IMG/VR virus record: IMGVR_UViG_3300011890_000001
Span: 32,001 to 96,000 of that record
Reading direction: 5' to 3' (one strand)
Source of the DNA: a virus
Lineage: Duplodnaviria; Caudoviricetes
DNA: 64,000 bases
Under the pieces are notes generated by a model, which did no database searches, had not been told where the DNA came from, and saw only the letters and a program-made list of their open reading frames with translations. The position numbers and the translations under genes were made by a program. Below are positions 1 through 64,000 of this stretch, piece after piece. Position 1 is the stretch's first letter, and every line of letters starts with the position of its first letter.

Positions 1-1
1 T

Positions 2-424
2 CAGACCAAGAAGCGCCTGACTCTGGGCGTCTGGCGTGATCCGAAGGTCAAGGCACTGGAAACCACCAAGGTGCCGTATCTGTCCACTGAACAGATTCAG
101 AAGTTCTGCATGGATGCCGACGGCGCGATCAACAAGATCAAGGGCGTGATGAGTGCTTACGAGAACTACAGTAAGCGCATCGCTGACACTCTCACCGAAG
201 GTTTGAAGCGTCAGGACGGTCAGAAGGACGAAATCAAGGAAGCGTCCGTGATGGATGCTGTCAACAAGATCAACGCTGTTGGCAATCTCTTCCTGACCGA
301 TCTGGTCCAGTCCTGCTCCGGCCAGGCCTACAACGTCATTGCGTCGTACTGCGTCTGGGCTGAGAAGTCCGCTGCTGCCATCGTTGCAAAGGAAAAGGCC
401 GCCGCGGCTGAAGCTGCCGCGTAA
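2..424 (+). CDS. C-terminal part of a phiKZ-like internal head protein (5' end outside window)
   Basis: Frame open from base 2; 'VPYLSTEQI' segment resembles the 'ALT/LS-x-x-Q/EI' segment of the other head-protein paralogs in the window. Confidence 0.6.
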   Translation, partial: QTKKRLTLGVWRDPKVKALETTKVPYLSTEQIQKFCMDADGAINKIKGVMSAYENYSKRIADTLTEGLKRQDGQKDEIKEASVMDAVNKINAVGNLFLTDLVQSCSGQAYNVIASYCVWAEKSAAAIVAKEKAAAAEAAA

Positions 425-432
425 TTGAAAAC

Positions 433-466
433 GCATAGGGGAGCAGAGCAATCTGCTCCTTTATGC
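433..466 (+). terminator. GC hairpin terminator flanked by GCATA/TTATGC
   Basis: ggagcaga-gcaa-tctgctcc directly after the stop at 424. Confidence 0.75.
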
Positions 467-553
467 TGCAATTCTATGTAAGGCGTACTTTTCCGGTACC
501 TCTGACATTAACTTCGAAGAATGTTAGGGTCCCCATTAACTGAGGTTAGAGCA

Positions 554-2002
554 ATGAACAAACTGCGTCACTCGATGGAGAGCATCAACGCTGCTGCCAT
601 CGACACCAACGTCGAGTCGGGTGCACACATCCGAAAGCTCGCCGTGGCCATGGAAAACCATCTGCGCGAAGTAGGTGATCTCACCGAGTCCTACAGCCTG
701 CTCAATGGAGTGGTGCTCTCGGTCGAATCCATCGAGACTCCCACCAATGTCCATTTCCAAAATGCACACCAGATGGTCGCCACGATTGTGGATCGTCATT
801 CACTGTCGATGGAATCCCTGGGTCTGGATGGTCTGGGTCTGGAGCAAGAGAAGTCTGGCGCCTGGGCCAAATTCGTGGCCTTCATCAAGAATCTGCTGAA
901 GATCATCGGCGAGATGCTGAAAAAGGCTAAGGACTTCCTGGCCAAGTTCTTCACCGCCCTGTCGCTGGAAGAAAAGATCGCAATCGCCAAGCTGGGTGAG
1001 GCGACGAAGAAGCTCAAGACCGTGCGTCACGGCATGTCGATGGAAGCTCACGTCGAAGGTCGCCCTGGTCACCACTTCGCAGTTCCGTTCGACGCATCCG
1101 CCAGTACTGGCAGCGCGTTCAAGGGTCTGGGCGTGTCCGGTGGTGGTACTCCGACCATCTCGTTTGCCGACCTGCTGTCGCACCTGAAGACCTTCGATTC
1201 CAAGATGGAAGGTCTGCACAATGACATCGGTGCAAACGCACAGCAGCTGATCAGCGAGCTTCGCGAGATGATTGATCGTCTGTGCGCTGAAGGTGTGGAT
1301 CCGGCGAAGGCCGCCACCGCTGTGTCGGAAGTACAGTCGCAGCTGGAAAACTTCTACGAGACCTTCCGTGACGGCGTTCTGACTTCGCAGTTCGAAAGTC
1401 TGGTGAAGGAAGACGGTACCCTGCCGCTGGCCTTTGACCGCTCGCTGCTGGTTACCCCGAAGCATAAGCGCAGTGCCGACGATGGTGCGTTCACGCCGAA
1501 CGTTGCACTGTCCAGCTACCGCGTCATCCAGATTCCTCGCGAGAAACTGGGCTTCCCGGCAAGCTTCCGTTGGGAGGCCTTTAATCCGGCGGAAGTCGAT
1601 CAGCTGATCGCCCTGACCAAAACGATGCTGGACGACGCTCTGTCCTCCAACGTGAAGACCCAGTGGAAGAAGAACATCGACGGCCTGGCCGTCCTGATGT
1701 CTCAGACCAACGCCAGTTATGTCCGCATGCTGGACCAGGAGTCTATCCCGGCTGAAGTCCGCTCGCTGGCGGGTCGCCTGCTCAACTGTGCCAAGGACCT
1801 GCACCGGTTGGCCGTGATGCCGCATTCTGACCTGGTGTCGGTGAACATGCGCGTGGTGAATTCGCTGATCGAACTGATCAACGACTCTCTGAGCAACCTG
1901 GAGATGTCGGACGGCGCAGAGAAGCGTGCTCGTGACCGTGAGGCGCTGCAGCGCGCTCGCGAGCAGGAAGCCAATTTCGGCAAGCCGCGTAAGCGCGGTT
2001 AA
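554..2002 (+). CDS. phiKZ-like internal head (virion) protein
   Basis: Repeated S/A/G-x-E motifs (SME, AME, SVE, GLE, SLE) in the N-terminal third, then an amphipathic helix (AWAKFVAFIKNLLKIIGEML); GAGGT RBS before ATG 554. Confidence 0.75.
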   Translation: MNKLRHSMESINAAAIDTNVESGAHIRKLAVAMENHLREVGDLTESYSLLNGVVLSVESIETPTNVHFQNAHQMVATIVDRHSLSMESLGLDGLGLEQEKSGAWAKFVAFIKNLLKIIGEMLKKAKDFLAKFFTALSLEEKIAIAKLGEATKKLKTVRHGMSMEAHVEGRPGHHFAVPFDASASTGSAFKGLGVSGGGTPTISFADLLSHLKTFDSKMEGLHNDIGANAQQLISELREMIDRLCAEGVDPAKAATAVSEVQSQLENFYETFRDGVLTSQFESLVKEDGTLPLAFDRSLLVTPKHKRSADDGAFTPNVALSSYRVIQIPREKLGFPASFRWEAFNPAEVDQLIALTKTMLDDALSSNVKTQWKKNIDGLAVLMSQTNASYVRMLDQESIPAEVRSLAGRLLNCAKDLHRLAVMPHSDLVSVNMRVVNSLIELINDSLSNLEMSDGAEKRARDREALQRAREQEANFGKPRKRG

Positions 2003-2065
2003 AAAACATATCTAAGGCGGATGGTATGACTATTCGCCTTAGAGTCTTTTGCAAAGGAAATCTTT

Positions 2066-4240
2066 ATGAGTGCTCCCAGTTACTCTCTTGCCCAGCGCCT
2101 GATCGCCATTGGCGCTCAGCAACGCTTGGCTGCCTCGTTGGAGAACGCCGACGATCTCGACCAAGAATCCTTGGACGAAGTCGCACGCAAGGCTGCCGAG
2201 TCCATGCCGGGCGAATCCACCGAAACCACCCCGCCCGCTGAAGAAGGCGGCGAAACCGCTGCGCCGGAAGTTGGCGATACTGGCGAGGCAGCTCCCGATG
2301 AAACCGCCGCTCCCGCCGAGGGCGAAGCTGCACCGGAAGCCGAACTGTCGCTCGACGACACCCCGCCGGCCGAAGAAGGTACGGAAGCCGACCCGACTGC
2401 CGAGCAGATCGAAACCCCGACTGAGCAGGTCGTGGAAGATCTGAGCGAGACCGGCGAAGCTGAAGATACCGCGGTGGCTGACGCTGCCGTTGCGGAAGCC
2501 GGTGAAGCCACTGCCGATCCGATTCCGGAAACCGCACCGGCTGAATCAACCGAAGTGGAAGCCGCCGCAGCCGCGGCTGAACCGCCCGCTCCCGCTGCCG
2601 ACGATTCCGCGGCCGTGGCGGAGCCCCAGCCGGCCGAGTCGGCCGACGCTGGTGCCGCTGCTCTGACCGCAGACGCAGAACAGGCTGAACCGGCTCAGCA
2701 GGCTGCTGAGGCACCCAGCGCAAGTCAGGACAGCGAAGCTGCTCTGAACGTGGCTGACGTGCTGGAAGCTGTTGCTTCGGCGCGCAATGCGCAGGAAGTG
2801 GTCGAACAAGCCCGTGAGACTTCCGACTCTCTGACCGACATCGGCGAGACCGTGTCGGCCATCAATGAGAAAGGCGGCGCCTCGATGGAAACCTACGCGA
2901 TGCTGATTCACGCTGTGGGTCATCACGAACGTGTCCTGGGTCGCAGTCTGCTCAACAGCGTCTCGCTGGAAAGCTTCGCCGCCCGTCCGCGCACTGTCAG
3001 TCTGGAGTCGATCGCTGACGCCGTCCGCGAACTGGAAGGTAACCTCCCGGTGATGGAACGTCAGGCAGTCGAAAGCCTGGATCGCATTCGTGACAGCGTG
3101 CTGACTGCCCTGCCGCAGATCCGCGCGCGTCTGCACGACGTGATCTCCCAAGCCGGTCTGGTGAACGGAGCTGGTGGTCATGACCTGCAGCTGGAAGGTG
3201 GTTTGGCCGCTGCCATGTCGGTTGATGGCGCACTGCCTGAAAACCTGAATGAGGTTCTGATCTCCTATACCGACCTGGGTTCCCGTATTCTGGGTCGCTA
3301 CAGTGAGACGGCATTCCGTTCTGCACGCGAAGCTTCCATGCTGAACAATGCGGTGGACTTCTCCTCGCTGTCGGCATTCTGGGAGCGCATGGGTCCGAAG
3401 GTGCTGGCTATCCGCGATCCGCGTCACGAGCTGACGACCGATCATCTGGTCAAGAGTCTGCCGGGCGGTAGCCGTCTGTTCGACAACACTCCTGCGGTTT
3501 CTGCCGCAGAGGGTTCCGAGGCTCTGTCCGCAGTGGTGCGCTTCACCACCGAGAACATGCCGATGGAAGCTTCTGTTCTGTCGACCTCGATCTCCGGCGG
3601 CGTTACCAAGGCGCTCTCCTGCTCCATGATCGTACATATCGCGCAGCGCCTTCTGGAGGTGCTGGACGAGTGCAAGATCAAGGCGGTCTTTGCTGAGGGC
3701 ACCAAGCTGTGGCCTGAAGCTCAGGACTCGGTGCGATTCCTGCGGGAAACCTTCCGTGACGGTCCGGATGATGTGGTCAACGACCCGTCGGGTCACCTGC
3801 ACCAGATCATCAAGTTCGTCGAAACGGCGTACTCGCTGACCACCTGGCCGATCGTCAACTACCTGGCCAACGCAATCATCACTGCCAATGCGTTCGTCAC
3901 TCTGGCTGCAGAGTCGATGAAGCCGGAAGAGGCCCCGGTCGCTGACCCTGGCGTGATTCAGCAGGACGCTGTGGTCGACGAAGCACCGCCTGTGGAAGAA
4001 CCGGTACTGGAGACTCCGGTGGAAGAAACCCCGGCCGAAACCGCGGACCTGGACCCGGCTGCTGGCGAGTCCGAGGCTGACCTCGATACCCCTCCGGAAG
4101 CTGAGGAAGAGGAAATCCCCGAACCCTCGGAAACCTCGACCGACGACCTGGAAGGCGATGACGCTGACCCGGAACTGGATGACTTCGAAGGTGAAGCAAC
4201 CGACCTGGACGACGAAGACGAAGAGCAGATCAAGCTCTAA
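2066..4240 (+). CDS. phiKZ-like internal head protein with long acidic low-complexity regions
   Basis: ASLE, ASME and two VSLE motifs; E/A/P/D-rich N- and C-terminal tracts. Confidence 0.7.
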   Translation: MSAPSYSLAQRLIAIGAQQRLAASLENADDLDQESLDEVARKAAESMPGESTETTPPAEEGGETAAPEVGDTGEAAPDETAAPAEGEAAPEAELSLDDTPPAEEGTEADPTAEQIETPTEQVVEDLSETGEAEDTAVADAAVAEAGEATADPIPETAPAESTEVEAAAAAAEPPAPAADDSAAVAEPQPAESADAGAAALTADAEQAEPAQQAAEAPSASQDSEAALNVADVLEAVASARNAQEVVEQARETSDSLTDIGETVSAINEKGGASMETYAMLIHAVGHHERVLGRSLLNSVSLESFAARPRTVSLESIADAVRELEGNLPVMERQAVESLDRIRDSVLTALPQIRARLHDVISQAGLVNGAGGHDLQLEGGLAAAMSVDGALPENLNEVLISYTDLGSRILGRYSETAFRSAREASMLNNAVDFSSLSAFWERMGPKVLAIRDPRHELTTDHLVKSLPGGSRLFDNTPAVSAAEGSEALSAVVRFTTENMPMEASVLSTSISGGVTKALSCSMIVHIAQRLLEVLDECKIKAVFAEGTKLWPEAQDSVRFLRETFRDGPDDVVNDPSGHLHQIIKFVETAYSLTTWPIVNYLANAIITANAFVTLAAESMKPEEAPVADPGVIQQDAVVDEAPPVEEPVLETPVEETPAETADLDPAAGESEADLDTPPEAEEEEIPEPSETSTDDLEGDDADPELDDFEGEATDLDDEDEEQIKL

Positions 4241-4263
4241 GTAACCGTCTGGTTCAGAAAAGT

Positions 4264-4303
4264 GCATGCGGAGGGGGCCACAGGCCCCCTCCGCTTATGC
4301 CGC
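4264..4303 (+). terminator. Hairpin terminator followed by TTATGCCG
   Basis: gcggagggggcc-aca-ggccccctccgc. Confidence 0.75.
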
Positions 4304-4343
4304 TTTTCACATCGTATTTTCTTTTGATGGGAATAACCTAGGT

Positions 4344-4520
4344 TGTAGAACCACCCAGTGCCGCTACATTGCTCAAAGTGCGGGTTGGTTCTACTCTGCC
4401 GGATCTACTCGAATACTTTGGGGAAAGGAGCCATTCGTCTAGATCCATACCTACCAACTTTGTTGACTTGGCCGCTTTAATGGGGAAACCAATTTGAATT
4501 AGGCAAGATCAAACGAAGGA
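4344..4520 (+). ncRNA. Structured RNA candidate (5' leader of ORF 4528 or sRNA)
   Basis: Helices 4345-4353/4386-4394, 4401-4407/4440-4446, 4458-4470/4504-4518; no ORF. Confidence 0.45.
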
Positions 4521-4527
4521 ATTATTT

Positions 4528-4947
4528 ATGCGTCAATTTTTCTCCCACAACAAGAATACCCCCCTGCCTTTGCGTATCACGGTCGAAGAGCCGATGGCTC
4601 GAACGATCGCGCCGCACCACTACACCATCGACGGTTTCGATACCTCCAACAATCGAGCCGCTAGGGCAAGTGGATTTATCCCCAGGCACCGGGAGACGGT
4701 ACTCATTTTTGAAGATGAAGACAATCCGTTTAAGACACCTACCGGTGTTACGGTTGATGCCGTCCTGGCGGTCTTGATCGATCATTTGGATGCCAAGCAA
4801 GGAATGAGTGTAAGACGCTTTAGCCCAGGCTGGCGCGCCTTGGAGCTGTTGCGCGAAGCTCGTGACCTCCTCGATGAAGCCGGCGGAGCGCCGGCCGGGT
4901 TTGACTTTGAGAACCTGAGTCGCGGTAGAAGGAATTCCGCTTTTTAA
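4528..4947 (+). CDS. hypothetical protein
   Basis: ORF with GAAGGA RBS, followed by a terminator hairpin at 4950-4995. Confidence 0.6.
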   Translation: MRQFFSHNKNTPLPLRITVEEPMARTIAPHHYTIDGFDTSNNRAARASGFIPRHRETVLIFEDEDNPFKTPTGVTVDAVLAVLIDHLDAKQGMSVRRFSPGWRALELLREARDLLDEAGGAPAGFDFENLSRGRRNSAF

Positions 4948-5009
4948 TCCATAACTGGCCTCCCAGACCACTGAGGTCTGGGAGGTTTATGCCGCTATTT
5001 GGAAAACGT

Positions 5010-5125
5010 GTGGATTTAAAAAAATCTCGCAACCATATAGTCGTTGTGAGCAAGAGCAGTAATGTTCTTTGAGCTCATTAAACTCTTTTGTCAAACAAGG
5101 AAATAGTACCATGGCTAAGATCAAG
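5010..5125 (+). promoter_or_regulatory. Putative early promoter/leader cassette, copy 1 (diverged)
   Basis: A-tract-TCTCGCAAC-CATATAG-TCGTTGTGAG...TGTCAAACAAGGA...ATGGCTAAGATCAA, related to 27108-27211 and 62662-62765. Confidence 0.7.
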
Positions 5126-5347
5126 AACTTTGCAGGCGCCACTGTTGCTCACGTGAGCCGCAACAAGTGGCGTTATGTCGCCGGTGTCGCCACTGCCGCT
5201 GTGGCGGCCGGTGCTTACGTGATGTTGCGCAATACCCCGGTCGGCACGGTCGCCGAGGCCGCTGCTGACGCGATGCTGGAAGGTGCGGCCGACGCGGGGG
5301 CCGTTGTCGTCACCGCTGCTGAAGCTGCCGCTGAAGCGGTAGCCTAA
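5111..5347 (+). CDS. small Ala-rich membrane-anchored early protein (MAKIK family)
   Basis: MAKIKNF start, one hydrophobic segment, AAGGA RBS. Confidence 0.7.
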   Translation: MAKIKNFAGATVAHVSRNKWRYVAGVATAAVAAGAYVMLRNTPVGTVAEAAADAMLEGAADAGAVVVTAAEAAAEAVA

Positions 5348-5423
5348 CATGGCCGTGCGTAGGGGCCGCCCCGGCCCCTACGCCGGGGTAAGACGACCGC
5401 CTGAAACAGAAAAGGACGAAACA

Positions 5424-5990
5424 ATGTCCAACAGTTCCCGTTCCTGGGGCGACAGCTTTGAACGTCGCCCCGCTCGCCATCGCGGCGGTCGTTTCCAATA
5501 CGACCATGACCGCGACACCGAAACCACCCTCAACCAATCCCAGAAACGCGCCGCTCGTGGCGCACGCAAGGCCGAACCGGCCGAGGACAACAACATGAAC
5601 AACAACGACAACCTGATCGACCGCGCAGCCGAAGCCGCACACAACGCCGCCGCCGAAGCTGCAGGCACCGCCGAAGAAATCCTGCAGGCCACCGGCCGCG
5701 TGGTCGACGACCTGGCAGAGCAGGCCGCCGAAGCGGCCCGCCAGGAAGAGGCGCGCGCTGAGCGCCTCCGCCAGGACAACGACCGCCTCGAAGAGGCGGA
5801 AGCTCGCGACAACGCAAGGACTGGCGGTTGGATGGGCGGTCTGAAGAAGGCAGCCGGTTACGGCGCTGTCATCGGCCTGGCCGGCCTGGCGGCTTACCAT
5901 GTGGTGAAGCTCGCTGCCCGAGCTACCGCCGGCGAAGCTGCTGCCGAAGCAGCCGGCGACGCAGTGCAAGCTGCGTTCATGGGTCGCTGA
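5424..5990 (+). CDS. hypothetical coiled-coil protein with C-terminal TM segment
   Basis: AAGGA RBS; GYGAVIGLAGLAAYHVV hydrophobic stretch; terminator at 5998-6023. Confidence 0.7.
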   Translation: MSNSSRSWGDSFERRPARHRGGRFQYDHDRDTETTLNQSQKRAARGARKAEPAEDNNMNNNDNLIDRAAEAAHNAAAEAAGTAEEILQATGRVVDDLAEQAAEAARQEEARAERLRQDNDRLEEAEARDNARTGGWMGGLKKAAGYGAVIGLAGLAAYHVVKLAARATAGEAAAEAAGDAVQAAFMGR

Positions 5991-6110
5991 CCTAAACGAG
6001 CGGGGGCCCGAAGGCCCCCGCTCTGGTCGGACGTTATTTTTTTTTTCCTTTGACCAAGTCCGATCTTATGACCTATTCACAATAACCCCTACGACACTGG
6101 GAGTTCTAAC

Positions 6111-7781
6111 ATGCCTCGTATTGTTTTGGAGGTACCTCAGACGTACGAGAATATCGTTCGTCCGGTGGCGCTGCAAGTGGGGCGAGATATCCAAAAGATC
6201 CTCAACCTGCCACATGACACGACCGTGCTTTTTCCCGGTCAAGCAGGCGTAGCCCTTACGGCAAACTCTGCAGTGGGTGAGAAAGACCACCAAGCTGTAG
6301 CTACGTTTGGTCACGGCGCACGTCTGCTGATGGAAGTCTCCGAGCGTCCAGTGGAAGACAGGATTCTTGCAACGGCTGTCCATCAGAAAGAGAACCTTCC
6401 TTTTTTCTTTGACAAGAAGTTGAAGGTTCGTATGTACCCGATCTACTCGGGTACGGAGCTGACATTCAATCTGACCTATCGCGCCCCTAACCGTACGTTG
6501 GCGCGACGCTTCTATGATGAAGTGTTGACCCGAACCGCTGCGGGTCGAGAAGGTATTCTCCATGAGCTGGACTATTGCTACTTGGTGCCCAAGCAGTTTA
6601 TCCAACTGATCGCTCACGTACACACCTTGCGTGAAAACGCGGATGTTGCACCGTACGGTCAAACGCTCGAAGAGTATGCGCGCGAACACTTTGATGCAAA
6701 GGTACGCGACGTAACGGATCTGATTGGCAATGTCTCGTCAGTAGCTATGGGTGAGTTCCAGTCTCAGTCCCAAGGCCACTTCCAGTTTGTTGGCGTGACC
6801 GAAGCAGAAGAGAAAGATAAGGAAAGCGGTACCTATAACGTCACCTTCAGCTATACCTTCACCTTTGACAAAGTGGTTGGTGCCGTAGCTGACTATCCGT
6901 TGCTGGTCCATCAGCAACTGATCGAAGACATTTGGTATAGCGAACCACACGCCAGCGGACAACTGACCGATCCGGCGCGTCGTCAGCGTGCTCCTAGCCA
7001 CTCTCGTTGGGTCTTTGATTATTTCGCCCGTGGGTTGTTTCCGAACCTGTGTCGGAAGCGTTGCATGGACGGTATCGTCATTCCTGAATTCGACGACTGG
7101 TCGGCGGGTGCGGTGATTGGCCCAACCTCTACCGTTTTTGTCGGTATGCTCGGATTGTCCAAGGACGACCCGCAAGCTCTATTGACACTGAGTGAGGATC
7201 TGGGCGGTTTTGAGATCGACGCTGACGTACTAGAGTTCATGCGTAAGGAAGCGCCGTACATGGCCATTGAAGGGCAGTCGGTGTTTAACCTGCGGCTGTA
7301 CGAAGGACCGGATCCCATGGATGACGGTTGTGTCGTTGTAGATCCCGATACCCTGAAGGTTCGTAGTGCGTTTGAGATCGACCTGCGAGAGATCTATCAC
7401 TTGCGGTTGTCGATCGTGCATGATCTGAAGTCCCTGACTCAAAGTGCCTGGGACCGTTTGCGTGGCGGTGGTGTGGCGGCAGTGAAAATTGTCAATGCTC
7501 TTCAGCGCAAGGTCACTAACCAGTACTTCTCACCTAAGCTGCTCAGTGGCTATCTCATCAGTAATGCCGATATGGAGTACATCGCTGAACGGGTGAATCG
7601 CGCCAAGGGTATCTACCACGGCGATCCTGAGTATGTGATGCTTACGGTCAACGAAGTACTAATCGAAGCAGGACGGAGTTCAGAAAATGAGTCTCATCAA
7701 AGCAACACCCAAGGCGCCTCCGGTGAAGGATCCGGTGAAGGTGCACATCCACTCACCCCTGCAGAAGACTGCGACTGTTGA
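6111..7781 (+). CDS. conserved jumbo-phage virion structural protein
   Basis: Long ORF after a TATG late-promoter-like site; first of an overlapping four-gene block. Confidence 0.6.
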   Translation: MPRIVLEVPQTYENIVRPVALQVGRDIQKILNLPHDTTVLFPGQAGVALTANSAVGEKDHQAVATFGHGARLLMEVSERPVEDRILATAVHQKENLPFFFDKKLKVRMYPIYSGTELTFNLTYRAPNRTLARRFYDEVLTRTAAGREGILHELDYCYLVPKQFIQLIAHVHTLRENADVAPYGQTLEEYAREHFDAKVRDVTDLIGNVSSVAMGEFQSQSQGHFQFVGVTEAEEKDKESGTYNVTFSYTFTFDKVVGAVADYPLLVHQQLIEDIWYSEPHASGQLTDPARRQRAPSHSRWVFDYFARGLFPNLCRKRCMDGIVIPEFDDWSAGAVIGPTSTVFVGMLGLSKDDPQALLTLSEDLGGFEIDADVLEFMRKEAPYMAIEGQSVFNLRLYEGPDPMDDGCVVVDPDTLKVRSAFEIDLREIYHLRLSIVHDLKSLTQSAWDRLRGGGVAAVKIVNALQRKVTNQYFSPKLLSGYLISNADMEYIAERVNRAKGIYHGDPEYVMLTVNEVLIEAGRSSENESHQSNTQGASGEGSGEGAHPLTPAEDCDC

Positions 7782-9093
7782 TACGACCTACACGCCGCGC
7801 GCATCGCTGCTTCAGTATGTCGACGGTAGTCGCTGGGAAGTAACTTACTACTCGCAGGTACTGGGTGCAGATAGCGAACCGGGTCCTTGGCAGCTCAACC
7901 GCAGCCCCACTGATCAGCAGTATGCAAAGATCACCCAGTTCGAATTGCTGGTTACTTCACCGCTGAGTCAGCAGGAAGAAGAACCCGGTCGCAGCTTTAC
8001 GGTTACTGGTACGGCCACCATTGTTCCGACAATGAAGGTCAACGTCGGTGACATGTTTACAGCCGACGCCGGTGACGGTCGTGAGGCGCTGTTTGCCATC
8101 ACGCAGGCTGGCCGCAAGACCTACCTGAAGGACTCGGTATTTGAAGTCGAGTACCAACTTGTCGACTATATCGACAATCGTGCAGAAGTAAAGGCCGACC
8201 TGGATCGTAAGTCGATTCGTCGTCTGGTGTACATGAAGGAATTCCTCACCTGGGGTGAAAACCCCATGGTGTTGGAAGGCACTTATGAAGATCTGCTTGA
8301 TCTTCAGCGGATGGAAAAAGAAATCCTGAATTTCTACCTTCGTGACTTCTACTCGTTGCAGCATCGCACCTTGATTATTCCGGGACAGCAGCTTTCTGCC
8401 TACGATCCGTTCATCGTGCGTATGATCCTGGATATGGTTCCGGCTGAAGACCATCCGTTGATTCAGACCATCGCCAGTCCGGTTGTGAAGGCTAACCGCA
8501 ATAGCGGTAGCTACACGGTACTGGATGCCGTCTTGAACGGTAGTGCCAGTTACATGCAGATGGGCGTCCAGTTTATGCGCCTGATGTCTACGTCCTTCTT
8601 TAAGGGACGCCCCGATATCAGTAGCATTTACTACACCGGCATTAAGTTGGTGGCGTGTCCGCTGGATAACCGCACTGACGTGGACGTGGATTACGAAGGT
8701 TCCTTCAATCCGTGTTCTTGTTCGGCGCAGGAAAGTCTGGTGGGCGGTGTCACCTACGGTACCACTGGCACGCGCTGGAAAGACCTGAGTCGCTATATCC
8801 AGTCCACCAATCTCGACGGCTTCTTTATCCCGCCTACTGACGCACAGATGCCCAGCATCGTCCCCGTCACGGTAGACGAGTACTACATCTTCAGTGAGCC
8901 CTTCTATACCCGTCGTGGAGCTTTTAACTCCAAGCTGGAAGTATTGGCGAAGCAACTGATCGACGAAGAAGCCATCGACACTGTCACGCTTGTTCAGCTG
9001 GCCAAGGAATGCCACCGTTGGCCGAACCTGGAGCGCTTCTATTACGTACCCATCTTGCTGGCATTGATCAAGGTGGCCCTGAGGACCAACTAA
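7687..9093 (+). CDS. conserved jumbo-phage virion structural protein
   Basis: 468-aa ORF overlapping the upstream gene; GGAG RBS. Confidence 0.6.
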   Translation: MSLIKATPKAPPVKDPVKVHIHSPLQKTATVDTTYTPRASLLQYVDGSRWEVTYYSQVLGADSEPGPWQLNRSPTDQQYAKITQFELLVTSPLSQQEEEPGRSFTVTGTATIVPTMKVNVGDMFTADAGDGREALFAITQAGRKTYLKDSVFEVEYQLVDYIDNRAEVKADLDRKSIRRLVYMKEFLTWGENPMVLEGTYEDLLDLQRMEKEILNFYLRDFYSLQHRTLIIPGQQLSAYDPFIVRMILDMVPAEDHPLIQTIASPVVKANRNSGSYTVLDAVLNGSASYMQMGVQFMRLMSTSFFKGRPDISSIYYTGIKLVACPLDNRTDVDVDYEGSFNPCSCSAQESLVGGVTYGTTGTRWKDLSRYIQSTNLDGFFIPPTDAQMPSIVPVTVDEYYIFSEPFYTRRGAFNSKLEVLAKQLIDEEAIDTVTLVQLAKECHRWPNLERFYYVPILLALIKVALRTN

Positions 9094-9764
9094 TGAGTTC
9101 GGATGTCATCACAACGTTTATTCCGAAACGACCACCCAAGAGCGAACACAGCGCAGCTTACAAATGCTTCCATTATCGTTGGGAGGCAGCGGTACCGCAC
9201 TCCTTTACCTACAGCGATAACTACATTCGCTTGGTCGGTGTGGTGGCCACCGAAGACGCAGAGTACGATAAGAACCTGCCGAACACCATGATTGGCGGTC
9301 GCTACACGATCGCCGAACTAGCGGCGTTTCTGGACGAAGGTGCCCCTATCCGTATTGAGAACCCGCAGGACGCTAAGGAGATCTACGAGATCATTGAGCG
9401 TTTGTTGGAGGACTGGAGCATCTACGTGAGCCGCGGCAGTAGCTTTGCTGAGATCGAAGCCCCGATTGATGGTCTGATGCGTTTTACTCGCCTGGCCGAT
9501 GAAGTCAAGGTGCATGCGTCGCGCTTCATCAAGCGCCCCCAGGGCGATGGCTTCCTGCAGCGTCGCTTGCGTGGTCTGTTGGCGAACGGCGAAGTCGGTT
9601 TGCTGCAAAGTCGCCGTGCGTTCCGTCACTTTAAGCCGACGGAGGACGACAAGCAGAAGCAGCTGGAGAAGGATCGGGAGTCAGTACGTGCAGCCACCAA
9701 CCGCCACACCAAACATGTGGACGTGCTGCTACGTGGTCGCGGAGGGGATAGCGAATGGAGCTGA
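9093..9764 (+). CDS. hypothetical (probably virion/late) protein
   Basis: TAATG coupling to the upstream gene. Confidence 0.6.
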   Translation: MSSDVITTFIPKRPPKSEHSAAYKCFHYRWEAAVPHSFTYSDNYIRLVGVVATEDAEYDKNLPNTMIGGRYTIAELAAFLDEGAPIRIENPQDAKEIYEIIERLLEDWSIYVSRGSSFAEIEAPIDGLMRFTRLADEVKVHASRFIKRPQGDGFLQRRLRGLLANGEVGLLQSRRAFRHFKPTEDDKQKQLEKDRESVRAATNRHTKHVDVLLRGRGGDSEWS

Positions 9765-11113
9765 GAGAATCACCACTCTGGAATGAAGTGGAAGCCATTG
9801 CGATCAGTAATCAAAAGATCGTACCAACGCGTTCCTTCCGAGCCCACTTTAAGGTAGGTGACGATCGAACGATCACCGCGACTAAAGTGATCTCCTGTGA
9901 GTTCTTCCGTGACTTTAAGGGCGCCTACGCTGATGAGGTGTTGTTGGAAGTGGCGTTCCCTATGGGTACGTTCCATTACGACATTTTCCCAAAGTGCAGG
10001 GACATTGAAATCACGCTGGAGTACCAAACCGTTCTTCCCAACGCTACTGATGACCTTGCTGCGTTGGAGATTCGCAGTCAGAAGTTTGTGGGTACGCTGC
10101 TGGATAAGTCCTCCAGCAGTGTAGTCGGTGCCAATATCTCGGCGGCCTCGCGTCGAGCGCTCGACATGCAAGGTCCGGTGACGGTAACCTTCCAGCTGTT
10201 GCATCCTGCACTGCGCGATATCCGCCTGCGTTCGGTGGGTGGCATTATCCGCAATACAACGCCTGCTGAGATCCTGAGGTACATCCTAACGACCGTCAGT
10301 AACGGACAGCAGTTGTCCGAAGACACGAAGGTCTTAGGTGTGGAAATGGTGGAGCCCAACAACACGGACGAATACTCCAACGTTGTTATTCCGCACGGAA
10401 CCAGGATCCAAGATATCCCTCCGTTCATCCAGAAAAAGGTCGGTGGCATTTATTCCACTGGCTTGGGGACTTATCTATATGGACAACACTGGCACGTTTA
10501 TCCTCTGTTTGACCTAACGCGCTTTGATAAAGCACGGCGAACTCTGACGATTATCAACATCCCAGAGAACGCAATGCCTGGTATAGAACATACCTACCGA
10601 ACGACTGCTAACCAAGTCATTATCCTGTTGACCGGTGCTGTGAAGCATTTTGATCTGACGGAGAATGCGCAGCTCAATCTCGGTAACGGTGTTCGATTCC
10701 TCGATGCGCGTCGCGTCGTTGACGGGTTCGTTGACGCCGCAGAAGGTGACAACAAAGCGGTGGCTAGTCGCGCAGAAAACAATCAGGAGTTCCTGGTTGA
10801 GTCGCGAGACGATAACGTCAATGCGGTGGTTACATCGCAAGCGCGTATCACAGCCAACACCTTCGAAGAACACTCGAAGTTGTCAAAACGCCTCGGTGCA
10901 GAAATTCAAGCGCTCTGGGAGAACTCAGACATCGATCTGATTGAACCCGGGATGCCCTTGAAGTTTTTGTATCTGAAGGACGACCGAGTCGCTGAACTGA
11001 AGGGCGTGGTGCTGGGAGCCCAGACCTACGTTCAGACGTCCAGCGTCGGCGTTACTGATCAGAGATATCGTGTTGATACCGCGCTCCACCTTTTTGTGGA
11101 ACGTGAAAGCTGA
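9755..11113 (+). CDS. virion structural protein, possibly baseplate hub-like
   Basis: 452-aa beta-rich ORF in the late operon; GGAGG RBS; hub assignment is inference. Confidence 0.5.
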   Translation: MELRESPLWNEVEAIAISNQKIVPTRSFRAHFKVGDDRTITATKVISCEFFRDFKGAYADEVLLEVAFPMGTFHYDIFPKCRDIEITLEYQTVLPNATDDLAALEIRSQKFVGTLLDKSSSSVVGANISAASRRALDMQGPVTVTFQLLHPALRDIRLRSVGGIIRNTTPAEILRYILTTVSNGQQLSEDTKVLGVEMVEPNNTDEYSNVVIPHGTRIQDIPPFIQKKVGGIYSTGLGTYLYGQHWHVYPLFDLTRFDKARRTLTIINIPENAMPGIEHTYRTTANQVIILLTGAVKHFDLTENAQLNLGNGVRFLDARRVVDGFVDAAEGDNKAVASRAENNQEFLVESRDDNVNAVVTSQARITANTFEEHSKLSKRLGAEIQALWENSDIDLIEPGMPLKFLYLKDDRVAELKGVVLGAQTYVQTSSVGVTDQRYRVDTALHLFVERES

Positions 11114-11137
11114 CTTCCAATAAGGAGAAATACAAAG

Positions 11138-11665
11138 ATGTCGACCGCTGCCAATGTGAAGGCTCTGCTGCTGCAGGGCATCAATGAACGCAACGTCCAC
11201 CAGTGGGCTGAAGGTGAACTGGATTTCGCTGCCCCGCAGGTGAGTGCTGTAGAGGGGTCCAATACCTCGGTCGAAGTTTCGGCCGTCGGTAACCCGCAGA
11301 TCGTGGGCGTGCAGGCAATCCTGTACAACCGCGTTGACCTGGCCTCCGCTGTGGATCCGATCGCTGGCGAAACCGGCACCGTGATCTCCATCGGCATGGA
11401 AACCACCATTCACGAGATCGTGCCGCAGGTTGCTGCTGCTTTCGGTCTGGTGCTTGCTGTGGAAGACATCGTTGACGGTCCGATTCCGGCCGCTGACGAA
11501 GTCACCGAAGTCATCACCGCTTCGCTGGTTGCCGAAGCTGGTTCGTATGCATGGATCGGTTCGCGTGAATTCAAGTTCACCCGCTCCGACATCCAGATCG
11601 AGTCCCTGATCCCGAACAACGTGGACAGTGGCCTGGACCTGGCTGACCTGCAGCCGGCTGGCTAA
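11138..11665 (+). CDS. virion structural protein (paralog of 28164-28682)
   Basis: Shared YNRxxLA, AxAGSxxxxG and C-terminal DxGL motifs; TAAGGAG RBS. Confidence 0.6.
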   Translation: MSTAANVKALLLQGINERNVHQWAEGELDFAAPQVSAVEGSNTSVEVSAVGNPQIVGVQAILYNRVDLASAVDPIAGETGTVISIGMETTIHEIVPQVAAAFGLVLAVEDIVDGPIPAADEVTEVITASLVAEAGSYAWIGSREFKFTRSDIQIESLIPNNVDSGLDLADLQPAG

Positions 11666-11685
11666 TACCGCCTCCGTAAGGAATA

Positions 11686-11730
11686 GCGGCATAAAGCCCC
11701 CTCCCTTCGGGGAGGGGGTCTTATGATGCC
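11686..11730. terminator. Bidirectional terminator between convergent genes
   Basis: GCGGCATAAA-ccccctccc-ttcg-gggaggggg-TCTTATG. Confidence 0.8.
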
Positions 11731-11737
11731 AAATTTT

Positions 11738-12172
11738 TTATTTGACGTTCAGCCACGGCCGCTTATCGGCCGGTACTGGATTCCACGGACTGGTGGAAAT
11801 GAATCGGTACTTGCTCAGGTCTCGACGAACGCAAGGCCGTCCCATCCGATTGTCCAGATAGAAGGCTTCGGTGTAGTCCGACGATACCACCTCACAAATA
11901 GCATGACCTTCGCCAGTCTCAACGTAGCAGACAACCAGGCGTGCATTGAAGCCGTGCTGCATCGCCTGATCCAAACAGACCAGAGCGAACTCCTCGCAGT
12001 CCCCAGTGAAACGAGTCACGCCAGTGCGGCCGATGTTCTTCAGAGTGGAAGAGTCTTCCCACTTCTCAACGAGACCATGCTTGTCTTTATCAGAGACGTA
12101 CGCGAACCGCTCCAGAATGCGCTGGTGGATGTCGCCGAGCGTGACGTAATCAGAACGAGTGAACCCAGCCAT
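11738..12172 (-). CDS. transglutaminase-like cysteine peptidase (BTLCP/C93-like) catalytic domain
   Basis: GDCEEFAL (Cys), GEGHAI (His) and YLDNR (Asp) triad motifs. Confidence 0.8.
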   Translation of the reverse strand: MAGFTRSDYVTLGDIHQRILERFAYVSDKDKHGLVEKWEDSSTLKNIGRTGVTRFTGDCEEFALVCLDQAMQHGFNARLVVCYVETGEGHAICEVVSSDYTEAFYLDNRMGRPCVRRDLSKYRFISTSPWNPVPADKRPWLNVK

Positions 12173-12333
12173 TAGCATGCACCTCCACGTGCGCGAAGAT
12201 CGACGCAGCCCGGAGGCGGCGCAGTTTCAGTAGTGGTGGTCAGTGGCGCATCGCCCTTTATCTGCTCGGACGCACATCCCGTCAGACCACCCACGATCAG
12301 GGTAAAAACAAACGCGGCTATAAACGCTTTCAC
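12172..12333 (-). CDS. 53-aa lipoprotein (not in the ORF track)
   Basis: GTG start with GGAG RBS; MKAFIAAFVFTLIVGGLTGC lipobox; its TAA overlaps the ATG of the peptidase. Confidence 0.75.
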   Translation of the reverse strand: MKAFIAAFVFTLIVGGLTGCASEQIKGDAPLTTTTETAPPPGCVDLRARGGAC

Positions 12334-12455
12334 GACCAAACTCCAATGCAGGGGTAGAAATCTATAAGATGACGTATTCTTATACGGCGAAGTTTCTTGC
12401 TATGTATTGCGTCTAGGCTTGCCTGCCGCTCAAACTGAACAAGGAACACGATCCA

Positions 12456-13157
12456 ATGACGTACGCTGAACAATTGAAATACATGAAGGGTTTCTTCTTT
12501 GCCATCGAAGGACCGGACTATAGCGGTAAGAGTACGCAGATCAAAAAGCTGATCAACTCAATCGAAGCCAAGGGCGCGCCTTACGTACTGGTGCGTGAGC
12601 CCGGCGGTACTGAGTTTGGCGAAGCCATGCGTAACAACATCTTCAAGTACTTCGGCAAGGTCAGCCCGGTATCCGAAGCACTGTGTCTGTTGGCCGCAAA
12701 AGCCGAACTGATTCAGAAGGTCATTCGCCCGGCCATGGCGGAAGGTAAGATCGTCATTGCCGATCGCTACACGCCGTCTCTGTATGCCTACCAGGGCGGT
12801 GGTCATTGTCTAGGTAAGACGTATATCGACGGACTGGTCAACGCACTGGGTAATGTACATCTCTACCCGGACGTCACTGCTCTGTTGCAGATCTCCGTCG
12901 CCGACGCTGAGAAGCGCCGTGCTGAGCGCGGTATCGAGAACAGCATCGACGCTGCCTCTGCTTCGTTCCGCCAGAACGTCATCATCGCGTACAACCAACT
13001 GCCGACCTATTTCCCGAACTGCGTAAAGGTTCGCTCGGGTTTGTCGGAAAAAGACACGCACAGTGAAGTGGTGAAGATCTTCAATCACGCCTTCGGTGCA
13101 AAACTTGCACGTGCCGCCGAGAACGATCCCAAGACTACCGTTGTCGTTTCTGAATAA
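12456..13157 (+). CDS. tmk: thymidylate kinase
   Basis: FAIEGPDYSGKSTQ P-loop, REPGGT, ADRY..S..AYQGGG. Confidence 0.95.
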   Translation: MTYAEQLKYMKGFFFAIEGPDYSGKSTQIKKLINSIEAKGAPYVLVREPGGTEFGEAMRNNIFKYFGKVSPVSEALCLLAAKAELIQKVIRPAMAEGKIVIADRYTPSLYAYQGGGHCLGKTYIDGLVNALGNVHLYPDVTALLQISVADAEKRRAERGIENSIDAASASFRQNVIIAYNQLPTYFPNCVKVRSGLSEKDTHSEVVKIFNHAFGAKLARAAENDPKTTVVVSE

Positions 13158-13169
13158 CAAGGACTACCG

Positions 13170-13712
13170 ATGTATACCCCGCCACTCACGGGAGTTCAGC
13201 GCTGCCAGTTTCTGGAAACGCAGAACCGCAGTCAGAAATCCATCGTCCTGAACGCCGTTGACGAAATCGTCATGGCTGCTGCGTGCCTATATGCCATCGT
13301 TGAGGACGCCAACGATCGAGATGAACTACCGACGGACATTGGCACACTGTCAGTGATGCTGGGTGCGCTTACCACAAATGCTGCGCGCATTAACGCAGTC
13401 GCCCTACCCAAGGGTAGCGTTAACCCCGAAGAAGTCTACGCAGATAGCCAACTGCAGTCGTGGTACCCAACCATGCGTGAGGCGATGCAACAGAAAGAGA
13501 AATACCGAGAACTCGGTCTTCTTTCCGGCATAGGGTCGGCCACGGTGGGCACTTCGCCAATGTACCATCTCTTCAGTCCCACTCCTCAGACGAGCCTGGA
13601 CATGAAGTTGAAGTTCAAAGCCAACGAGTTCATGCCGGTGTTGGACGCAGCATTCCCCACCATCCGCAGTTACTTCGAAACCATTCCCAACAGTTTGAGG
13701 ATCCTCAGATGA
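13170..13712 (+). CDS. hypothetical protein
   Basis: AAGGA RBS; ATGA overlap with the next gene. Confidence 0.7.
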   Translation: MYTPPLTGVQRCQFLETQNRSQKSIVLNAVDEIVMAAACLYAIVEDANDRDELPTDIGTLSVMLGALTTNAARINAVALPKGSVNPEEVYADSQLQSWYPTMREAMQQKEKYRELGLLSGIGSATVGTSPMYHLFSPTPQTSLDMKLKFKANEFMPVLDAAFPTIRSYFETIPNSLRILR

Positions 13713-14668
13713 GTCAGCGTCACGTCTGTTATTACCACGACGATTGTTTTGACGGTACAGCAGCAGCCCTGGTGGCCAAGCTTGCAGTGCCGGATGTGGT
13801 TCTGATTCCAGCCAACTATGGCGACGTTCCGACGGTGGCAGACGTGTCCGGTGCTGTGGTTTACGTAGTGGACTTTAGTTTCAGTGACGAAGCATTCGAA
13901 CTGCTTCTGACCCACGCTGAACGTATCGTCGTATTGGATCACCACCCCACCGCACTTCCTCTTATTCGGCGCGCTGCTGAACTGGCGAAGGTACTCTCAC
14001 CGGAGAGCATTTTCAAGTACAGTGAGGAAAACAGCGGTGCCCACATTGCGTGGTCGCATTTCTTCCCAGAGCGCTTCGTCCCTCCTTTCATCAACCACGT
14101 TTCCGACCGAGACACCTGGAGCTTCACCCGCGACGGCACGCGCGACGTCATGGCAGGCGTCTCCGTGTTGAAGAACTGTCCTGAAGCCTGGTACCGGGAA
14201 ATGGGCTTTGATGCGACCATGGATATTGGTGAAATCGAAAAAGTCATTCATCTGCACTGTACTCGGTTTCTGAAGGACGGTCCGATCATCCGGGCTAAGG
14301 AATCTACCATCATCGATGCGTTGCTGAAAAATAACATTCGGCACCGAAGCTCCGGTTATCGCTGTAAAGAAGATTCCGCCACTTACGAACGACGACTGTC
14401 TTACGCCTTGGTCAATATCCCGAGGCAATTTACCTCGGATGGACTGGCATATATCCTGAGAACGGACCCGACTGTCGACTTTGCCGTGGGGTACTATATC
14501 GACGGTAAGGGCGTTTATCGCTACTCACTGCGTTCGAGGAAAACGGGCGATGTAGACGTCTCCCTGATCTGTGCGCGCTACGGCGGTGGCGGGCACTTCA
14601 GTGCGGCTGGATGTTCCTATGATCCGACTAAGGATCCGTACGGAGACGCAGGCCACCCCTTCATCTGA
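13709..14668 (+). CDS. DHH/DHHA1 family phosphoesterase
   Basis: YHDDCFDG, VVDFS, LDHH, SLRS, GGGGHFSAAG. Confidence 0.9.
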   Translation: MSQRHVCYYHDDCFDGTAAALVAKLAVPDVVLIPANYGDVPTVADVSGAVVYVVDFSFSDEAFELLLTHAERIVVLDHHPTALPLIRRAAELAKVLSPESIFKYSEENSGAHIAWSHFFPERFVPPFINHVSDRDTWSFTRDGTRDVMAGVSVLKNCPEAWYREMGFDATMDIGEIEKVIHLHCTRFLKDGPIIRAKESTIIDALLKNNIRHRSSGYRCKEDSATYERRLSYALVNIPRQFTSDGLAYILRTDPTVDFAVGYYIDGKGVYRYSLRSRKTGDVDVSLICARYGGGGHFSAAGCSYDPTKDPYGDAGHPFI

Positions 14669-14736
14669 CGGCGCGGTTAGACCAATCATATGTCGCCTCT
14701 CTAAAGAGGCGCCATTGGTCGCCCCAAGGAAGTTCG

Positions 14737-15402
14737 ATGAGTGAAGCAGAGAGCAAGAATCTTAGTGCGGGAGATTGGTCGTTCGTAACCGGCTATGCCT
14801 ATTACAACGCCGCAATCATTGTTATAGCTCTTGTGGCACTTACACTAACTCAGCCGTCCGAGCTTTACTTCGTATTGACGTTTTTGTTTCTACTCGCCGT
14901 CTATGGCGGGGTCTGCTATGGTGCTACTCGCTTTTACGATAACCACGCCAGGCTTGAGAAACTAAAGGCCTACGGGGAAAGTCGGAATAGGCTACTGGTT
15001 CTTGAGACGGCGCGGCTGGAAAGTGAGATAATCAACCTGAAAGCCAACGCAGAAGAAGCGAGTCAGAAAATCTACCTGGCCGAAGAAGCCACCCGCATAC
15101 AGGCGGGTAGAGTCCTAGTCTCCAGAGCGGCGATCCTTCGCCTACTCACCCGTACCGACACCTATGTCGTCCTGGCGGAGAAAGGCACTGATAGGTTTCA
15201 GCTCACCGTAAGACATGGCGTCGTTATTCATCAGACTGACGTTGAGCGCAACGTTGTTGCGCTGGCCAGTATGATTGAGTATCGCCACCCCAACTCGGCA
15301 CCACAAGATCCCATCCACCCTATCGTTAAGCGACACAAGAATCTGGAGCAACTTTGCGACGCGGTTTTTGACGTGACGACTGAAACGAAGTCCACTTGGT
15401 AA
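14737..15402 (+). CDS. membrane protein (2 TM + coiled coil)
   Basis: Two N-terminal hydrophobic helices. Confidence 0.6.
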   Translation: MSEAESKNLSAGDWSFVTGYAYYNAAIIVIALVALTLTQPSELYFVLTFLFLLAVYGGVCYGATRFYDNHARLEKLKAYGESRNRLLVLETARLESEIINLKANAEEASQKIYLAEEATRIQAGRVLVSRAAILRLLTRTDTYVVLAEKGTDRFQLTVRHGVVIHQTDVERNVVALASMIEYRHPNSAPQDPIHPIVKRHKNLEQLCDAVFDVTTETKSTW

Positions 15403-15409
15403 TCAGGCC

Positions 15410-15634
15410 ATGAAAGCCTTTTTTGTAAACCGAATGAAGAGCGGTAGCTTGTCAATTGATCTTGCCGTCCTCTCTTCGTTGGCGTACATGTTAGCCGTTT
15501 CACTAATCTTGCAGATGCATCGCGGCGATTTCAAGATGGTGTTGATCGGCTATAGTGCCGTTACGATACCGTATGTCTTTGGTCTGTTCGCCTTTCTCTG
15601 CGCCCGGCTTGAGCGTCACGCTCATCATCAGTAA
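15410..15634 (+). CDS. small 2-TM membrane protein (holin-like size)
   Basis: 74 aa, two hydrophobic helices, upstream of the endolysin but separated from it by a terminator at 15650-15687. Confidence 0.5.
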   Translation: MKAFFVNRMKSGSLSIDLAVLSSLAYMLAVSLILQMHRGDFKMVLIGYSAVTIPYVFGLFAFLCARLERHAHHQ

Positions 15635-15726
15635 CGGCTATGCCACGGTCCCCTCCTGTGCCGCTAAGGCACAGGAGGGGCTTATGGTGTCATCCTATGT
15701 TACCCGACTAACTTAGGAGTAAAACC

Positions 15727-16560
15727 ATGTTGATTCGATTGAACGATCGCGGTGTTGCTGTGAAGACGATCCAGCAAATGCTAGGTATCACCGCCGATGG
15801 TCATTTCGGCCCGGCCACGTTGACTGCGGTGCAGAACTTCCAGCGTTCCGTCGGCTTGGTGCCGGACGGCATTGTTGGCCCTGGCACCTTGGCGGCACTG
15901 CAGGCCAAGCCGACGCGTGTCAACGTACTGACCCAGGCTGACTATGTGCGCGCTGGTGAAATTCTCAAATGTCACCCAGGCATGGTAGAAGCCATCGCGC
16001 TGAAAGAGACCCGCGGTCAGCCGTTTCTGAGCGATGGTCGTCCCGCTATTCTGTTTGAACGTCACATCTTCTACAAGCGGATGAACGTTGTACGTAAGGC
16101 AGGTGTCACACAGGCGCAGCAGTCGGCTCTGCGCAACGCAGCCTTTGCCCAGTCTCCGGATATCTGTAACCCGGTGTCTGGCGGCTATAAGGGCGGTCTG
16201 GCTGAGCACGCACGTCTGGAACGCGCTATCAAATACTCCGAGACTGCGGCGCTTGAGTCGGCCTCTTGGGGCCAGTTCCAGGTCATGGGTTTCAATGCCG
16301 TGGCTATCGGTTACAGCTCAGTTCAGGAGTTCGTCACCCTGATGGGTAAGGACGTCCAAGAACACCTGCTGTCCCTGGTGCGTTTTATCCTGAGCACCCC
16401 GCAGGCACTTCGCGGTATTCGTGAGCAGGACTTCCCCAAGCTCGCAGCCGCCTATAACGGCCCCGCCTACGCGAAGAACAATTACGACAAGGACCTGAGC
16501 AAGCTCTTTAATCAGGTCAAGGGTAAGTACGACGGAGTGGTCAGTGTCTCGCGCATTTGA
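15727..16560 (+). CDS. modular endolysin: PG-binding domain + N-acetylmuramidase (DUF3380-type)
   Basis: ADGHFGPAT..AVQNFQ..GL.PDGIVGPGT; ILFERH; SASWGQFQVMGFN; YNGPAY. Confidence 0.93.
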   Translation: MLIRLNDRGVAVKTIQQMLGITADGHFGPATLTAVQNFQRSVGLVPDGIVGPGTLAALQAKPTRVNVLTQADYVRAGEILKCHPGMVEAIALKETRGQPFLSDGRPAILFERHIFYKRMNVVRKAGVTQAQQSALRNAAFAQSPDICNPVSGGYKGGLAEHARLERAIKYSETAALESASWGQFQVMGFNAVAIGYSSVQEFVTLMGKDVQEHLLSLVRFILSTPQALRGIREQDFPKLAAAYNGPAYAKNNYDKDLSKLFNQVKGKYDGVVSVSRI

Positions 16561-17296
16561 AGTCGTCGACGCAGAAGGGTCGGAGAGAAACTGGGAAGAA
16601 CTCGACGTTTCGTTCGAAAAGGTCATGCTGGCAAGTGAGCGAAAAACCACCAAACGTCAAAAAGTTCTTTTGATGCTCTTGGGCGGTTTCGGCTATATGC
16701 CAAAGATGTCCTTTGATTTGGAGGACGTGGATCGAAAGCGTGTGGACAAGATGATGCGCCACACCAAGCATCTAAAGACAATTGCCGATTGGATTAATGT
16801 GCCCAGTCAGGAACTCTTGCCGGCGTTACTGGAAGCTAAGCGGGCGCTTGAGCCGCTGCAGAAAAAGGTCAACTACGGAAAGATCTTCCGGGGCTTTAGC
16901 CCCAAGAATGCCGATCAGGAACACATGGGTCTGTCGCGGGCCGGATGGTTTGGACCCAAGCCGTCCGACTTTAGAGTCGGTGATAAGTTCTCGTATGTTG
17001 GTAAGCGCGCTCTTTCTTTTACGCACTTTGAGAACGTTGCGCCGACTTTCGGTAATGTAATCGTATCTATCGACTACCAAAAAAACAAGCACCGTCTATT
17101 CAGTATCGATTACGATATCCTCACGGCCGTGGAACTGATGGACGATCCAGACCTCTACGCCTCGAAGACCGACGAATCGAATCGATGGAAACTCAAGCAC
17201 TTCATGACGTATGGCGAACTGATCTATTTGCCTGACGGCAAGCCACTGGAGTATCGGGTTGAGTCGCGTCCAGGATCCAAGAAAACAAAAGAGTGA
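16544..17296 (+). CDS. putative ADP-ribosyltransferase-fold protein (paralog 1)
   Basis: IFRGF...LSFT....APTFG...YGELIYLP pattern; paralogous to the next ORF. Confidence 0.5.
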   Translation: MSRAFEVVDAEGSERNWEELDVSFEKVMLASERKTTKRQKVLLMLLGGFGYMPKMSFDLEDVDRKRVDKMMRHTKHLKTIADWINVPSQELLPALLEAKRALEPLQKKVNYGKIFRGFSPKNADQEHMGLSRAGWFGPKPSDFRVGDKFSYVGKRALSFTHFENVAPTFGNVIVSIDYQKNKHRLFSIDYDILTAVELMDDPDLYASKTDESNRWKLKHFMTYGELIYLPDGKPLEYRVESRPGSKKTKE

Positions 17297-17301
17297 AGAC
17301 C

Positions 17302-17931
17302 ATGTCAATGAATTTAGGGTTGGAACGAATAGAGTTCAACCATAAGCGGAATGAACTAAACCTACTTGCGAAGTTTTACAGTAGATTTAAGTTCAAGGTC
17401 TTTAAAATACAAGACCTCACTTACGAGGAAGAGGACGTCGACCTTAAGGTGGTGGAGCGACTTACTCATCACGTTGAAGAGCTTGAAGCAATCGAGGCTT
17501 GGATCGATTGGCCTAACCCGGAACTCACCAAGAAGCTTTGGTCGGCTAGATCGAAATTTGGAAGCCATCTAAATGGCTGGCTAGGGGTCGATCTTTACCG
17601 CGGGTTTAGCCTCAAGGGGAGCCAGAACACAATGGGACTTAGTGACAGACCGAGAGTCGGCGACCGGTTCGAACTACAACAGTCCGTCCCATTGTCCTTT
17701 AGTCACGTGCGTGGCATTGCCGAAGATTTCGGCACCATTGTCGTTCGTCTAAAAGGAAATAAGTACCGCCATAGAGCCCTACCGCTCACCCCGGATATTT
17801 TGGAGGCCGTAGACAAGTTGGCCAAGTGGGACGGTTTCGAGAAATCAAAACGAAAGTGTCTCGAAGCTGAAACGATCATACTGCCCGCCAAAGAACCTCT
17901 CGAACTGGAAGTAGTCCACGTCGGCAAGTAA
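17302..17931 (+). CDS. putative R-S-E ADP-ribosyltransferase (paralog 2)
   Basis: LYRGF...LSFS....AEDFG...EAETIILP; N-terminal GLE motif; alternative GTG start at 17293. Confidence 0.6.
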   Translation: MSMNLGLERIEFNHKRNELNLLAKFYSRFKFKVFKIQDLTYEEEDVDLKVVERLTHHVEELEAIEAWIDWPNPELTKKLWSARSKFGSHLNGWLGVDLYRGFSLKGSQNTMGLSDRPRVGDRFELQQSVPLSFSHVRGIAEDFGTIVVRLKGNKYRHRALPLTPDILEAVDKLAKWDGFEKSKRKCLEAETIILPAKEPLELEVVHVGK

Positions 17932-18100
17932 AATAATGACCCACAGCCCCCGCCCTTAACGGGCGGGGGCTGTATGGGCTAAATTTTTTCAACACCATAC
18001 TATCCCTCAGGTAGTTCGGATGCCTTACGTATTTTTTACATGGGTATCTCCATCTATTATACCCCCGCCCTTAACGCACTCCAGTAGGTCACAGAAAAAG

Positions 18101-18397
18101 ATGAACGCAACCGTACCTGGTAAGATCACCGTAGGTCGTCTGAAGTTCGAAGCCCCAAAGCCCAAGCGAGCGGTGGTGCTGGTAATCGATCGGACGCAGT
18201 ACGAGCACCATCCGAACCCGGATCTGGCAAAGCTCGTCGACAAGACCCTCCTGAACAATCCGCAGTTCCGCAAGGTATCTCTTACCGAGCAAGATTTCAT
18301 GGCCTCGATCACTTACTACGATCGACTGCCGTTGGCTGTCACTGGCGATCTCCCCTACGTCGACTGGGACGAACACCGCGCCAAGATTGCGCACTAA
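18101..18397 (+). CDS. hypothetical protein
   Basis: ORF with phage-like codon usage after the terminator at 17944-17977. Confidence 0.6.
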   Translation: MNATVPGKITVGRLKFEAPKPKRAVVLVIDRTQYEHHPNPDLAKLVDKTLLNNPQFRKVSLTEQDFMASITYYDRLPLAVTGDLPYVDWDEHRAKIAH

Positions 18398-18409
18398 GAG
18401 AAAGGCCCT

Positions 18410-19009
18410 ATGGATTACAATAGACGCTTTGTGACCATCGTCGGTAGTAGGGAAACCCCAGAGCTGGAGCTTTCCTTATTGCGACATGTCGGTAAAGTTC
18501 TTTGTGACCGCGGCATCGTTGTTGTGTCAGGCGATGCCGATGGGGCCGACCTAGCTGGCTATGAAGGCGCTGCCTCGTCGGATCGCTATACGGCCGACAG
18601 TGCGCGCATCTACCTGGCAAGACACCATGTCGTCTATAAGGACTCTGGACGAGAAAGGTTTGCCGATGGACGAACCTTTATCAACGCCACCAAGCTCCCC
18701 AATTACGAAGAGGCTAAGAAGCTCGCCTTTGAGGCCAGGGGCTCGTTTGAGGGCCTAGGGTGGGGTGGTATCGCGCTCCACACCAGAAACGCGTACCAGG
18801 TCCTTCTGGACGACTTGCGGCACCCTGTCAATTCTTTGATCTGTTATGCAAAGACGATAGGCAAGAAAGGAAATGTGCGCGGCGGCACCAACACTGCGCA
18901 CCGCATTGCTTTAAACCACAACGTACCGATCCTCAACATCTACGAGGGGGATCAGTTCGAACGGTTAGTTAACTATTGCGAAAGAATGGGGGATCCATGG
19001 CAACTGTAG
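18410..19009 (+). CDS. SLOG/DprA-like Rossmann-fold protein
   Basis: TIVGSRETP, VSGDADGAD, RNAYQVL, GGTNTA. Confidence 0.8.
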   Translation: MDYNRRFVTIVGSRETPELELSLLRHVGKVLCDRGIVVVSGDADGADLAGYEGAASSDRYTADSARIYLARHHVVYKDSGRERFADGRTFINATKLPNYEEAKKLAFEARGSFEGLGWGGIALHTRNAYQVLLDDLRHPVNSLICYAKTIGKKGNVRGGTNTAHRIALNHNVPILNIYEGDQFERLVNYCERMGDPWQL

Positions 19010-19458
19010 TTGATGCGGCAAAAGTCGACATTTCCCGACTGGGTACCGACACAGCCTATCTGGTCTATCAGCAAAACATCCGACTGTTCTACGAGCGCTT
19101 TTTCGACCTGGCGGTTGTGTCGCCGGTGTTTCTGGCGCTCTCGGTAGGCGTGTTGTGCCACCTGGTGAGTAGTGGGACAGGGCTGAGCGGTCTTAGTGCC
19201 GCTGCGCTCCTGCTCTTTGTGGGACTGCTGTTTTTCGTCATCAGTCCGGCCGCTGATCTTTGGTCGGCCCGCGCCGAGGTCATCCGCTTCGAGACGTCCG
19301 GTGCGTTGAAAGCAGCTTACGAGCGCCGCCATAACGAATCGTGGGATCGCGAAGAGCAAAAAGACAACCTCTATCACACCCATGCCAGCAATGTGTACTG
19401 CGGGCGTTACAGGTGTTTGATGTGGCTGGGTTTCCGGGTATTCTTCAAACGAGACTGA
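18997..19458 (+). CDS. 2-TM membrane protein
   Basis: Two hydrophobic helices. Confidence 0.6.
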   Translation: MATVVDAAKVDISRLGTDTAYLVYQQNIRLFYERFFDLAVVSPVFLALSVGVLCHLVSSGTGLSGLSAAALLLFVGLLFFVISPAADLWSARAEVIRFETSGALKAAYERRHNESWDREEQKDNLYHTHASNVYCGRYRCLMWLGFRVFFKRD

Positions 19459-19472
19459 CGAAGGAGTGACGC

Positions 19473-19970
19473 ATGTTCTCAACGTACCATCAGTACGTGG
19501 AATGTCTGAAGAGGGACTACTCGGTACATAATCGATCGATGGCCTCCATTACTGCCAATGCCCACTACTATCATTGCGTGATGCGCTTCTATCGCTTTTT
19601 AGGCGAACAGGTGTGCGCCGCACTGGTTGCTGTTGGGCTGCTGTTAACAGCGGCTTTCAGTGCGCCGTATCTCGGTCAAAACGCATGGTTGTTTGTGCTA
19701 CTCGCCTTTTACGTGGTTGGATATATCGTCTGGCTCCTACTGACTCGTCAGTGGCGGCGCTACTCGTATATCCTTCTGGCGGAGAAAACAGAGATTGACA
19801 CTCGCCGTGTCAATACGCCGGGTTGGTTTGATCCGAGCTTTTTCTACCAGATGCATTTGGACACCGTCCAGACACCATTTCAAAAATGGCTTGTCCGCAC
19901 CCTGTGGAAATACCGTCCCACTATTTTCTATCCTTACATCGAGGAACAGTCCGTTGAGCAATGTGAATAA
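19473..19970 (+). CDS. 2-TM membrane protein
   Basis: AAGGAG RBS; two hydrophobic helices. Confidence 0.65.
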   Translation: MFSTYHQYVECLKRDYSVHNRSMASITANAHYYHCVMRFYRFLGEQVCAALVAVGLLLTAAFSAPYLGQNAWLFVLLAFYVVGYIVWLLLTRQWRRYSYILLAEKTEIDTRRVNTPGWFDPSFFYQMHLDTVQTPFQKWLVRTLWKYRPTIFYPYIEEQSVEQCE

Positions 19971-20301
19971 AGCCAACCTTGAAGCACACATCAAAGAACA
20001 CGCGGAGGTCGCGCGCGTTTACCGCAACGCGATGAATTTCTTTTTATTCTACGGCGTAATTAGCGCTGTAGGGACTGCGGTGTCCTACTATCTCGGTGTG
20101 GATTGGCTGGGTCTTGTTTGGTCCGGTGTCACCGGTTGGCTGCTGGGTAACGGAGTCTACAAGTTTCGCAAGTACAGAGCCGCCGCAAAGAAGCGCGATT
20201 CGCTGGTGGCGGAACTAGACCGCCTCCTTACCAGGTCGGGCACTTTTCTCATCGAAGCCCTGGAAAAAATCGATCACTCTAAAGGGTCACTTAACAAATG
20301 A
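19963..20301 (+). CDS. 2-TM membrane protein
   Basis: GTG start overlapping the upstream stop; two hydrophobic helices. Confidence 0.6.
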
Positions 20302-21509
20302 ACAATTACCTCCAGCTCCTCGAACACGTTCTGAACAACGGTCGCGCTAAGTCGGATCGTACTGGTACCGGTACTCTGTCCGTTTTCGGCCCCCAGTTGG
20401 AATTCGATCTTAGTGAAGGATTTCCTCTGGTCACCACCAAGAAAGTCCATCTGAAGTCGATCATCCACGAACTGCTGTGGTTCCTACGTGGCTCCACCAA
20501 CGCCACCGAACTGCAGGACGTGGGTGTCCGTATCTGGAACGAATGGGCACAGCCGGAAGACGTCTACTGCCGCCAAAAGCGGTCGGGCTATGAAATCAAG
20601 CTGGCGTGGGCCAAACTGAAGCAGATCACCGTCGCCGACGCCGATGAAAAGATCAAGCTGTTGACCGCACAATTCCGAGCCGACCACCCGGAATTGGAAC
20701 TGCAATGCATTGAGGAAATGATCCGCGATCAAATCATACGCGAAGGCGTGAGCGAATACAAGGAAGTGCTGGAAAAGGCTAAGGGTGACCTCGGCCCGGT
20801 GTACGGCAAGCAGTGGCGCGCCTGGCCGACTCCGTCCGGCAATATCGACCAGATCGCCAACGTGATCGAACGACTGAAGACCAACCCGGACTGCCGTCGA
20901 CTGATCGTCTCTGCCTGGAACGTCGGCCAGTTGGATCAGATGGCGCTGATGCCCTGTCACAACTTCTTCCAGTTCCACACCGAAGAACTGACCGTGCGTG
21001 AGCGCCTGGAGCATGCGTGGGCGACTGCGGCGAAAGAGAAGCGCATGGACGCCCGTCTGGACCGCCTCTACGACGAATACCTGGTAACGTTCCGGGACTC
21101 CGCAGATGGAGTTGATGGCGTTGCACAGGGTAGTCTCATCAACGAAGTCAATGCCTACCTGGATCAGATCAAGACCCCGAAGCGTATCTTGAACTGCAAG
21201 TTCAACATGCGTTCGGCTGACCTGTTCCTGGGCGTGCCGTTCAACATCGCCAGTTATGCCCTGTTGACCATGATGGTTGGCCAGGTGGTGAACATGGTTC
21301 CGGGTACCCTGATCCTGACCATGGGCGACGCACACATCTATTCCAATCACATCGAGCAGGTGAAGGAACAGCTGTCGCGCGAACCCCACCCGCTGCCGAA
21401 GATGCGCATCACAAAGGAAGTCAGTCACATCGACGATTTCCGTTTCGAGGACTTCGAATTGGTCGACTACGTCTGCCATCCGGCCATCAAGGGAGAAGTC
21501 GCCGTATGA
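20298..21509 (+). CDS. thyA: thymidylate synthase with two large insertions
   Basis: [60 protein letters not shown]. Confidence 0.97.
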
Positions 21510-21784
21510 CCAAAGATCGCACTAAACCGATCTATACCAGTCGGATTGACGGGAGCATATTCGTCCCCTGGGTGCCGTTAATCCTGGATCGCGCCAATGG
21601 CTGTGAAGGCGCGTATGCCATTGCGCGCATGCGTCCTGACGGAGTTCGGGAGTGTTGGAATGTCGCTACTAATTCGTGGACGTGTTTCGCCCACGGTGTA
21701 CTGACTTACCGCGAAGCGCTGGAGATCATGAAGACACTCACGTTCGCCCCGACCCAAATTGAACCGTCGTTCGACGGTCTGTAA
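21506..21784 (+). CDS. hypothetical protein
   Basis: ATGA overlap with thyA. Confidence 0.65.
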
Positions 21785-21815
21785 AACCTCTACCTACCTT
21801 ATAAAGGACTTCACC

Positions 21816-22361
21816 GTGACCGAGAAAACCCGTCAGTACGTCTACGCCATGGCCGATACCACGCTGGACATCCGTACCATTTCCAATGACGCGAATGAGT
21901 GCATGAATAAAGCTGCGGCGCTCAAATTGACTGGCGGGTTTGCTCGCGGTCTACTGCTGCGTAAGTTTACCGAAGAAGAACTTGACGCACGCCGGCCGAT
22001 GCTCCTGCCGCCGGCCGCATACCTGGGTCACGCCCACGTCCATTGGGTAGAGGGTTCTCTGTTTGGTAGTGGTCTTGAACTCTGGCAGTGGCAGCCTGCC
22101 GCACAAATCTGGTGTCGTCCCAATGAGTACTCCTCCGGGCGCGACAACGCACTTGCCGGGTACAGGTGGGCCGGTCTTTGTCCGCCCCCACCGCTCAGCG
22201 ACGAATACGAAAGCGCTGCTGCTCTGTTACGTCGAAAGGTCGATGAGACAGTAACGGATACCGGCGCCCAGCGCAGCGTGACCCTTACGGTCGAAGAAAT
22301 TCGTGAACTCTCGTCCATCTTCTTCGACAGCATGTCGCGCCCTGTCAAAACTAGCGAGTAA
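21816..22361 (+). CDS. hypothetical protein
   Basis: AAGGA RBS before GTG. Confidence 0.65.
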   Translation: MTEKTRQYVYAMADTTLDIRTISNDANECMNKAAALKLTGGFARGLLLRKFTEEELDARRPMLLPPAAYLGHAHVHWVEGSLFGSGLELWQWQPAAQIWCRPNEYSSGRDNALAGYRWAGLCPPPPLSDEYESAAALLRRKVDETVTDTGAQRSVTLTVEEIRELSSIFFDSMSRPVKTSE

Positions 22362-22363
22362 CT

Positions 22364-22603
22364 ATGTCTTCTATTGCCGATGCTGGTCTAGCCTTGAAGG
22401 TCGCGTGGATCAGGGGAGTTCGTACTCTCCAGTTCTTCACTGCGGCCGTCAGGTTGGCTTACCAGCTTTCTGATAAGGTCGACCCGCGGCAGTTCCGTGT
22501 CGATGGTAACCAGCTCCAACTCAACGGCTGTTGTCTCCACGCAGACGACCTGTCCGTCCCTTACCCTCCTGCCAAAGAGCACGACAATGTCTCAACTCAA
22601 TAA
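22364..22603 (+). CDS. hypothetical protein
   Basis: Fills the gap between adjacent genes. Confidence 0.5.
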   Translation: MSSIADAGLALKVAWIRGVRTLQFFTAAVRLAYQLSDKVDPRQFRVDGNQLQLNGCCLHADDLSVPYPPAKEHDNVSTQ

Positions 22604-23438
22604 AGCCCAACTCCTGGCCATGCAGGCAAATTCGCTTCGTACGGCAAACCGCTACAAGCGATACGCCACCTACCTGGAAACCCCGGAAGACCAGGAGCGT
22701 CTGCCCTACCACAACTCCGAACACATGCTGGCGGTCACCGCTTTGGCCGTGACCCTGTGCAAGATGGACAGTACCAAGCCGTCGCCGGCACTGCTTCTGG
22801 CTGCCGCCGCGCACGACCTGGGACACCTGGGCCGTCCGGACAGCTACCGCGATGCCGACGGTCTGGGTAATATCGACCATGCCGTGCGCATGCTCGAATC
22901 GGCCAACATGAAGTTCGGTCTCCCCAAGGGCACCACCGAGCAGGACTTCGAAGACGCGAAGGTATTGATTCGCGCAACCGAATATCGCCTGTCGCCGACC
23001 ATCCTGGGTTGTGACCCGCGCCTGGAGTACTCCATTCGGATCCTCCGCGATGCCGATATCCTCTGGGGTCTTTTCCCTGAAAACCACACCCGCGTGTTCG
23101 TGGGTCTGTTCCTGGAGCGTCTGCGCAACACCCCGAGTGAAGACCTCACCGAGGACGACAAGTCGATCGAGGTCGCTCTGACCAACCAGATCCGCTTCAT
23201 CCAGGGTTACCAGCCCCACAGCCAGCCTGGTCGTGTGTTGAAGCGCCTACTGGAAGAAGAATCAGCCGTGGCATGGAGCGGGCAGGCGCTGGAGATCATG
23301 CGCCAGCAGGAACTGCACCGTCTGATCACTTCGCGCAATAGCCTGATCGGCGACCCCCAGGCCCTGATCGAATCGGTGGAGTCGAACGTCGACCGGTTTA
23401 TCGCCGAACGCGACGCTGCGCAGGAACCGGTCGGTTAA
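22587..23438 (+). CDS. HD-domain metal-dependent phosphohydrolase (PDE-like)
   Basis: PYHNSEH, AAAAHDLGH, ILRDAD. Confidence 0.85.
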   Translation: MSQLNKAQLLAMQANSLRTANRYKRYATYLETPEDQERLPYHNSEHMLAVTALAVTLCKMDSTKPSPALLLAAAAHDLGHLGRPDSYRDADGLGNIDHAVRMLESANMKFGLPKGTTEQDFEDAKVLIRATEYRLSPTILGCDPRLEYSIRILRDADILWGLFPENHTRVFVGLFLERLRNTPSEDLTEDDKSIEVALTNQIRFIQGYQPHSQPGRVLKRLLEEESAVAWSGQALEIMRQQELHRLITSRNSLIGDPQALIESVESNVDRFIAERDAAQEPVG

Positions 23439-23461
23439 AAAAATACACAGGCGTCATCATC

Positions 23462-23671
23462 TGTGAAACAAAGACACGCATTCCTCATTTACCGAAACTG
23501 GGCAGATCGCGACGGTGATCTGAACTACGTAGCGAGTGGACTTCCCTATTGTCATTGGTGGGGTGGGACGCACAGAAACTACGAATAGGGCGAGCGGCGA
23601 GTTTCGTTTCAACAGACGTCCGCGGTGTCTGTGGCGGGCAGGGTCCCGAAGGACCCTGCCCTTATACCGCC
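23462..23671 (+). ncRNA. ~200-nt structured sRNA candidate ending in its own terminator
   Basis: Nested helices (see findings); terminator gggcagggtcc-cgaa-ggaccctgccc. Confidence 0.5.
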
Positions 23672-23695
23672 AAATAATCAACTAGGGCCAACTTC

Positions 23696-24025
23696 GTGTC
23701 TCCGAACATTTCCCAGAGTATTGCGCAATACAATTTGGACGTGGCTGCATTGCAGGTCGCGTGCAACACCCTTGTCGGGGCAGCATCGCGGTACGACAGT
23801 GCACACATCGTCGGTCTTGTTGTGAAGTTCTTTGACGAATCCGACATCCCTCACATGTCCATTAAGTTGGAGTTCGACACTCTGGCGATGGCGATGCTCA
23901 ACGGTGCCGGATTCTTGAGCGAACTGATTTCCAAATTCGCCGACGCCGGCTTCGATCTGCGCCAACCTCCCAGTCCCGGTAAGTCTTCCGCGGCAATGAT
24001 GCTTTTCATCAGTCGTCGGATTTAA
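23696..24025 (+). CDS. hypothetical protein
   Basis: ORF after the terminator. Confidence 0.55.
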   Translation: MSPNISQSIAQYNLDVAALQVACNTLVGAASRYDSAHIVGLVVKFFDESDIPHMSIKLEFDTLAMAMLNGAGFLSELISKFADAGFDLRQPPSPGKSSAAMMLFISRRI

Positions 24026-24031
24026 TCAGCC

Positions 24032-24703
24032 ATGATTAACATCCGATTCGCTTTAGATGTCATTAAGCAATGTGCCATTTGGGCCGCCGTTCCAGTGTTC
24101 GCATTGTTTACTATCGTCATGATACCGCAGGTCATCATTCTAATTGTCACCTGCCTGGCAGCTGGAATTGTCGCATGTCTGATCGCATTGCCGTTCTTGT
24201 TTTATGCGATCTGGTGTGAGCTGGGAAACACCACCCGTTACTTCACCTCTGTAAGGAAGAAACAGATGCCGCACTATCGCCTTTTCCGTAACGTTGTCGA
24301 CGCCCTCGGATCGGAATCCGTGGTCGACTTCGGTGACACCATCGATGCGCGCGTCATCGCGGCGTCTCCCGCCTACCCGACCGCGTTTCATCTCAAGGCG
24401 GCTACCGGTGAGCGCCGCCACCTTATCATTCCGTTGCCGGTGATCGATGCAAACCTGGTGATCTACGAATCCCGCATTGCCCCGGACTGTGACAAAGACG
24501 ACGGTACTGTGCTGGTGGTCGTGGGTCCTGATGGTCTTCGCAATGTCAATCATCCGTTCGCATTCGTCCGCACCAGTCTGGATAAGGTGGTTGCGGAGTG
24601 GCTCAAAAACAAGGAAGTGGAATCTGGCGAAATGATCGCTCAGGTCTATGCCGACATCCTTCAGAACGTGCTTGACAAGAAGGATCCTTTTGCCGGACTC
24701 TAA
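24032..24703 (+). CDS. membrane-anchored hypothetical protein
   Basis: Long N-terminal hydrophobic region. Confidence 0.65.
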   Translation: MINIRFALDVIKQCAIWAAVPVFALFTIVMIPQVIILIVTCLAAGIVACLIALPFLFYAIWCELGNTTRYFTSVRKKQMPHYRLFRNVVDALGSESVVDFGDTIDARVIAASPAYPTAFHLKAATGERRHLIIPLPVIDANLVIYESRIAPDCDKDDGTVLVVVGPDGLRNVNHPFAFVRTSLDKVVAEWLKNKEVESGEMIAQVYADILQNVLDKKDPFAGL

Positions 24704-24730
24704 TGGTATGTAAACCATTGGAGTGAGCAC

Positions 24731-25072
24731 GTGTACGACAAAGAACTCATCAATAGCGACGTCTGCATTTCGTGTGGGGCGTGCTGCTCTACCTATGTGG
24801 ACAGTCAGACCGGCGAACCTTTGTCGTTGCATGAAGCTAAGTTGTCGGATACCGCGGAACTAATTCACTGTCCGAACTTAGATACTTCAGAAGGGTTGTT
24901 TCGGTGCAAGATCTACCAGGAGCGACCGGCCACGTGTCGGGAATGGGATTGCCTTGAAAGAGGAAACCGTCTGAGTCTGGAATACCCAAAGGACTCTGTA
25001 CTGGGATCGCGTATCCGTGTTGCTGTGGAGAAGATCCACGGTAAAGGTATTCTCATTCAACTGGTCGACTAA
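24731..25072 (+). CDS. YkgJ-family cysteine-cluster (CxxCxxCC) protein
   Basis: CISCGACC...CPNL...CKIYQERPATCREWDC. Confidence 0.85.
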   Translation: MYDKELINSDVCISCGACCSTYVDSQTGEPLSLHEAKLSDTAELIHCPNLDTSEGLFRCKIYQERPATCREWDCLERGNRLSLEYPKDSVLGSRIRVAVEKIHGKGILIQLVD

Positions 25073-25147
25073 TGTCGTTATTAGCCGGCCCTTAAATCCA
25101 TAAGGAGGTAACCATGTCTACAATTTAGGCTAACTAGAGAGTAGATC

Positions 25148-25474
25148 ATGAGTCGCACCAAACGTCATCGTAAAAACCCGTCCTACGTTAGTTGGTTGTT
25201 GGACGATCCCACATGTGAACTGACACGTCGTTTCATCACCCGCCTCAATCCAGGCGCAAATGTCGATAAGATCATTGAGCGGAATAACGCCCTGCTCTAT
25301 TGCGACCATCAGCGAAGAATGTTCACCAACAGTCTCCCGCGCGCGCATCGTCGTATTGGTATTCGCATGATGCGTCGTCGTGAAAGAGACCAGCTGATCC
25401 GGTGTCAAAAGAACGACACTTGGGATTCCCATTCCGCCCTCAACAGGGCACTGACCCCCGGATGGTACTGGTGA
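25148..25474 (+). CDS. small Arg-rich basic protein
   Basis: MSRTKRHRK start; highly basic. Confidence 0.65.
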   Translation: MSRTKRHRKNPSYVSWLLDDPTCELTRRFITRLNPGANVDKIIERNNALLYCDHQRRMFTNSLPRAHRRIGIRMMRRRERDQLIRCQKNDTWDSHSALNRALTPGWYW

Positions 25475-25549
25475 AGAACAAAAAGCTGCCTGCTCCCAAG
25501 CTAGGCTGCCCCTGCGCGCGTCGTGCAGGGGGCCTTTTGGGAGATATAC

Positions 25550-25825
25550 ATGTCACGTTCCAAAACTTTCCGCCGCCATCACTTTGAGCGTCTCATGAAG
25601 AAGCGTACCGCTGAAATCGTCAGTATGCTTTTTATCGGAAACGATCCTGAGATCAACTCTAAGGTGTTGGCATCAGTTCCTAAGCGCGCCGCCATTGCCG
25701 TTACGTCTGCAGCGCGTTGTAGTTGCTGGTTGTGTGGAAATCCTCGGCGTCATCGGGGCAATTCCAAGTTGAGTTTGACGAAACGCGAACTCGTTAGCTT
25801 GGATCGGATGACAGAGGAAACCTAA
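25550..25825 (+). CDS. small basic protein with CSCWLCGNPRR motif
   Basis: GGGAG RBS; CxCxxC motif. Confidence 0.7.
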   Translation: MSRSKTFRRHHFERLMKKRTAEIVSMLFIGNDPEINSKVLASVPKRAAIAVTSAARCSCWLCGNPRRHRGNSKLSLTKRELVSLDRMTEET

Positions 25826-25980
25826 AGCGTAACGACCTGAGCCGACCGGTCCCCACCGGTCGGCTTTATGCTGTCGTTATGGATACTATCACGTATTTTT
25901 CTTTTAATACGTGATTGCTTATATCCTAGGAGTAGTCCTATGTGGACGCTCCCAGGCACTACAACCCCAAGGAGTTACAC

Positions 25981-26391
25981 ATGAGCCGTTCTGTAAACAG
26001 TGTGTTGTCGGCGCTTCAGGGCGCTGCAACCGTGGTCGTTACCACGCCTCAAGTCAACATCGTCGACGAGTTGCGCTATCGCACCAACAAAGCCCCTGCC
26101 CGCAATGCTGGTGCCGGCGTTCGCAGTACCGCACCCGCGCCGGCGATCCCGACCACCGCCGAAGGGTCGGATTCGCGTATCGTTCTTCGCGACGTCAACA
26201 CCGGCGAATTCGCTCCGGCAGAAGACGCCGGTAAGAAGAACATCACCACCGACTTCGTCGATCTGCCCAAACTCAGCAGTCCTTCGCTGAAGGCCGAGAA
26301 AGCCAAGAAGGCTACCAAGAAGACCACCAAGAAGCTGGCCACCAACAAGAAGGGCTCCAGCATTGGCTCGGCCAAGAAGAAGTCCAAGTGA
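25981..26391 (+). CDS. hypothetical protein with Lys-rich histone-H1-like tail
   Basis: AAGGAG RBS; KAEKAKKATKKTTKK tail. Confidence 0.7.
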   Translation: MSRSVNSVLSALQGAATVVVTTPQVNIVDELRYRTNKAPARNAGAGVRSTAPAPAIPTTAEGSDSRIVLRDVNTGEFAPAEDAGKKNITTDFVDLPKLSSPSLKAEKAKKATKKTTKKLATNKKGSSIGSAKKKSK

Positions 26392-26461
26392 CGCAAGGTC
26401 GAACTGAACAACCCCACACCCCTTAGTGGGTGTGGGGCTTTATACCGTCAAATCCTAAGGA

Positions 26462-27061
26462 GTGAATGAAATGCGCTATAATGTCGGTCAGAAGTACATT
26501 TTCATCAATATCCAATTTACTGCGCCCGCCATGTGCTTCGGCTCGACCTATTTGCCGTGGATGGATAAGTTGGACGGCATCGAGCTGATTGAGCTCACCT
26601 GCGCGGAACATCGCCAGGTTCCCGGTGAGTGGGATGACGAAATCAAATACGATGGTTTCCGTTTCAGGGACACCGAAAATCGCCTCTGGAACAACCAGTG
26701 GCCTCGCGCCTCTTACGGGCAACTCGACGACAGTGCCGATCGGCGGGCCAAGCCCGATTTCGACACCTGGAAAGAAAACCGCACCGAGGACGAACTCCGC
26801 GGAATCTATCGCAAGTACATGTCTACCACCGACGTCTGCACTTACCTGCAGAACGTCGAGCGCGGCATCGCCAAGCTGGCTATGGACTCAGCGGCGACCG
26901 TCGAACATGCGGCCCTCAAGGCACACTTCGATGAAGTTATCGACTTGCTCGCCAAGCAGGGAGTAACTGCGACGATTGTGCCGAAGGTCTGGAAGTCGGT
27001 AGATGGAACCGAGAAGGCCTACCCTGACATCAAGGTGGTTTCTCTGACCTTTGCTGAGTGA
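26462..27061 (+). CDS. hypothetical protein
   Basis: TAAGGAG RBS (start 26462, or ATG a few codons downstream). Confidence 0.7.
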   Translation: MNEMRYNVGQKYIFINIQFTAPAMCFGSTYLPWMDKLDGIELIELTCAEHRQVPGEWDDEIKYDGFRFRDTENRLWNNQWPRASYGQLDDSADRRAKPDFDTWKENRTEDELRGIYRKYMSTTDVCTYLQNVERGIAKLAMDSAATVEHAALKAHFDEVIDLLAKQGVTATIVPKVWKSVDGTEKAYPDIKVVSLTFAE

Positions 27062-27107
27062 GTACCTTTAGGGTGACGACCGTCCTGGTCGTCGCCCTTT
27101 GTTGAAA

Positions 27108-27211
27108 TAAAAAAATCTCACAACCATATAGTCGTTGTGAGCAAGAGCAATAATGCGATTGCCAAACCCTGTCAAACAAGGAGCAATACCGTGGCTAAGA
27201 TCAAATCTTTC
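27108..27211 (+). repeat. 104-bp promoter/leader/N-terminus cassette identical to 62662-62765
   Basis: Direct comparison from TAAAAAAATCTCACAACC to GTGGCTAAGATCAAATCTTTC. Confidence 0.9.
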
Positions 27212-27448
27212 GTGACCACCAACCGCGTCGTGAACGGCGCCCTGACCGCTGCATACGGCAGCGTGGCCGTTCTGAACGGCATTTCCGCCGTCCGGAACCT
27301 GAAGGGCACTGGCAGTGCCTTGGTTGAAGGCGAATACCTCACCGCCGCGGCCCGCGCCGCTACCGCTACTTTCAACACCGCCGTCGCGGCAGTGTTTACC
27401 CTCTGCGCCAAGGATAGCGCCATGGCGGCCTACCACGACACCATCTAA
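27191..27448 (+). CDS. small Ala-rich early protein (MAKIK family)
   Basis: GTG after AAGGAG; MAKIKSF start. Confidence 0.7.
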   Translation: MAKIKSFVTTNRVVNGALTAAYGSVAVLNGISAVRNLKGTGSALVEGEYLTAAARAATATFNTAVAAVFTLCAKDSAMAAYHDTI

Positions 27449-27522
27449 GGTAATTCTCGTAGCCCATTCGAGAGAGTGGGCTATCGGAAATACTTTACCC
27501 CTGTCAAACAAGGATTATGTAA

Positions 27523-27759
27523 ATGGATATCTTGATCAAGATCGGCGAACTCGTGGGCTATGAACCAAAGGTTGACGCCTACTACAACCAGAAGTCCGAC
27601 AACGCAGACGCTGGCTGGTACGGCGATGCGACATTGGCCTTGTGCGGAAAGACCTACAAAGGTCACGTGCAGTCCTGTGGTGACCGCGTCGTACTGGACC
27701 TCGATGCGGCCGCGATTGCTCAGCTGGAACTCGACGAGGTTCCCTTCGTTGTACTCTAA
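27523..27759 (+). CDS. hypothetical protein
   Basis: AAGGA RBS inside a GTCAAAC hairpin. Confidence 0.65.
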   Translation: MDILIKIGELVGYEPKVDAYYNQKSDNADAGWYGDATLALCGKTYKGHVQSCGDRVVLDLDAAAIAQLELDEVPFVVL

Positions 27760-27774
27760 GCCCAAGGAGGGCGC

Positions 27775-28092
27775 ATGGAAGTGATCGAAAAAGCAGTCCG
27801 ACGCAAGCTGGAAATGCTGGCAAGTGTGCCGCCAGTACCAGTAAACGACACGGAGCTCGAAGAGCTTCTGGAAGACAACGGATCTGACGACATCTACTTC
27901 AGTCTTCGCGGTGAAACAGGTGTCGTTATCCATGTCCCGCTGTGCGATACCGCCATTGCGGCGGGATTGACGCAGGCGGGCAATCTGCTTTACACGTACG
28001 TCGACGCCGACGGTCAAGTGTTGATTGACCGCGAGTTCACCGAACTTGACGAAGATACCCGCAGTTGGCTGTGGGCAGCCCTTCAGGAATAA
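27775..28092 (+). CDS. hypothetical protein
   Basis: AAGGAGG RBS. Confidence 0.7.
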   Translation: MEVIEKAVRRKLEMLASVPPVPVNDTELEELLEDNGSDDIYFSLRGETGVVIHVPLCDTAIAAGLTQAGNLLYTYVDADGQVLIDREFTELDEDTRSWLWAALQE

Positions 28093-28163
28093 GCAGCATA
28101 AACCCCCAGGTCCGTAAGGGCCTGGGGGAGATAGATCCTATCTTTTTTTTTTCTCAGACTCGA

Positions 28164-28682
28164 TTACGGAGCCTGGACCGGATAGTGCAGACCATCCAGA
28201 TCGGTCACCAGTACGGCGTCTTCCAGATCCACAGTGTCAACGAACAGGGTGATCTCTGCGGTACCGGTGAAGATCAGCGAGCCAGCCTTGGCGGTCAGGG
28301 TCAGAGTGGCTTCGCCGCCCGGGACAGTCGGGATCGCCGGCAGGACCAGGTCTTCGATGTCGTCAGAGGTGATCAGCAGGTTGTACTTGGCGTTGATGGC
28401 GTCCAGGACGTCGGCAGCGGTGTAGGACTCAGCGATAGCTTCGATACGGCCGTCCTGAGTAGCCACCACGGCAGCCAGACCCAGACGGTTGTAATAGACA
28501 GTAACCTGGTTGCTGAAGCGACTACCGGCGGCCGGGGTTACGACCAGCGAGGTATTCAGGGTGCCATTACCGGCACCGGGTGCGGACAGTTCGACTTCAG
28601 CCGAAGTCATGCCCAGACCGGAGTTGGCGTCATTGATCAGATCGATGATGATCTGCTTCGGCGCCTGAAGATAATTCGACAT
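28164..28682 (-). CDS. virion structural protein (paralog of 11138-11665)
   Basis: YYNRLGLA, AKAGSLIFTG, DLDGL; upstream AATCCTATG late-promoter-like site on the minus strand. Confidence 0.65.
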   Translation of the reverse strand: MSNYLQAPKQIIIDLINDANSGLGMTSAEVELSAPGAGNGTLNTSLVVTPAAGSRFSNQVTVYYNRLGLAAVVATQDGRIEAIAESYTAADVLDAINAKYNLLITSDDIEDLVLPAIPTVPGGEATLTLTAKAGSLIFTGTAEITLFVDTVDLEDAVLVTDLDGLHYPVQAP

Positions 28683-28810
28683 CTTGATTTCCTTCGTTGT
28701 GTGAAGCTTCTTATTGAAGCCATAGGATTAAAGACCACGGATGGAGAAACGCCCTATTTTATGGGGGGTTTTTTTTTTAATCCCCCTATTCACAACGAGG
28801 TAAAATAATC

Positions 28811-28999
28811 ATGGCACTGTTGAAAATCATCGACGCCAATTCTGTACCGGGGGTCAGCGCCACACTGGGTGGCGTGGCCAATCGCGTCGTCGGTGCCAGC
28901 TTGAACGGTATCGCAGAACTTCAGCGCATGGGGGTCGTGGGGGCCCACACACTGGATTCACCTACGCTCGGCTACATGGGCGTTCCACACATCAGATGA
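28811..28999 (+). CDS. small hypothetical protein
   Basis: GAGGT RBS. Confidence 0.55.
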   Translation: MALLKIIDANSVPGVSATLGGVANRVVGASLNGIAELQRMGVVGAHTLDSPTLGYMGVPHIR

Positions 29000-29157
29000 T
29001 CGCCTTTACCCGCTCAACACTGGCCGGTCGCAATTACCTGCGGTTCCCAGTCGCCTGGAATGTCAGTAAGCAGATCACTATCGTGGTGGGTCGGCCGTTG
29101 TGGGCTGATACTCTCGATGGACAAGAAGCCGGCGGTTTTGAACTGACGGCTCTGTAA
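28996..29157 (+). CDS. 53-aa hypothetical protein (not in the ORF track)
   Basis: ATGA coupling; MIAFTRSTLAGRNYLRFPVAW...; terminator follows. Confidence 0.5.
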   Translation: MIAFTRSTLAGRNYLRFPVAWNVSKQITIVVGRPLWADTLDGQEAGGFELTAL

Positions 29158-29204
29158 CAGCATATGGCCCCACACCTGAAAGGGTGTGGGGTTATGTGTA
29201 TTAT

Positions 29205-29238
29205 AAATATTTTCAGAACCATATAGTGGCTGTGACGT
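29205..29238 (+). promoter_or_regulatory. Putative early promoter (ACCATATAGT core)
   Basis: Same core as 5031, 27122, 35309 and 62676, each upstream of a + strand small-gene cluster. Confidence 0.6.
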
Positions 29239-29286
29239 AGAGCCACTATCGACCTGCGTTAAACCAACCAACCAAAGGTAAAAGTC

Positions 29287-29676
29287 ATGAACAAGATCTT
29301 TACTGTTCTGCTGATCCTGATCGCCATCGCGGTCGCCCCGAATGCCAATGCCTCGCAGGATTGGCCGAACTGCCGTCAACCGGCCACGGTCAACCAACTG
29401 TTCAACTACTTCAACAACGCTGGCCAGGGTAACCAGTCCTGGACCCAGTACCTGCAAAACAACGTGACCTTCGTGGGGGCCCGGTTCGTGAAGGCTGGTC
29501 ACCGCGGTAATGGCGACTACTCGCTCACCACCTGTGCTGCTGATTTCCAGGTGGTGGCGCCGAACGGTCAGGTCGTTGTTTGGACCCAGACGTACGTCGT
29601 GCGCCACGGTCAGCTGTACGACATCAACCCGGCCGACGCCGGGCGCTTTGCCAATCAACTGATGGCAATGCGTTGA
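29287..29676 (+). CDS. secreted protein with Sec signal peptide
   Basis: MNKIFTVLLILIAIAVAPNANA signal; two Cys. Confidence 0.75.
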   Translation: MNKIFTVLLILIAIAVAPNANASQDWPNCRQPATVNQLFNYFNNAGQGNQSWTQYLQNNVTFVGARFVKAGHRGNGDYSLTTCAADFQVVAPNGQVVVWTQTYVVRHGQLYDINPADAGRFANQLMAMR

Positions 29677-29807
29677 TCGCCGAACTGTAGACGGCAGCCC
29701 TTACCGGCTGCCGTCTACTTATGCTGTCGATTCCCCATACCCCTACACCGGTGGGGTTATTGGGAAACGACAGTTTCACTCATCCATGTCAAACAAGGAG
29801 TTTTACC

Positions 29808-30605
29808 ATGATCAAGTTCGAACTCAACAAAGAATGCTTCGACAAGCTGTTCACTGCTTTCAAAAATCCCACTGAAGTCACGTCTTTCAGTGACCTCGAC
29901 CATGAGGTCCTGGTCGGCAAAAAGTGCATTGCCGGCTATAGCGTCAACGGTGAGAAAACGATCCTGGCCTGCGGGCCGGGCTATGGTTTTTATTTCGGCC
30001 CCACTGCGGAAGGTGACATCCTCGTCACCCTGCTGCGTGGCGAGGAGTTGGTACAGGAAGTCCCGGCGAGTCAATTGACCGAGAATGAGATATCGGTCAT
30101 CCGCGGCGTATTCCTGAGTTCGGGTAACTTCGAGACCACTCACCCGATGCTGAGGGATATTCCGAAGTTTTTCTCAGGTTCTGGTCTGACCGAAGAAGAA
30201 TACCAGACCCGGAAGGAACAAGTCGCAACCCTGGGTGGGCGTGTGCGCCGTATCAAGGCTGTCGTCGACGTCCCCACTTACCGGGCAGTGCTCGGTAAGC
30301 TCCAGCGCCAGCAAAACTCGGTGATCACCCTGAGTGACTGGGACGCGATTGAGGCGACCATGGTCGCGTACACTGGGCCAGACGTGGCGCTGATCGAATC
30401 GGCAAATGAAGGACTGTCGGGAGTGCTGATCCCCTATGCCGGATCCTCGATCCTGGTGCGGGAGGTCAATGGTGTACTCTACTTCGACCAGTGTGTGGTG
30501 CGCGACGGAAAGCTGGCGGGTGTGGATATCCTGACTGCCGACAAGCTGCCGTCCCACATCAGTTACGGTATCTCGCAGGCGTTCGCGGAAGTCATTGCCT
30601 CCTAA
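29808..30605 (+). CDS. hypothetical early protein
   Basis: AAGGAG RBS inside a GTCAAAC hairpin. Confidence 0.7.
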   Translation: MIKFELNKECFDKLFTAFKNPTEVTSFSDLDHEVLVGKKCIAGYSVNGEKTILACGPGYGFYFGPTAEGDILVTLLRGEELVQEVPASQLTENEISVIRGVFLSSGNFETTHPMLRDIPKFFSGSGLTEEEYQTRKEQVATLGGRVRRIKAVVDVPTYRAVLGKLQRQQNSVITLSDWDAIEATMVAYTGPDVALIESANEGLSGVLIPYAGSSILVREVNGVLYFDQCVVRDGKLAGVDILTADKLPSHISYGISQAFAEVIAS

Positions 30606-30693
30606 GCGACATAGCTCCCTACGCCCGCAAGGGCGTAGGGAGCGTTAATCGTGCTTTTTTTTTTAGATATCGCCGGTGGCCATTTGACCCTCC

Positions 30694-32733
30694 TTAGAAA
30701 CCATCGCGTTCCATGAGACTCTCCATTGCGTAGTTGAAGTCACGAACAATCTGTGGGTAAGTTTCCAGCGATTCCAATGAAGACACGTATCCGTTCAGCA
30801 CTTCATCGGCGTCACCATTGTAGTCCACGCCCATTATGGAACGGACCTGTTCGCGGGACCACTCCAGGATGTCCTTAGATCGGGTGGAGATGTTCGGCTC
30901 CTTGCCGGTGTCCAGATAGACATAGACGTACTTCACCGGGGTGTCCTGACCCAGACGGTCGATACGGGCCTTGGCCTGCACGAGTTCGTGGTCACGGAAA
31001 GGTACGTTCAGGAAGATCTCCTGATCGGCCATCACGAGCGGCACAGCGGTCGACAGAGACGGGAACGTAGCCACCAGGGGGTTGACGTTCGGGTCCTTAT
31101 CAAACGCCCCTACGTTGGACGCCAGATTCTTATTGGTGGCACCGTAAACCAACATCGGTTCCATCCCAGCCTGACGCAGTACGCGATCGCACTCCTTCAC
31201 CACTTCGACGTAGCTGGTAAAGATTACCGTCTTCTTTTCAGCGGCCTTCATGATTTCAGCAAAGTTGATCTGCTTGATCATGGCCACGTGAAGTTCGGAG
31301 CGAGCCTTACCCAGCACGTTGCCGAGCGCCTCGCCCATAACTTTAAGGTTGACGTATTTGATGACAGACTTTGCGCCGACAAACAGCTTGCGTTCCTCAT
31401 TGGAAAGCTTCGGCATGATCCGTTCTTTCTCATAGCGGTTAGCAAACTTCATCTGATCGCCAGTATAGCGCGGGTCAGGAGTTTCCTTCACGATCTGGAC
31501 GCACTTCTTGTAGAGCGTGTACTGCTCCTTATCGAGCTCGTCCATATTGCGTTCGAAGTGTTTCAAGCATCGCTCATAGACGTCTTCGTACTGCTTGTAG
31601 TTCTTCTTGTAGTACTCGGTCCGTTCGGCGATGTACTTGGTCATCTTGTCGCGCATGGCGTCCAGCGTGAATTCCCGACCATTGGGAATCTTCACGTCGA
31701 TGCGGATCTCGGTGGGTTTGTTATCCACCACATCAGACTTCTCAACGCGGTAGTTGATAAAGCCCATGCGGTTACGCAGGATGTCCAAAGCGCGCTTGGC
31801 GTTGACGCCAAAGATCTTCTTGAAGCGTTCCTCAACCGCCGGCGTGAACAGCGGGTCGATCGAGCGCAGCAGCGGAATGCTCTCACCACCCAACGCCTTG
31901 ATCGGCGTGCCGGATGCCCAGATGATGTTTTCACTCTTGGTTGCCTTACACAGGTCCAAGAAGAAGTTGGTGCGCTGAGCATTGACTTCGTTGAAGTTAT
32001 GTGATTCATCAAGAATCACAGTCACCTTACCGTTCAGGCGCTTTGCTTCCGGGATGAGCTTTTCCAGTGCTTCGTAGTGTGCCAGCAATACGCGCTGGCC
32101 CTTGTAGGGGAGCCCGCTGGCGGCCATCCACACTTCCTGCGGCTTCTTGTACTCTTCCTTCAGTGTGTGGTTCCAAACGCGATCCACGGCGTTCTTGGGC
32201 GATATCACGACGATGTAATCCGAATGTACCATCTCGGCAATCATCAAATCCATCAACGTCTTACCAGAACCTGCACCTGCGGCCAACAGGAAGCCGTTCA
32301 GGCCCAGACGACTGGTGCCAATCTCATACTGATCAAAGAACTCAGTCTGATGCGGCATTGGGGTCTTGTGGAACAGCGAGAGCTTGGAGCGATCCAGCTT
32401 TTCCCCAGTGGGCTGCTGCGCAGTGATCTGGGACAGCCAGGTGTTTTCTTCAAGCTGCTTGATAGCCGACTGGAGTGCCGAGCGGCTGGTCCAGTTGCGC
32501 TTGTTCTTCAGCATCGTCTGAAGCATGTAATGCATTTCAAGCGCGAAGAACAAGTCAAATTCGATCGTGCGACCATCGAACTTGCGGAACATAAACTTGG
32601 CGATCTTCGACGTATTCCAAGTCGTCTCGATGTCGCGTTTGAGCGTCTGGGTGGCCATACCGCCAATCTGGATGGTTTCGCCCTTTGGATTGACGTGAAC
32701 GATGCCTAGCATCTTCTTGAAAAAGTTAGCCAT
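30694..32733 (-). CDS. SF2 (SNF2-like) helicase
   Basis: AGAGSGKT (I), LDESH (II), SGTP (III), QAKARIDRLGQ (VI). Confidence 0.9.
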   Translation of the reverse strand: MANFFKKMLGIVHVNPKGETIQIGGMATQTLKRDIETTWNTSKIAKFMFRKFDGRTIEFDLFFALEMHYMLQTMLKNKRNWTSRSALQSAIKQLEENTWLSQITAQQPTGEKLDRSKLSLFHKTPMPHQTEFFDQYEIGTSRLGLNGFLLAAGAGSGKTLMDLMIAEMVHSDYIVVISPKNAVDRVWNHTLKEEYKKPQEVWMAASGLPYKGQRVLLAHYEALEKLIPEAKRLNGKVTVILDESHNFNEVNAQRTNFFLDLCKATKSENIIWASGTPIKALGGESIPLLRSIDPLFTPAVEERFKKIFGVNAKRALDILRNRMGFINYRVEKSDVVDNKPTEIRIDVKIPNGREFTLDAMRDKMTKYIAERTEYYKKNYKQYEDVYERCLKHFERNMDELDKEQYTLYKKCVQIVKETPDPRYTGDQMKFANRYEKERIMPKLSNEERKLFVGAKSVIKYVNLKVMGEALGNVLGKARSELHVAMIKQINFAEIMKAAEKKTVIFTSYVEVVKECDRVLRQAGMEPMLVYGATNKNLASNVGAFDKDPNVNPLVATFPSLSTAVPLVMADQEIFLNVPFRDHELVQAKARIDRLGQDTPVKYVYVYLDTGKEPNISTRSKDILEWSREQVRSIMGVDYNGDADEVLNGYVSSLESLETYPQIVRDFNYAMESLMERDGF

Positions 32734-32823
32734 GGTGGCAGTAATCCGTTGGTAAAGTCAGAGAATACGGTCATACCATTAGGTGACATAAACCCCTCCC
32801 CGAAGGGAGGGGTCTTTATGCCT

Positions 32824-34281
32824 TTAACGCCACTGCTTGTCGGCAGGTTCGCCAGTCAGGAACTTAGCAGGAGTTTCGCTATGTCGACCCTGGATGTTCA
32901 ATTCACCGTCTTCCTCATCGATGTACGACTCGATGATATACTTACCTGCGGCGATGTAAATGTAGCTACCGCCGTAGGTCGACGCAAACACCACCGGGTC
33001 CTTGAACTGCTTGGTAATCTTCAGCAATTTTTCGGTAGCTTCGATGACCTGCTTCGGGTCATGGACCTCCAGAGGACTTTCGCCAGACTCGGATCGGAAA
33101 GAACCGACGTAACGGTAGAGATCCGAAACCCCAGCACTGAGCGGATAGCCGAGCTTCTCACTCAGGTTAGCCAGAGCCTGATCGCCCACCGGCGTGTGTT
33201 TGACGTCGTTGTCCTTCAGAAGACCCAACAGACGTTTGGTGGCACTATCCGGTCCATCCTTACCACCAAAGCCGAACCAGCTCTCGAGAGAAATCCTGGC
33301 TTCGGTGGCGATCTCATATTGCCCCACGTCGACCGATTCGAAGATCCACACAAGCAGTGCTTCTTCCACCAGCTCCAGGTAGCTTCCAAGCGAGATAGCT
33401 GTTTCAGCCCATCCGTATTTGAAAGCCGTCCTCGGGATAACTAACTGATGAACATGCCCGTCCTCATCCATTTGTTCGTGAATGAATTCGATCAGGGCGC
33501 CCACCTTATCGTGTTCGGCTGATCCTTCGGTATATCCCCAAAGGGTCCCGTCGGGGCAAGGATCAGCCAGATCGCGGTTGACCTGGCAGAGGCTGTTGAT
33601 CTCGCGAATCAACTTACCGGCAGCGATAATCTCCGCGGTGGTGAGCGCAGGGATCTGAGGTACTGCTTCGACATCGATCTCCCCGTAACCCCAAAGCTGC
33701 GACTCACTGCTGTAATGGACACTGAATGCTGCCGGCATGCTGGGAAGAATCATCGGATCCAGCGATACTGGCGCTGTACGCCCAACGCACTTCAGAAGTT
33801 CCTGGTGAATACGCTTACGCAGATTCACCTCGCCCTTATCCCAGGTCTCTTTCAGTTCGGCCAATTTCAGGAGAGTTTCTTGGAAGCTCTTCAGATTAGC
33901 TGGATACGAGCTCTGCATGGCCTTGACGGCTTTGAGTGTCTGCGACAGGCGCTGATGGACCACGCTGAATGTGGTCTTCTCACCGTAAAGCTGTGCGGAG
34001 ACAAAACGACCTTCGACCAGCCCACTCTTAAGCGGGAGTTTGCGAATCTCAGTGACGTTCTGAAGAGCCTTCTCCATTGCACTGACTTTCGCATATTCTG
34101 CACGCGTCCACTCGTTGCGATTGGTCGGCGCCGTTGTCGGCGCCTCTTTGGCTTTTTTCTCCCTGTCACTTTTCATGAGACGGAAAAAGACCAAGGAGTC
34201 TTTCAACGTTTGGACAAAGCCCTCAGTGCTGACTACCGGTCCGTTAACAGCAGTCAGAAAGGCTTCTTGTTTGTTGTTCAT
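32824..34281 (-). CDS. head-protein-like polypeptide with C-terminal SMI1/KNR4 (SUKH)-like domain
   Basis: N-terminal VSTE and internal ISLE sites; C-terminal LSEKLGYPLS..VSDLYRYVG...VVFASTYGGSYIYI. Confidence 0.55.
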   Translation of the reverse strand: MNNKQEAFLTAVNGPVVSTEGFVQTLKDSLVFFRLMKSDREKKAKEAPTTAPTNRNEWTRAEYAKVSAMEKALQNVTEIRKLPLKSGLVEGRFVSAQLYGEKTTFSVVHQRLSQTLKAVKAMQSSYPANLKSFQETLLKLAELKETWDKGEVNLRKRIHQELLKCVGRTAPVSLDPMILPSMPAAFSVHYSSESQLWGYGEIDVEAVPQIPALTTAEIIAAGKLIREINSLCQVNRDLADPCPDGTLWGYTEGSAEHDKVGALIEFIHEQMDEDGHVHQLVIPRTAFKYGWAETAISLGSYLELVEEALLVWIFESVDVGQYEIATEARISLESWFGFGGKDGPDSATKRLLGLLKDNDVKHTPVGDQALANLSEKLGYPLSAGVSDLYRYVGSFRSESGESPLEVHDPKQVIEATEKLLKITKQFKDPVVFASTYGGSYIYIAAGKYIIESYIDEEDGELNIQGRHSETPAKFLTGEPADKQWR

Positions 34282-34293
34282 TACGACTCCTTA

Positions 34294-35226
34294 TTACTTA
34301 CCAATGGAGCGATTGACGTAGAGCATGAGGGCATTCACACCATCGGCATGCGCCTTTTCAATACAGTAAGAAATCCAGCCCCAGGTATCGTTATGGTAGT
34401 TGTGACTGAAGTGGTCGGCCTCAGGCTCGTCTAGAAATGCCTGCCAAAGGTCGTCGGACTTTTCCTCATCGCCCGGCAGATTACCCTCATAGTCGTAGGG
34501 TCGCGGAAAACTATTGTTCGCTCCCAACTCTTTCTTCATGGAGGAGAAGTAGTCTTGGAGAAACCCACCTACTTCCTTGACTTGGTCGCGCGTCAGTGCA
34601 GGGATGCTCTGCGGTCCGGTGGCATGGTTCTCAGTGACTTCGCATGCGCCTCGCTTCTCGATGACCTTTAGTCCGCCTAGAATGTCGCTCAGGTCGCGAC
34701 TATAGAGACTGCCAGGTAGGGGTAGCGGCTTGAGCATCTTTACCAACGCATCACAGGCTGCTTCGGTGTTGTCCATCTGGACGCACTTATCCCAAGCGGC
34801 ATTGGCTTTGACGATCACTGGCTTGTACTTACCCCAGAAGTCGGCATCAATCTTACCGGCCTTGTCAAGACTCTTTTTAAACACAGAGAGTACCTTACCG
34901 TCAAAGCGACCGTTGGTACTCAAAGGTCCGACAATGCCGCTGCCCGACACCGAACCCTCAATGAACTTTTGCTTGTCCAGCCATTTGTCATTGAGAAAGG
35001 TATTTTCGACGATATAGAGAGGGTCTTCGTTCTTTTTCGGAAAGAGCTTATCCCATGCGATGGCAGTGCCTTTCGAGATGCCGTTACCGATGGCATCGCA
35101 AAGTTTGTTGGCGGCCTTACCGACAATCTGTACTGCCGCCATGAGGGCGATCAAGCCGCCAATCATGCCGAGCACACCGACAATACTTTCCATGGAGGCG
35201 TTAAAGTGATTATTTCGTTTGTTCAT
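34294..35226 (-). CDS. phiKZ-like head protein with N-terminal ASME site and hydrophobic helix
   Basis: ASMES then a TM-like segment; SIPALTRDQV matches QIPALTTAEI of 32824-34281. Confidence 0.6.
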   Translation of the reverse strand: MNKRNNHFNASMESIVGVLGMIGGLIALMAAVQIVGKAANKLCDAIGNGISKGTAIAWDKLFPKKNEDPLYIVENTFLNDKWLDKQKFIEGSVSGSGIVGPLSTNGRFDGKVLSVFKKSLDKAGKIDADFWGKYKPVIVKANAAWDKCVQMDNTEAACDALVKMLKPLPLPGSLYSRDLSDILGGLKVIEKRGACEVTENHATGPQSIPALTRDQVKEVGGFLQDYFSSMKKELGANNSFPRPYDYEGNLPGDEEKSDDLWQAFLDEPEADHFSHNYHNDTWGWISYCIEKAHADGVNALMLYVNRSIGK

Positions 35227-35291
35227 GTTTAGTTACCTAACATATCAAAAGGGTTATGACATATCATTCAGCGTCCGTTAACCACATCGTA

Positions 35292-35328
35292 AATAAAAAA
35301 ATCTCGCGACCATATAGTAGCCATGAAC
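35292..35328 (+). promoter_or_regulatory. Putative early promoter
   Basis: A-tract-TCTCGCGAC-CATATAGT. Confidence 0.65.
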
Positions 35329-35363
35329 CGTCGCAACCAAAACCCTATCAAAGGAGGGTCACT

Positions 35364-35576
35364 GTGGACAAGCGTAGTGAATTGAACCAAGCGATCCGTC
35401 GCCTACCGCGCCCTCTGGCGCGTGAGCTAAAGTACTATCGTGACAAGCTGGAACGCAATGCCAAGAAGCGCGGCGCGTTCCTCAACGTCAAGAAGTCGCC
35501 CACCGGTCTGTCGGTGGAGGCTGAGGATACCGTCGAGAAATGTCTCGAATGGATCCACGAACACACCAAGCAGTAA
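35364..35576 (+). CDS. small basic hypothetical protein
   Basis: AGGAGG RBS before GTG. Confidence 0.65.
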   Translation: MDKRSELNQAIRRLPRPLARELKYYRDKLERNAKKRGAFLNVKKSPTGLSVEAEDTVEKCLEWIHEHTKQ

Positions 35577-35613
35577 CCTCTCTCTTCGTCCTCTGTTAAA
35601 CTCAGGAGTTGAT

Positions 35614-35973
35614 ATGCGCAAGATCGTTTCCGGCCTCGAAGGTCAGGCACTCAATGTACTCTTTGAAGACGCCCACCGCCTTGGCACGTCGCCCGACATC
35701 AATGACCTGTCCGGGTTGCTCTGCTCGGTGCGGTTCGCCAACCTCGCCCCGGCGAACTATCGATATTCCAGTCGCCATTACGACGTTCTGATCGTCAGCG
35801 ACGGCTGGCGGTCGAAGTTCTACGTCCGGAATCAGTTGGGCTACTGGGCCCAGGTTGGTAGCTTCGACGGTCAACGCGAACTCTCTCGCCACGTCGGCCC
35901 CGCCGCCCCGCCGTACCAGGCTCGCTTCGTGCGAGTCCCCACCCCTCACGTGGAAGTGCATATCCACGTATAA
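35614..35973 (+). CDS. hypothetical protein
   Basis: AGGAG RBS. Confidence 0.65.
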   Translation: MRKIVSGLEGQALNVLFEDAHRLGTSPDINDLSGLLCSVRFANLAPANYRYSSRHYDVLIVSDGWRSKFYVRNQLGYWAQVGSFDGQRELSRHVGPAAPPYQARFVRVPTPHVEVHIHV

Positions 35974-36071
35974 GAAGTCTAATCGAACACCTTCGCTCCA
36001 CATCGGGGTGAGGGTGTTCTATTTAGATTTTTCCCCGCAGTAACCTTCCCTGTCAAACAAGGAGCAATACC

Positions 36072-36380
36072 ATGAACGTCGATACCCTGCTGGCCACCCT
36101 GATCCTCTGCGCCAACATTGGCGCAGCTGTCTTTTCGGTAGTTTCTGTTCTCTCTGACCGCCGTGATCCGGAGGCGTTGATCGCTTCGGTACTGCCGCTG
36201 TGGGCAATTGCCCTAACGGTGGTAGTGGCCGTTGGCTTTGCGCTGGCCATGACCACCAAAGACCTGTACTATACCGCACTGGCCTCGGTGGCTGGCGTTG
36301 CCGTCTACGCCTGCGTGGCTGTTTGCCTGCAGCGCTATATCGTAGCCCGTCTGTCGCAGTACGGCTACCGTCTGTCCTGA
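36072..36380 (+). CDS. 3-TM membrane protein
   Basis: Three hydrophobic helices; leader shares CCCTGTCAAACAAGGAGCAATACC with the cassette. Confidence 0.7.
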   Translation: MNVDTLLATLILCANIGAAVFSVVSVLSDRRDPEALIASVLPLWAIALTVVVAVGFALAMTTKDLYYTALASVAGVAVYACVAVCLQRYIVARLSQYGYRLS

Positions 36381-36442
36381 TTTATAGAAGTTGTACCCCG
36401 GGACACGAAGTCCCATTTTCCTTGTCAAACTTGGAGCTTAAG

Positions 36443-37384
36443 ATGGAAAAGGTTGTAATCGTTGGTCTTCGGCCGCGTCAGCTGACCGAAGTGGTTAACA
36501 AGAAAATCACCCACAACGGCGAGCGTATTGAAATCGCCGGCGTGGTGCCGGAAGAAGCCACTCCCGGCGTGGTGGCACGGGCCTGCAAGGGCGCAAACCG
36601 TGTCATCGTCATGACCGGTCACGTGCCCACCCCGGCCGCCGATGCCGTACCGGCCGCCCTGCGTACCAATATCAGCGGTGCCGCCTCGGCGGTGGTTCGA
36701 CAGCTGACCAAGTGGTACGGTGAGCCGCACACCGTGATGGCGGCGAAAAAGTCCGCCAGCAAGAACGTGACCAAGGTGGTCGCGCCGACCAAGTCGGTCA
36801 CTGGCCCGGCACCGCGTCTGAAGCGTACGGACTTCCAGCTCGGTGCGATCATGCCCGAACTGGTCGGCCTGAAACTGAAGACCGAAATCCCGGAAGGTCA
36901 TGACAGTAAGTATGACCCGAAGGACTTCGAGGCGCTCGCCCCCATCGTGCCGCACGGCGACCTGGTTCCGGCCACGGTGCACTGCAGCGCGCCGAAGATG
37001 CGACTGCTCAAGCCGGCAACCACTCCGGCGCCGGTTTGGGTTGAACGTGTGTCGAAGTATCTGCACCACCTCCACCTGGCAACCGGCCGCGTGTATGAGG
37101 TGCATTACTTCGCCGACTACACGGACATCCTCTGGGTGGACACCATCGACTGGGCAGAGCAGGCTGCTTTCAGTGAAAGCATGCAGACTGCGCCTGAGCC
37201 GGCGACCGAAGTGGTCGACACGGATCATGCCGACAAGCTCGCTAACTACAAGTCGGATGACGATGTAGAACGTGAGCTCTGGGCCGACGTCTACGTCACT
37301 ACCTATCAGGACACCCGTAGCGCAGCTGCGGCCCTGAAGGAAGCTGACGAGGCTCTGGCACAGTTCCGCAAGCGCTTCAGCTGA
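36443..37384 (+). CDS. hypothetical protein (paralog of 49733-50869)
   Basis: Shared N-terminal alpha/beta start and C-terminal W..VY...A..A..A helix. Confidence 0.65.
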   Translation: MEKVVIVGLRPRQLTEVVNKKITHNGERIEIAGVVPEEATPGVVARACKGANRVIVMTGHVPTPAADAVPAALRTNISGAASAVVRQLTKWYGEPHTVMAAKKSASKNVTKVVAPTKSVTGPAPRLKRTDFQLGAIMPELVGLKLKTEIPEGHDSKYDPKDFEALAPIVPHGDLVPATVHCSAPKMRLLKPATTPAPVWVERVSKYLHHLHLATGRVYEVHYFADYTDILWVDTIDWAEQAAFSESMQTAPEPATEVVDTDHADKLANYKSDDDVERELWADVYVTTYQDTRSAAAALKEADEALAQFRKRFS

Positions 37385-37473
37385 CCAACAGCCCTACCGC
37401 ACCCGAAGGTGCGGTAGGGCTTTATCGCGATCCTTTATTTTTTCCCCAATCCTATGACGAGTAGTTTTCATTT

Positions 37474-38139
37474 ATGACACAGGGGTTTAAGTCTATGTTC
37501 GGCGTAGCGTTATTCGATAAAATGGAAGCCAAGGAGATCGTCAGACTCGTGTTGACCGCGATTGGCGGTCTGCTCTGTCTGGCCGTTTTCGTGTGGGGCT
37601 GTAAGGGCCTGTATGACATGGGCTACAACAAATCCAAGGAAAAGTACGAGGTCTACAAGACTCAGTACGACGCGTTGTTCGCTAAGCACGAACAATGGGT
37701 GGCTGACTCCAAAGCGGCACAGGAGCGCTATGAAGCCGACTCCAAGAAGTTCAACGAAGAACTGGAGCGTCGTCTCCAAGAGTTGACCGACGCAGCAAAG
37801 AAACCCGTCACAATTGAAAAGGTAACCGAATATGTTTCCGAAGAAGTTGATCGCAGCTACGCTCTGCCTACTGGTCTTGTCTGGCTGTACCGGGACTCGC
37901 TGGTGGAAAAAGCCTTCGCCAATCCCCGCACTGACCTTCCCGACCGCTACGCCCTCGATGCTGGAGCCCCGTCCCAGCTTGCGGTGTCCCAATTCGGACT
38001 CCTCGCTGCTTACAACAATACCGAGTGTCGAGTGCGAGGAGAGGTAATACAGGCCTGGCAGGACTGGTATTATTTCAACAAGGAAAAGTTTGACCAGGTC
38101 GTCAAAGACCAGGCGGCAAAGATCCCGGTGGTGAAGTAA
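37474..38139 (+). CDS. Rz-like inner-membrane spanin
   Basis: N-terminal TM, periplasmic coiled coil, C-terminal Cys/QDW segment; contains an embedded lipoprotein gene. Confidence 0.75.
   Translation: MTQGFKSMFGVALFDKMEAKEIVRLVLTAIGGLLCLAVFVWGCKGLYDMGYNKSKEKYEVYKTQYDALFAKHEQWVADSKAAQERYEADSKKFNEELERRLQELTDAAKKPVTIEKVTEYVSEEVDRSYALPTGLVWLYRDSLVEKAFANPRTDLPDRYALDAGAPSQLAVSQFGLLAAYNNTECRVRGEVIQAWQDWYYFNKEKFDQVVKDQAAKIPVVK
37832..38047 (+). CDS. Rz1-like outer-membrane lipoprotein spanin, embedded in the +1 frame
   Basis: MFPKKLIAATLCLLVLSGC lipobox; Pro-rich mature part with extra Cys. Confidence 0.8.
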   Translation: MFPKKLIAATLCLLVLSGCTGTRWWKKPSPIPALTFPTATPSMLEPRPSLRCPNSDSSLLTTIPSVECEER

Positions 38140-38157
38140 CAAAAGAGGAGAAACTGC

Positions 38158-38592
38158 GTGTACTGCGGACAGCTAACTGAAATACCCAAACAGCTGGAAC
38201 TCATTCCTGCGTCCAATGATGGGAAGGGTGACAATTTCCGCAACGAGCCTCTAGATGAGGCTGACGAAGATATCCTGAGCATGTCAGTGCTCTCCAAGAT
38301 CGCGCCGCCTAAGTTCAAGATCGGTGACCGTGTCTGGGCACAGCTAACGGCAGACGAGCTCGTGGCGCAGTTGGCGGAAGCCATTGATGACCCACTTTAC
38401 CTAGACGGGTGTTTGTCAGTAGTGATCGTGGGCCTGTGTCAAACGGTAGAAGGTACCCATTACCACATCGGGTATTGGGACGAGTTTACCAACGAAGTCA
38501 GTACCCTCTACGAAACATATCGAGAGTTCGAGCTCTTTTTGGAACATCCCGGACCGGTCAGACCGAAAGTGGTACTCAAAGTTGTAAAATGA
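38158..38592 (+). CDS. hypothetical protein with an SspB-XB-like C-terminal tail (RPKVVLKVVK)
   Basis: GAGGAG RBS; tail resembles the LRVVK ClpX-binding motif. Confidence 0.6.
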   Translation: MYCGQLTEIPKQLELIPASNDGKGDNFRNEPLDEADEDILSMSVLSKIAPPKFKIGDRVWAQLTADELVAQLAEAIDDPLYLDGCLSVVIVGLCQTVEGTHYHIGYWDEFTNEVSTLYETYREFELFLEHPGPVRPKVVLKVVK

Positions 38593-38636
38593 CGGCATAA
38601 AAGCCACGGAGGTTACCCTCCGTGGCTATATGTTGA

Positions 38637-38876
38637 TTAGCGCCTACTGCGACGGGTAGGGACCACCGTCAGCGAGTCGAGCGAGTAGTTGTGAAGAAAC
38701 AGAACGATACTGTTCATGTCTGCCGCAGCATACAGCTGCACTCCAGTCTTTTTCTTGCACAAACGGAAAGGTACTTCGCTACCGACCACCGTTTCTACGG
38801 TAACGAGCTTACGCTTTTGTTTGTACTCGGCAGATGCCTGGATTGCCTTGATTTGTGCGGAAACATCGGTGGACAT
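38637..38876 (-). CDS. small hypothetical protein
   Basis: Convergent with 38158-38592 across the bidirectional hairpin 38591-38633. Confidence 0.55.
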   Translation of the reverse strand: MSTDVSAQIKAIQASAEYKQKRKLVTVETVVGSEVPFRLCKKKTGVQLYAAADMNSIVLFLHNYSLDSLTVVPTRRSRR

Positions 38877-38967
38877 GGTTATTGCCTAGAGTTCTCGGTG
38901 TGTAGGTGAAAGGTTTCGAGGGTTGTAAAACATATGATTACTTATTTTTTTACATAGCGGTTAATCA

Positions 38968-39695
38968 TGTAGAACTACCTTCAGTTCGCCAGTAAGTTCG
39001 GACATCGATAAAGCTAGCCTTAGCGGTCAGCGTATCCGTTATGTTCCCTCTGAATAACGAAGTCGGCGGTTCTACTCACGCACGCAGCCCCTTGAGGTGA
39101 TCACCTCAATGTTACAGTTAGATCCTAAGAATACGCGGGATCGTCAAGACCCAGAACCGGCCAACGCAACATTGCGCTCGCCGTCTGCGTTAGTTGGACT
39201 GTAGCGTTAAAGCACCAGTGTGTGCAGACGTTTAGGTTCGCCTAAGCGGCCACTTAAGGGGTTGCGTGCGTAACCAGTTTCAAGAAAGTTGTACGTTATA
39301 GATCGCCAGCGATGCTTCTTTAACGTACAGTGCGGGGCCAGGGTGATGGTGACGACGAGTCCCCACCCAGATACAGCCTCTACAGTCGCGTGTACTAACG
39401 GTGAGACGCGACGAAGTATTTGGAGTCATCGTTTCTTTAAGGGGTCCATAGTGACAACTTAATTGTATTCGATATCGCAGACGAAACCGTATGGGCTCCA
39501 CGATCGGGGGTCAAGTTGTAGTTCTTTTTAGGACGTGCAGCCTACAGACCATTCGGTAACTTCGCCTTTGTGCGGAGACTGAGTGGTCTGTGGGGTGTAG
39601 GCCTGTGTAGCCATCACCTTCGGGGTTGTTGACGTGGACGTAAGTCTACGGAGCTTCTTGGTGACCCTAGGGGGCTTCGGCTCCCTAGGGTTTTT
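38968..39695 (+). ncRNA. large structured non-coding RNA candidate (~720 nt), family unassigned
   Basis: No credible ORF; more than 10 helices, whose G-U pairs work only on the + strand; UUCG/GNRA loops; ends in a UUCG terminator with U-tract. Confidence 0.7.
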
Positions 39696-39703
39696 ATGCC
39701 GCC
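39664..39703 (+). terminator. intrinsic terminator
   Basis: accctagggggc-ttcg-gctccctagggt-TTTTATGCC. Confidence 0.85.
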
Positions 39704-39811
39704 AACCAGGTAAGGATAGTTTAAAAAAACTGAGGACCTTAGTATCTATGTGAGTGCCCAGTGTAAACCACAGGCAACGTCTAAACTACCCTTTCTAAAA
39801 AGGAATCTACA

Positions 39812-40315
39812 GTGACTGAATCCCACGAGCTCAAGTACCATCCCATGCAGTTTACTCTGCCGGCATATATCGCGTGGATCGAGGCCGAGGGGTTCGTACC
39901 GGACCTCACCATCAACGTCATCCATCCGAACGTGATGGTGCCCGAGCGTATCCTCCCGAAGAAGGCTGATCAACTTCTGATCCTGAACCTGAGCACCGCA
40001 GCAATCAGCGGCGTGGACTACAACGTGGAAGGCGTGTCCTTCAGCGCACGTTTCGGCGGTAAGTCGGAAATGGTCTTCATTCCGTACCAAGCGATGGGCG
40101 GTCTGCGGATGCGCGGCTCTAACCACTACGTTCCGCTCAACCCGGTTGCACTCGTCGCCCGTACGGTTGAAGAGTTTGGCGAGATCGTCACTTCGGCCGA
40201 CCATATCGCCAGGCACAAAGATTCGGACAAGACCGACAACAGTCAAGACAAAACCACGCCGATCGAAAGCCGTGACGGAAACGTCATCGTTGGCAATTTC
40301 GGTCGCAAGAAGTAA
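39812..40315 (+). CDS. sspB: SspB-family ClpXP adaptor
   Basis: AYIAWI...P.L.I....V.VP....ILNLS.AAI......GVSFSARFGG....FIPY.AM. Confidence 0.85.
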   Translation: MTESHELKYHPMQFTLPAYIAWIEAEGFVPDLTINVIHPNVMVPERILPKKADQLLILNLSTAAISGVDYNVEGVSFSARFGGKSEMVFIPYQAMGGLRMRGSNHYVPLNPVALVARTVEEFGEIVTSADHIARHKDSDKTDNSQDKTTPIESRDGNVIVGNFGRKK

Positions 40316-40348
40316 TCCACCCAACCTCCTACCAAAAGGTATTTGTAC

Positions 40349-41260
40349 ATGAACACCCAAAACGCCATCTCCCCGATCAACATCATTTCGGGCAAGTCCG
40401 TCGCTCTGCTGCACAGCACCTTCAATCGCAAGCTGGCCGGGGTCATCGCCATCAATGCCCGCTTCAACTTGATCGGCGGTAACCCGGCGGCAACGGCTGA
40501 CACCTCCCAGGAAGAAATCGAAGCACGCATCCGTCATCAAGCCGGCCTGATCTCTGAAGAGGCCGAAGAAACCCTGACTGCCCTGATGGCTGGCGATAAG
40601 AACGAAGTGCGCGATGGTCTGGCTGATCTCCTGGTGACCGTGTCCGGCCTGTTCCATCGTGCCTACCCGACCGAAGCACACTCCTGGGAGTTCGACACCT
40701 TCCTGATCCCGGGCCCGGTGTTCTACCCGACTGAAACCCTGATGCTCTGCATCAACTCGATCAGCAACATCGGCGCTGCCTTCAAGCAGATCGCTCATGA
40801 AGGTCGCGAGATCGACAAGGATCAGCTGCGCCAGGCCTGCTACCACCTGATGACCTTCATCAACCTGTTCGCTTCGATCTGCGGCATCCCGCTGGAGCAG
40901 GACCACGCTGCTGTCAGCCTCTCCAACCTGTCCAAGTTCGATATCGACCTGGCCAATGCTGACCTGTCGGCGGCCAAGTACGAAGCCCTCGGCCTGAAGG
41001 TTGAAATCCGCAATGTCGACTACGACGGCGTGAGCTACCATGTCGTCGTCTGCGCTGAAGATCAGGAAGTGGACGGCAAGTTCTATCCGAAGGGCAAGAT
41101 CCTGAAGAGCATCAACTTCCAGGAACCTTCCTTCGAAGAAGCTTCGATCGTTCTGCCGGTCCTGGAAAAGAAAGACGAAGAGCCGACCTCGGAAATGCCG
41201 CAGGTCGTCGAAGGTGACGTGGTGCCGGCCGGCCAGGCTGTCAACGACGACGCCCAGTAA
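40349..41260 (+). CDS. MazG-like/all-alpha NTP pyrophosphohydrolase
   Basis: LISEEAEE...EVRDGLADLLVT...SNLSKF...GKILKS..FQEP. Confidence 0.8.
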   Translation: MNTQNAISPINIISGKSVALLHSTFNRKLAGVIAINARFNLIGGNPAATADTSQEEIEARIRHQAGLISEEAEETLTALMAGDKNEVRDGLADLLVTVSGLFHRAYPTEAHSWEFDTFLIPGPVFYPTETLMLCINSISNIGAAFKQIAHEGREIDKDQLRQACYHLMTFINLFASICGIPLEQDHAAVSLSNLSKFDIDLANADLSAAKYEALGLKVEIRNVDYDGVSYHVVVCAEDQEVDGKFYPKGKILKSINFQEPSFEEASIVLPVLEKKDEEPTSEMPQVVEGDVVPAGQAVNDDAQ

Positions 41261-41314
41261 TCCACTCAGCGGCCGGTGTCAAACGCCGGCCGCTTTGCTT
41301 CAAGAGGACAATCC

Positions 41315-43945
41315 ATGAGCCAAGATGATCAGAGCATCATCCAGGTCAATCTGGAAGATGAGATGCGTAGGAGCTACCTCGACTACGCAATGAGCGTGAT
41401 CGTTGGCCGAGCTCTTCCCGATGCGCGCGATGGCCTGAAGCCGGTACATCGTCGCGTTCTGTATGCAATGAGTGAGCTGGGCGCTCATTCCAATCGCCCC
41501 CACTACAAGTCGGCACGTATTGTCGGTGACGTGATCGGTAAGTATCACCCGCACGGTGATCAGTCTGTCTACGACACGCTGGTGCGCATGGCTCAGCCTT
41601 TCTCGCTGCGCTACATGCTGGCTGATGGTCAGGGTAACTTCGGTTCGGTGGACGGTGACTCCGCCGCAGCAATGCGCTACACCGAGGCACGCATGTCTCG
41701 TATGGCCCATGAGCTGATGGCTGACCTGGACAAGGAAACCGTCGACTTCCAGCCGAACTACGATGAAAAGGAAAAGGAGCCGACGGTCATGCCGACGCGC
41801 TTCCCGAACCTGCTCATCAACGGTACCACTGGTATCGCAGTGGGTATGGCTACGAGCATTCCGCCGCACAACATGTCCGAGACCATCCGGGCGTGTATCG
41901 CACTGATCGACAATCCGGAGATCTCGATCGCCGACCTGATGGACTATATCCCCGGTCCGGATTTCCCGACTGGCGGTATCATCAACGGCACCTCCGGGAT
42001 CATCAACGCATACCACACTGGTCGTGGTCGTGTTCGCATTCGTGCCAAGGCGACGGTGGAAACCAACGAGCGTGGTCGCGAGTCCATCGTGGTTACCGAG
42101 CTGCCGTACCAGGTCAACAAGGCACGACTGATCGAGAAGATCGCCGAACTGGTGCGTGAGAAGAAGATTGCAGGTATCTCCGAACTGCGCGATGAGTCCG
42201 ACAAGGACGGTATGCGTGTGGTGATCGAAGTCAAGCGTGGCGACGCGGGCGATATCGTACTGAACAACCTGTACGCCCAGACGCAGATGGAGAACACCTT
42301 CAGCATCAATATGGTGGCGTTGGTGGATGGTCGCCCGATGACCATGAACCTGAAGCAGGTGCTGGAGACCTTCGTTCGCCATCGGCGCGTGGTGGTTACT
42401 CGCCGTTCTATCTTCGAACTGCGTAAGGCGCGTGAGCGTCTGCACCTGCTCGAAGGTCTGACGGTGGCCCTGTCCAATATCGACGAAGTGGTGGAGATCA
42501 CCAAGACGTCGGCCACCACGAACGAAGCGCGTCAGCGACTGCTGGAGCGCGATTGGGATCCTGGCGACAACGACTGGCTGCTCAGTGCACCCAAGGAAGC
42601 GCAGCCTGATGACCTGCCGGCTGGCCGAGGCATGGTGGATGGCCGCTATCGCCTGACCGACGTGCAGGCAACTCAGATCCTGGATATGCGACTGCACCGT
42701 CTGACCGGTCTGGAGCGCGACAAGATCCACAACGAGTACCGCTCGCTGTTGGAGATTGTCCAAGATCTGATCAGTATCCTCGTGAGTCCGGACGTACTGA
42801 TGGCGAAAATCCATCAGGAGCTGGAAGAAACGCTGTCTGAGTTCGGCGACGAACGACGCAGCGAGATCCGTCAGAGTGAAGAAGATCTGGACACCCTGGA
42901 TCTGATTCCGCCGGAAGAAGTCGTGGTCACGATGTCCTCGTCAGGCTATGTCAAGCGGCAGTCGGTTTCCGACTATCGTGCGCAGCGCCGTGGCGGTCAT
43001 GGGCGTTCGGCCGCAGCGACCAAGGAAGACGACACCATCGAGCAACTGTGGACGGTCAACACCCACGATACCTTGCTGGTGTTCACCAGCGCCGGCCGCG
43101 TGTTCTGGTTGCCGGTGTATCAGCTACCGGACGCAGGTTTCAACTCGCGTGGGCGTCCGATCGTCAACTGGATTGCCTTGGGTCAGGATGAGAAGGTGCA
43201 GGCGGTGCTGCCTGTCCGGGACTACAGTCCGGACAAGTACGTGCTGTTTGCGACAGCGGGTGGTACGGTCAAGAAGACGCCGCTCACTGAGTTCGCTTTC
43301 CGTCTGGCTCGCGGTAAGATGGCTATCAGTCTGAACGAAGGTGACTCGCTTGTCGGCGTGGCTCTCACCAACGGTGATTGCGACGTGCTGATGTTGGCCA
43401 CCAACGGTAAGGCCGTGCGCTTTGCTGAGTCCAACGTTCGCTCCATGGGTCGTACGGCCACCGGTGTTTGCGGCATGAAGCTCTCTGGGCACGCCCGGGT
43501 GGCTGGCATGATCGCCGTCAACGACAAGGCCGTTATGGCTCAGGTCGAAGGCGTCGAGCAGGACGAAGAAACCGCCAGCGAGCCGGTGAACGACGCCGGT
43601 CCGTTTGTCCTCGTGGCAACAGAGAACGGCTACGGTAAGCGTACTCCGTTGTCGCACTTCCCGCGCAAGGGCCGTGCAACCAGTGGTGTGATCGGTATCC
43701 AGACTACCGACCGTAACGGTCCGGTGGTTTCGGTGCGTCTGGTTGAAACCAATGACCACGTCATGTTGATTACCGACAGTGGTCGACTGGTGCGTACGCA
43801 GGTGGAAGGCATCTCCTGCGTGGGGCGCAACACTCAGGGTGTCACGCTGATTCGTCTGAAGGACGATGAGCGTCTCCAGGCGGTCGAGCGTATCGACGGC
43901 AACCTCATCCCGGTTGACGTACCGGAAGAAGTAACCGAGCAGTAA
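41315..43945 (+). CDS. gyrA: DNA gyrase subunit A
   Basis: [29 protein letters not shown] (catalytic Tyr), GyrA-box QRRGGHG, beta-pinwheel repeats; GAGGA RBS before ATG 41315. Confidence 0.97.
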
Positions 43946-44011
43946 CCGAACGGGGCGCTGGTAAATACCAGCGCCCCTTATACCGACTACATCCTTAATG
44001 GGAACTTAGCA

Positions 44012-44878
44012 ATGCAGAATAAATTTACCCCCGAAGGTCGCTTCGACGCCATGCGCAGTGCCGATCTCCGCCTGGTAGTTACTCCCACTACCGATAAGTG
44101 GGGGTTGAACGATACGGTCCTCACCTACAGTGTGTCGAACCGCTATGATTCCCGTAAGAAAGGTAATGACCGGTTGTCCGAGGAGCGTTACCACGAGGTA
44201 AATCGTTTCCGAATTTGCCCCACCCCGCCGAAAGAGTCCGCATATCGACCCAACAGTCGTAACTCCATCGTGGTGGGCGAGTCGATGAAAGTCGCCGGTA
44301 AGACGGTACATGACTTTCACTTCCTGCGCCGCTTTGTTGAAGAAGCGGAACTGAACGTCAACAATGTCCTGGGTGTCTTTAACGCAGCCGCACACAGCGG
44401 TACGTCGGTCGAGGATATCCTCGCTTGGCTGAGTGATGAGCTGACTACTAACCTGGCCGGCACGTATACGGTCCAGCATCATCTTGGACTGAACGGTAAG
44501 CGGGATTACCACGTACCCGTCTTGATCTTCAATACCGGCAGTGGAGATGACAGTTCGAGTACTAAATTCCCTGTACCGACCTACGTCCTGTACTTGGATT
44601 ACAGCTCCAATCAGGTTTCTGTAAGTATAGCCCAGATCGAAGAGAAGTCGGTTATTTTCAAGACCGGTAGTTTCTCGACGGATCGCAGTTACAGCGAACC
44701 AGTTCCCTTTGTTGAAATGTGCGACGTAGCCGCCGAGCGTCAACAAAAAGCTCTGGATGAGCGAATGGCGGCAGCAAGAGCCTACGCTACATCGCGCGAG
44801 GACAAGTACGGCGCCTATGCAGAAGAGCAGGCTGAGAAGCTTCAGAATACCTTCGGCCTGCTGTTTAACCGCTTCTAG
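44012..44878 (+). CDS. hypothetical protein
   Basis: 288-aa ORF after the terminator at 43952-43986. Confidence 0.65.
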   Translation: MQNKFTPEGRFDAMRSADLRLVVTPTTDKWGLNDTVLTYSVSNRYDSRKKGNDRLSEERYHEVNRFRICPTPPKESAYRPNSRNSIVVGESMKVAGKTVHDFHFLRRFVEEAELNVNNVLGVFNAAAHSGTSVEDILAWLSDELTTNLAGTYTVQHHLGLNGKRDYHVPVLIFNTGSGDDSSSTKFPVPTYVLYLDYSSNQVSVSIAQIEEKSVIFKTGSFSTDRSYSEPVPFVEMCDVAAERQQKALDERMAAARAYATSREDKYGAYAEEQAEKLQNTFGLLFNRF

Positions 44879-44912
44879 CCGACCCATTTAAAACCCACTA
44901 GCAATCACAGGA

Positions 44913-45467
44913 ATGCAGATGCAAACCACAGAGAGCACCCCCGAAACCCTTGAACTTATTCATATCGTCCGCCGACTGATGACGTTCAATGAAAACAAAC
45001 GAGTTTCGACTCGCCGTCATAACGGCGAGCTTGCTGCCGAATTCTACAGGGAAACGAGCCCTGTTGGATACGGGATGGAATTCTGCAACGTCTCAGTCAC
45101 GTGCGGATTGTGGGATGAAAGTCTAAGAGCCATTGCAGTATTGGCCGACCGTCCCGACGACCTTGTCATCATCAAAGACAGGCACCACAAAGAAATCATT
45201 GACAAGATGCTGGAAGAGTTCTGTCACCGCCCCGTTGTCATTGGGATGTCCAGACGTTTCGAAGATGAACTGCGTGCCAATCCTGAAAACCTTCGCGGTG
45301 TCCCAATGGCCGATAGAGTGCCGTTGTCGCCGGATCCGGCCTGGTGCCCTCGCCGCATCTTTGTCTTCCAGTCCCACTACTTCTACAATAACAGTGCTGA
45401 CGCACGTAGCATCATTCGCTGGTGTCACGGTCGGTACAATGAGATCCCTCTGCTCGTCGGCCTCTGA
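44913..45467 (+). CDS. hypothetical protein
   Basis: In-operon ORF. Confidence 0.6.
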   Translation: MQMQTTESTPETLELIHIVRRLMTFNENKRVSTRRHNGELAAEFYRETSPVGYGMEFCNVSVTCGLWDESLRAIAVLADRPDDLVIIKDRHHKEIIDKMLEEFCHRPVVIGMSRRFEDELRANPENLRGVPMADRVPLSPDPAWCPRRIFVFQSHYFYNNSADARSIIRWCHGRYNEIPLLVGL

Positions 45468-45482
45468 TAAGGAAATCAAACA

Positions 45483-45926
45483 ATGTCAACTATCAACAAT
45501 TCCCAAGCGCTGCGCTCTTTCATGGCGATTGAGCCCTCGTTCTTCTTTGCGGCTTTCCAGGACCGCAATGCCGCGGAAGTCGAACAGCAGGGACTCCTGT
45601 GCCTCGCTTACCTCAATGCTTACCGCAAGGAGTTGGATCCGTCGCTGTCCGATCTGGTCATTGCTGACGATGAAGACTACATGACGCGTAGCAACGTGAA
45701 GATCCAGCCGCCGAAGCGTCCGGGCCCGCCGGCCAGGCTTCTGAATATTCGCAGCACGATGATGGGTAACAAGATGCATGCCTTCTCGCGCGCCAATGCG
45801 CGTGGTTCTGACGCACTTGTTCTCATCAAAGCGGCGGACGCATTGATCCGCATCATCACCTGGACGATGGAAGACTATCGTCAACCTCTTCGCTACTGTG
45901 TCAAGGAGCTGGAAGAATGCAACTGA
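45483..45926 (+). CDS. hypothetical protein
   Basis: TAAGGA RBS. Confidence 0.65.
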   Translation: MSTINNSQALRSFMAIEPSFFFAAFQDRNAAEVEQQGLLCLAYLNAYRKELDPSLSDLVIADDEDYMTRSNVKIQPPKRPGPPARLLNIRSTMMGNKMHAFSRANARGSDALVLIKAADALIRIITWTMEDYRQPLRYCVKELEECN

Positions 45927-46591
45927 GTGCGCGTACCTACCCCCAGCAAAAAGACGACATTTTCTTCACGTACAATGGCGAGCTTTGGAGTTCGTACCGA
46001 GGAAAAATTCCTCTCAGTTCGAGCAAAGTGCATCCGCTGCCCACGTCGACCCACCAGTGGCCCCACAAGCTGTCGGTTAGCCAGGTGGTACGCGCATACT
46101 GCGCCGGGTACGTGCAAGCGCCTGCGTTCATCCTTGAACACCTGAAGAAAGTCAAGGACCTGCTGCGCATGGAATACAACCAGGACGCGAGGTTCTTCTT
46201 CTTGGGCGAGCAAGGGCAGCAACGGTATATCGCCGTTGATGGGGACGTGCCGGAAATGCGCGACGTCGACGCACGTCTGACCATTCTCGATAACGGCTTA
46301 CCGTTGCAGGCGTGGGCCGAACTGAACCTGGATGGCGGTAATGTATCTGGTGACAATATCGCCAGCTACTACGCCAATCTACTGATGGCGTACAATTCGG
46401 TCTTGAGTGATTTCCGCCGTTCGGACACTGGCGGTAATGCGATTCTCATTATCCGCCGGGCCGCCGAAGCAATGGTCAGTCGCCATGTGGCACATAAAGA
46501 GCTCATCAGGTGGTGGCCGCAGGGTAATGATCGCCAGTCTTTCCAGAATGCATGCATCGCCGTACTTGCCGAAATGATCGGCGGACATTAA
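45917..46591 (+). CDS. hypothetical protein
   Basis: Overlaps the upstream stop; AAGGAG upstream. Confidence 0.65.
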   Translation: MQLSARTYPQQKDDIFFTYNGELWSSYRGKIPLSSSKVHPLPTSTHQWPHKLSVSQVVRAYCAGYVQAPAFILEHLKKVKDLLRMEYNQDARFFFLGEQGQQRYIAVDGDVPEMRDVDARLTILDNGLPLQAWAELNLDGGNVSGDNIASYYANLLMAYNSVLSDFRRSDTGGNAILIIRRAAEAMVSRHVAHKELIRWWPQGNDRQSFQNACIAVLAEMIGGH

Positions 46592-46636
46592 CTTCAACGC
46601 CGTGAGGCGCAGAGAACAAAAGTGGAATCAGAAGCA

Positions 46637-47053
46637 ATGATGAGTCGCTGGAGCGGTCGTATCCAGCGCCTCGAAAATAAAAGACAAGGTGTACCGGTAG
46701 CTCTGGTAGCTACGTATGACCGTGGGCGCGGCTTCTGCGAGACGTGCCAGTCGATGAAACCCGCACCAGCCGTTCGCAAGAAAGGTTGGACCTGTAAGGA
46801 CTGTCGAGAGAAATCAATGAGTACGCAAACGGAACCCACCTTCCAGATCACCCGATCGCAGTACAAGGCATTTTTGCAAGAGATGGTTAAAAACCCGAAG
46901 CCTGGACTGCGTCTGGGTCAGGCGTTTTTCAACTACTTCAGTCTCGGAAAGATGACTTCCGCAGCCAACAAGGATTTTGCTGACAAGATCCATGCGGCTT
47001 CGGGTGACGAAGCTGTGAAGCTGATGCTCTCGATCATCGACGACACCAACTGA
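46637..47053 (+). CDS. CxxC..CxxC zinc-ribbon protein (possible internal start at MSTQ)
   Basis: CETC...CKDC. Confidence 0.55.
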   Translation: MMSRWSGRIQRLENKRQGVPVALVATYDRGRGFCETCQSMKPAPAVRKKGWTCKDCREKSMSTQTEPTFQITRSQYKAFLQEMVKNPKPGLRLGQAFFNYFSLGKMTSAANKDFADKIHAASGDEAVKLMLSIIDDTN

Positions 47054-47162
47054 CCCACGGGCACTGGAGCGCGAAAGCGCTCCAGTGCCCTTATGGTGGT
47101 TTATTTTCTTACCTACCAGTCCTATCAATTAGAACAGTCACCATACGACGAGAAATCGACTC

Positions 47163-47528
47163 ATGAAAATGTCCCTTGTAACAACATTGTGGCGTATCAT
47201 TCTCCGCAGCTACTACCGACTACTTACTTTGGTCTTCGGTGAAGAAGAAACCAGAACGGTATTGTTGTCTGAACCCATTATTTTCAAAACAGCACATGGC
47301 GATTTCTTGGTCGCAGCGGCAAAGCGTGTGCGGGGTAGGCCGCGCAGTATCGTTTCTCCTTTCGTCAGACATGGCTATCAGGCCCTGCGGACACCAGACA
47401 CCGACGGTGGTGCGATCATCGAATATCTAGGTGGATGGATACCTGGGGATAACGAAACTATCGCTAGGGCAGAACTTAATTGGGTCGTTAACGCCATGCT
47501 CCCTTACCTTAAAAAAAAAAAAAGCTAG
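47163..47528 (+). CDS. hypothetical protein
   Basis: ORF after the terminator at 47058-47097. Confidence 0.55.
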   Translation: MKMSLVTTLWRIILRSYYRLLTLVFGEEETRTVLLSEPIIFKTAHGDFLVAAAKRVRGRPRSIVSPFVRHGYQALRTPDTDGGAIIEYLGGWIPGDNETIARAELNWVVNAMLPYLKKKKS

Positions 47529-47562
47529 TCCCGTAAACTAACGTCCTTTAGAGAGTACCATC

Positions 47563-48471
47563 ATGTCCATCCTTTCCGATACCACCATTCGTCAACTTTG
47601 CGAAAAGTCCCTCGCCGCGAAACCACTGCACGAGCTGCACGAGATCATCCGTGCAGATGACGAAATGCTGATTCGCACTTGCCGGGAAAGCGACCTTACC
47701 AAGTCGGTCGATGCAAATCTCTTCTCCTCAGAACCGCATGAGCTGGAGTCGCTGAATAAGTACGGCCTTTCCAAAAGTCAGGTTGAACTGGTTGTAAGCG
47801 AATTGGCGCAGAGCGTGTTCGAACTCCAGGACTACGGGATGATCTACCCGTTCAATCCGGGTCAAACGCGTGAAGTGGAGATGTGTGTCGACCACACGAC
47901 CTTCTCGCTCCGGGGCGGGGTGAGTCGTTTGTTGAACCAGAACCCTGAGCTGGGCGTTCAACATATTACCAAAAAGGTTATCTCATCCGGCACGACGTCC
48001 TACGGCTATGACGTCACCTTGAATGAGACTGGACTGAAGCTTTTCAGCAACCAGAACTCTACCGAGATCGACCCGAAGCGTTTCGATGCCGTGAACTGTC
48101 TGGTGGACCCAATCGTCTACACTGACATGCTCACCGGTGATCGCTACGTGCGCATCCCGCCCCACAGCTACCTGCTCGGTGTCACTCTGGAGTACTTCCG
48201 CATCCCGCGTGATATCCTGGCGATCTGTCTGGGTAAGTCCACCTATGCGCGTGCGGGCATCCTGATCAACACCACCCCGATCGAACCTGGCTTCGAAGGT
48301 AACGTGGTAATTGAAATCGCCAACACCACCCCGCTGCCGGCACGCGTCTACTTGAACGAAGGCATTGCCCAGTTCCTGTTCATGCGCGGTGATCAACCGT
48401 GCGAAGTCAGCTACGGTGACCGCGGTGGTAAGTACCAGGGCCAGACCGGCGTTCAGCTGCCTCTGGTCTAA
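47563..48471 (+). CDS. dcd: dCTP deaminase with N-terminal insertions
   Basis: [54 protein letters not shown]. Confidence 0.95.
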
Positions 48472-48645
48472 GGGGATCCGGCGCCGTAGTTTCCGTCACT
48501 ACCCACCAGTAAAGCACAGAAGGATAACTACCGTGTCGAACATTCTTCAATTCCGCCCTCCTGTCGTTCAGCAACGCCGTCTTGAAATCTTGAATTCTGA
48601 CAAAGCTACCGACGATAACGTCGATCAGGAATGAGGGTGTAGGCA

Positions 48646-48972
48646 ATGAACAGGTCTAGCTACTCCACTGCCATCGTGGTCGAGAGACTCTTGGTGCCGA
48701 AGAAAGGTAAACTCGATCAACAGTTGAAAGAAAGTGAGGCGAGGCGATTCAAGGTCTCACGGCAACAGCTGGTTCGTTATTTCCGGGGACAGTTCGTCCA
48801 TCGGCACAAACGATCTGTCAGTCGACAGCATGCGCTGACGAACAAACCGCTGGTGTCGAGAGTAAAGCTCGATAATTGCTATCCCACGGGCTTCGGTGGA
48901 GAGACCATCAAGGTACCGAGCGACGCAGTGTTGACCACGACGCTTTCGTTCTCTGTTGCCGGGTCAAAGTAA
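48646..48972 (+). CDS. basic hypothetical protein
   Basis: GAGG RBS. Confidence 0.55.
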   Translation: MNRSSYSTAIVVERLLVPKKGKLDQQLKESEARRFKVSRQQLVRYFRGQFVHRHKRSVSRQHALTNKPLVSRVKLDNCYPTGFGGETIKVPSDAVLTTTLSFSVAGSK

Positions 48973-49073
48973 AAAGACGGACAGTAGGTAGGCGCTCCGC
49001 GAGGAGCGCCTACCTACCGGTTAATTATTTTTTAGACCCGTATCATGTTCACGATAGACTGGAGACAGAGTCA

Positions 49074-49565
49074 ATGAAACACCGCAATTACAAATACACC
49101 GTACATTACCTCGATCTTGACGAAGAGCAACCCAACCCCAGGTACAGTGAAGATTTCTGCCTCGAAGATCATGAGACGTATACCTTCTCTCTAACGGCAA
49201 GAAATCACGCACAGGCAGAACAACGCGCTAAACAGCGACTAGGTTTTTGGGCAATCGGAAAATTTCCCATCATACTGGCCACGGTACCGGAATTGGACGA
49301 CTGCGGTCTTCCTCTTCGGTGGTGTAGCTACGGTCCATTTACTGGCCGCAGTATTGTCTCTCAGGCTCTCCGCTATCGACACAAGAGTAAGAAACTCAAG
49401 GGTCGTCCGAACTACCCAAAACGGCATCGATTGACGAATCGACAATTCACTCTCACCTGGACCTATAAGGTTTCAAATAATCTCCACAGTGTGATGACTG
49501 AATGGCTCGAAAGCCTTTCGAGGACTATCGCCGATATAGACGAGATGCCCCCCAACCCGTCGTAG
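49074..49565 (+). CDS. hypothetical protein
   Basis: GGAG RBS after the terminator at 48983-49030. Confidence 0.6.
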   Translation: MKHRNYKYTVHYLDLDEEQPNPRYSEDFCLEDHETYTFSLTARNHAQAEQRAKQRLGFWAIGKFPIILATVPELDDCGLPLRWCSYGPFTGRSIVSQALRYRHKSKKLKGRPNYPKRHRLTNRQFTLTWTYKVSNNLHSVMTEWLESLSRTIADIDEMPPNPS

Positions 49566-49713
49566 GTGCGCCTGCAGTCACTGAGATCGAAAACGGTGGA
49601 GACGGAAATGTCTAAGAGAGCAATGAGTTATAGGGCTTATTGCCGCGGCTGCGACTAAGTAGCGCCCTGAAGCGTACACACTTTTAACCATCACGCGCCC
49701 GTCAAACGGGCGC
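49566..49713 (+). ncRNA. multibranch structured RNA candidate in the leader of 49733
   Basis: Closing stem 49574-49579/49647-49652 with three internal hairpins, then a GTCAAAC hairpin. Confidence 0.4.
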
Positions 49714-49732
49714 TCTTTTATAAGGATTGCGT

Positions 49733-50869
49733 ATGTTTACTGTTGGTATCTTTGGTCTGACCGACGCCGAATTTGCGAAGTTCCCGTTCCAAGTCTTCAA
49801 TGTCGAACTGGTAGGGTACCGCGGTAACATGCGTGACGTCATTGCCGTCAAGCACTTCTTGGCAGACGTAGACGAGGTAGTGACCCTCACCACGCGCGTT
49901 CCGTCTTCACTGAACCTGTCGCTGCGTGGAAAGAAGAATATAGGCATGGGTGGTGATCTGTCGGTCTCCGACATCGTCAATCGTCTAGCCGATCGTTACG
50001 GCTTTAAGGGCAACGGCACCGCTAAACGTGAAGAAGTCAGTCCGGAAGAAGCGGTCCAGACCGAAGTGGTCAGTGCCGCAGTGGTGTGCGAAGCAAGCGA
50101 GGTTACTGCAACGAAGGGGTCGGTATCTGACCCCGCAATGACCGAGGTCGACTGGATCTCCGGCTGTGGCCTGGCTGGCTCGTTCAATGCGACACTGTTC
50201 TTCGTTAAAGACGATTTCTCGAAGCTTACCCAAAACGTATTGCCGATGGGCGGGGTTGCTCGAAACGGTGGTCGTTACCAGGCTCTTGAAAATGCAAGGC
50301 CCGGCATGCTTTTTGTCACCAGCATGGACTACTCGGACAGCGAGAGCAATAAGGTCGCTCTGAGAAAGGCCGTATACCTCACACGCTATGTGATGATGGA
50401 AGCCTCGCGCAAAACGGGGTATGTGGTTGAGTCCTACTGGTTTGCGAACGCGAAGAAGGTTTTCTATTACGTGACTTCGATACCCTACGCGAAGGAGCGG
50501 ACGGTCCTGAAGTCCTATGACCGTGATGAGATGTTGCGGCGCGCAGTAAACGACGCGCCGGTCCAGGTCATGCACAAAGGTACGGGTAGTCCTCCTCGCT
50601 TTAACGCCCGCATCCAAAATAACATCAATAAGCTTGCGGCCGAATACGGACTGACTGCCGATGACTCCGCCGCACCCGACACTGATTTCAAGTCGAAGTT
50701 GGTGCAAAACACGGAAGTGTCCGTCATCAAGCCGAGCGCCCCCTCTAAACATGTTGAGTTTTGGAAGGCCGTCTACTTGGCTGAATTCACTCACTCGGGC
50801 AGCACCGCAAAGGCTACCGAAGCCGCTACCGCCGCAGTCAAGGATCTCGAATCTTATTTGATGTCATAA
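49733..50869 (+). CDS. hypothetical protein (paralog of 36443-37384)
   Basis: TAAGGA RBS; C-terminal EFWKAVY...ATEAATAAV. Confidence 0.65.
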   Translation: MFTVGIFGLTDAEFAKFPFQVFNVELVGYRGNMRDVIAVKHFLADVDEVVTLTTRVPSSLNLSLRGKKNIGMGGDLSVSDIVNRLADRYGFKGNGTAKREEVSPEEAVQTEVVSAAVVCEASEVTATKGSVSDPAMTEVDWISGCGLAGSFNATLFFVKDDFSKLTQNVLPMGGVARNGGRYQALENARPGMLFVTSMDYSDSESNKVALRKAVYLTRYVMMEASRKTGYVVESYWFANAKKVFYYVTSIPYAKERTVLKSYDRDEMLRRAVNDAPVQVMHKGTGSPPRFNARIQNNINKLAAEYGLTADDSAAPDTDFKSKLVQNTEVSVIKPSAPSKHVEFWKAVYLAEFTHSGSTAKATEAATAAVKDLESYLMS

Positions 50870-50927
50870 AGGACGTCACCAGTCACCATGGTGCCGGTCA
50901 TTGTTTTGTTCAAGCAGGAGAAATAAA

Positions 50928-51377
50928 ATGGTACAAGCCAATAAGAAGTATCAACACTCGCTGGGCTCGATGTCGTCCTGTCCGAATGAATTGAAGCGTG
51001 CCGACCTGCGCGAATTCGTACAGTGTTTCGACTTCAGCCCTGAGAAGCTTTGCGCTGGTTTGGGCTACTTGCTGGAAACCGGCGACGGTCGCGATGCCCC
51101 CGGCCCGACGACCCAGTTCATGAAAGTGGGCGGGGATTATCCCGACAAGGATCAACTGAAGTCTCTGATGGGGAAGCTTTTTGGCGACGGACTTAATCCG
51201 TCGTCTTTTGTGATTTATCTGGAAGAAACCAATCCCGACCCGGAAGACGAAGACATTCCGCAGGAAGTCATCGCACACATCAAGGTAACGCTTGTCCACC
51301 CGGGCCCGCTACCGTGTGGCGGCTATCGTTTCCTGCTCGATCCCTACTACGTCGTACCGAAAGATATGAGGTTCTAA
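50928..51377 (+). CDS. hypothetical protein
   Basis: AGGAG RBS. Confidence 0.65.
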   Translation: MVQANKKYQHSLGSMSSCPNELKRADLREFVQCFDFSPEKLCAGLGYLLETGDGRDAPGPTTQFMKVGGDYPDKDQLKSLMGKLFGDGLNPSSFVIYLEETNPDPEDEDIPQEVIAHIKVTLVHPGPLPCGGYRFLLDPYYVVPKDMRF

Positions 51378-51562
51378 TGGGTATCGTTATCGGTATCCTG
51401 TTTATCTTCATCACCATGGTTGTCCCCTGCTATTATGTTTTCAAGGCGGCCGTGGCTGAGCACAAAGAGAACATCGAATACGGCAAACTTGAACGAGAGC
51501 GCGCAAACAGGGTAAAACAGATAGAGCAAGAGCGCGCGAATAAGACCAACTGCCGTCACTAA
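51377..51562 (+). CDS. small membrane-anchored protein
   Basis: TAATG coupling; N-terminal TM. Confidence 0.6.
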   Translation: MGIVIGILFIFITMVVPCYYVFKAAVAEHKENIEYGKLERERANRVKQIEQERANKTNCRH

Positions 51563-51608
51563 TCCTTATGGGTAACCCGCCCTGAAAGAGATTGGAGAAC
51601 TTTAACGC

Positions 51609-51986
51609 ATGGAGATCTACGGCCAGATTACGTATAGTGAACTGTCCACATTTACCGACGGCGGGTTAGTAATGCGACACCCAGACGATGGGCATCGCAT
51701 TATCCCCGACGAAGAAAAGATCTGTATGTCGTATGAGTACGAAGGCATCTACATCAAGGATGTCCTTGTTGGCTATGTCGGCTATGACCCTGAGACCAAA
51801 TACTGTCCGGAGATGTTTATTCATCCCTCAGCACGCGGTAAGGGGATTTGTACCCGGTTCTTCAATGACCGTGATGTAAGAAAGTTGATTGTCTCCAAGT
51901 CGAACCACGACGCCATGCGTCTATACAAGCGACTGGGCTTTGCTATTTCAGAAAGTACCGACATCATGCACTACATGACGCTGTAA
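51609..51986 (+). CDS. GNAT-family acetyltransferase
   Basis: FIHPSARGKGI (motif A), N..AMRLYKRLGF (motif B). Confidence 0.85.
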   Translation: MEIYGQITYSELSTFTDGGLVMRHPDDGHRIIPDEEKICMSYEYEGIYIKDVLVGYVGYDPETKYCPEMFIHPSARGKGICTRFFNDRDVRKLIVSKSNHDAMRLYKRLGFAISESTDIMHYMTL

Positions 51987-52083
51987 CACCAGCCCCCTCC
52001 CACGGGAGGGGGCTTTATGCCGTTTTTATTGAAACACGCGACCGATAACGTGTATCTCCTTTTCTTAATCTGAGAAAACTACC

Positions 52084-52791
52084 ATGACCGAAGCTACCAG
52101 CATGACCGAGATTATCAAAGAACGCCGTGCGGTGCGTGCCAAGCGGCATGCCGATGCCCAGTCCTTGTTCGAACGCCTGGGTCTGGGTCTGGGTCACTAT
52201 ATCGACCTGCACAAGCACGGTGAAGTCATCGTCAGCCGACTGGCTGCAACGGCAGATGATCGCCTCCAGATGCTGGGTACCGACAAGCATGTCTACGCCA
52301 TCTTGGACAGCGTGTCCAGTACCTACGGTTGGGACGACCTGGGTTATCTCGTCTACTGGCTCAACTGGAAAACCCTGCCGGCCACTCTCAAGATCGCCAC
52401 CGACCGCTTTTTCAACCACCCCAAGGAACGTCAGCTGTTCTGCCAGTACCAGGGCAAAACTCGCCAAATCGTGATGGCCAGTCGTACGGGTGACATCGGT
52501 CTGAGCGCCAAGTCCGGCCCCGGCCCCGGTTACACCGATCGCGCCGAGCTGGACCTCGCCCAGTTCTACGCATTCCGCAGCGTGGTTGAGTGGAAGCTGA
52601 ACACCGGCGAGCGTTATGCGGTCGCTGTGTTGCTCGGGAAAAATCCGCCTGAGATCGTCGATGAGAAGAAGTTCCACAACTGGGCCGACAGCAACGGCGT
52701 GGCTAAGCACCTGACCGAACTGCCGGTTGAGACCATGGAACTGATTTCGTTCTTCGACCTGCTGGCCAACGAATCCCACCAGATGTCTTAA
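52084..52791 (+). CDS. hypothetical protein
   Basis: 235-aa ORF with phage-like codon usage. Confidence 0.7.
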   Translation: MTEATSMTEIIKERRAVRAKRHADAQSLFERLGLGLGHYIDLHKHGEVIVSRLAATADDRLQMLGTDKHVYAILDSVSSTYGWDDLGYLVYWLNWKTLPATLKIATDRFFNHPKERQLFCQYQGKTRQIVMASRTGDIGLSAKSGPGPGYTDRAELDLAQFYAFRSVVEWKLNTGERYAVAVLLGKNPPEIVDEKKFHNWADSNGVAKHLTELPVETMELISFFDLLANESHQMS

Positions 52792-52810
52792 CGTACCGTA
52801 GGGGAATAGA

Positions 52811-53281
52811 ATGCATCACCTTGGTAGACTTACGATGTTGCTGACGACCGCCGCGTTGAGTAGTGTTCCCGAGGACATCACGCCTGAACTACGGGAGGCC
52901 TTTGAGCAAACCAAAAAACTTGACTGGGATCCAGACTTCGATCTCGATCGGACTCCAGCTGACAATGTGGTCGCGCCGCAATCGACGCCGTCGCCAAAGT
53001 TTCTGGAAGGTCCGACTGTCTATGTGGAGACGGCAGGGTTCAACCCCGCTGGACATCGGCGGGTCCTCCAGGCGTTGGAACAAGCCGGCATCCCTACTGT
53101 GCCGACCCCTACCCGAGTCGCCGTCGTGACCGGTTCCGATCAGTTGATCTCGCGTGCCATTGTAGGCCAGCTCGATGCCTGGAACAATAAGGTGTTGATG
53201 CACGTCGAAGACAACGAACCGCTGTGGCGTAAAATGCAGGCCAGCGCCCCGTACGGTAAGAAACGCAAGCGCGGTCGCTAA
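52811..53281 (+). CDS. hypothetical protein
   Basis: GGGGA RBS; basic C-terminal tail. Confidence 0.6.
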   Translation: MHHLGRLTMLLTTAALSSVPEDITPELREAFEQTKKLDWDPDFDLDRTPADNVVAPQSTPSPKFLEGPTVYVETAGFNPAGHRRVLQALEQAGIPTVPTPTRVAVVTGSDQLISRAIVGQLDAWNNKVLMHVEDNEPLWRKMQASAPYGKKRKRGR

Positions 53282-53329
53282 CCCAAGTAATTTAAAGACC
53301 GTATCATCTACCTGTCAATCAAAGAGGAT

Positions 53330-53530
53330 ATGTCAAACATGTCAATCAGTCGCGCCGCTGGCGTTATCGTCCTTGTGCTTGTGCGTACCTTCTATGTGTT
53401 CATGTTTTTGTTGGCCGCATTGATGGTTGTTGCCGGCACGGCCATCGAATACAAGGACGTTTTCCTTTCCCTGCTGGTCCCGGCGGTAACGCTGTTTCTC
53501 TGTGACAGGTTTTTCAAATGGAAGATGTGA
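53330..53530 (+). CDS. small 2-TM membrane protein
   Basis: GAGGA RBS; two hydrophobic helices. Confidence 0.6.
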   Translation: MSNMSISRAAGVIVLVLVRTFYVFMFLLAALMVVAGTAIEYKDVFLSLLVPAVTLFLCDRFFKWKM

Positions 53531-54057
53531 TGACCCCTGCCCAGATGGACGCACTGAAAGATGGTGTGGAGAATCTTTACTTCGGACGTTTCGACCTCGG
53601 CGGTGCCCCGTATATTCGACATCTTCAGCGCGTTAGTGCGGTTGCTGAAGATGTCACTGGTTCGCCGATCGTTGGACTTCTGGGTCTGAGCCATGACGTC
53701 GTAGAGGACGGGCTCTGCGGTTTCGAGGACGTCCTCATGACCGTCAAGTGCTGGGACTTTGTAGATGATCTCCATCGTCTCACGCGTCGCCGAGGAGAGC
53801 ACCGTTCGCAGTATCTGAGGCGGGTGCTTGAGTCCGAACACAGTGCCGTGGTCAAATACATCGACCTGTTTGACAACAGCGACCTCAGTCGGCTCAACAG
53901 AAAACCCAATGCCAACGACCGTGTTCGCATAGAGATCTATCAGCGCGATATGGTACTTATTCGCACGAAAGGTCTCGGTATCTGTCAGTCAGTAGATTTC
54001 CACGAACGTGTTTGCCAAGCATTCGAGTCCTACCGACAACTACCCGCCCGCCTTTAA
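53530..54057 (+). CDS. stand-alone RelA/SpoT-type HD hydrolase (small alarmone hydrolase/Mesh1-like)
   Basis: GAPYIRH..RV, LSHDVVED, VKYIDLFDN. Confidence 0.8.
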   Translation: MTPAQMDALKDGVENLYFGRFDLGGAPYIRHLQRVSAVAEDVTGSPIVGLLGLSHDVVEDGLCGFEDVLMTVKCWDFVDDLHRLTRRRGEHRSQYLRRVLESEHSAVVKYIDLFDNSDLSRLNRKPNANDRVRIEIYQRDMVLIRTKGLGICQSVDFHERVCQAFESYRQLPARL

Positions 54058-54091
54058 AGGCGGGCATTTCGCAGTAGAGGAGTAAGCCCCC

Positions 54092-55006
54092 ATGAAAGCA
54101 AACAGAACCCTGGACGTACGTATCCTTACGTACGAAGAGAGGCTTCTGATTGCACCTAACTATCTGGACTGGAGTAAGATCAAACTCCAGAACAACGATC
54201 TGCTGAAAGAAGATGTCGAGCAGATCGACAAGGAAAGTCTGCCCGTGCTGTATCGGGAAATCAGAAAGGTGCTTTCGGAATACAAGGTTCCGCAGTTGTC
54301 GACTCAGTTGACGTCTGCGGACATCGCCGTTCTTTACGGCGAGGAACCCACTGCGGTCATCTTTGACTACATTGGCCTGTTGAAGAAAGAAGACGGTGAG
54401 GCCCTGCAGGATATCTTTACCAGGGGCACGATCCAGACTTTGAGTTTCCCGATGCGTACGGACGACTACGATCATCCGGCGGTGTTTTTCATCCAACTGT
54501 CCGTCCTTCCAGACGACCGTGAACGCTTGCAGGAAGTCGTAGCGTTCTGGATGCAGCGACGCATCGCCGTGCCCGCAACTGCCAAGGGTATTCGCTATTT
54601 GGTCCAACCGGCCACGGGTCGCATGCGTGGCCTGTGTCAGTACTTCGCTGTCCACCGCGACTATATCCCCACCGATGAAATCGGTAGTGAGACGGTCAAG
54701 CTGGATCTGTCATTTGGCCCTTACGTGCCGTGGCAGATGTTGGTAGACGACTACCTGTTGGACAATCCTCAGTGTCGCGAAATTACCAACTACCTGATTA
54801 CCACTGCGGCGGTTGGCGTGTGCTCACTGACTGGGCATATCGACCCGATCTACTGGGTGGATGACACTGGGGAGAAATGGCGCGTGATCGGTATGGACCT
54901 TCACGGCACCGTGATGCTGTCCAGTTTCTTGAAGCAGGACATGTCATTTGACAAACAGCTGCCGGTTGTGGCTGTGTTGTCTACGGGCAAGCTTACTCGC
55001 GTTTGA
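54092..55006 (+). CDS. hypothetical protein
   Basis: GAGGAG RBS. Confidence 0.7.
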   Translation: MKANRTLDVRILTYEERLLIAPNYLDWSKIKLQNNDLLKEDVEQIDKESLPVLYREIRKVLSEYKVPQLSTQLTSADIAVLYGEEPTAVIFDYIGLLKKEDGEALQDIFTRGTIQTLSFPMRTDDYDHPAVFFIQLSVLPDDRERLQEVVAFWMQRRIAVPATAKGIRYLVQPATGRMRGLCQYFAVHRDYIPTDEIGSETVKLDLSFGPYVPWQMLVDDYLLDNPQCREITNYLITTAAVGVCSLTGHIDPIYWVDDTGEKWRVIGMDLHGTVMLSSFLKQDMSFDKQLPVVAVLSTGKLTRV

Positions 55007-55137
55007 TGTCATAGCCCCCTCCCCTGAACGGGGAGGGGGCTGATATGTGGCTTTTTATTTTTTGGTCTCATCTAATGTACGGGATCTCAAAACCATACTA
55101 TCCCACTAGAGACAAAGCCCTGAGAAAGGAATTTACA

Positions 55138-57501
55138 ATGTCCGCAAGCAATGACGACTTCCAGAATTTTCTGGGCGATGACGATAGTCTTTTGACAGCT
55201 ACTGACGCCATCGTCAAACTGACCGAGGTCCTTTCTGAGGCACAGCACAAGTACCACGCCGATGACAACCCGGAACTGAAGGATGAGGTCTACGATCAGC
55301 TCTTGCGTCGCGCACGCGACATTGTGGAGCGCGGTCGGCGACACAACACCAACGCCGAACTGACTACTGCGCTCAAGGCCCTGGAGGACGTCACCAACCG
55401 AGTTGGTGCCCCTGTGGAGGGAAGTGGTTTGAAGATCTACCGGCATGCCGAACCAATGCTCTCCCTGGGCAATGCGTTCAATCTGCCCGAACTGTTGAAA
55501 GCGGGCGAGAGCTGGGGCGTTGAACATTACGCCAGCTATAAGGCTGACGGCATGGCCACCAACCTGCGCTATGTCAACGGCCATTTCGTCATGGCGGCCA
55601 CGCGAGGCGACGGCACTACCGGTGAGGTCATCACCAGCGCCTTCATGAAGCATTGTAAGAACATCCCGCATTACCTCAAAGATCCCAGACTGCAGAACGT
55701 CGAGATCCGTGGTGAGACGGTGATCCTCAATAGCGACTTCCAGAAGGCAGTGGAGTTTGCAGAGGCCAACGACATCAAGTCGCCGGCCAATCCGCGCAAT
55801 ATGGTGGCCGGTCAGCTGCGTCGAATCCACGACAAGGGTAACCGTACCATCAACGTGCCGGTGTATTTCTACCCGTACGGTGCAATCTCGACTGACGGTA
55901 AACCACTTCCGTTTGACAAGCACCATGAGCTGATGTACGCGCTGATGGATTCGGGTTTCGAACCTGTGGTGGGCATTCCGCTGACTGCTGAAGGTAGTGC
56001 GGGCGTGATCGAAAAGACGCAGGAACAACGCGCACTATTGCCCTACGCAATCGACGGGTTGGTGTTCCGCTGCGATGACATCAAGCGAAGCGAAGGGCTG
56101 GGTTCCACCTCGTCGGTACCGAGGTGGGGTATCGCCTACAAGTTCCCGGCTGAGAAACAGGAAAGCCGGATCAGCGACATCATCATCCAGACAGGCCGCA
56201 CTGGGCGCGTCACTCCAGTTGCGATCATCGAACCCATCGCTGTGGGCGGAGTGATTGTTACCAACGCCACGTTGCACAACGAAGACCATATTAATCGCCT
56301 GGACGTGAACGTGGGTGATCTGGTGGAGATTCAACGTGCAGGTGACGTGGTGCCTGAAATCGTCCGCGTGATCCACCGCCCTAAGTCTCACACCGCGCCG
56401 TGGGCTTTCCCGTCCCGTTGTACGTGTGGGAACGTCCTGGTTCGAAAAGAAGGAGAGGCGCAGCATCAGTGCACCAACCTGGAATGTCCGGAGAGAGTCC
56501 TGCGTAAGTTTGAGCACTTTGTGTCCCGTGATTCTCTGGACATTGAAGGCATGGCAGGTAAGCTGCTGGAACGTCTGCTCAATACGGGCAAGATTGCGAA
56601 GTTCGCCGATATCTTCACGTTGACGGCCCAGGACATTCTGGACGTCACGACGGAAAGCTCGCAAGGGTTGGCACGCAATATCCTGAAGGCAATCGACGAT
56701 CGCCGTAAGGTACCGCTGGAGCGTGTGCTGATTGCACTGGGTATTCCGCAGGTAGGGAAGGGCGGCGCTAAGCGCTTGGTAGATGCATTGTCCTATGCCA
56801 GCTTGATTCAGGGTGCGTCTATCGCACTGCTGAAATCTGTCCGCGATGTCGGTCACGACACGGCAGTCCAGATCAAGGAGTACTTCAAGAATGACGATGA
56901 ACTGACTGAGCTGCTCAAAGTCCTCGACGTGGAAGAAGGCGAAGGCGTGGCTCCGCAGTACGCAGAGCATCGCGAACCGAAGGCGTTTGTGGAGTTTTGC
57001 AAGCCCACCGGATTCAGCAAGAAAGACCGCATTCGATTGGCGCAGGCCATCGAGACCTACGTTTCCGATGTCGAGCAAGCTAAAGCACAGAACACGGACT
57101 TGACGTGGGTGGAGTTGGTCGCACAGGCCGAGCACGGCCCGGCAAGTCTGTTCAGGGATTTCCCTGATCCGGAAGATGCGTGGGACTTGTTATGCAACTA
57201 CGTCGACCTTTACGTCGTGGGGACTTACCCGATCCGTAGTGTGGGAAGTGCCCGACCGCTTGATGGGCTGACCTATGTCATCACGGGCGGTTTTGCGACC
57301 GACCTGGGCTCACGTGATCAAATCAGTCAGAGTTTGATGGACTTGGGCGCTACCGTTACCGGCAGTGTCTCCAAGAAGACCACGTGTTTGATTGTGGGAG
57401 ATTCGCCTGGTGCCAGTAAGGTCACGGCTGCCGAGAAACACGGCGTGCCGAAGATGACCGAACAAGAGTTGAGAGAATTGTTGAGCAAGCATTCTAAGTA
57501 A
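55138..57501 (+). CDS. ligA: NAD-dependent DNA ligase
   Basis: H..PMLSLGN, KADG, TRGDG, EIRGE, NPRN, DGLV, AYKFPA, GRTG, RAGDVVP, Zn finger, HhH, BRCT. Confidence 0.96.
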   Translation: MSASNDDFQNFLGDDDSLLTATDAIVKLTEVLSEAQHKYHADDNPELKDEVYDQLLRRARDIVERGRRHNTNAELTTALKALEDVTNRVGAPVEGSGLKIYRHAEPMLSLGNAFNLPELLKAGESWGVEHYASYKADGMATNLRYVNGHFVMAATRGDGTTGEVITSAFMKHCKNIPHYLKDPRLQNVEIRGETVILNSDFQKAVEFAEANDIKSPANPRNMVAGQLRRIHDKGNRTINVPVYFYPYGAISTDGKPLPFDKHHELMYALMDSGFEPVVGIPLTAEGSAGVIEKTQEQRALLPYAIDGLVFRCDDIKRSEGLGSTSSVPRWGIAYKFPAEKQESRISDIIIQTGRTGRVTPVAIIEPIAVGGVIVTNATLHNEDHINRLDVNVGDLVEIQRAGDVVPEIVRVIHRPKSHTAPWAFPSRCTCGNVLVRKEGEAQHQCTNLECPERVLRKFEHFVSRDSLDIEGMAGKLLERLLNTGKIAKFADIFTLTAQDILDVTTESSQGLARNILKAIDDRRKVPLERVLIALGIPQVGKGGAKRLVDALSYASLIQGASIALLKSVRDVGHDTAVQIKEYFKNDDELTELLKVLDVEEGEGVAPQYAEHREPKAFVEFCKPTGFSKKDRIRLAQAIETYVSDVEQAKAQNTDLTWVELVAQAEHGPASLFRDFPDPEDAWDLLCNYVDLYVVGTYPIRSVGSARPLDGLTYVITGGFATDLGSRDQISQSLMDLGATVTGSVSKKTTCLIVGDSPGASKVTAAEKHGVPKMTEQELRELLSKHSK

Positions 57502-57560
57502 CCCTACCGCCCCCCACCCTTCGGGGTGGGGGCTTTATGCCGCGCGTTAAGGAGATAATC

Positions 57561-58076
57561 GTGTTCGAAACCGATAAGGCCATGTTTGACCTTCACCAGA
57601 AACAAGTTGTCAGCCACACTGCCGCAGGCTGGGACGTCATCGAAGACCAAGACAGGAGCATTATCCCCTTGCTCGATGCTCTCAACAAACATCCCGATAT
57701 CAATACACGTTGGTGCTGCTCCGGCCACCCTCCTGTTGAAGAAGACAAGCGCAGTGCCTCCAAAAACGGCTATATCGCCATGAGCGTGCGAGGAAAAGCT
57801 GCCACTGATTTGCTGGAGTTTTACGTCGAAGCCATGCGCAGCGAAAAACTCAAGGTAGGACAAAAACCGATAAGGCACATCACGCTCAACTTTGACGAAC
57901 TGTGGAGCGACATCAACGATCTCAGCATCCTCGGGCATCGCCCCAAGACGGGTTGGGCGATGGTGTGCCTGCAGTTCAGGGCCGTCGGTCGCCTCCCTGT
58001 GGAGATGCGTGAGTTACTCTACCGCGAAGCAGCTGCTCTCTTCGAAAGCTTCTTGGTTAAGTGGGGACACGCCTGA
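57561..58076 (+). CDS. hypothetical protein with TRWCCSGH motif (paralog 1)
   Basis: AAGGAG RBS before GTG 57561 (ORF-track start 57537). Confidence 0.65.
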   Translation: MFETDKAMFDLHQKQVVSHTAAGWDVIEDQDRSIIPLLDALNKHPDINTRWCCSGHPPVEEDKRSASKNGYIAMSVRGKAATDLLEFYVEAMRSEKLKVGQKPIRHITLNFDELWSDINDLSILGHRPKTGWAMVCLQFRAVGRLPVEMRELLYREAAALFESFLVKWGHA

Positions 58077-58120
58077 TTTATCACACCGTACTTCCCATCT
58101 TCAACTAACGAGACCGCACT

Positions 58121-58672
58121 GTGATGACTATTGAAACCGCCCCTGAAATCTTTGAGGTCCACCAAGCGATGGTGGCTGACGCCGAACGTTCCAACTGGTC
58201 GTTCATTGACGACCGCGACAAATCCATCATCCCACTACTTCGTGCCTTGAACCGTCATCCGGATGTCAAGACTCGATGGTCTTGCTCCGGTCACCTGAAC
58301 GACGATAGCTCTACCTGTGGAGACTGTGGCGAAATTGACGGTTACGTGGCCATGAGTGTGCGCGGAGACGGCTTCAAGTTTCTACTGGACCTTCATTCCC
58401 ATCTCCTGCGGTCCAATATCTTCCTGGACTATTTCCCCAATTCGCTGCCGAGGCCGGTGACTCTCCGTATCGACTCCCTCTATTCGGATATCAACCTTGG
58501 TTTATTGCACTCCGCGGCGGTGCGCAAAACCGCCGATGTGCTCTATGGGTGGAAAGCCGTTATGTTCATCTTCACGAACACCATCCAGCTCACCTCGGAA
58601 CAAAGATCTAGTTTTTACAATGATCTCGCCGAGATCGTTGAGGAACGCCTGCGCGCTATGAGTGTTGTCTGA
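58121..58672 (+). CDS. hypothetical protein with TRWSCSGH motif (paralog 2)
   Basis: Shares D.SIIPLL.ALN.HPD..TRW.CSGH and GY.AMSVRG with the upstream ORF. Confidence 0.7.
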   Translation: MMTIETAPEIFEVHQAMVADAERSNWSFIDDRDKSIIPLLRALNRHPDVKTRWSCSGHLNDDSSTCGDCGEIDGYVAMSVRGDGFKFLLDLHSHLLRSNIFLDYFPNSLPRPVTLRIDSLYSDINLGLLHSAAVRKTADVLYGWKAVMFIFTNTIQLTSEQRSSFYNDLAEIVEERLRAMSVV

Positions 58673-58740
58673 GCGGTTAGTTTTAACGTACCGGAATAAT
58701 CGAATGTAACGGCACGTTTCGTTGCCTAAGGAAAGGAACA

Positions 58741-60459
58741 ATGGCAATTAAAATTCAGCAGCGCGAGATCCCCGACTACGACAAGTCGGCCTGGCCCGTC
58801 AACGTGCCTGAGGTCATCAGGAATATCTACGCCAGTCGTAAATGTAGCGACCCCAAAGGCGTTGACCTGCGTCCGAACCACCTGATTCATTGGAAAGAAC
58901 TTGGTGGTATTGGGAAAGCCGCCAAGGTGATCGGTAAGGCTATCCTGAACCAAGAGTCCATTACGATCTCAGGCGACTACGATTGTGATGGCGCTACTGG
59001 CTCTGGTGTACTCTACCGTGGCCTGCGTCTGTTGGGTGCACATAACGTGCGCTACATCGTACCGAACCGCTTTGTACACGGCTATGGTCTGTCACCGGAA
59101 CTGGTGGACGACATGGACACCACTACCCAGTTGATCGTCACGGTGGACTCGGGCGTTTCCAGTGTGGACGGCGTCAAACGCGCCAAAGAGCTGGGACGTA
59201 AGGTAGTGATCACCGACCATCACCTCCAAGGCGACGTGCTGCCCGACGCAGATGCGCTGGTGAACCCTAATGTCATCGGCGACCCGTTCCCCTCAAAGGC
59301 GCTAGCTGGCGTGGGTGTAGCGTTCTACGTGATGTTGGCTACGCGGGCTTGGTTGCAGTCAGTGAGTCCGCCTGAGAAGGCTTATCCGGACCTGGCCGAG
59401 CTGTTGGATCTGGTGGCACTTGGAACCATCGCTGACCTAGTGCCGTTGGATCACAACAACCGCATCCTCGTGGCTATGGGCCTGCGTCGCATTCGTGCAG
59501 GTCGCGTCTCTCCGGGTCTGCGGGCACTGATCGAGAAAGCCGGTAAGCGGCTGGAGGAACTCACCGCTACCGACTTTGCCTTTGCTGTGGGGCCGCGTTT
59601 GAACGCAGCTGGTCGTATGGAAGACATGACCATCGGCATCCAGGCACTGATCAGTACGTCCCCCGATGAGATCGACCAATACGTGGACATGCTGGAGTCC
59701 ATCAACGACTCCCGTAAAGAACGTCAGCAGGAGATGATCAATGAAGCAGAAGCGGCACTTGTCGAGACAGGCGGTTCTGACACTGGCCGCTTTGGCGTCG
59801 TGCTCTATCGCCCCGACTGGCACTCGGGAATCGTTGGGCTCGTTGCGTCGAAAGTTAAAGATGCTGTCTATCGGCCCGTCGTCGCCCTCGCCCCAGCCGA
59901 AGTTGGATCTACGGAAATTCGCGGCTCCTGTCGTTCGATCGAAGGGTTCCACCTACGAGACGCTCTTGCGCTCGTTGACGTCCGCAACCCAGGCCTGATG
60001 AAGAAGTTTGGCGGTCATGCCATGGCCGCTGGTCTGAGCTTGCACGCCGACAACGTGGAGCGTTTCAAGGTTGAGTTCGACAAGGTGGCTGAAGAGCTGC
60101 TGACTGAAGACCTCCTCAATGCGACGCTGACTACCGACGGCCCTCTGCCGGTTGGGCACCTGACCACTGAGTTTGCGGATCTGTTGAACTTCTATGGCCC
60201 GTGGGGTCAGGGCTTCCCGATGCCGTTGTTCGAAAACGAGTTCATCGTTGAAGAGGCGACAGTGCTGAAGGAGAAGCACCTGCGGCTGACGTTGATTGAT
60301 CCGCGCGACGGAGCGTCCATCAAGGGGATCTATTTCAATGCGCCGGAGCACAACCTGCCGGAACGCGTTCGTGTCGTTTACGAACTGAACGTGAATGTTT
60401 ACAAGCAGTGGCGTAATCCGCAATTGATGATCCGTCACATCGAGTATCCCAGCCAGTAA
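58741..60459 (+). CDS. recJ: single-stranded-DNA exonuclease RecJ
   Basis: GDYDCDGAT, PNRF..GYGL, TVDSG, TDHH, GPRLNAAGR, GGHAMAAG, PWGQGFP. Confidence 0.96.
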   Translation: MAIKIQQREIPDYDKSAWPVNVPEVIRNIYASRKCSDPKGVDLRPNHLIHWKELGGIGKAAKVIGKAILNQESITISGDYDCDGATGSGVLYRGLRLLGAHNVRYIVPNRFVHGYGLSPELVDDMDTTTQLIVTVDSGVSSVDGVKRAKELGRKVVITDHHLQGDVLPDADALVNPNVIGDPFPSKALAGVGVAFYVMLATRAWLQSVSPPEKAYPDLAELLDLVALGTIADLVPLDHNNRILVAMGLRRIRAGRVSPGLRALIEKAGKRLEELTATDFAFAVGPRLNAAGRMEDMTIGIQALISTSPDEIDQYVDMLESINDSRKERQQEMINEAEAALVETGGSDTGRFGVVLYRPDWHSGIVGLVASKVKDAVYRPVVALAPAEVGSTEIRGSCRSIEGFHLRDALALVDVRNPGLMKKFGGHAMAAGLSLHADNVERFKVEFDKVAEELLTEDLLNATLTTDGPLPVGHLTTEFADLLNFYGPWGQGFPMPLFENEFIVEEATVLKEKHLRLTLIDPRDGASIKGIYFNAPEHNLPERVRVVYELNVNVYKQWRNPQLMIRHIEYPSQ

Positions 60460-60530
60460 ATCAGTTTTGAGCCCGAGCTTTGAGTTCGGGCTTTCTTTCA
60501 AACGTTCGTCATTTCATAAAGGAGCAACAC

Positions 60531-60830
60531 ATGTGTGGTCTTTGCAATAGCCGTAATGGCGGTGGTGGCAGCGGTGGCGGTATCGCTGGTCTTTTCATTG
60601 CTCTAGCGCTGGTTATCCTGGTGTTGAGCCTTAGCGGCTGCAGTGCGGCGGTCCACGCGGAAACCGGACCTTCTCTGGCGGTCGGCAATAACAACGGTCA
60701 TTTTGAGGTCAGGGACATGGGTGGTGGTGTGACGCGCTACTACGACGGTGAACTAGGTATTGCCTGCTACAATCTCCGGCATATTGGCTCGCTTGGCTGT
60801 GCGGCCGTACACGAGAGTTCCGTGCGATGA
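60531..60830 (+). CDS. putative lipoprotein/exported protein
   Basis: AAGGAG RBS; hydrophobic stretch ending in LSGC. Confidence 0.6.
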   Translation: MCGLCNSRNGGGGSGGGIAGLFIALALVILVLSLSGCSAAVHAETGPSLAVGNNNGHFEVRDMGGGVTRYYDGELGIACYNLRHIGSLGCAAVHESSVR

Positions 60831-61369
60831 ACGGACATCAAAGTAAACGTATTGGTCGAGACGGCAGAATCAATTCGGTGTATTTGAGCAATCTTCGACG
60901 CCGAAAGCAGGGTGTTTACTCTGCCAGTTACGACGATAAGTCGTTTGTGTTCGACTGCCCGCCGTTGGATTGTTTTACCGATCTCGAACTCGAATACCTG
61001 ACGCTGAACGGCCTGGCGGTCATCACGCTCATTTCCATCCGAGACGGCGGTCAAACTGACAGGATTGAGCTCAAAGTCGATCCGCTGCGCCCCGGCCAAG
61101 GTTTGCGCGGTGCAAAAACCTGGATGGCCGTCCACTACATGGCGATGCACTGCGATAAATTGCAGACGACGGTCGCCAACTTGAAACCAACGGCCCGCGC
61201 TCGCAATAAGTTGGCCCCAAAGTCTAGAAAGACCGACCCGCGATTTGTCAGCTTGCAGTCAAAGTCGTTTGGTAGAAAGGTGTTCGATTACGCCAATACT
61301 TCGGCACATAAGGTCACCTACATCCACGATTACCTGGAAGACACGCTCACCAGGATCCCCAATGATTAA
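60827..61369 (+). CDS. hypothetical protein
   Basis: ATGA coupling. Confidence 0.6.
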   Translation: MNGHQSKRIGRDGRINSVYLSNLRRRKQGVYSASYDDKSFVFDCPPLDCFTDLELEYLTLNGLAVITLISIRDGGQTDRIELKVDPLRPGQGLRGAKTWMAVHYMAMHCDKLQTTVANLKPTARARNKLAPKSRKTDPRFVSLQSKSFGRKVFDYANTSAHKVTYIHDYLEDTLTRIPND

Positions 61370-61496
61370 CGAAGAACGCGAGAACTGGCGGGCGTTTAAT
61401 TTCAACAATAACGAATATCCAGCCAGAGATAGTTCTTTCCGTAATGACGACTGGGGCTGAGCCCCGCCGGCCATAGAAAAAAAAAAGGAGATAGAA

Positions 61497-62600
61497 ATGA
61501 CGGGCATTAACTTTGACCCCATCACCGCCAAAGAAGTCGAGATGGGTTCGCGCCCGCGCGTCCCACCGACTGCAGCACCTGAGCTGGAAACGCCACCCAT
61601 CTACGTTTACGATCCGACGTCGCCCAAGGAAAACAACGAGACCTTCTTCATTCGGCCGTTGACCGGCCGGGCGGATGCGGCTACATTGGAGACGGGGCAG
61701 TACGAGGATTTCGTTGCAAAGGTGGTGTTTGCCGCCAAGCTCGACGAGCTACCGCCCCACAACCGTGCTATTGTGCGACTGCGTTACGAGCACATCGAAG
61801 GCCGGCATCCGGTTGAAGTGATCGTGCGTACAATCGACCAGGCCATGCGCGGTCCGGGCTATCGCGTTTTCCATGCGCCGCTGGTGATCGACATGGTCGG
61901 CCTTGAAGCGCACCATGCCTACGCTGTCTACGCAGAGATCGCCAATGAGTTCAAGCGCTGCATGGTTGTTCCGACTGAAGGCGTTTACGTCTACATCAAC
62001 GGTAACCTCTACGCAGACGACCTCTCACGACGTGTGAGTGAAGCCGCGCGCGTCTATCACAGCATGTCTTCGAATCATCGCTGGGTGGACGAGATTTCTG
62101 GATCCCTTCTTTCCAGAACCTGCGTTGTGCGGTTGATTGACGATTTGATTGGCGATCGCATTACTCTGGAACAGAAGGTCAACTGTATGGCGCTGCAGAT
62201 CGAAGCATTGGAAGCGAATCAGAAATCACCCCCGCAGTCAGTGGGGGTGATTGAAACCGACGCCCTGTCGCCGGAAGAAGACGCCGCCCTGGTCGCGGAG
62301 CTGGAAGCCATGGGTCGCGAAATGGATGAGCGCGAGCTACGTTTCCGGACTGCGGACGAAACGACGAATGATGAATCCGACGAGGACGCTCCATTTGATG
62401 GATCCGACGAGGACGTTCCATTTGAAGTTCCGCGGATGCCGCTGATTCAGACTGAGGACCAGCTGGCTGCTGCTCTGGCAGAAGTTGAAAAACTCCGTCA
62501 GGACAACCAGACCCTCAATGAACTGACGGCTGGTTTGCGGGATCGTTTGCGCCGGCTGGAGGATTCCACTCGGATCGGTACGGAGACGTCCGGCGGTTAA
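61497..62600 (+). CDS. hypothetical protein with C-terminal coiled coil and acidic repeat
   Basis: AAGGAG RBS; near-perfect 27-bp tandem repeat encoding SDEDAPFD/SDEDVPFE. Confidence 0.7.
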   Translation: MTGINFDPITAKEVEMGSRPRVPPTAAPELETPPIYVYDPTSPKENNETFFIRPLTGRADAATLETGQYEDFVAKVVFAAKLDELPPHNRAIVRLRYEHIEGRHPVEVIVRTIDQAMRGPGYRVFHAPLVIDMVGLEAHHAYAVYAEIANEFKRCMVVPTEGVYVYINGNLYADDLSRRVSEAARVYHSMSSNHRWVDEISGSLLSRTCVVRLIDDLIGDRITLEQKVNCMALQIEALEANQKSPPQSVGVIETDALSPEEDAALVAELEAMGREMDERELRFRTADETTNDESDEDAPFDGSDEDVPFEVPRMPLIQTEDQLAAALAEVEKLRQDNQTLNELTAGLRDRLRRLEDSTRIGTETSGG

Positions 62601-62661
62601 GTGACTGCCCCCCACCCTTCGGGGTGGGGGCTTTATGCCGTCCTTTATTTTTTAGTGGATT

Positions 62662-62765
62662 TAAAAAAATCTCACAACCATATAGTCGTTGTGAGCAAGA
62701 GCAATAATGCGATTGCCAAACCCTGTCAAACAAGGAGCAATACCGTGGCTAAGATCAAATCTTTC
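62662..62765 (+). repeat. 104-bp cassette identical to 27108-27211
   Basis: Direct comparison. Confidence 0.9.
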
Positions 62766-63006
62766 AGCAAGTCGGCACGCATCGCCCACGGCGCTAGCGC
62801 AATCGTCACCTTCGGCGGTGCCGTCGGTGGCGCCTACGGTGCGCGGCACTTTTTCGAACGGGCCATCACCAACGCGGTGGAGAACAACGCGCCGGCAGCT
62901 GCCGGCAGCTGCCGGCAACTTCTTCGCCGGCCTGCTTTGCACGAAGGCTGTTTTTGATCTGGTCGACGTGACTGTCGACCACCTCGACATCGCCGTTACT
63001 GGCTAA
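62745..63006 (+). pseudogene. MAKIK-family gene frameshifted by a 10-bp tandem duplication
   Basis: GCCGGCAGCT x2 at 62891-62910; removing one copy gives an ORF ending at 63006, next to the RBS of the following gene. Confidence 0.6.
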
Positions 63007-63017
63007 GGAGTAATAAC

Positions 63018-63266
63018 ATGGCAAAGATCAAATCTTTCTCGCAGACGTCTCCGGCCCGCGCACTCATGATCGGCGGTATGGTTGGTGGCGGCTCAGTTGC
63101 CGCCGCTGGTCTTTCAGAAGTCTGTGCTGACCCGTCCAACGTGGTCGGCTGGGTAAGGCTGGTATCTGGTACTGCGGTCACCGCAGTCAGCCACACGCTG
63201 CTCGGAAAATCCTATCACGCCGAGGGCTACGCCTTCGGTCGCAAAGTCAACCAGGAGGTGGTCTAA
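63018..63266 (+). CDS. small Gly/Ala-rich early protein (MAKIK family)
   Basis: TAAGGAG RBS; MAKIKSFS start. Confidence 0.7.
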   Translation: MAKIKSFSQTSPARALMIGGMVGGGSVAAAGLSEVCADPSNVVGWVRLVSGTAVTAVSHTLLGKSYHAEGYAFGRKVNQEVV

Positions 63267-63529
63267 TGGGTCTCTTCACGAAAAGTCTGGCCACCGGGAT
63301 GTTGGTGGCTAGCGCCGCGCTGGTTCGCGGTGGGGTCAATGACATTTCCGCCGGTAACGCCGTTGTCGGTGGTATCAAAATCGCTGCAGGTGCTGTCACC
63401 TGCGGCATCGTGACGGGTATCACAACCTGCATCAACTACACCTGCGGCGCTGCCAAGGGCGCCGCCGCAGACCTGGGCGATACTGTCGCGGATGCGGTCC
63501 GCGACGGTGTTGACCGCTACACGACCTGA
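63266..63529 (+). CDS. small hydrophobic Gly/Ala-rich protein
   Basis: TAATG coupling; AGGAGG RBS. Confidence 0.65.
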   Translation: MGLFTKSLATGMLVASAALVRGGVNDISAGNAVVGGIKIAAGAVTCGIVTGITTCINYTCGAAKGAAADLGDTVADAVRDGVDRYTT

Positions 63530-63627
63530 CGATCTTCCCACTGCCCCTTCTTCGGAGGGGGTAGTGTGGAGCAAGTCGCTCCTTTAATCCTATCACTTAC
63601 TCCTGTCAAACAGGAAAGGAATTTACA

Positions 63628-64000
63628 ATGTCCGCATTCAACGTTCTGATCGCCGCCTACAACGCCCTCACTGCCGCTGGCAAGACCCTGGCGTTCCAGA
63701 AGGAATGGCACAATGGCACCGGCTACCTGGATCGCATGGTCCAGGACCGCCGCATCGACGTCCCGTGTGCATTTGTCGACGACTTGGGTCGTCGCGGGAT
63801 TGTGCTGGAAGGCGATCGAGGCAACGTGGTTTATTTCTGCCGTTTCGCCGCCGGCCAGCGCATCGTGGCCAACGGCCACGGGCAGGACGTAGTCCCGGGG
63901 TACAACCCGGACCGCCGCGTCATCAGTGGCTGGAACATCAGCGGCGAGGACTTCCTCGTCGAGCGCATGGAGCAGTTGCTCCGTGACAACGAAGTCTGCT
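63628..64000 (+). CDS. hypothetical protein, truncated by the window end
   Basis: AAGGA RBS; MSAFNVLIAAYNAL... frame appears open to the end. Confidence 0.65.
   Translation, partial: MSAFNVLIAAYNALTAAGKTLAFQKEWHNGTGYLDRMVQDRRIDVPCAFVDDLGRRGIVLEGDRGNVVYFCRFAAGQRIVANGHGQDVVPGYNPDRRVISGWNISGEDFLVERMEQLLRDNEVC

Follow-up and report, generated by a model that had tools for sequence, protein, structure and literature searches.

About 14 mostly early genes of a nucleus-forming jumbo phage carry, as judged from the sequence, the same small hairpin beside the ribosome-binding site, and this element suggests a candidate for an undescribed phage translation switch. We consider it somewhat better than an even bet that it is an mRNA operator read in folded form by a phage protein that clamps the Shine-Dalgarno (SD) sequence or AUG of early genes, with the product of gene 36443 the most likely reader. 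The window, as the term is used here, is the whole 64,000-nucleotide stretch analysed, bases 32001-96000 of a 269-kb phage record that is ~90% complete. Coordinates refer to the plus strand of the window unless marked as genome positions, and starts come from our own simple gene caller and carry some error.

The phage encodes chimallin (E=4e-28) and a PhuZ tubulin and is a nucleus-forming jumbo phage by these genes, as the initial annotation had held in calling it compartment-forming. Its closest named relatives are the Xanthomonas phages LucasX and RTH11 (mean protein identity ~45%), and since its GyrA is ~70% identical to that of Stenotrophomonas, the host is probably a member of the Xanthomonadaceae. 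Two sister phages with 65-94% nucleotide identity are present in Logan assemblies, SRR33746293 (contigs L095, L100, L101 and L270-L272) and SRR7193024 (contigs L096 and L102). The SNF2 helicase of the latter (L096:2203-5283, 1026 aa) has a weak LAGLIDADG match, probably an intein. Literature searches returned no paper describing the element and no translational operator reported for nucleus-forming phages; to our knowledge, early protein synthesis shut-off has not been described in such phages.

A sense-only motif at translation starts

The motif GTCAAAC is present on the plus strand at all 11 positions given in the initial annotation, with the flanks described there. Genome-wide, 13 of its 68 copies are no more than 45 nt from a start against 1.2 expected (p=3e-10), and GTYAAWC beginning at -25 to -19 occurs 13 times against 0.52 expected, with a column shuffle reaching at most 4. 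The heptamer ranks among the top words upstream of starts after removal of duplicates, and the reverse orientation of the motif gives no comparable peak, so that the motif is sense-only. Hairpin-form copies are not enriched in coding sequence. The tally of 11 was too low, as copies at 35595 (GTTAAAC) and 53314 (GTCAATC) within the window and two more beyond it (genome 19730 and 96079) had been overlooked, and the label 'phage-wide' was too broad for what is a mostly early, accessory-gene regulon in one third of the genome. The copy upstream of the DNA polymerase gene (genome 251311) is neither conserved nor able to form a hairpin, and is doubtful as an element. GTCAACC at 63246-63252, at -20 of gene 63266, lacks 5' arm pairing and is possibly a degenerate copy. 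Other words enriched before starts genome-wide are TAATCGA (10 copies versus 0.7) and ACCTCCTA/CCTCCTAC, which resembles the 16S anti-SD tail. Exact-pattern scans of viral and metagenome collections gave unrelated chance matches only.

The SD forms the 3' arm in eight copies, where seven had been counted. SD-class elements lie at 5086-5100 (loop at -21 of gene 5111; a GUAAAUC variant in the orthologue on L272), 27167-27181 (-20 of gene 27191; kept in L100), 27499-27513 (-20 of gene 27523; GUUAAAC in L100), 29783-29799 (-20 of gene 29808; kept in L095), 35590-35606 (the GUUAAAC variant, -19 of gene 35614; GUCAAAC in both sister phages), 36046-36064 (-20 of gene 36072; GUCAAAC in L095 and GUCAAUC in L096), 62721-62735, and 63601-63615 (a perfect 6-bp stem, -23 of gene 63628). 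The element at 36418-36436, on the leader of the candidate reader (-19 of gene 36443), is kept in L095 and L096. Two strong hairpins stand further upstream, one of 12 bp at 41268-41294 that ends 20 nt before gyrA (z=-4.1), and one of 8 bp at 49695-49713 that ends 19 nt before gene 49733 and is identical in L102. Gene 53339 has a poorly paired GUCAAUC copy at 53314-53320 (-25) and a 7-bp hairpin at 53327-53343 with its AUG in the 3' arm; these are tandem loop copies (53314-53343), one before the SD and the other with the AUG in the stem, and both are kept in L101. The 62721 leader duplicates that at 27167; the two had been called identical and are near-identical (101 of 104 nt), their non-independence stands, and the 5086 leader is a third paralogue. 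Four small Ala/Gly-rich hydrophobic proteins starting with MAKIK are encoded at 5111, 27191, 62745 and 63018; a duplicated promoter-leader cassette including the element is common to three, and the fourth lacks the element.

This distribution bears on whether the loop is a site for a phage endoribonuclease, which would either inactivate early mRNAs as RegB does or cut the loop, freeing the SD and separating cistrons. Strong hairpins do lie between cistrons, and there is an early-gene bias as with T4 RegB (PMC9409239), but hairpin-form copies show no excess away from starts (16 of 145, ~14% expected), no nuclease family is found among the small proteins, and the autoregulation-like signature described below indicates a binding-type fold. 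We regard cleavage as quite unlikely.

Loop variation and stem pairing

The CAA triloop with an obligatory closing U-A pair that was originally proposed does not hold, as orthologues read GUCAAUC, GUUAAAC, GUAAAUC and GUAAACC. GUUAAUC also occurs at orthologous or equivalent starts in relatives, and the only bases invariant across orthologues are G, U, A, A and C. Given these variants the U-A pair is dispensable, which leaves a loop of five bases that G-C closes; since this closing pair never varies, covariation lends it no separate support.

Stems that differ in sequence and still pair were a second part of the proposal, and five of the 11 are indeed uninterrupted (5086, 41268, 49695, 53327 and 63601), whereas six have a 1x1 or 2x2 mismatch adjoining the loop. 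Folding energies are only -1 to -7 kcal/mol for the SD-class stems and -16 to -23 kcal/mol for those of gyrA and 49733. Across 25 sites, whose rows include orthologues and are not all independent, 23 pair at three steps from the loop and 23 at four, with several pair types at each and none of 500 shuffles attaining the observed values, but mismatches are frequent at the two nearer positions. The strongest individual example comes from gyrA, whose stem in L095 is rewritten and fully paired around a GUCAAUC loop. An arm-swap test restricted to the SD-class sites yields p=0.07, and 38% of ordinary starts show pairing in that register, so the SD-class hairpin is likely but marginal; a simple clamp model lowers SD access at only some sites. 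At control starts genome-wide, SD pairing is 38% in one register versus 22-23% in neighbouring registers.

SD-class pairing only modestly above background is what a linear translation-initiation motif would show, either an enhancer or a site that a protein binds single-stranded, spread through copied leader cassettes and with weak stems as a by-product of C-rich leaders and an AGGA SD. Leader duplications are visible, and pairing is missing at 53314, at 63246 and in the copy before DNA polymerase. The compensated stems at gyrA and 49733 cannot be single-stranded, however, and perfect stems hold the outgroup copies, leaving a linear motif unlikely. Several further partners and strands were considered and rejected. 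A template-strand DNA hairpin would turn C.A mismatches into G.T on the minus strand, but G.U pairs elsewhere favour the plus strand, and transcription starting behind the hairpin would leave out the SD. The variants break any pairing with the 5' end of 16S rRNA, and strong stems hide the arms. The RNA of 38968-39695 as a trans partner gives a duplex energy equal to that of shuffles, and for an antisense sigma70 promoter (TTGACA on the minus strand) the sequence 16-18 nt away matches a -10 box at only 2-4 of 6 positions.

A probable early-gene regulon that extends to gyrA

Early-promoter-like elements, putatively of the AT-rich phiKZ early class that they resemble (PMC8244752), are located at 5018-5042 (an A-tract plus ACCATATAGT), 27109-27133, 29204-29228, 35295-35319 (heading the 35364-36443 gene run) and 62663-62687. 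The motif is on 11 of the 20 genes within 1.5 kb of six such elements versus 4 of 233 other genes. Its sense-only orientation, and the short runs rich in U that follow the stems at gyrA and 49733, recall T4 gene e (PMC3014915), the precedent for a DNA promoter inside an SD-masking or terminator hairpin. On that model read-through RNA would be masked or terminated, and transcription beginning inside the loop would yield open mRNA. The copies share no upstream element, though, and match neither phiKZ promoter type, early or TACT middle; four of them follow their own early promoter at a distance of 40-60 nt, the masking stems are too weak, and the gyrA stem in L095 has no U-tract, which together make an internal promoter very unlikely. 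The early bias in a chimallin phage would also suit an activator site or a tag by which early mRNA leaving the early vesicle or phage nucleus is exported or localised. Such a tag has no need for the -20 position or SD pairing, 9 of the 20 early-unit genes lack the motif, and the regulon is absent from four other relatives; we think this highly improbable. A translational switch is favoured above a processing site or sorting tag by the SD-fixed position, the sense-only orientation, the cross-locus covariation and the lack of enrichment in coding sequence. The initial reading thus stands as to an RNA-level element at translation starts forming one regulon, and fails as to triloop geometry and firm pairing of all stems.

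Most target genes are absent from the four outgroup phages, and the five-base form is not enriched in RTH11, LucasX, two IMG/VR genomes or 26 helicase loci. Within the clade, the 49733 orthologue in L101 has lost the strong hairpin and has an SD-class GUAAACC copy instead, and the sspB-like gene (39812-40315 in the window) has a copy in L095 only. No such regulon was found in five host-family genomes, which points to a phage-made reader. The host-like gyrA (41315-43945) is full-length, common to both sister phages and absent from the four outgroup phages; as none of 80 host gyrA leaders has the motif, it was evidently added after capture of the gene. A 779-aa clade-specific gene lies at L174:6856-9195 (genome 98856-101195), the start of which may resemble bacterial topoisomerase I.

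The candidate reader and comparison with known systems

Gene 36443-37384 encodes a 313-aa protein with an N-terminal DUF2325-like Rossmann/flavodoxin domain, a middle alpha/beta domain resembling YhbY/CRM, and a C-terminal helical hairpin; Foldseek and Atlas matches are dominated by the N-terminal domain. The likeness to YhbY/CRM (PDB 1jo0) lies in alpha/beta topology over 81 residues and in tandem domain repeats, but identity is 5%, the flanking domains are others, and there is no Pfam profile match to YhbY/CRM, which falls short of establishing membership; RNA binding is plausible. The hairpin is on the gene's own leader in 3 of 3 clade members, and a similar one in 4 of 8 distant orthologues; RTH11, LucasX, G001 and L104 have a related tetraloop hairpin there. 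We tentatively name its product as the most likely reader, at a little short of even chances. A paralogue at 49733-50869 matches in the N and C domains (E ~1e-5), and its middle domain was not detected. In RTH11 (L113, 90855) the immediate upstream neighbour of the reader orthologue likewise carries a G-UCAA-C hairpin, possibly a first step of regulon spread. In a distant phage a Sigma70_r4 HTH gene (L105:9561-9944) lies directly upstream of the 36443 homologue.

Other candidates for the reader fared less well. Protein 35614 gave a poor model and no lead. CsrA was rejected, with no csrA in a search of the ~90% complete record and the control positive in three genomes. A search of the phage for a RegA homologue gave no match, with the control silent too, and no HTH regulator is among the families listed (25 of 32 in one listing). 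A PHROG 'DNA binding' match at genome 12797 is probably a ferritin/Dps-like gene (genome 12479-13213).

In our proposal the operator is a UHAAH loop that a G-C pair closes above a short stem, and a phage protein reads it folded. The reader must accept the folded form, since two of the genes have the loop on very stable stems, and because that form covers the SD at SD-class sites, binding would repress. The SD-class stem would be too weak alone to block ribosomes, so that early proteins would be made at first, until the accumulating reader clamped the hairpin over the SD or AUG and shut translation off; the stable stems of gyrA and 49733 would present the loop where the ribosome footprint ends. 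The operator may have originated in autoregulation of gene 36443 and spread in the clade to early accessory genes and the captured gyrA. More tentatively, 36443-37384 and its relatives might form an undescribed jumbo-phage RNA-binding family with G-UHAA(H)-C hairpins as its target. Such a family would be autoregulatory in LucasX/RTH11-like phages and would have turned, within this clade, into a global early-gene translational repressor, writing its operator before a captured host gyrA; the chances of this are, we judge, below even. If true, it would be a traceable birth of a translational regulon. With a defined RNA site, a named candidate protein and versions in cultured LucasX and RTH11, it is testable without isolating the present phage, and may yield a compact protein-RNA switch for synthetic use.

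No Rfam cis-regulatory family matches the element at gathering score. CsrA/RsmA sites are small hairpins over the SD with many targets, and differ in that GGA is in the stem here (GG paired) where it would be displayed in the loop. T4 gp43 autoregulates through a hairpin upstream of its own SD that has a conserved loop with a UAAC core, and T4 RegA represses ~30 mRNAs at their starts (PMC3014915). However, gp43 has a single target, RegA sites are unstructured, AU-rich and overlap the AUG, a description that the element does not fit, and both folds are unrelated to that of the candidate reader. Aca1/Aca2 bind 5'-UTR stem-loops, block the ribosome and autoregulate early genes (PMC13551039), but are HTH proteins whose DNA operator is an inverted repeat, and no DNA operator common to the sites was found here. 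The SAS of Cluster K mycobacteriophages, with 11-19 copies per genome, absence from the host and unknown function (PMC3203893), is alike in its single orientation, its place at the ribosome-binding site of non-structural genes and its symmetric outer bases, and its layout (multi-copy, one orientation, non-structural gene starts, absent from the host) is that of the element. The 13-bp SAS consensus GGGATAGGAGCCC is not matched, since the element consensus differs: the SAS 13-mer contains AGGAG whereas the element's conserved loop sits 5' of the SD, and the element has covarying stems, strong upstream forms and a named candidate reader, which may give start-associated phage motifs, without an explanation since the SAS paper, their first protein lead. 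By the tests run the element is a member of none of these systems; on the proposed mechanism it works like T4 gp43/RegA or Aca2 control and is laid out like the Cluster K SAS.

Follow-up and report, generated by a model that had tools for sequence, protein, structure and literature searches.

A structured RNA gene of nucleus-forming jumbo phages with a core resembling a permuted group I intron

What does the gap between a minus-strand gene for a 79-aa protein (38637-38876) and sspB (39812-40315) encode in the virus studied here? The window analysed, a stretch of 64,000 nucleotides, belongs to a 269-kb virus record in which chimallin (E 4e-28) and a PhuZ-like tubulin are also encoded, and it is part of a nucleus-forming jumbo phage. 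In the Xanthomonas phages RTH11 and LucasX, the closest cultured relatives (tail sheath, 55-56% identity), the genes follow one another in this order too, and about 800 nt between them carry no annotation. Further along the window, a full-length gyrase A of bacterial type with six C-terminal propeller repeats is encoded at 41276-43945. The sequence-only reading had taken the gap for the longest gene-free stretch of the window, which is plausible, the longer gap at 48472-49726 holding ORFs of 108 and 229 aa according to a crude gene caller. It had also proposed a plus-strand structured RNA gene of phiKZ-like phages, possibly of a new class. This proposal was borne out by the present analysis, which found such a gene outside all Rfam families.

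The RNA gene, its outer domains and its neighbours

A large structured RNA is almost certainly present at 38969-39695 on the plus strand. This strand folds at -294.3 kcal/mol (z -6.86), a value beaten by 0/20 shuffles; the minus strand folds at -247.8 kcal/mol (z -4.31). Coding scores are strongly negative for both ORFs within the RNA, which measure 57 and 73 aa. The gene, its outer parts and its neighbours are as follows.

38637-38876, minus strand: gene for a basic 79-aa protein, the divergent neighbour in most loci by synteny
38938-38955, between the divergent genes: conserved element of TAC-N-TA, T-tract and ACA
38969-39695, plus strand: non-coding RNA with putative ends, from folding, coding scores and homologs
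38969-39075, plus strand: variable 5' domain 1
39078-39271, plus strand: variable 5' domain 2, with a 16-bp and a 12-bp helix
39633-39650, plus strand: GUAA-capped 3' hairpin, specific to a subclade
39665-39695, plus strand: intrinsic terminator with an 11-bp stem, UUCG loop and U tract
39812-40315, plus strand: sspB-like gene (PF04386, E 1e-9), a frequent downstream neighbour

The RNA had been said to start at a CATG and to end in a terminator. Indeed, a CATG ends at 38969 and the terminator was found, as was a terminator-like hairpin at the end of most or nearly all homologs. The CATG is no confirmed promoter, since the phiKZ late promoter motif TATG is crippled by single changes (PMC4666361). 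The element at 38938-38955, conserved in the window, L005, LucasX, RTH11, L009, L012 and L013, gave no sigma-70 match and is a probable promoter. A CCTTAGTAT-like motif at 39736-39748, 3' of the terminator, is found again in several homologs ahead of the downstream gene and is probably a phage promoter for sspB.

Twelve of the thirteen helices listed by the sequence-only reading pair fully in the window, and the remaining one, 39281-39290/39652-39660, needs a bulge. Their support was judged against L005, the closest full homolog. The 16-bp helix 39078-39093/39256-39271 retains 16/16 pairs in L005 with 6 double changes, and the 12-bp helix 39108-39119/39197-39208 shows 4; 2 double changes were found in each of the helices 39385-39391/39406-39412 and 39541-39557/39578-39594 (17 bp). 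The domain 3 model fared worse, about half of its helices failing in homologs, and much of it is a single-sequence fold. Pairs are broken in L005 in the helices 39340-39350/39610-39620 (8/11), 39367-39374/39416-39423 (3/8), 39441-39450/39490-39499 (3/10) and 39290-39298/39321-39329 (5/9), as well as in the suggested pseudoknot ACAACUU/AAGUUGU (39454-39460/39513-39519; 4/7). Three of these unsupported domain 3 and pseudoknot pairings use strands of the conserved core.

Domain 2 is missing from the shortest homologs. In constrained folds, 38988-38999 can pair with 39651-39662 (P0), which would join both ends of the RNA; P0 pairs are retained in L005 (4/4 and 4/6), and equivalents were obtained by constrained folding of L009, L013 and L026. 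Within a subgroup formed by L002, L003, L009, L013, L026 and L040, the 5' domain has a UUUCCU-like pyrimidine loop whose complement, a conserved GGAAAG purine run, stands ahead of the terminator, so that the two may form an additional long-range pairing.

The model of the 79-aa protein (pLDDT 80) comprises two helices, three strands and two short helices. A fold search with it gave nothing above background (best Z 4.2), dsRBD entries lying within background at Z 2.4-3.7 (ADAR2: Z 3.7, rmsd 4.2, 70 aligned). Its gene is often linked to the RNA without being obligatory: no 79-aa gene was detectable in phage FLC9, which has the RNA, and strict filters left no convincing RNA match in Xoo-sp14, which has the gene. 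Four stretches like the 79-aa protein also occur in a 5240-aa protein (P0004), possibly an assembly artefact.

Homologs and the conserved core

A BLASTN search of phage genomes with the window RNA as query returned nothing, as did related-loci searches using sspB, a MazG-like gene and an alignment of the 79-aa protein. Homologs came via neighbouring proteins: the search through adjacent genes of related jumbo phages that had been suggested earlier yielded full cores with compensatory changes. More loci were reached by tracking the 79-aa protein, nine cores being found by synteny and not by pattern, and pattern scans together with a covariance model added L017, L018, L026, L040, L099, L256, L276 and the Burkholderia phage FLC9. 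The resulting set contains 17 full core copies on 16 contigs, including LucasX, RTH11 and FLC9, besides partial or variant copies in L004, L006, L012 and L050. The pattern-found copies L017, L018, L026, L040, L256 and L276 also have GCAGCC and a terminator, both absent from the query pattern. Most pattern matches were rejected as chance occurrences in coding DNA, without hairpins and GCAGCC; a covariance-model match in phiPA3, antisense inside gp086 and without the 3' core, was rejected as well. Strict filters left no convincing match in 11 further chimallivirus genomes (SNUABM_54, Xoo-sp14, RP12, DT01, Eowyn, phiPA3, RAY, 201phi2-1, RSL2, FLC4-3B and AgentSmith). For three short copies the folding z lies between -2.6 and -5.6, the predicted strand being better. 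Because the RNA varies in length from about 280 to 730 nt, the likeness in size to GOLLD and ROOL that had been pointed out is incidental.

Several loci depart from the usual form. L006:1-666 holds a divergent variant with a P4/P6 part and no recognisable P3/P7 part, and L050:9000-9300 (minus strand) another with the 5' core present and the P6 region altered. In L007, the full core is preceded, at a distance of about 200 nt, by a partial second GCAGCC-P6a module, perhaps a decayed tandem copy.

The RNA is located after tRNAs in FLC9, L018 and L276, and after hammerhead ribozymes, which are script motif matches not called by Rfam, in L099 and in the second tandem copy of L010. Taken with the terminator, these contexts indicate an independent RNA gene. 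In L010:1857-3000 (minus strand), a terminator and the hammerhead stand between two tandem cores, and the hammerhead would cleave at the 5' end of the second copy. L099:1362-2649, on a contig binned with a Dongiaceae genome, is a stable-RNA island of permuted tmRNA (96.9 bits), tRNA-like element, hammerhead, RNA and then tRNA-Thr. The GenBank record of FLC9 annotates neither the tRNA cluster nor the RNA (L116, FLC9 127600-129600); one tRNA match in this phage is 113 nt long (L116:2586-2698).

Rfam gave no family for the RNA in the window and 13 homolog loci, the window RNA having no match at gathering score or E<=1.9; tRNA and permuted tmRNA were detected in the homolog loci as positive controls. 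No covariance-model match to GOLLD, ROOL, OLE, HEARO or raiA was obtained in the window or the 13 homolog loci, nor to GIR1 (RF01807) at E<=1 in the window and homolog loci. The sequence-only reading had seen no signature of RNase P, tmRNA or group I introns. For RNase P this agrees with the lack of an Rfam match and with a different helix order, and for tmRNA with ARAGORN (0 in window and genome) and RF00023 (none in the genome). A tmRNA link, suggested by sspB, was itself considered and rejected, there being no tRNA-like domain and no stop after the GCA-GCC motif; circularisation by RtcB was also set aside, RtcB occurring in only 1/5 carrier genomes. For group I the statement is wrong at the family level, where the conserved core resembles a permuted group I core made up of the following parts.

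39385-39412, plus strand: P8-like stem (39385-39391/39406-39412), present in homologs with varied sequence
39415-39419, plus strand: P7 3' strand, S-like, pairing with 39392-39396
39420-39485, plus strand: hairpin region leading from P7 directly to P3, 67 nt in the window
39486-39512, plus strand: P3 5' strand (39486-39491), invariant G39493 and inserted hairpin (39494-39512)
39513-39542, plus strand: J3/4 and P4 5' strand AAGUUGU (39513-39519), P5 stub, P4 3' and P6 5' strands
39542-39601, plus strand: P6a, GRWG (39594), P6 3' strand (39597-39598) and J6/7, next to the permutation break

The P8-like stem closes a 12-14-nt loop that contains the R-like 5' strand of P7 (39392-39396) and the 3' strand of P3 (39397-39402), which pairs with the ACCGUR strand at 39486-39491; the P4 3' and P6 5' strands together form GCAGCC (39537-39542). 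The P7-P3 linker hairpin measures 36-41 nt in 13/17 copies (31-41 in all but two, which have 62-67) and the P6a span 49-54 nt in 15/17; the P5 stub has 17 nt in the window and up to 283 nt in other copies. The inserted hairpin is paired in 17-18 of 18, and each of its positions shows 3-5 pair types. Near-invariance was found at 33 core positions, and 30 of them hold in the nine synteny-found copies, the invariance of pattern letters being circular for pattern-found ones. Double changes occur in three core helices, in counts that ignore kinship, so that cells are not independent events: the P3 end pair, U-G in RTH11, is G-C both in FLC9 and in L256, a close relative of RTH11, the P7 265-310 pair goes from A-U to C-G in L010b, and the second P6a pair from U-G to G-C in FLC9. 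P7 has only 3 reliable pairs, and a local hairpin rivals the pairing of the P6 3' strand in the window and L005.

Compared with the RF00028 consensus, AAGUUGU resembles J3/4-P4', GCAGCC equals P4''-P6' exactly, G-Y-R-C-A resembles P6''-J6/7, RACUWACGG resembles P7'-J7/3-P3'' and GUY weakly resembles P7''. In the group I register, Q is paired with both P and J6/7, and R with S. U107-A214 and G108-C213 are found in all copies, C216-G257 in 17/17 and G215-Y258 in 15/17, and GCAGCC is invariant. The P4/P6 scaffold with P, Q, J3/4 and J6/7 by which group I is recognised is present, the second conserved A of J3/4 (A105) being a G in the RNA. The order in all 17 copies, P7'-P3''-P7''-hairpin-P3'-P4-P6-J6/7, differs from the normal group I order P1-P3'-P4-P6-P7'-P3''-P8-P7''-P9 by a rotation with the break after J6/7 and one hairpin linking P7'' to P3'. 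Enclosure of R and P3'' by the P8-like stem is a topology unseen in group I introns. P3 and the 3-pair P7 show some double changes, with S hand-placed and the topology unlike group I; the invariance of the S-strand G is partly built in, because S was placed by hand.

Both shuffle comparisons are at the family level and post hoc, since the group I mapping was noticed after inspection of the motifs. Free assignment reached 20.2/28 consensus letters versus 16.5 +/- 1.1 (4/3000 pair-preserving shuffles) and recovered P, Q, J6/7 and R unaided, S going to another motif. A fixed, pairing-consistent mapping gave 20.1 versus 7.5 +/- 2.4 (0/50,000 shuffles), with the same result for the nine synteny-found copies. 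RF00028 matches no RNA copy, and in an unconstrained group I chain search single sequences did not rise above shuffles (0-33 of 60 reaching the score), RNA copies scoring 23-31 versus 42-45 for true introns. The sequence evidence makes group I ancestry likely, a confidence that we hold at this level because single sequences do not beat shuffles.

Ordinary group I introns also occur in these phages. The genome has three, without ORFs and outside the window (G000:C1:258566-259166 and 112270-112578; L138, L136, L139); a tandem pair among them, with a spacing of about 50 nt, immediately follows the gene downstream of chimallin. Rfam group I matches were likewise found in LucasX, RTH11, phiPA3, 201phi2-1 and AgentSmith.

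Missing splicing elements and candidate functions

No P1 or guide (IGS), P10, terminal G, flanking exons or interrupted gene was found in the RNA loci. P1/IGS, the U-G splice pair, P10, the terminal G and exons are among the defining features of group I introns (PMC3984707); since P1/IGS, P10, terminal G and exon are missing, the RNA is no splicing intron and not a member of the group I family, from whose members its permuted form without splice sites is set apart. The linker hairpin occupies the place of P9, terminal G, exons, P1 and P2. At the G-site pair (equivalent to G264-C311), the 17 copies have G-U (7), A-U (4), U-A (3), G-C (1) or no pair (2), the window having U39393-A39418; the canonical G-C is found only in L276, whereas ordinary introns of these phages have GAC/GUC in 13/14. 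The A-rich J4/5 wobble receptor, GG(G)A after P4, is present in 14/14 ordinary introns and in 0/17 RNA copies; L018 and FLC9 alone have an AAU-like J5/4 with the normal spacing. The base preceding P3 is A in 16/17, with no conserved G or U-G splice pair. Newly fixed are the P3 sequence, variable in ordinary introns, and the G after P3. Selection has shifted to another surface of the core.

Given group I ancestry, the chances of catalysis in trans are about even. The reading that we tentatively prefer, while rating it somewhat below an even chance, is a trans-acting ribozyme with a rebuilt pocket, derived from a domesticated group I core; it is suggested by the lack of a cis substrate, the rebuilt pocket and catalytic precedents. 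Indeed, intron derivatives retained as separate RNAs are catalytic in known cases, namely the lariat-capping ribozyme, permuted group II (PMC8637638) and HYERs (PMC12990946). A new ribozyme class, consisting of a natural permuted group I core free of splice sites, with its own gene, acting in trans and having a rebuilt active site, is proposed more cautiously still.

The computations show the conservation of the RNA, its base pairing, its genomic context, its likeness in motifs and the missing splice elements. For ancestry, tertiary fold, catalysis, substrate and expression, we infer the following. A group I intron would have been permuted at J6/7 and have lost its two splice sites, probably through a deletion that spanned two tandem introns or through the retro-insertion of an intron circle. 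To go by its contexts, release as a discrete RNA may depend on a promoter and terminator of its own, on tRNA processing or on hammerhead cleavage. The P4-P6 scaffold would pack against the P3-P7 domain, with the two fixed-length hairpins as struts and the variable domains outside. In the putatively rebuilt pocket, with the P3 sequence newly invariant and the G site and wobble receptor lost, another RNA would be cleaved or joined by a chemistry without free guanosine, as in the remodelled lariat-capping ribozyme. The sequence analysis identified no substrate, guide sequence or partner for the RNA. Three wastewater runs labelled RNA-seq are probably DNA and consist of contigs only, and so carry no weight for or against expression.

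A non-catalytic RNA would account just as well for the lost G site and J4/5. An RNA of the same ancestry could be catalytically dead and act as a rigid scaffold or decoy for a protein (perhaps the basic 79-aa neighbour, perhaps an RNA-binding or defence factor of the host), as the freely varying G-site pair, the loss of J4/5, the linkage of the 79-aa gene in most loci and the helix-three strands-helix layout of its product would allow; we consider this unlikely, though worth keeping in view, given that FLC9 and Xoo-sp14 each show only one of the two and that 33 near-invariant core bases exceed what a passive scaffold usually needs. The weak single-sequence scores, the odd P7/P8 topology and the adjacency to tRNAs in three loci could instead point to an ornate RNA unrelated to introns, GOLLD/ROOL-like and perhaps self-assembling, with a chance likeness to group I; the P3 helix may likewise resemble group II domain 5, an illustration of how readily short motifs hint at kinship. 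This is improbable in view of the family-level group I match in the right pairing register, the failure of GOLLD, ROOL, OLE, HEARO and raiA models to match the window or the 13 homolog loci, and the weak conservation, the weakest in the RNA, of the outer domains that would build a cage.

That the core is compact and pseudoknotted, with a terminator and often sspB after it, would also fit a cis-acting leader, that is, a riboswitch or attenuator governing sspB or another downstream gene via the terminator. We regard this as very improbable: downstream partners vary, including tRNA-Thr (L099) and a second copy preceded by a hammerhead (L010), the stretch from terminator to sspB holds a conserved promoter-like motif of its own, and core and terminator do not overlap. 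Least credible is a working permuted intron that back-splices the P7-P3 hairpin into a tiny RNA circle. Its parts would be ordered as in engineered permuted intron-exon constructs, and L276 retains the G-C pair at the G site, but the P7-P3 gap of only 31-41 nt (62-67 in two copies) holds one hairpin, the base before P3 is A in 16/17 copies, no G or U-G splice pair being conserved, and an exon between terminal G and P1 was looked for and not found.

Significance and comparison with known systems

Large natural ribozyme classes are few, and to our knowledge the lariat-capping ribozyme GIR1 is the only remodelled group I descendant. GIR1 is eukaryotic and unpermuted, and acts in cis on the 5' end of an mRNA, unlike what is proposed for the phage RNA. 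Should the trans-acting ribozyme reading be true, a selfish intron would have been domesticated into a gene with a new job, permuting its scaffold and dropping its splice sites and G site. The RNA is directly testable in three cultured carriers (LucasX, RTH11 and FLC9) and in natural minimal versions of about 280 nt, namely L099 and the second copy in L010. Even if non-catalytic, it represents a conserved RNA family of nucleus-forming phages for which no description was found. In literature mostly outside subscription journals, no paper was found that deals with this RNA or with any natural permuted group I RNA of bacteria or phages, and the LucasX paper does not mention the RNA.

With group I introns (RF00028; the IA-type of the same phages), the RNA shares the letters of P, Q, J6/7 and R and, weakly, those of S; P4 and P6, and apparently P3 and P7, lie in a common register. 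Those introns differ in having a host gene, exons, P1/IGS, P10, terminal G, J4/5 and the G-site pair, and the RNA in its permuted order, a P8 rebuilt from upstream sequence and a hairpin inserted after P3. The permuted intron-exon arrangement likewise has swapped intron halves and a closing stem that holds the ends, but it encloses an exon and retains both splice sites, and the RNA has neither. GOLLD and ROOL often lie near phage tRNAs. Together with OLE (PMC12286853) they are, like the RNA, large, highly paired and stand-alone, whereas the phage RNA has a small invariant core with optional outer domains. HYER ribozymes (PMC12990946) resemble it as ORF-less intron derivatives, acting on other nucleic acids, and differ in their group IIC fold with domains in normal order. 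GIR1 (RF01807), a group I descendant that performs a different reaction with a remodelled core (PMC8637638), provides a model for how the phage RNA might work.
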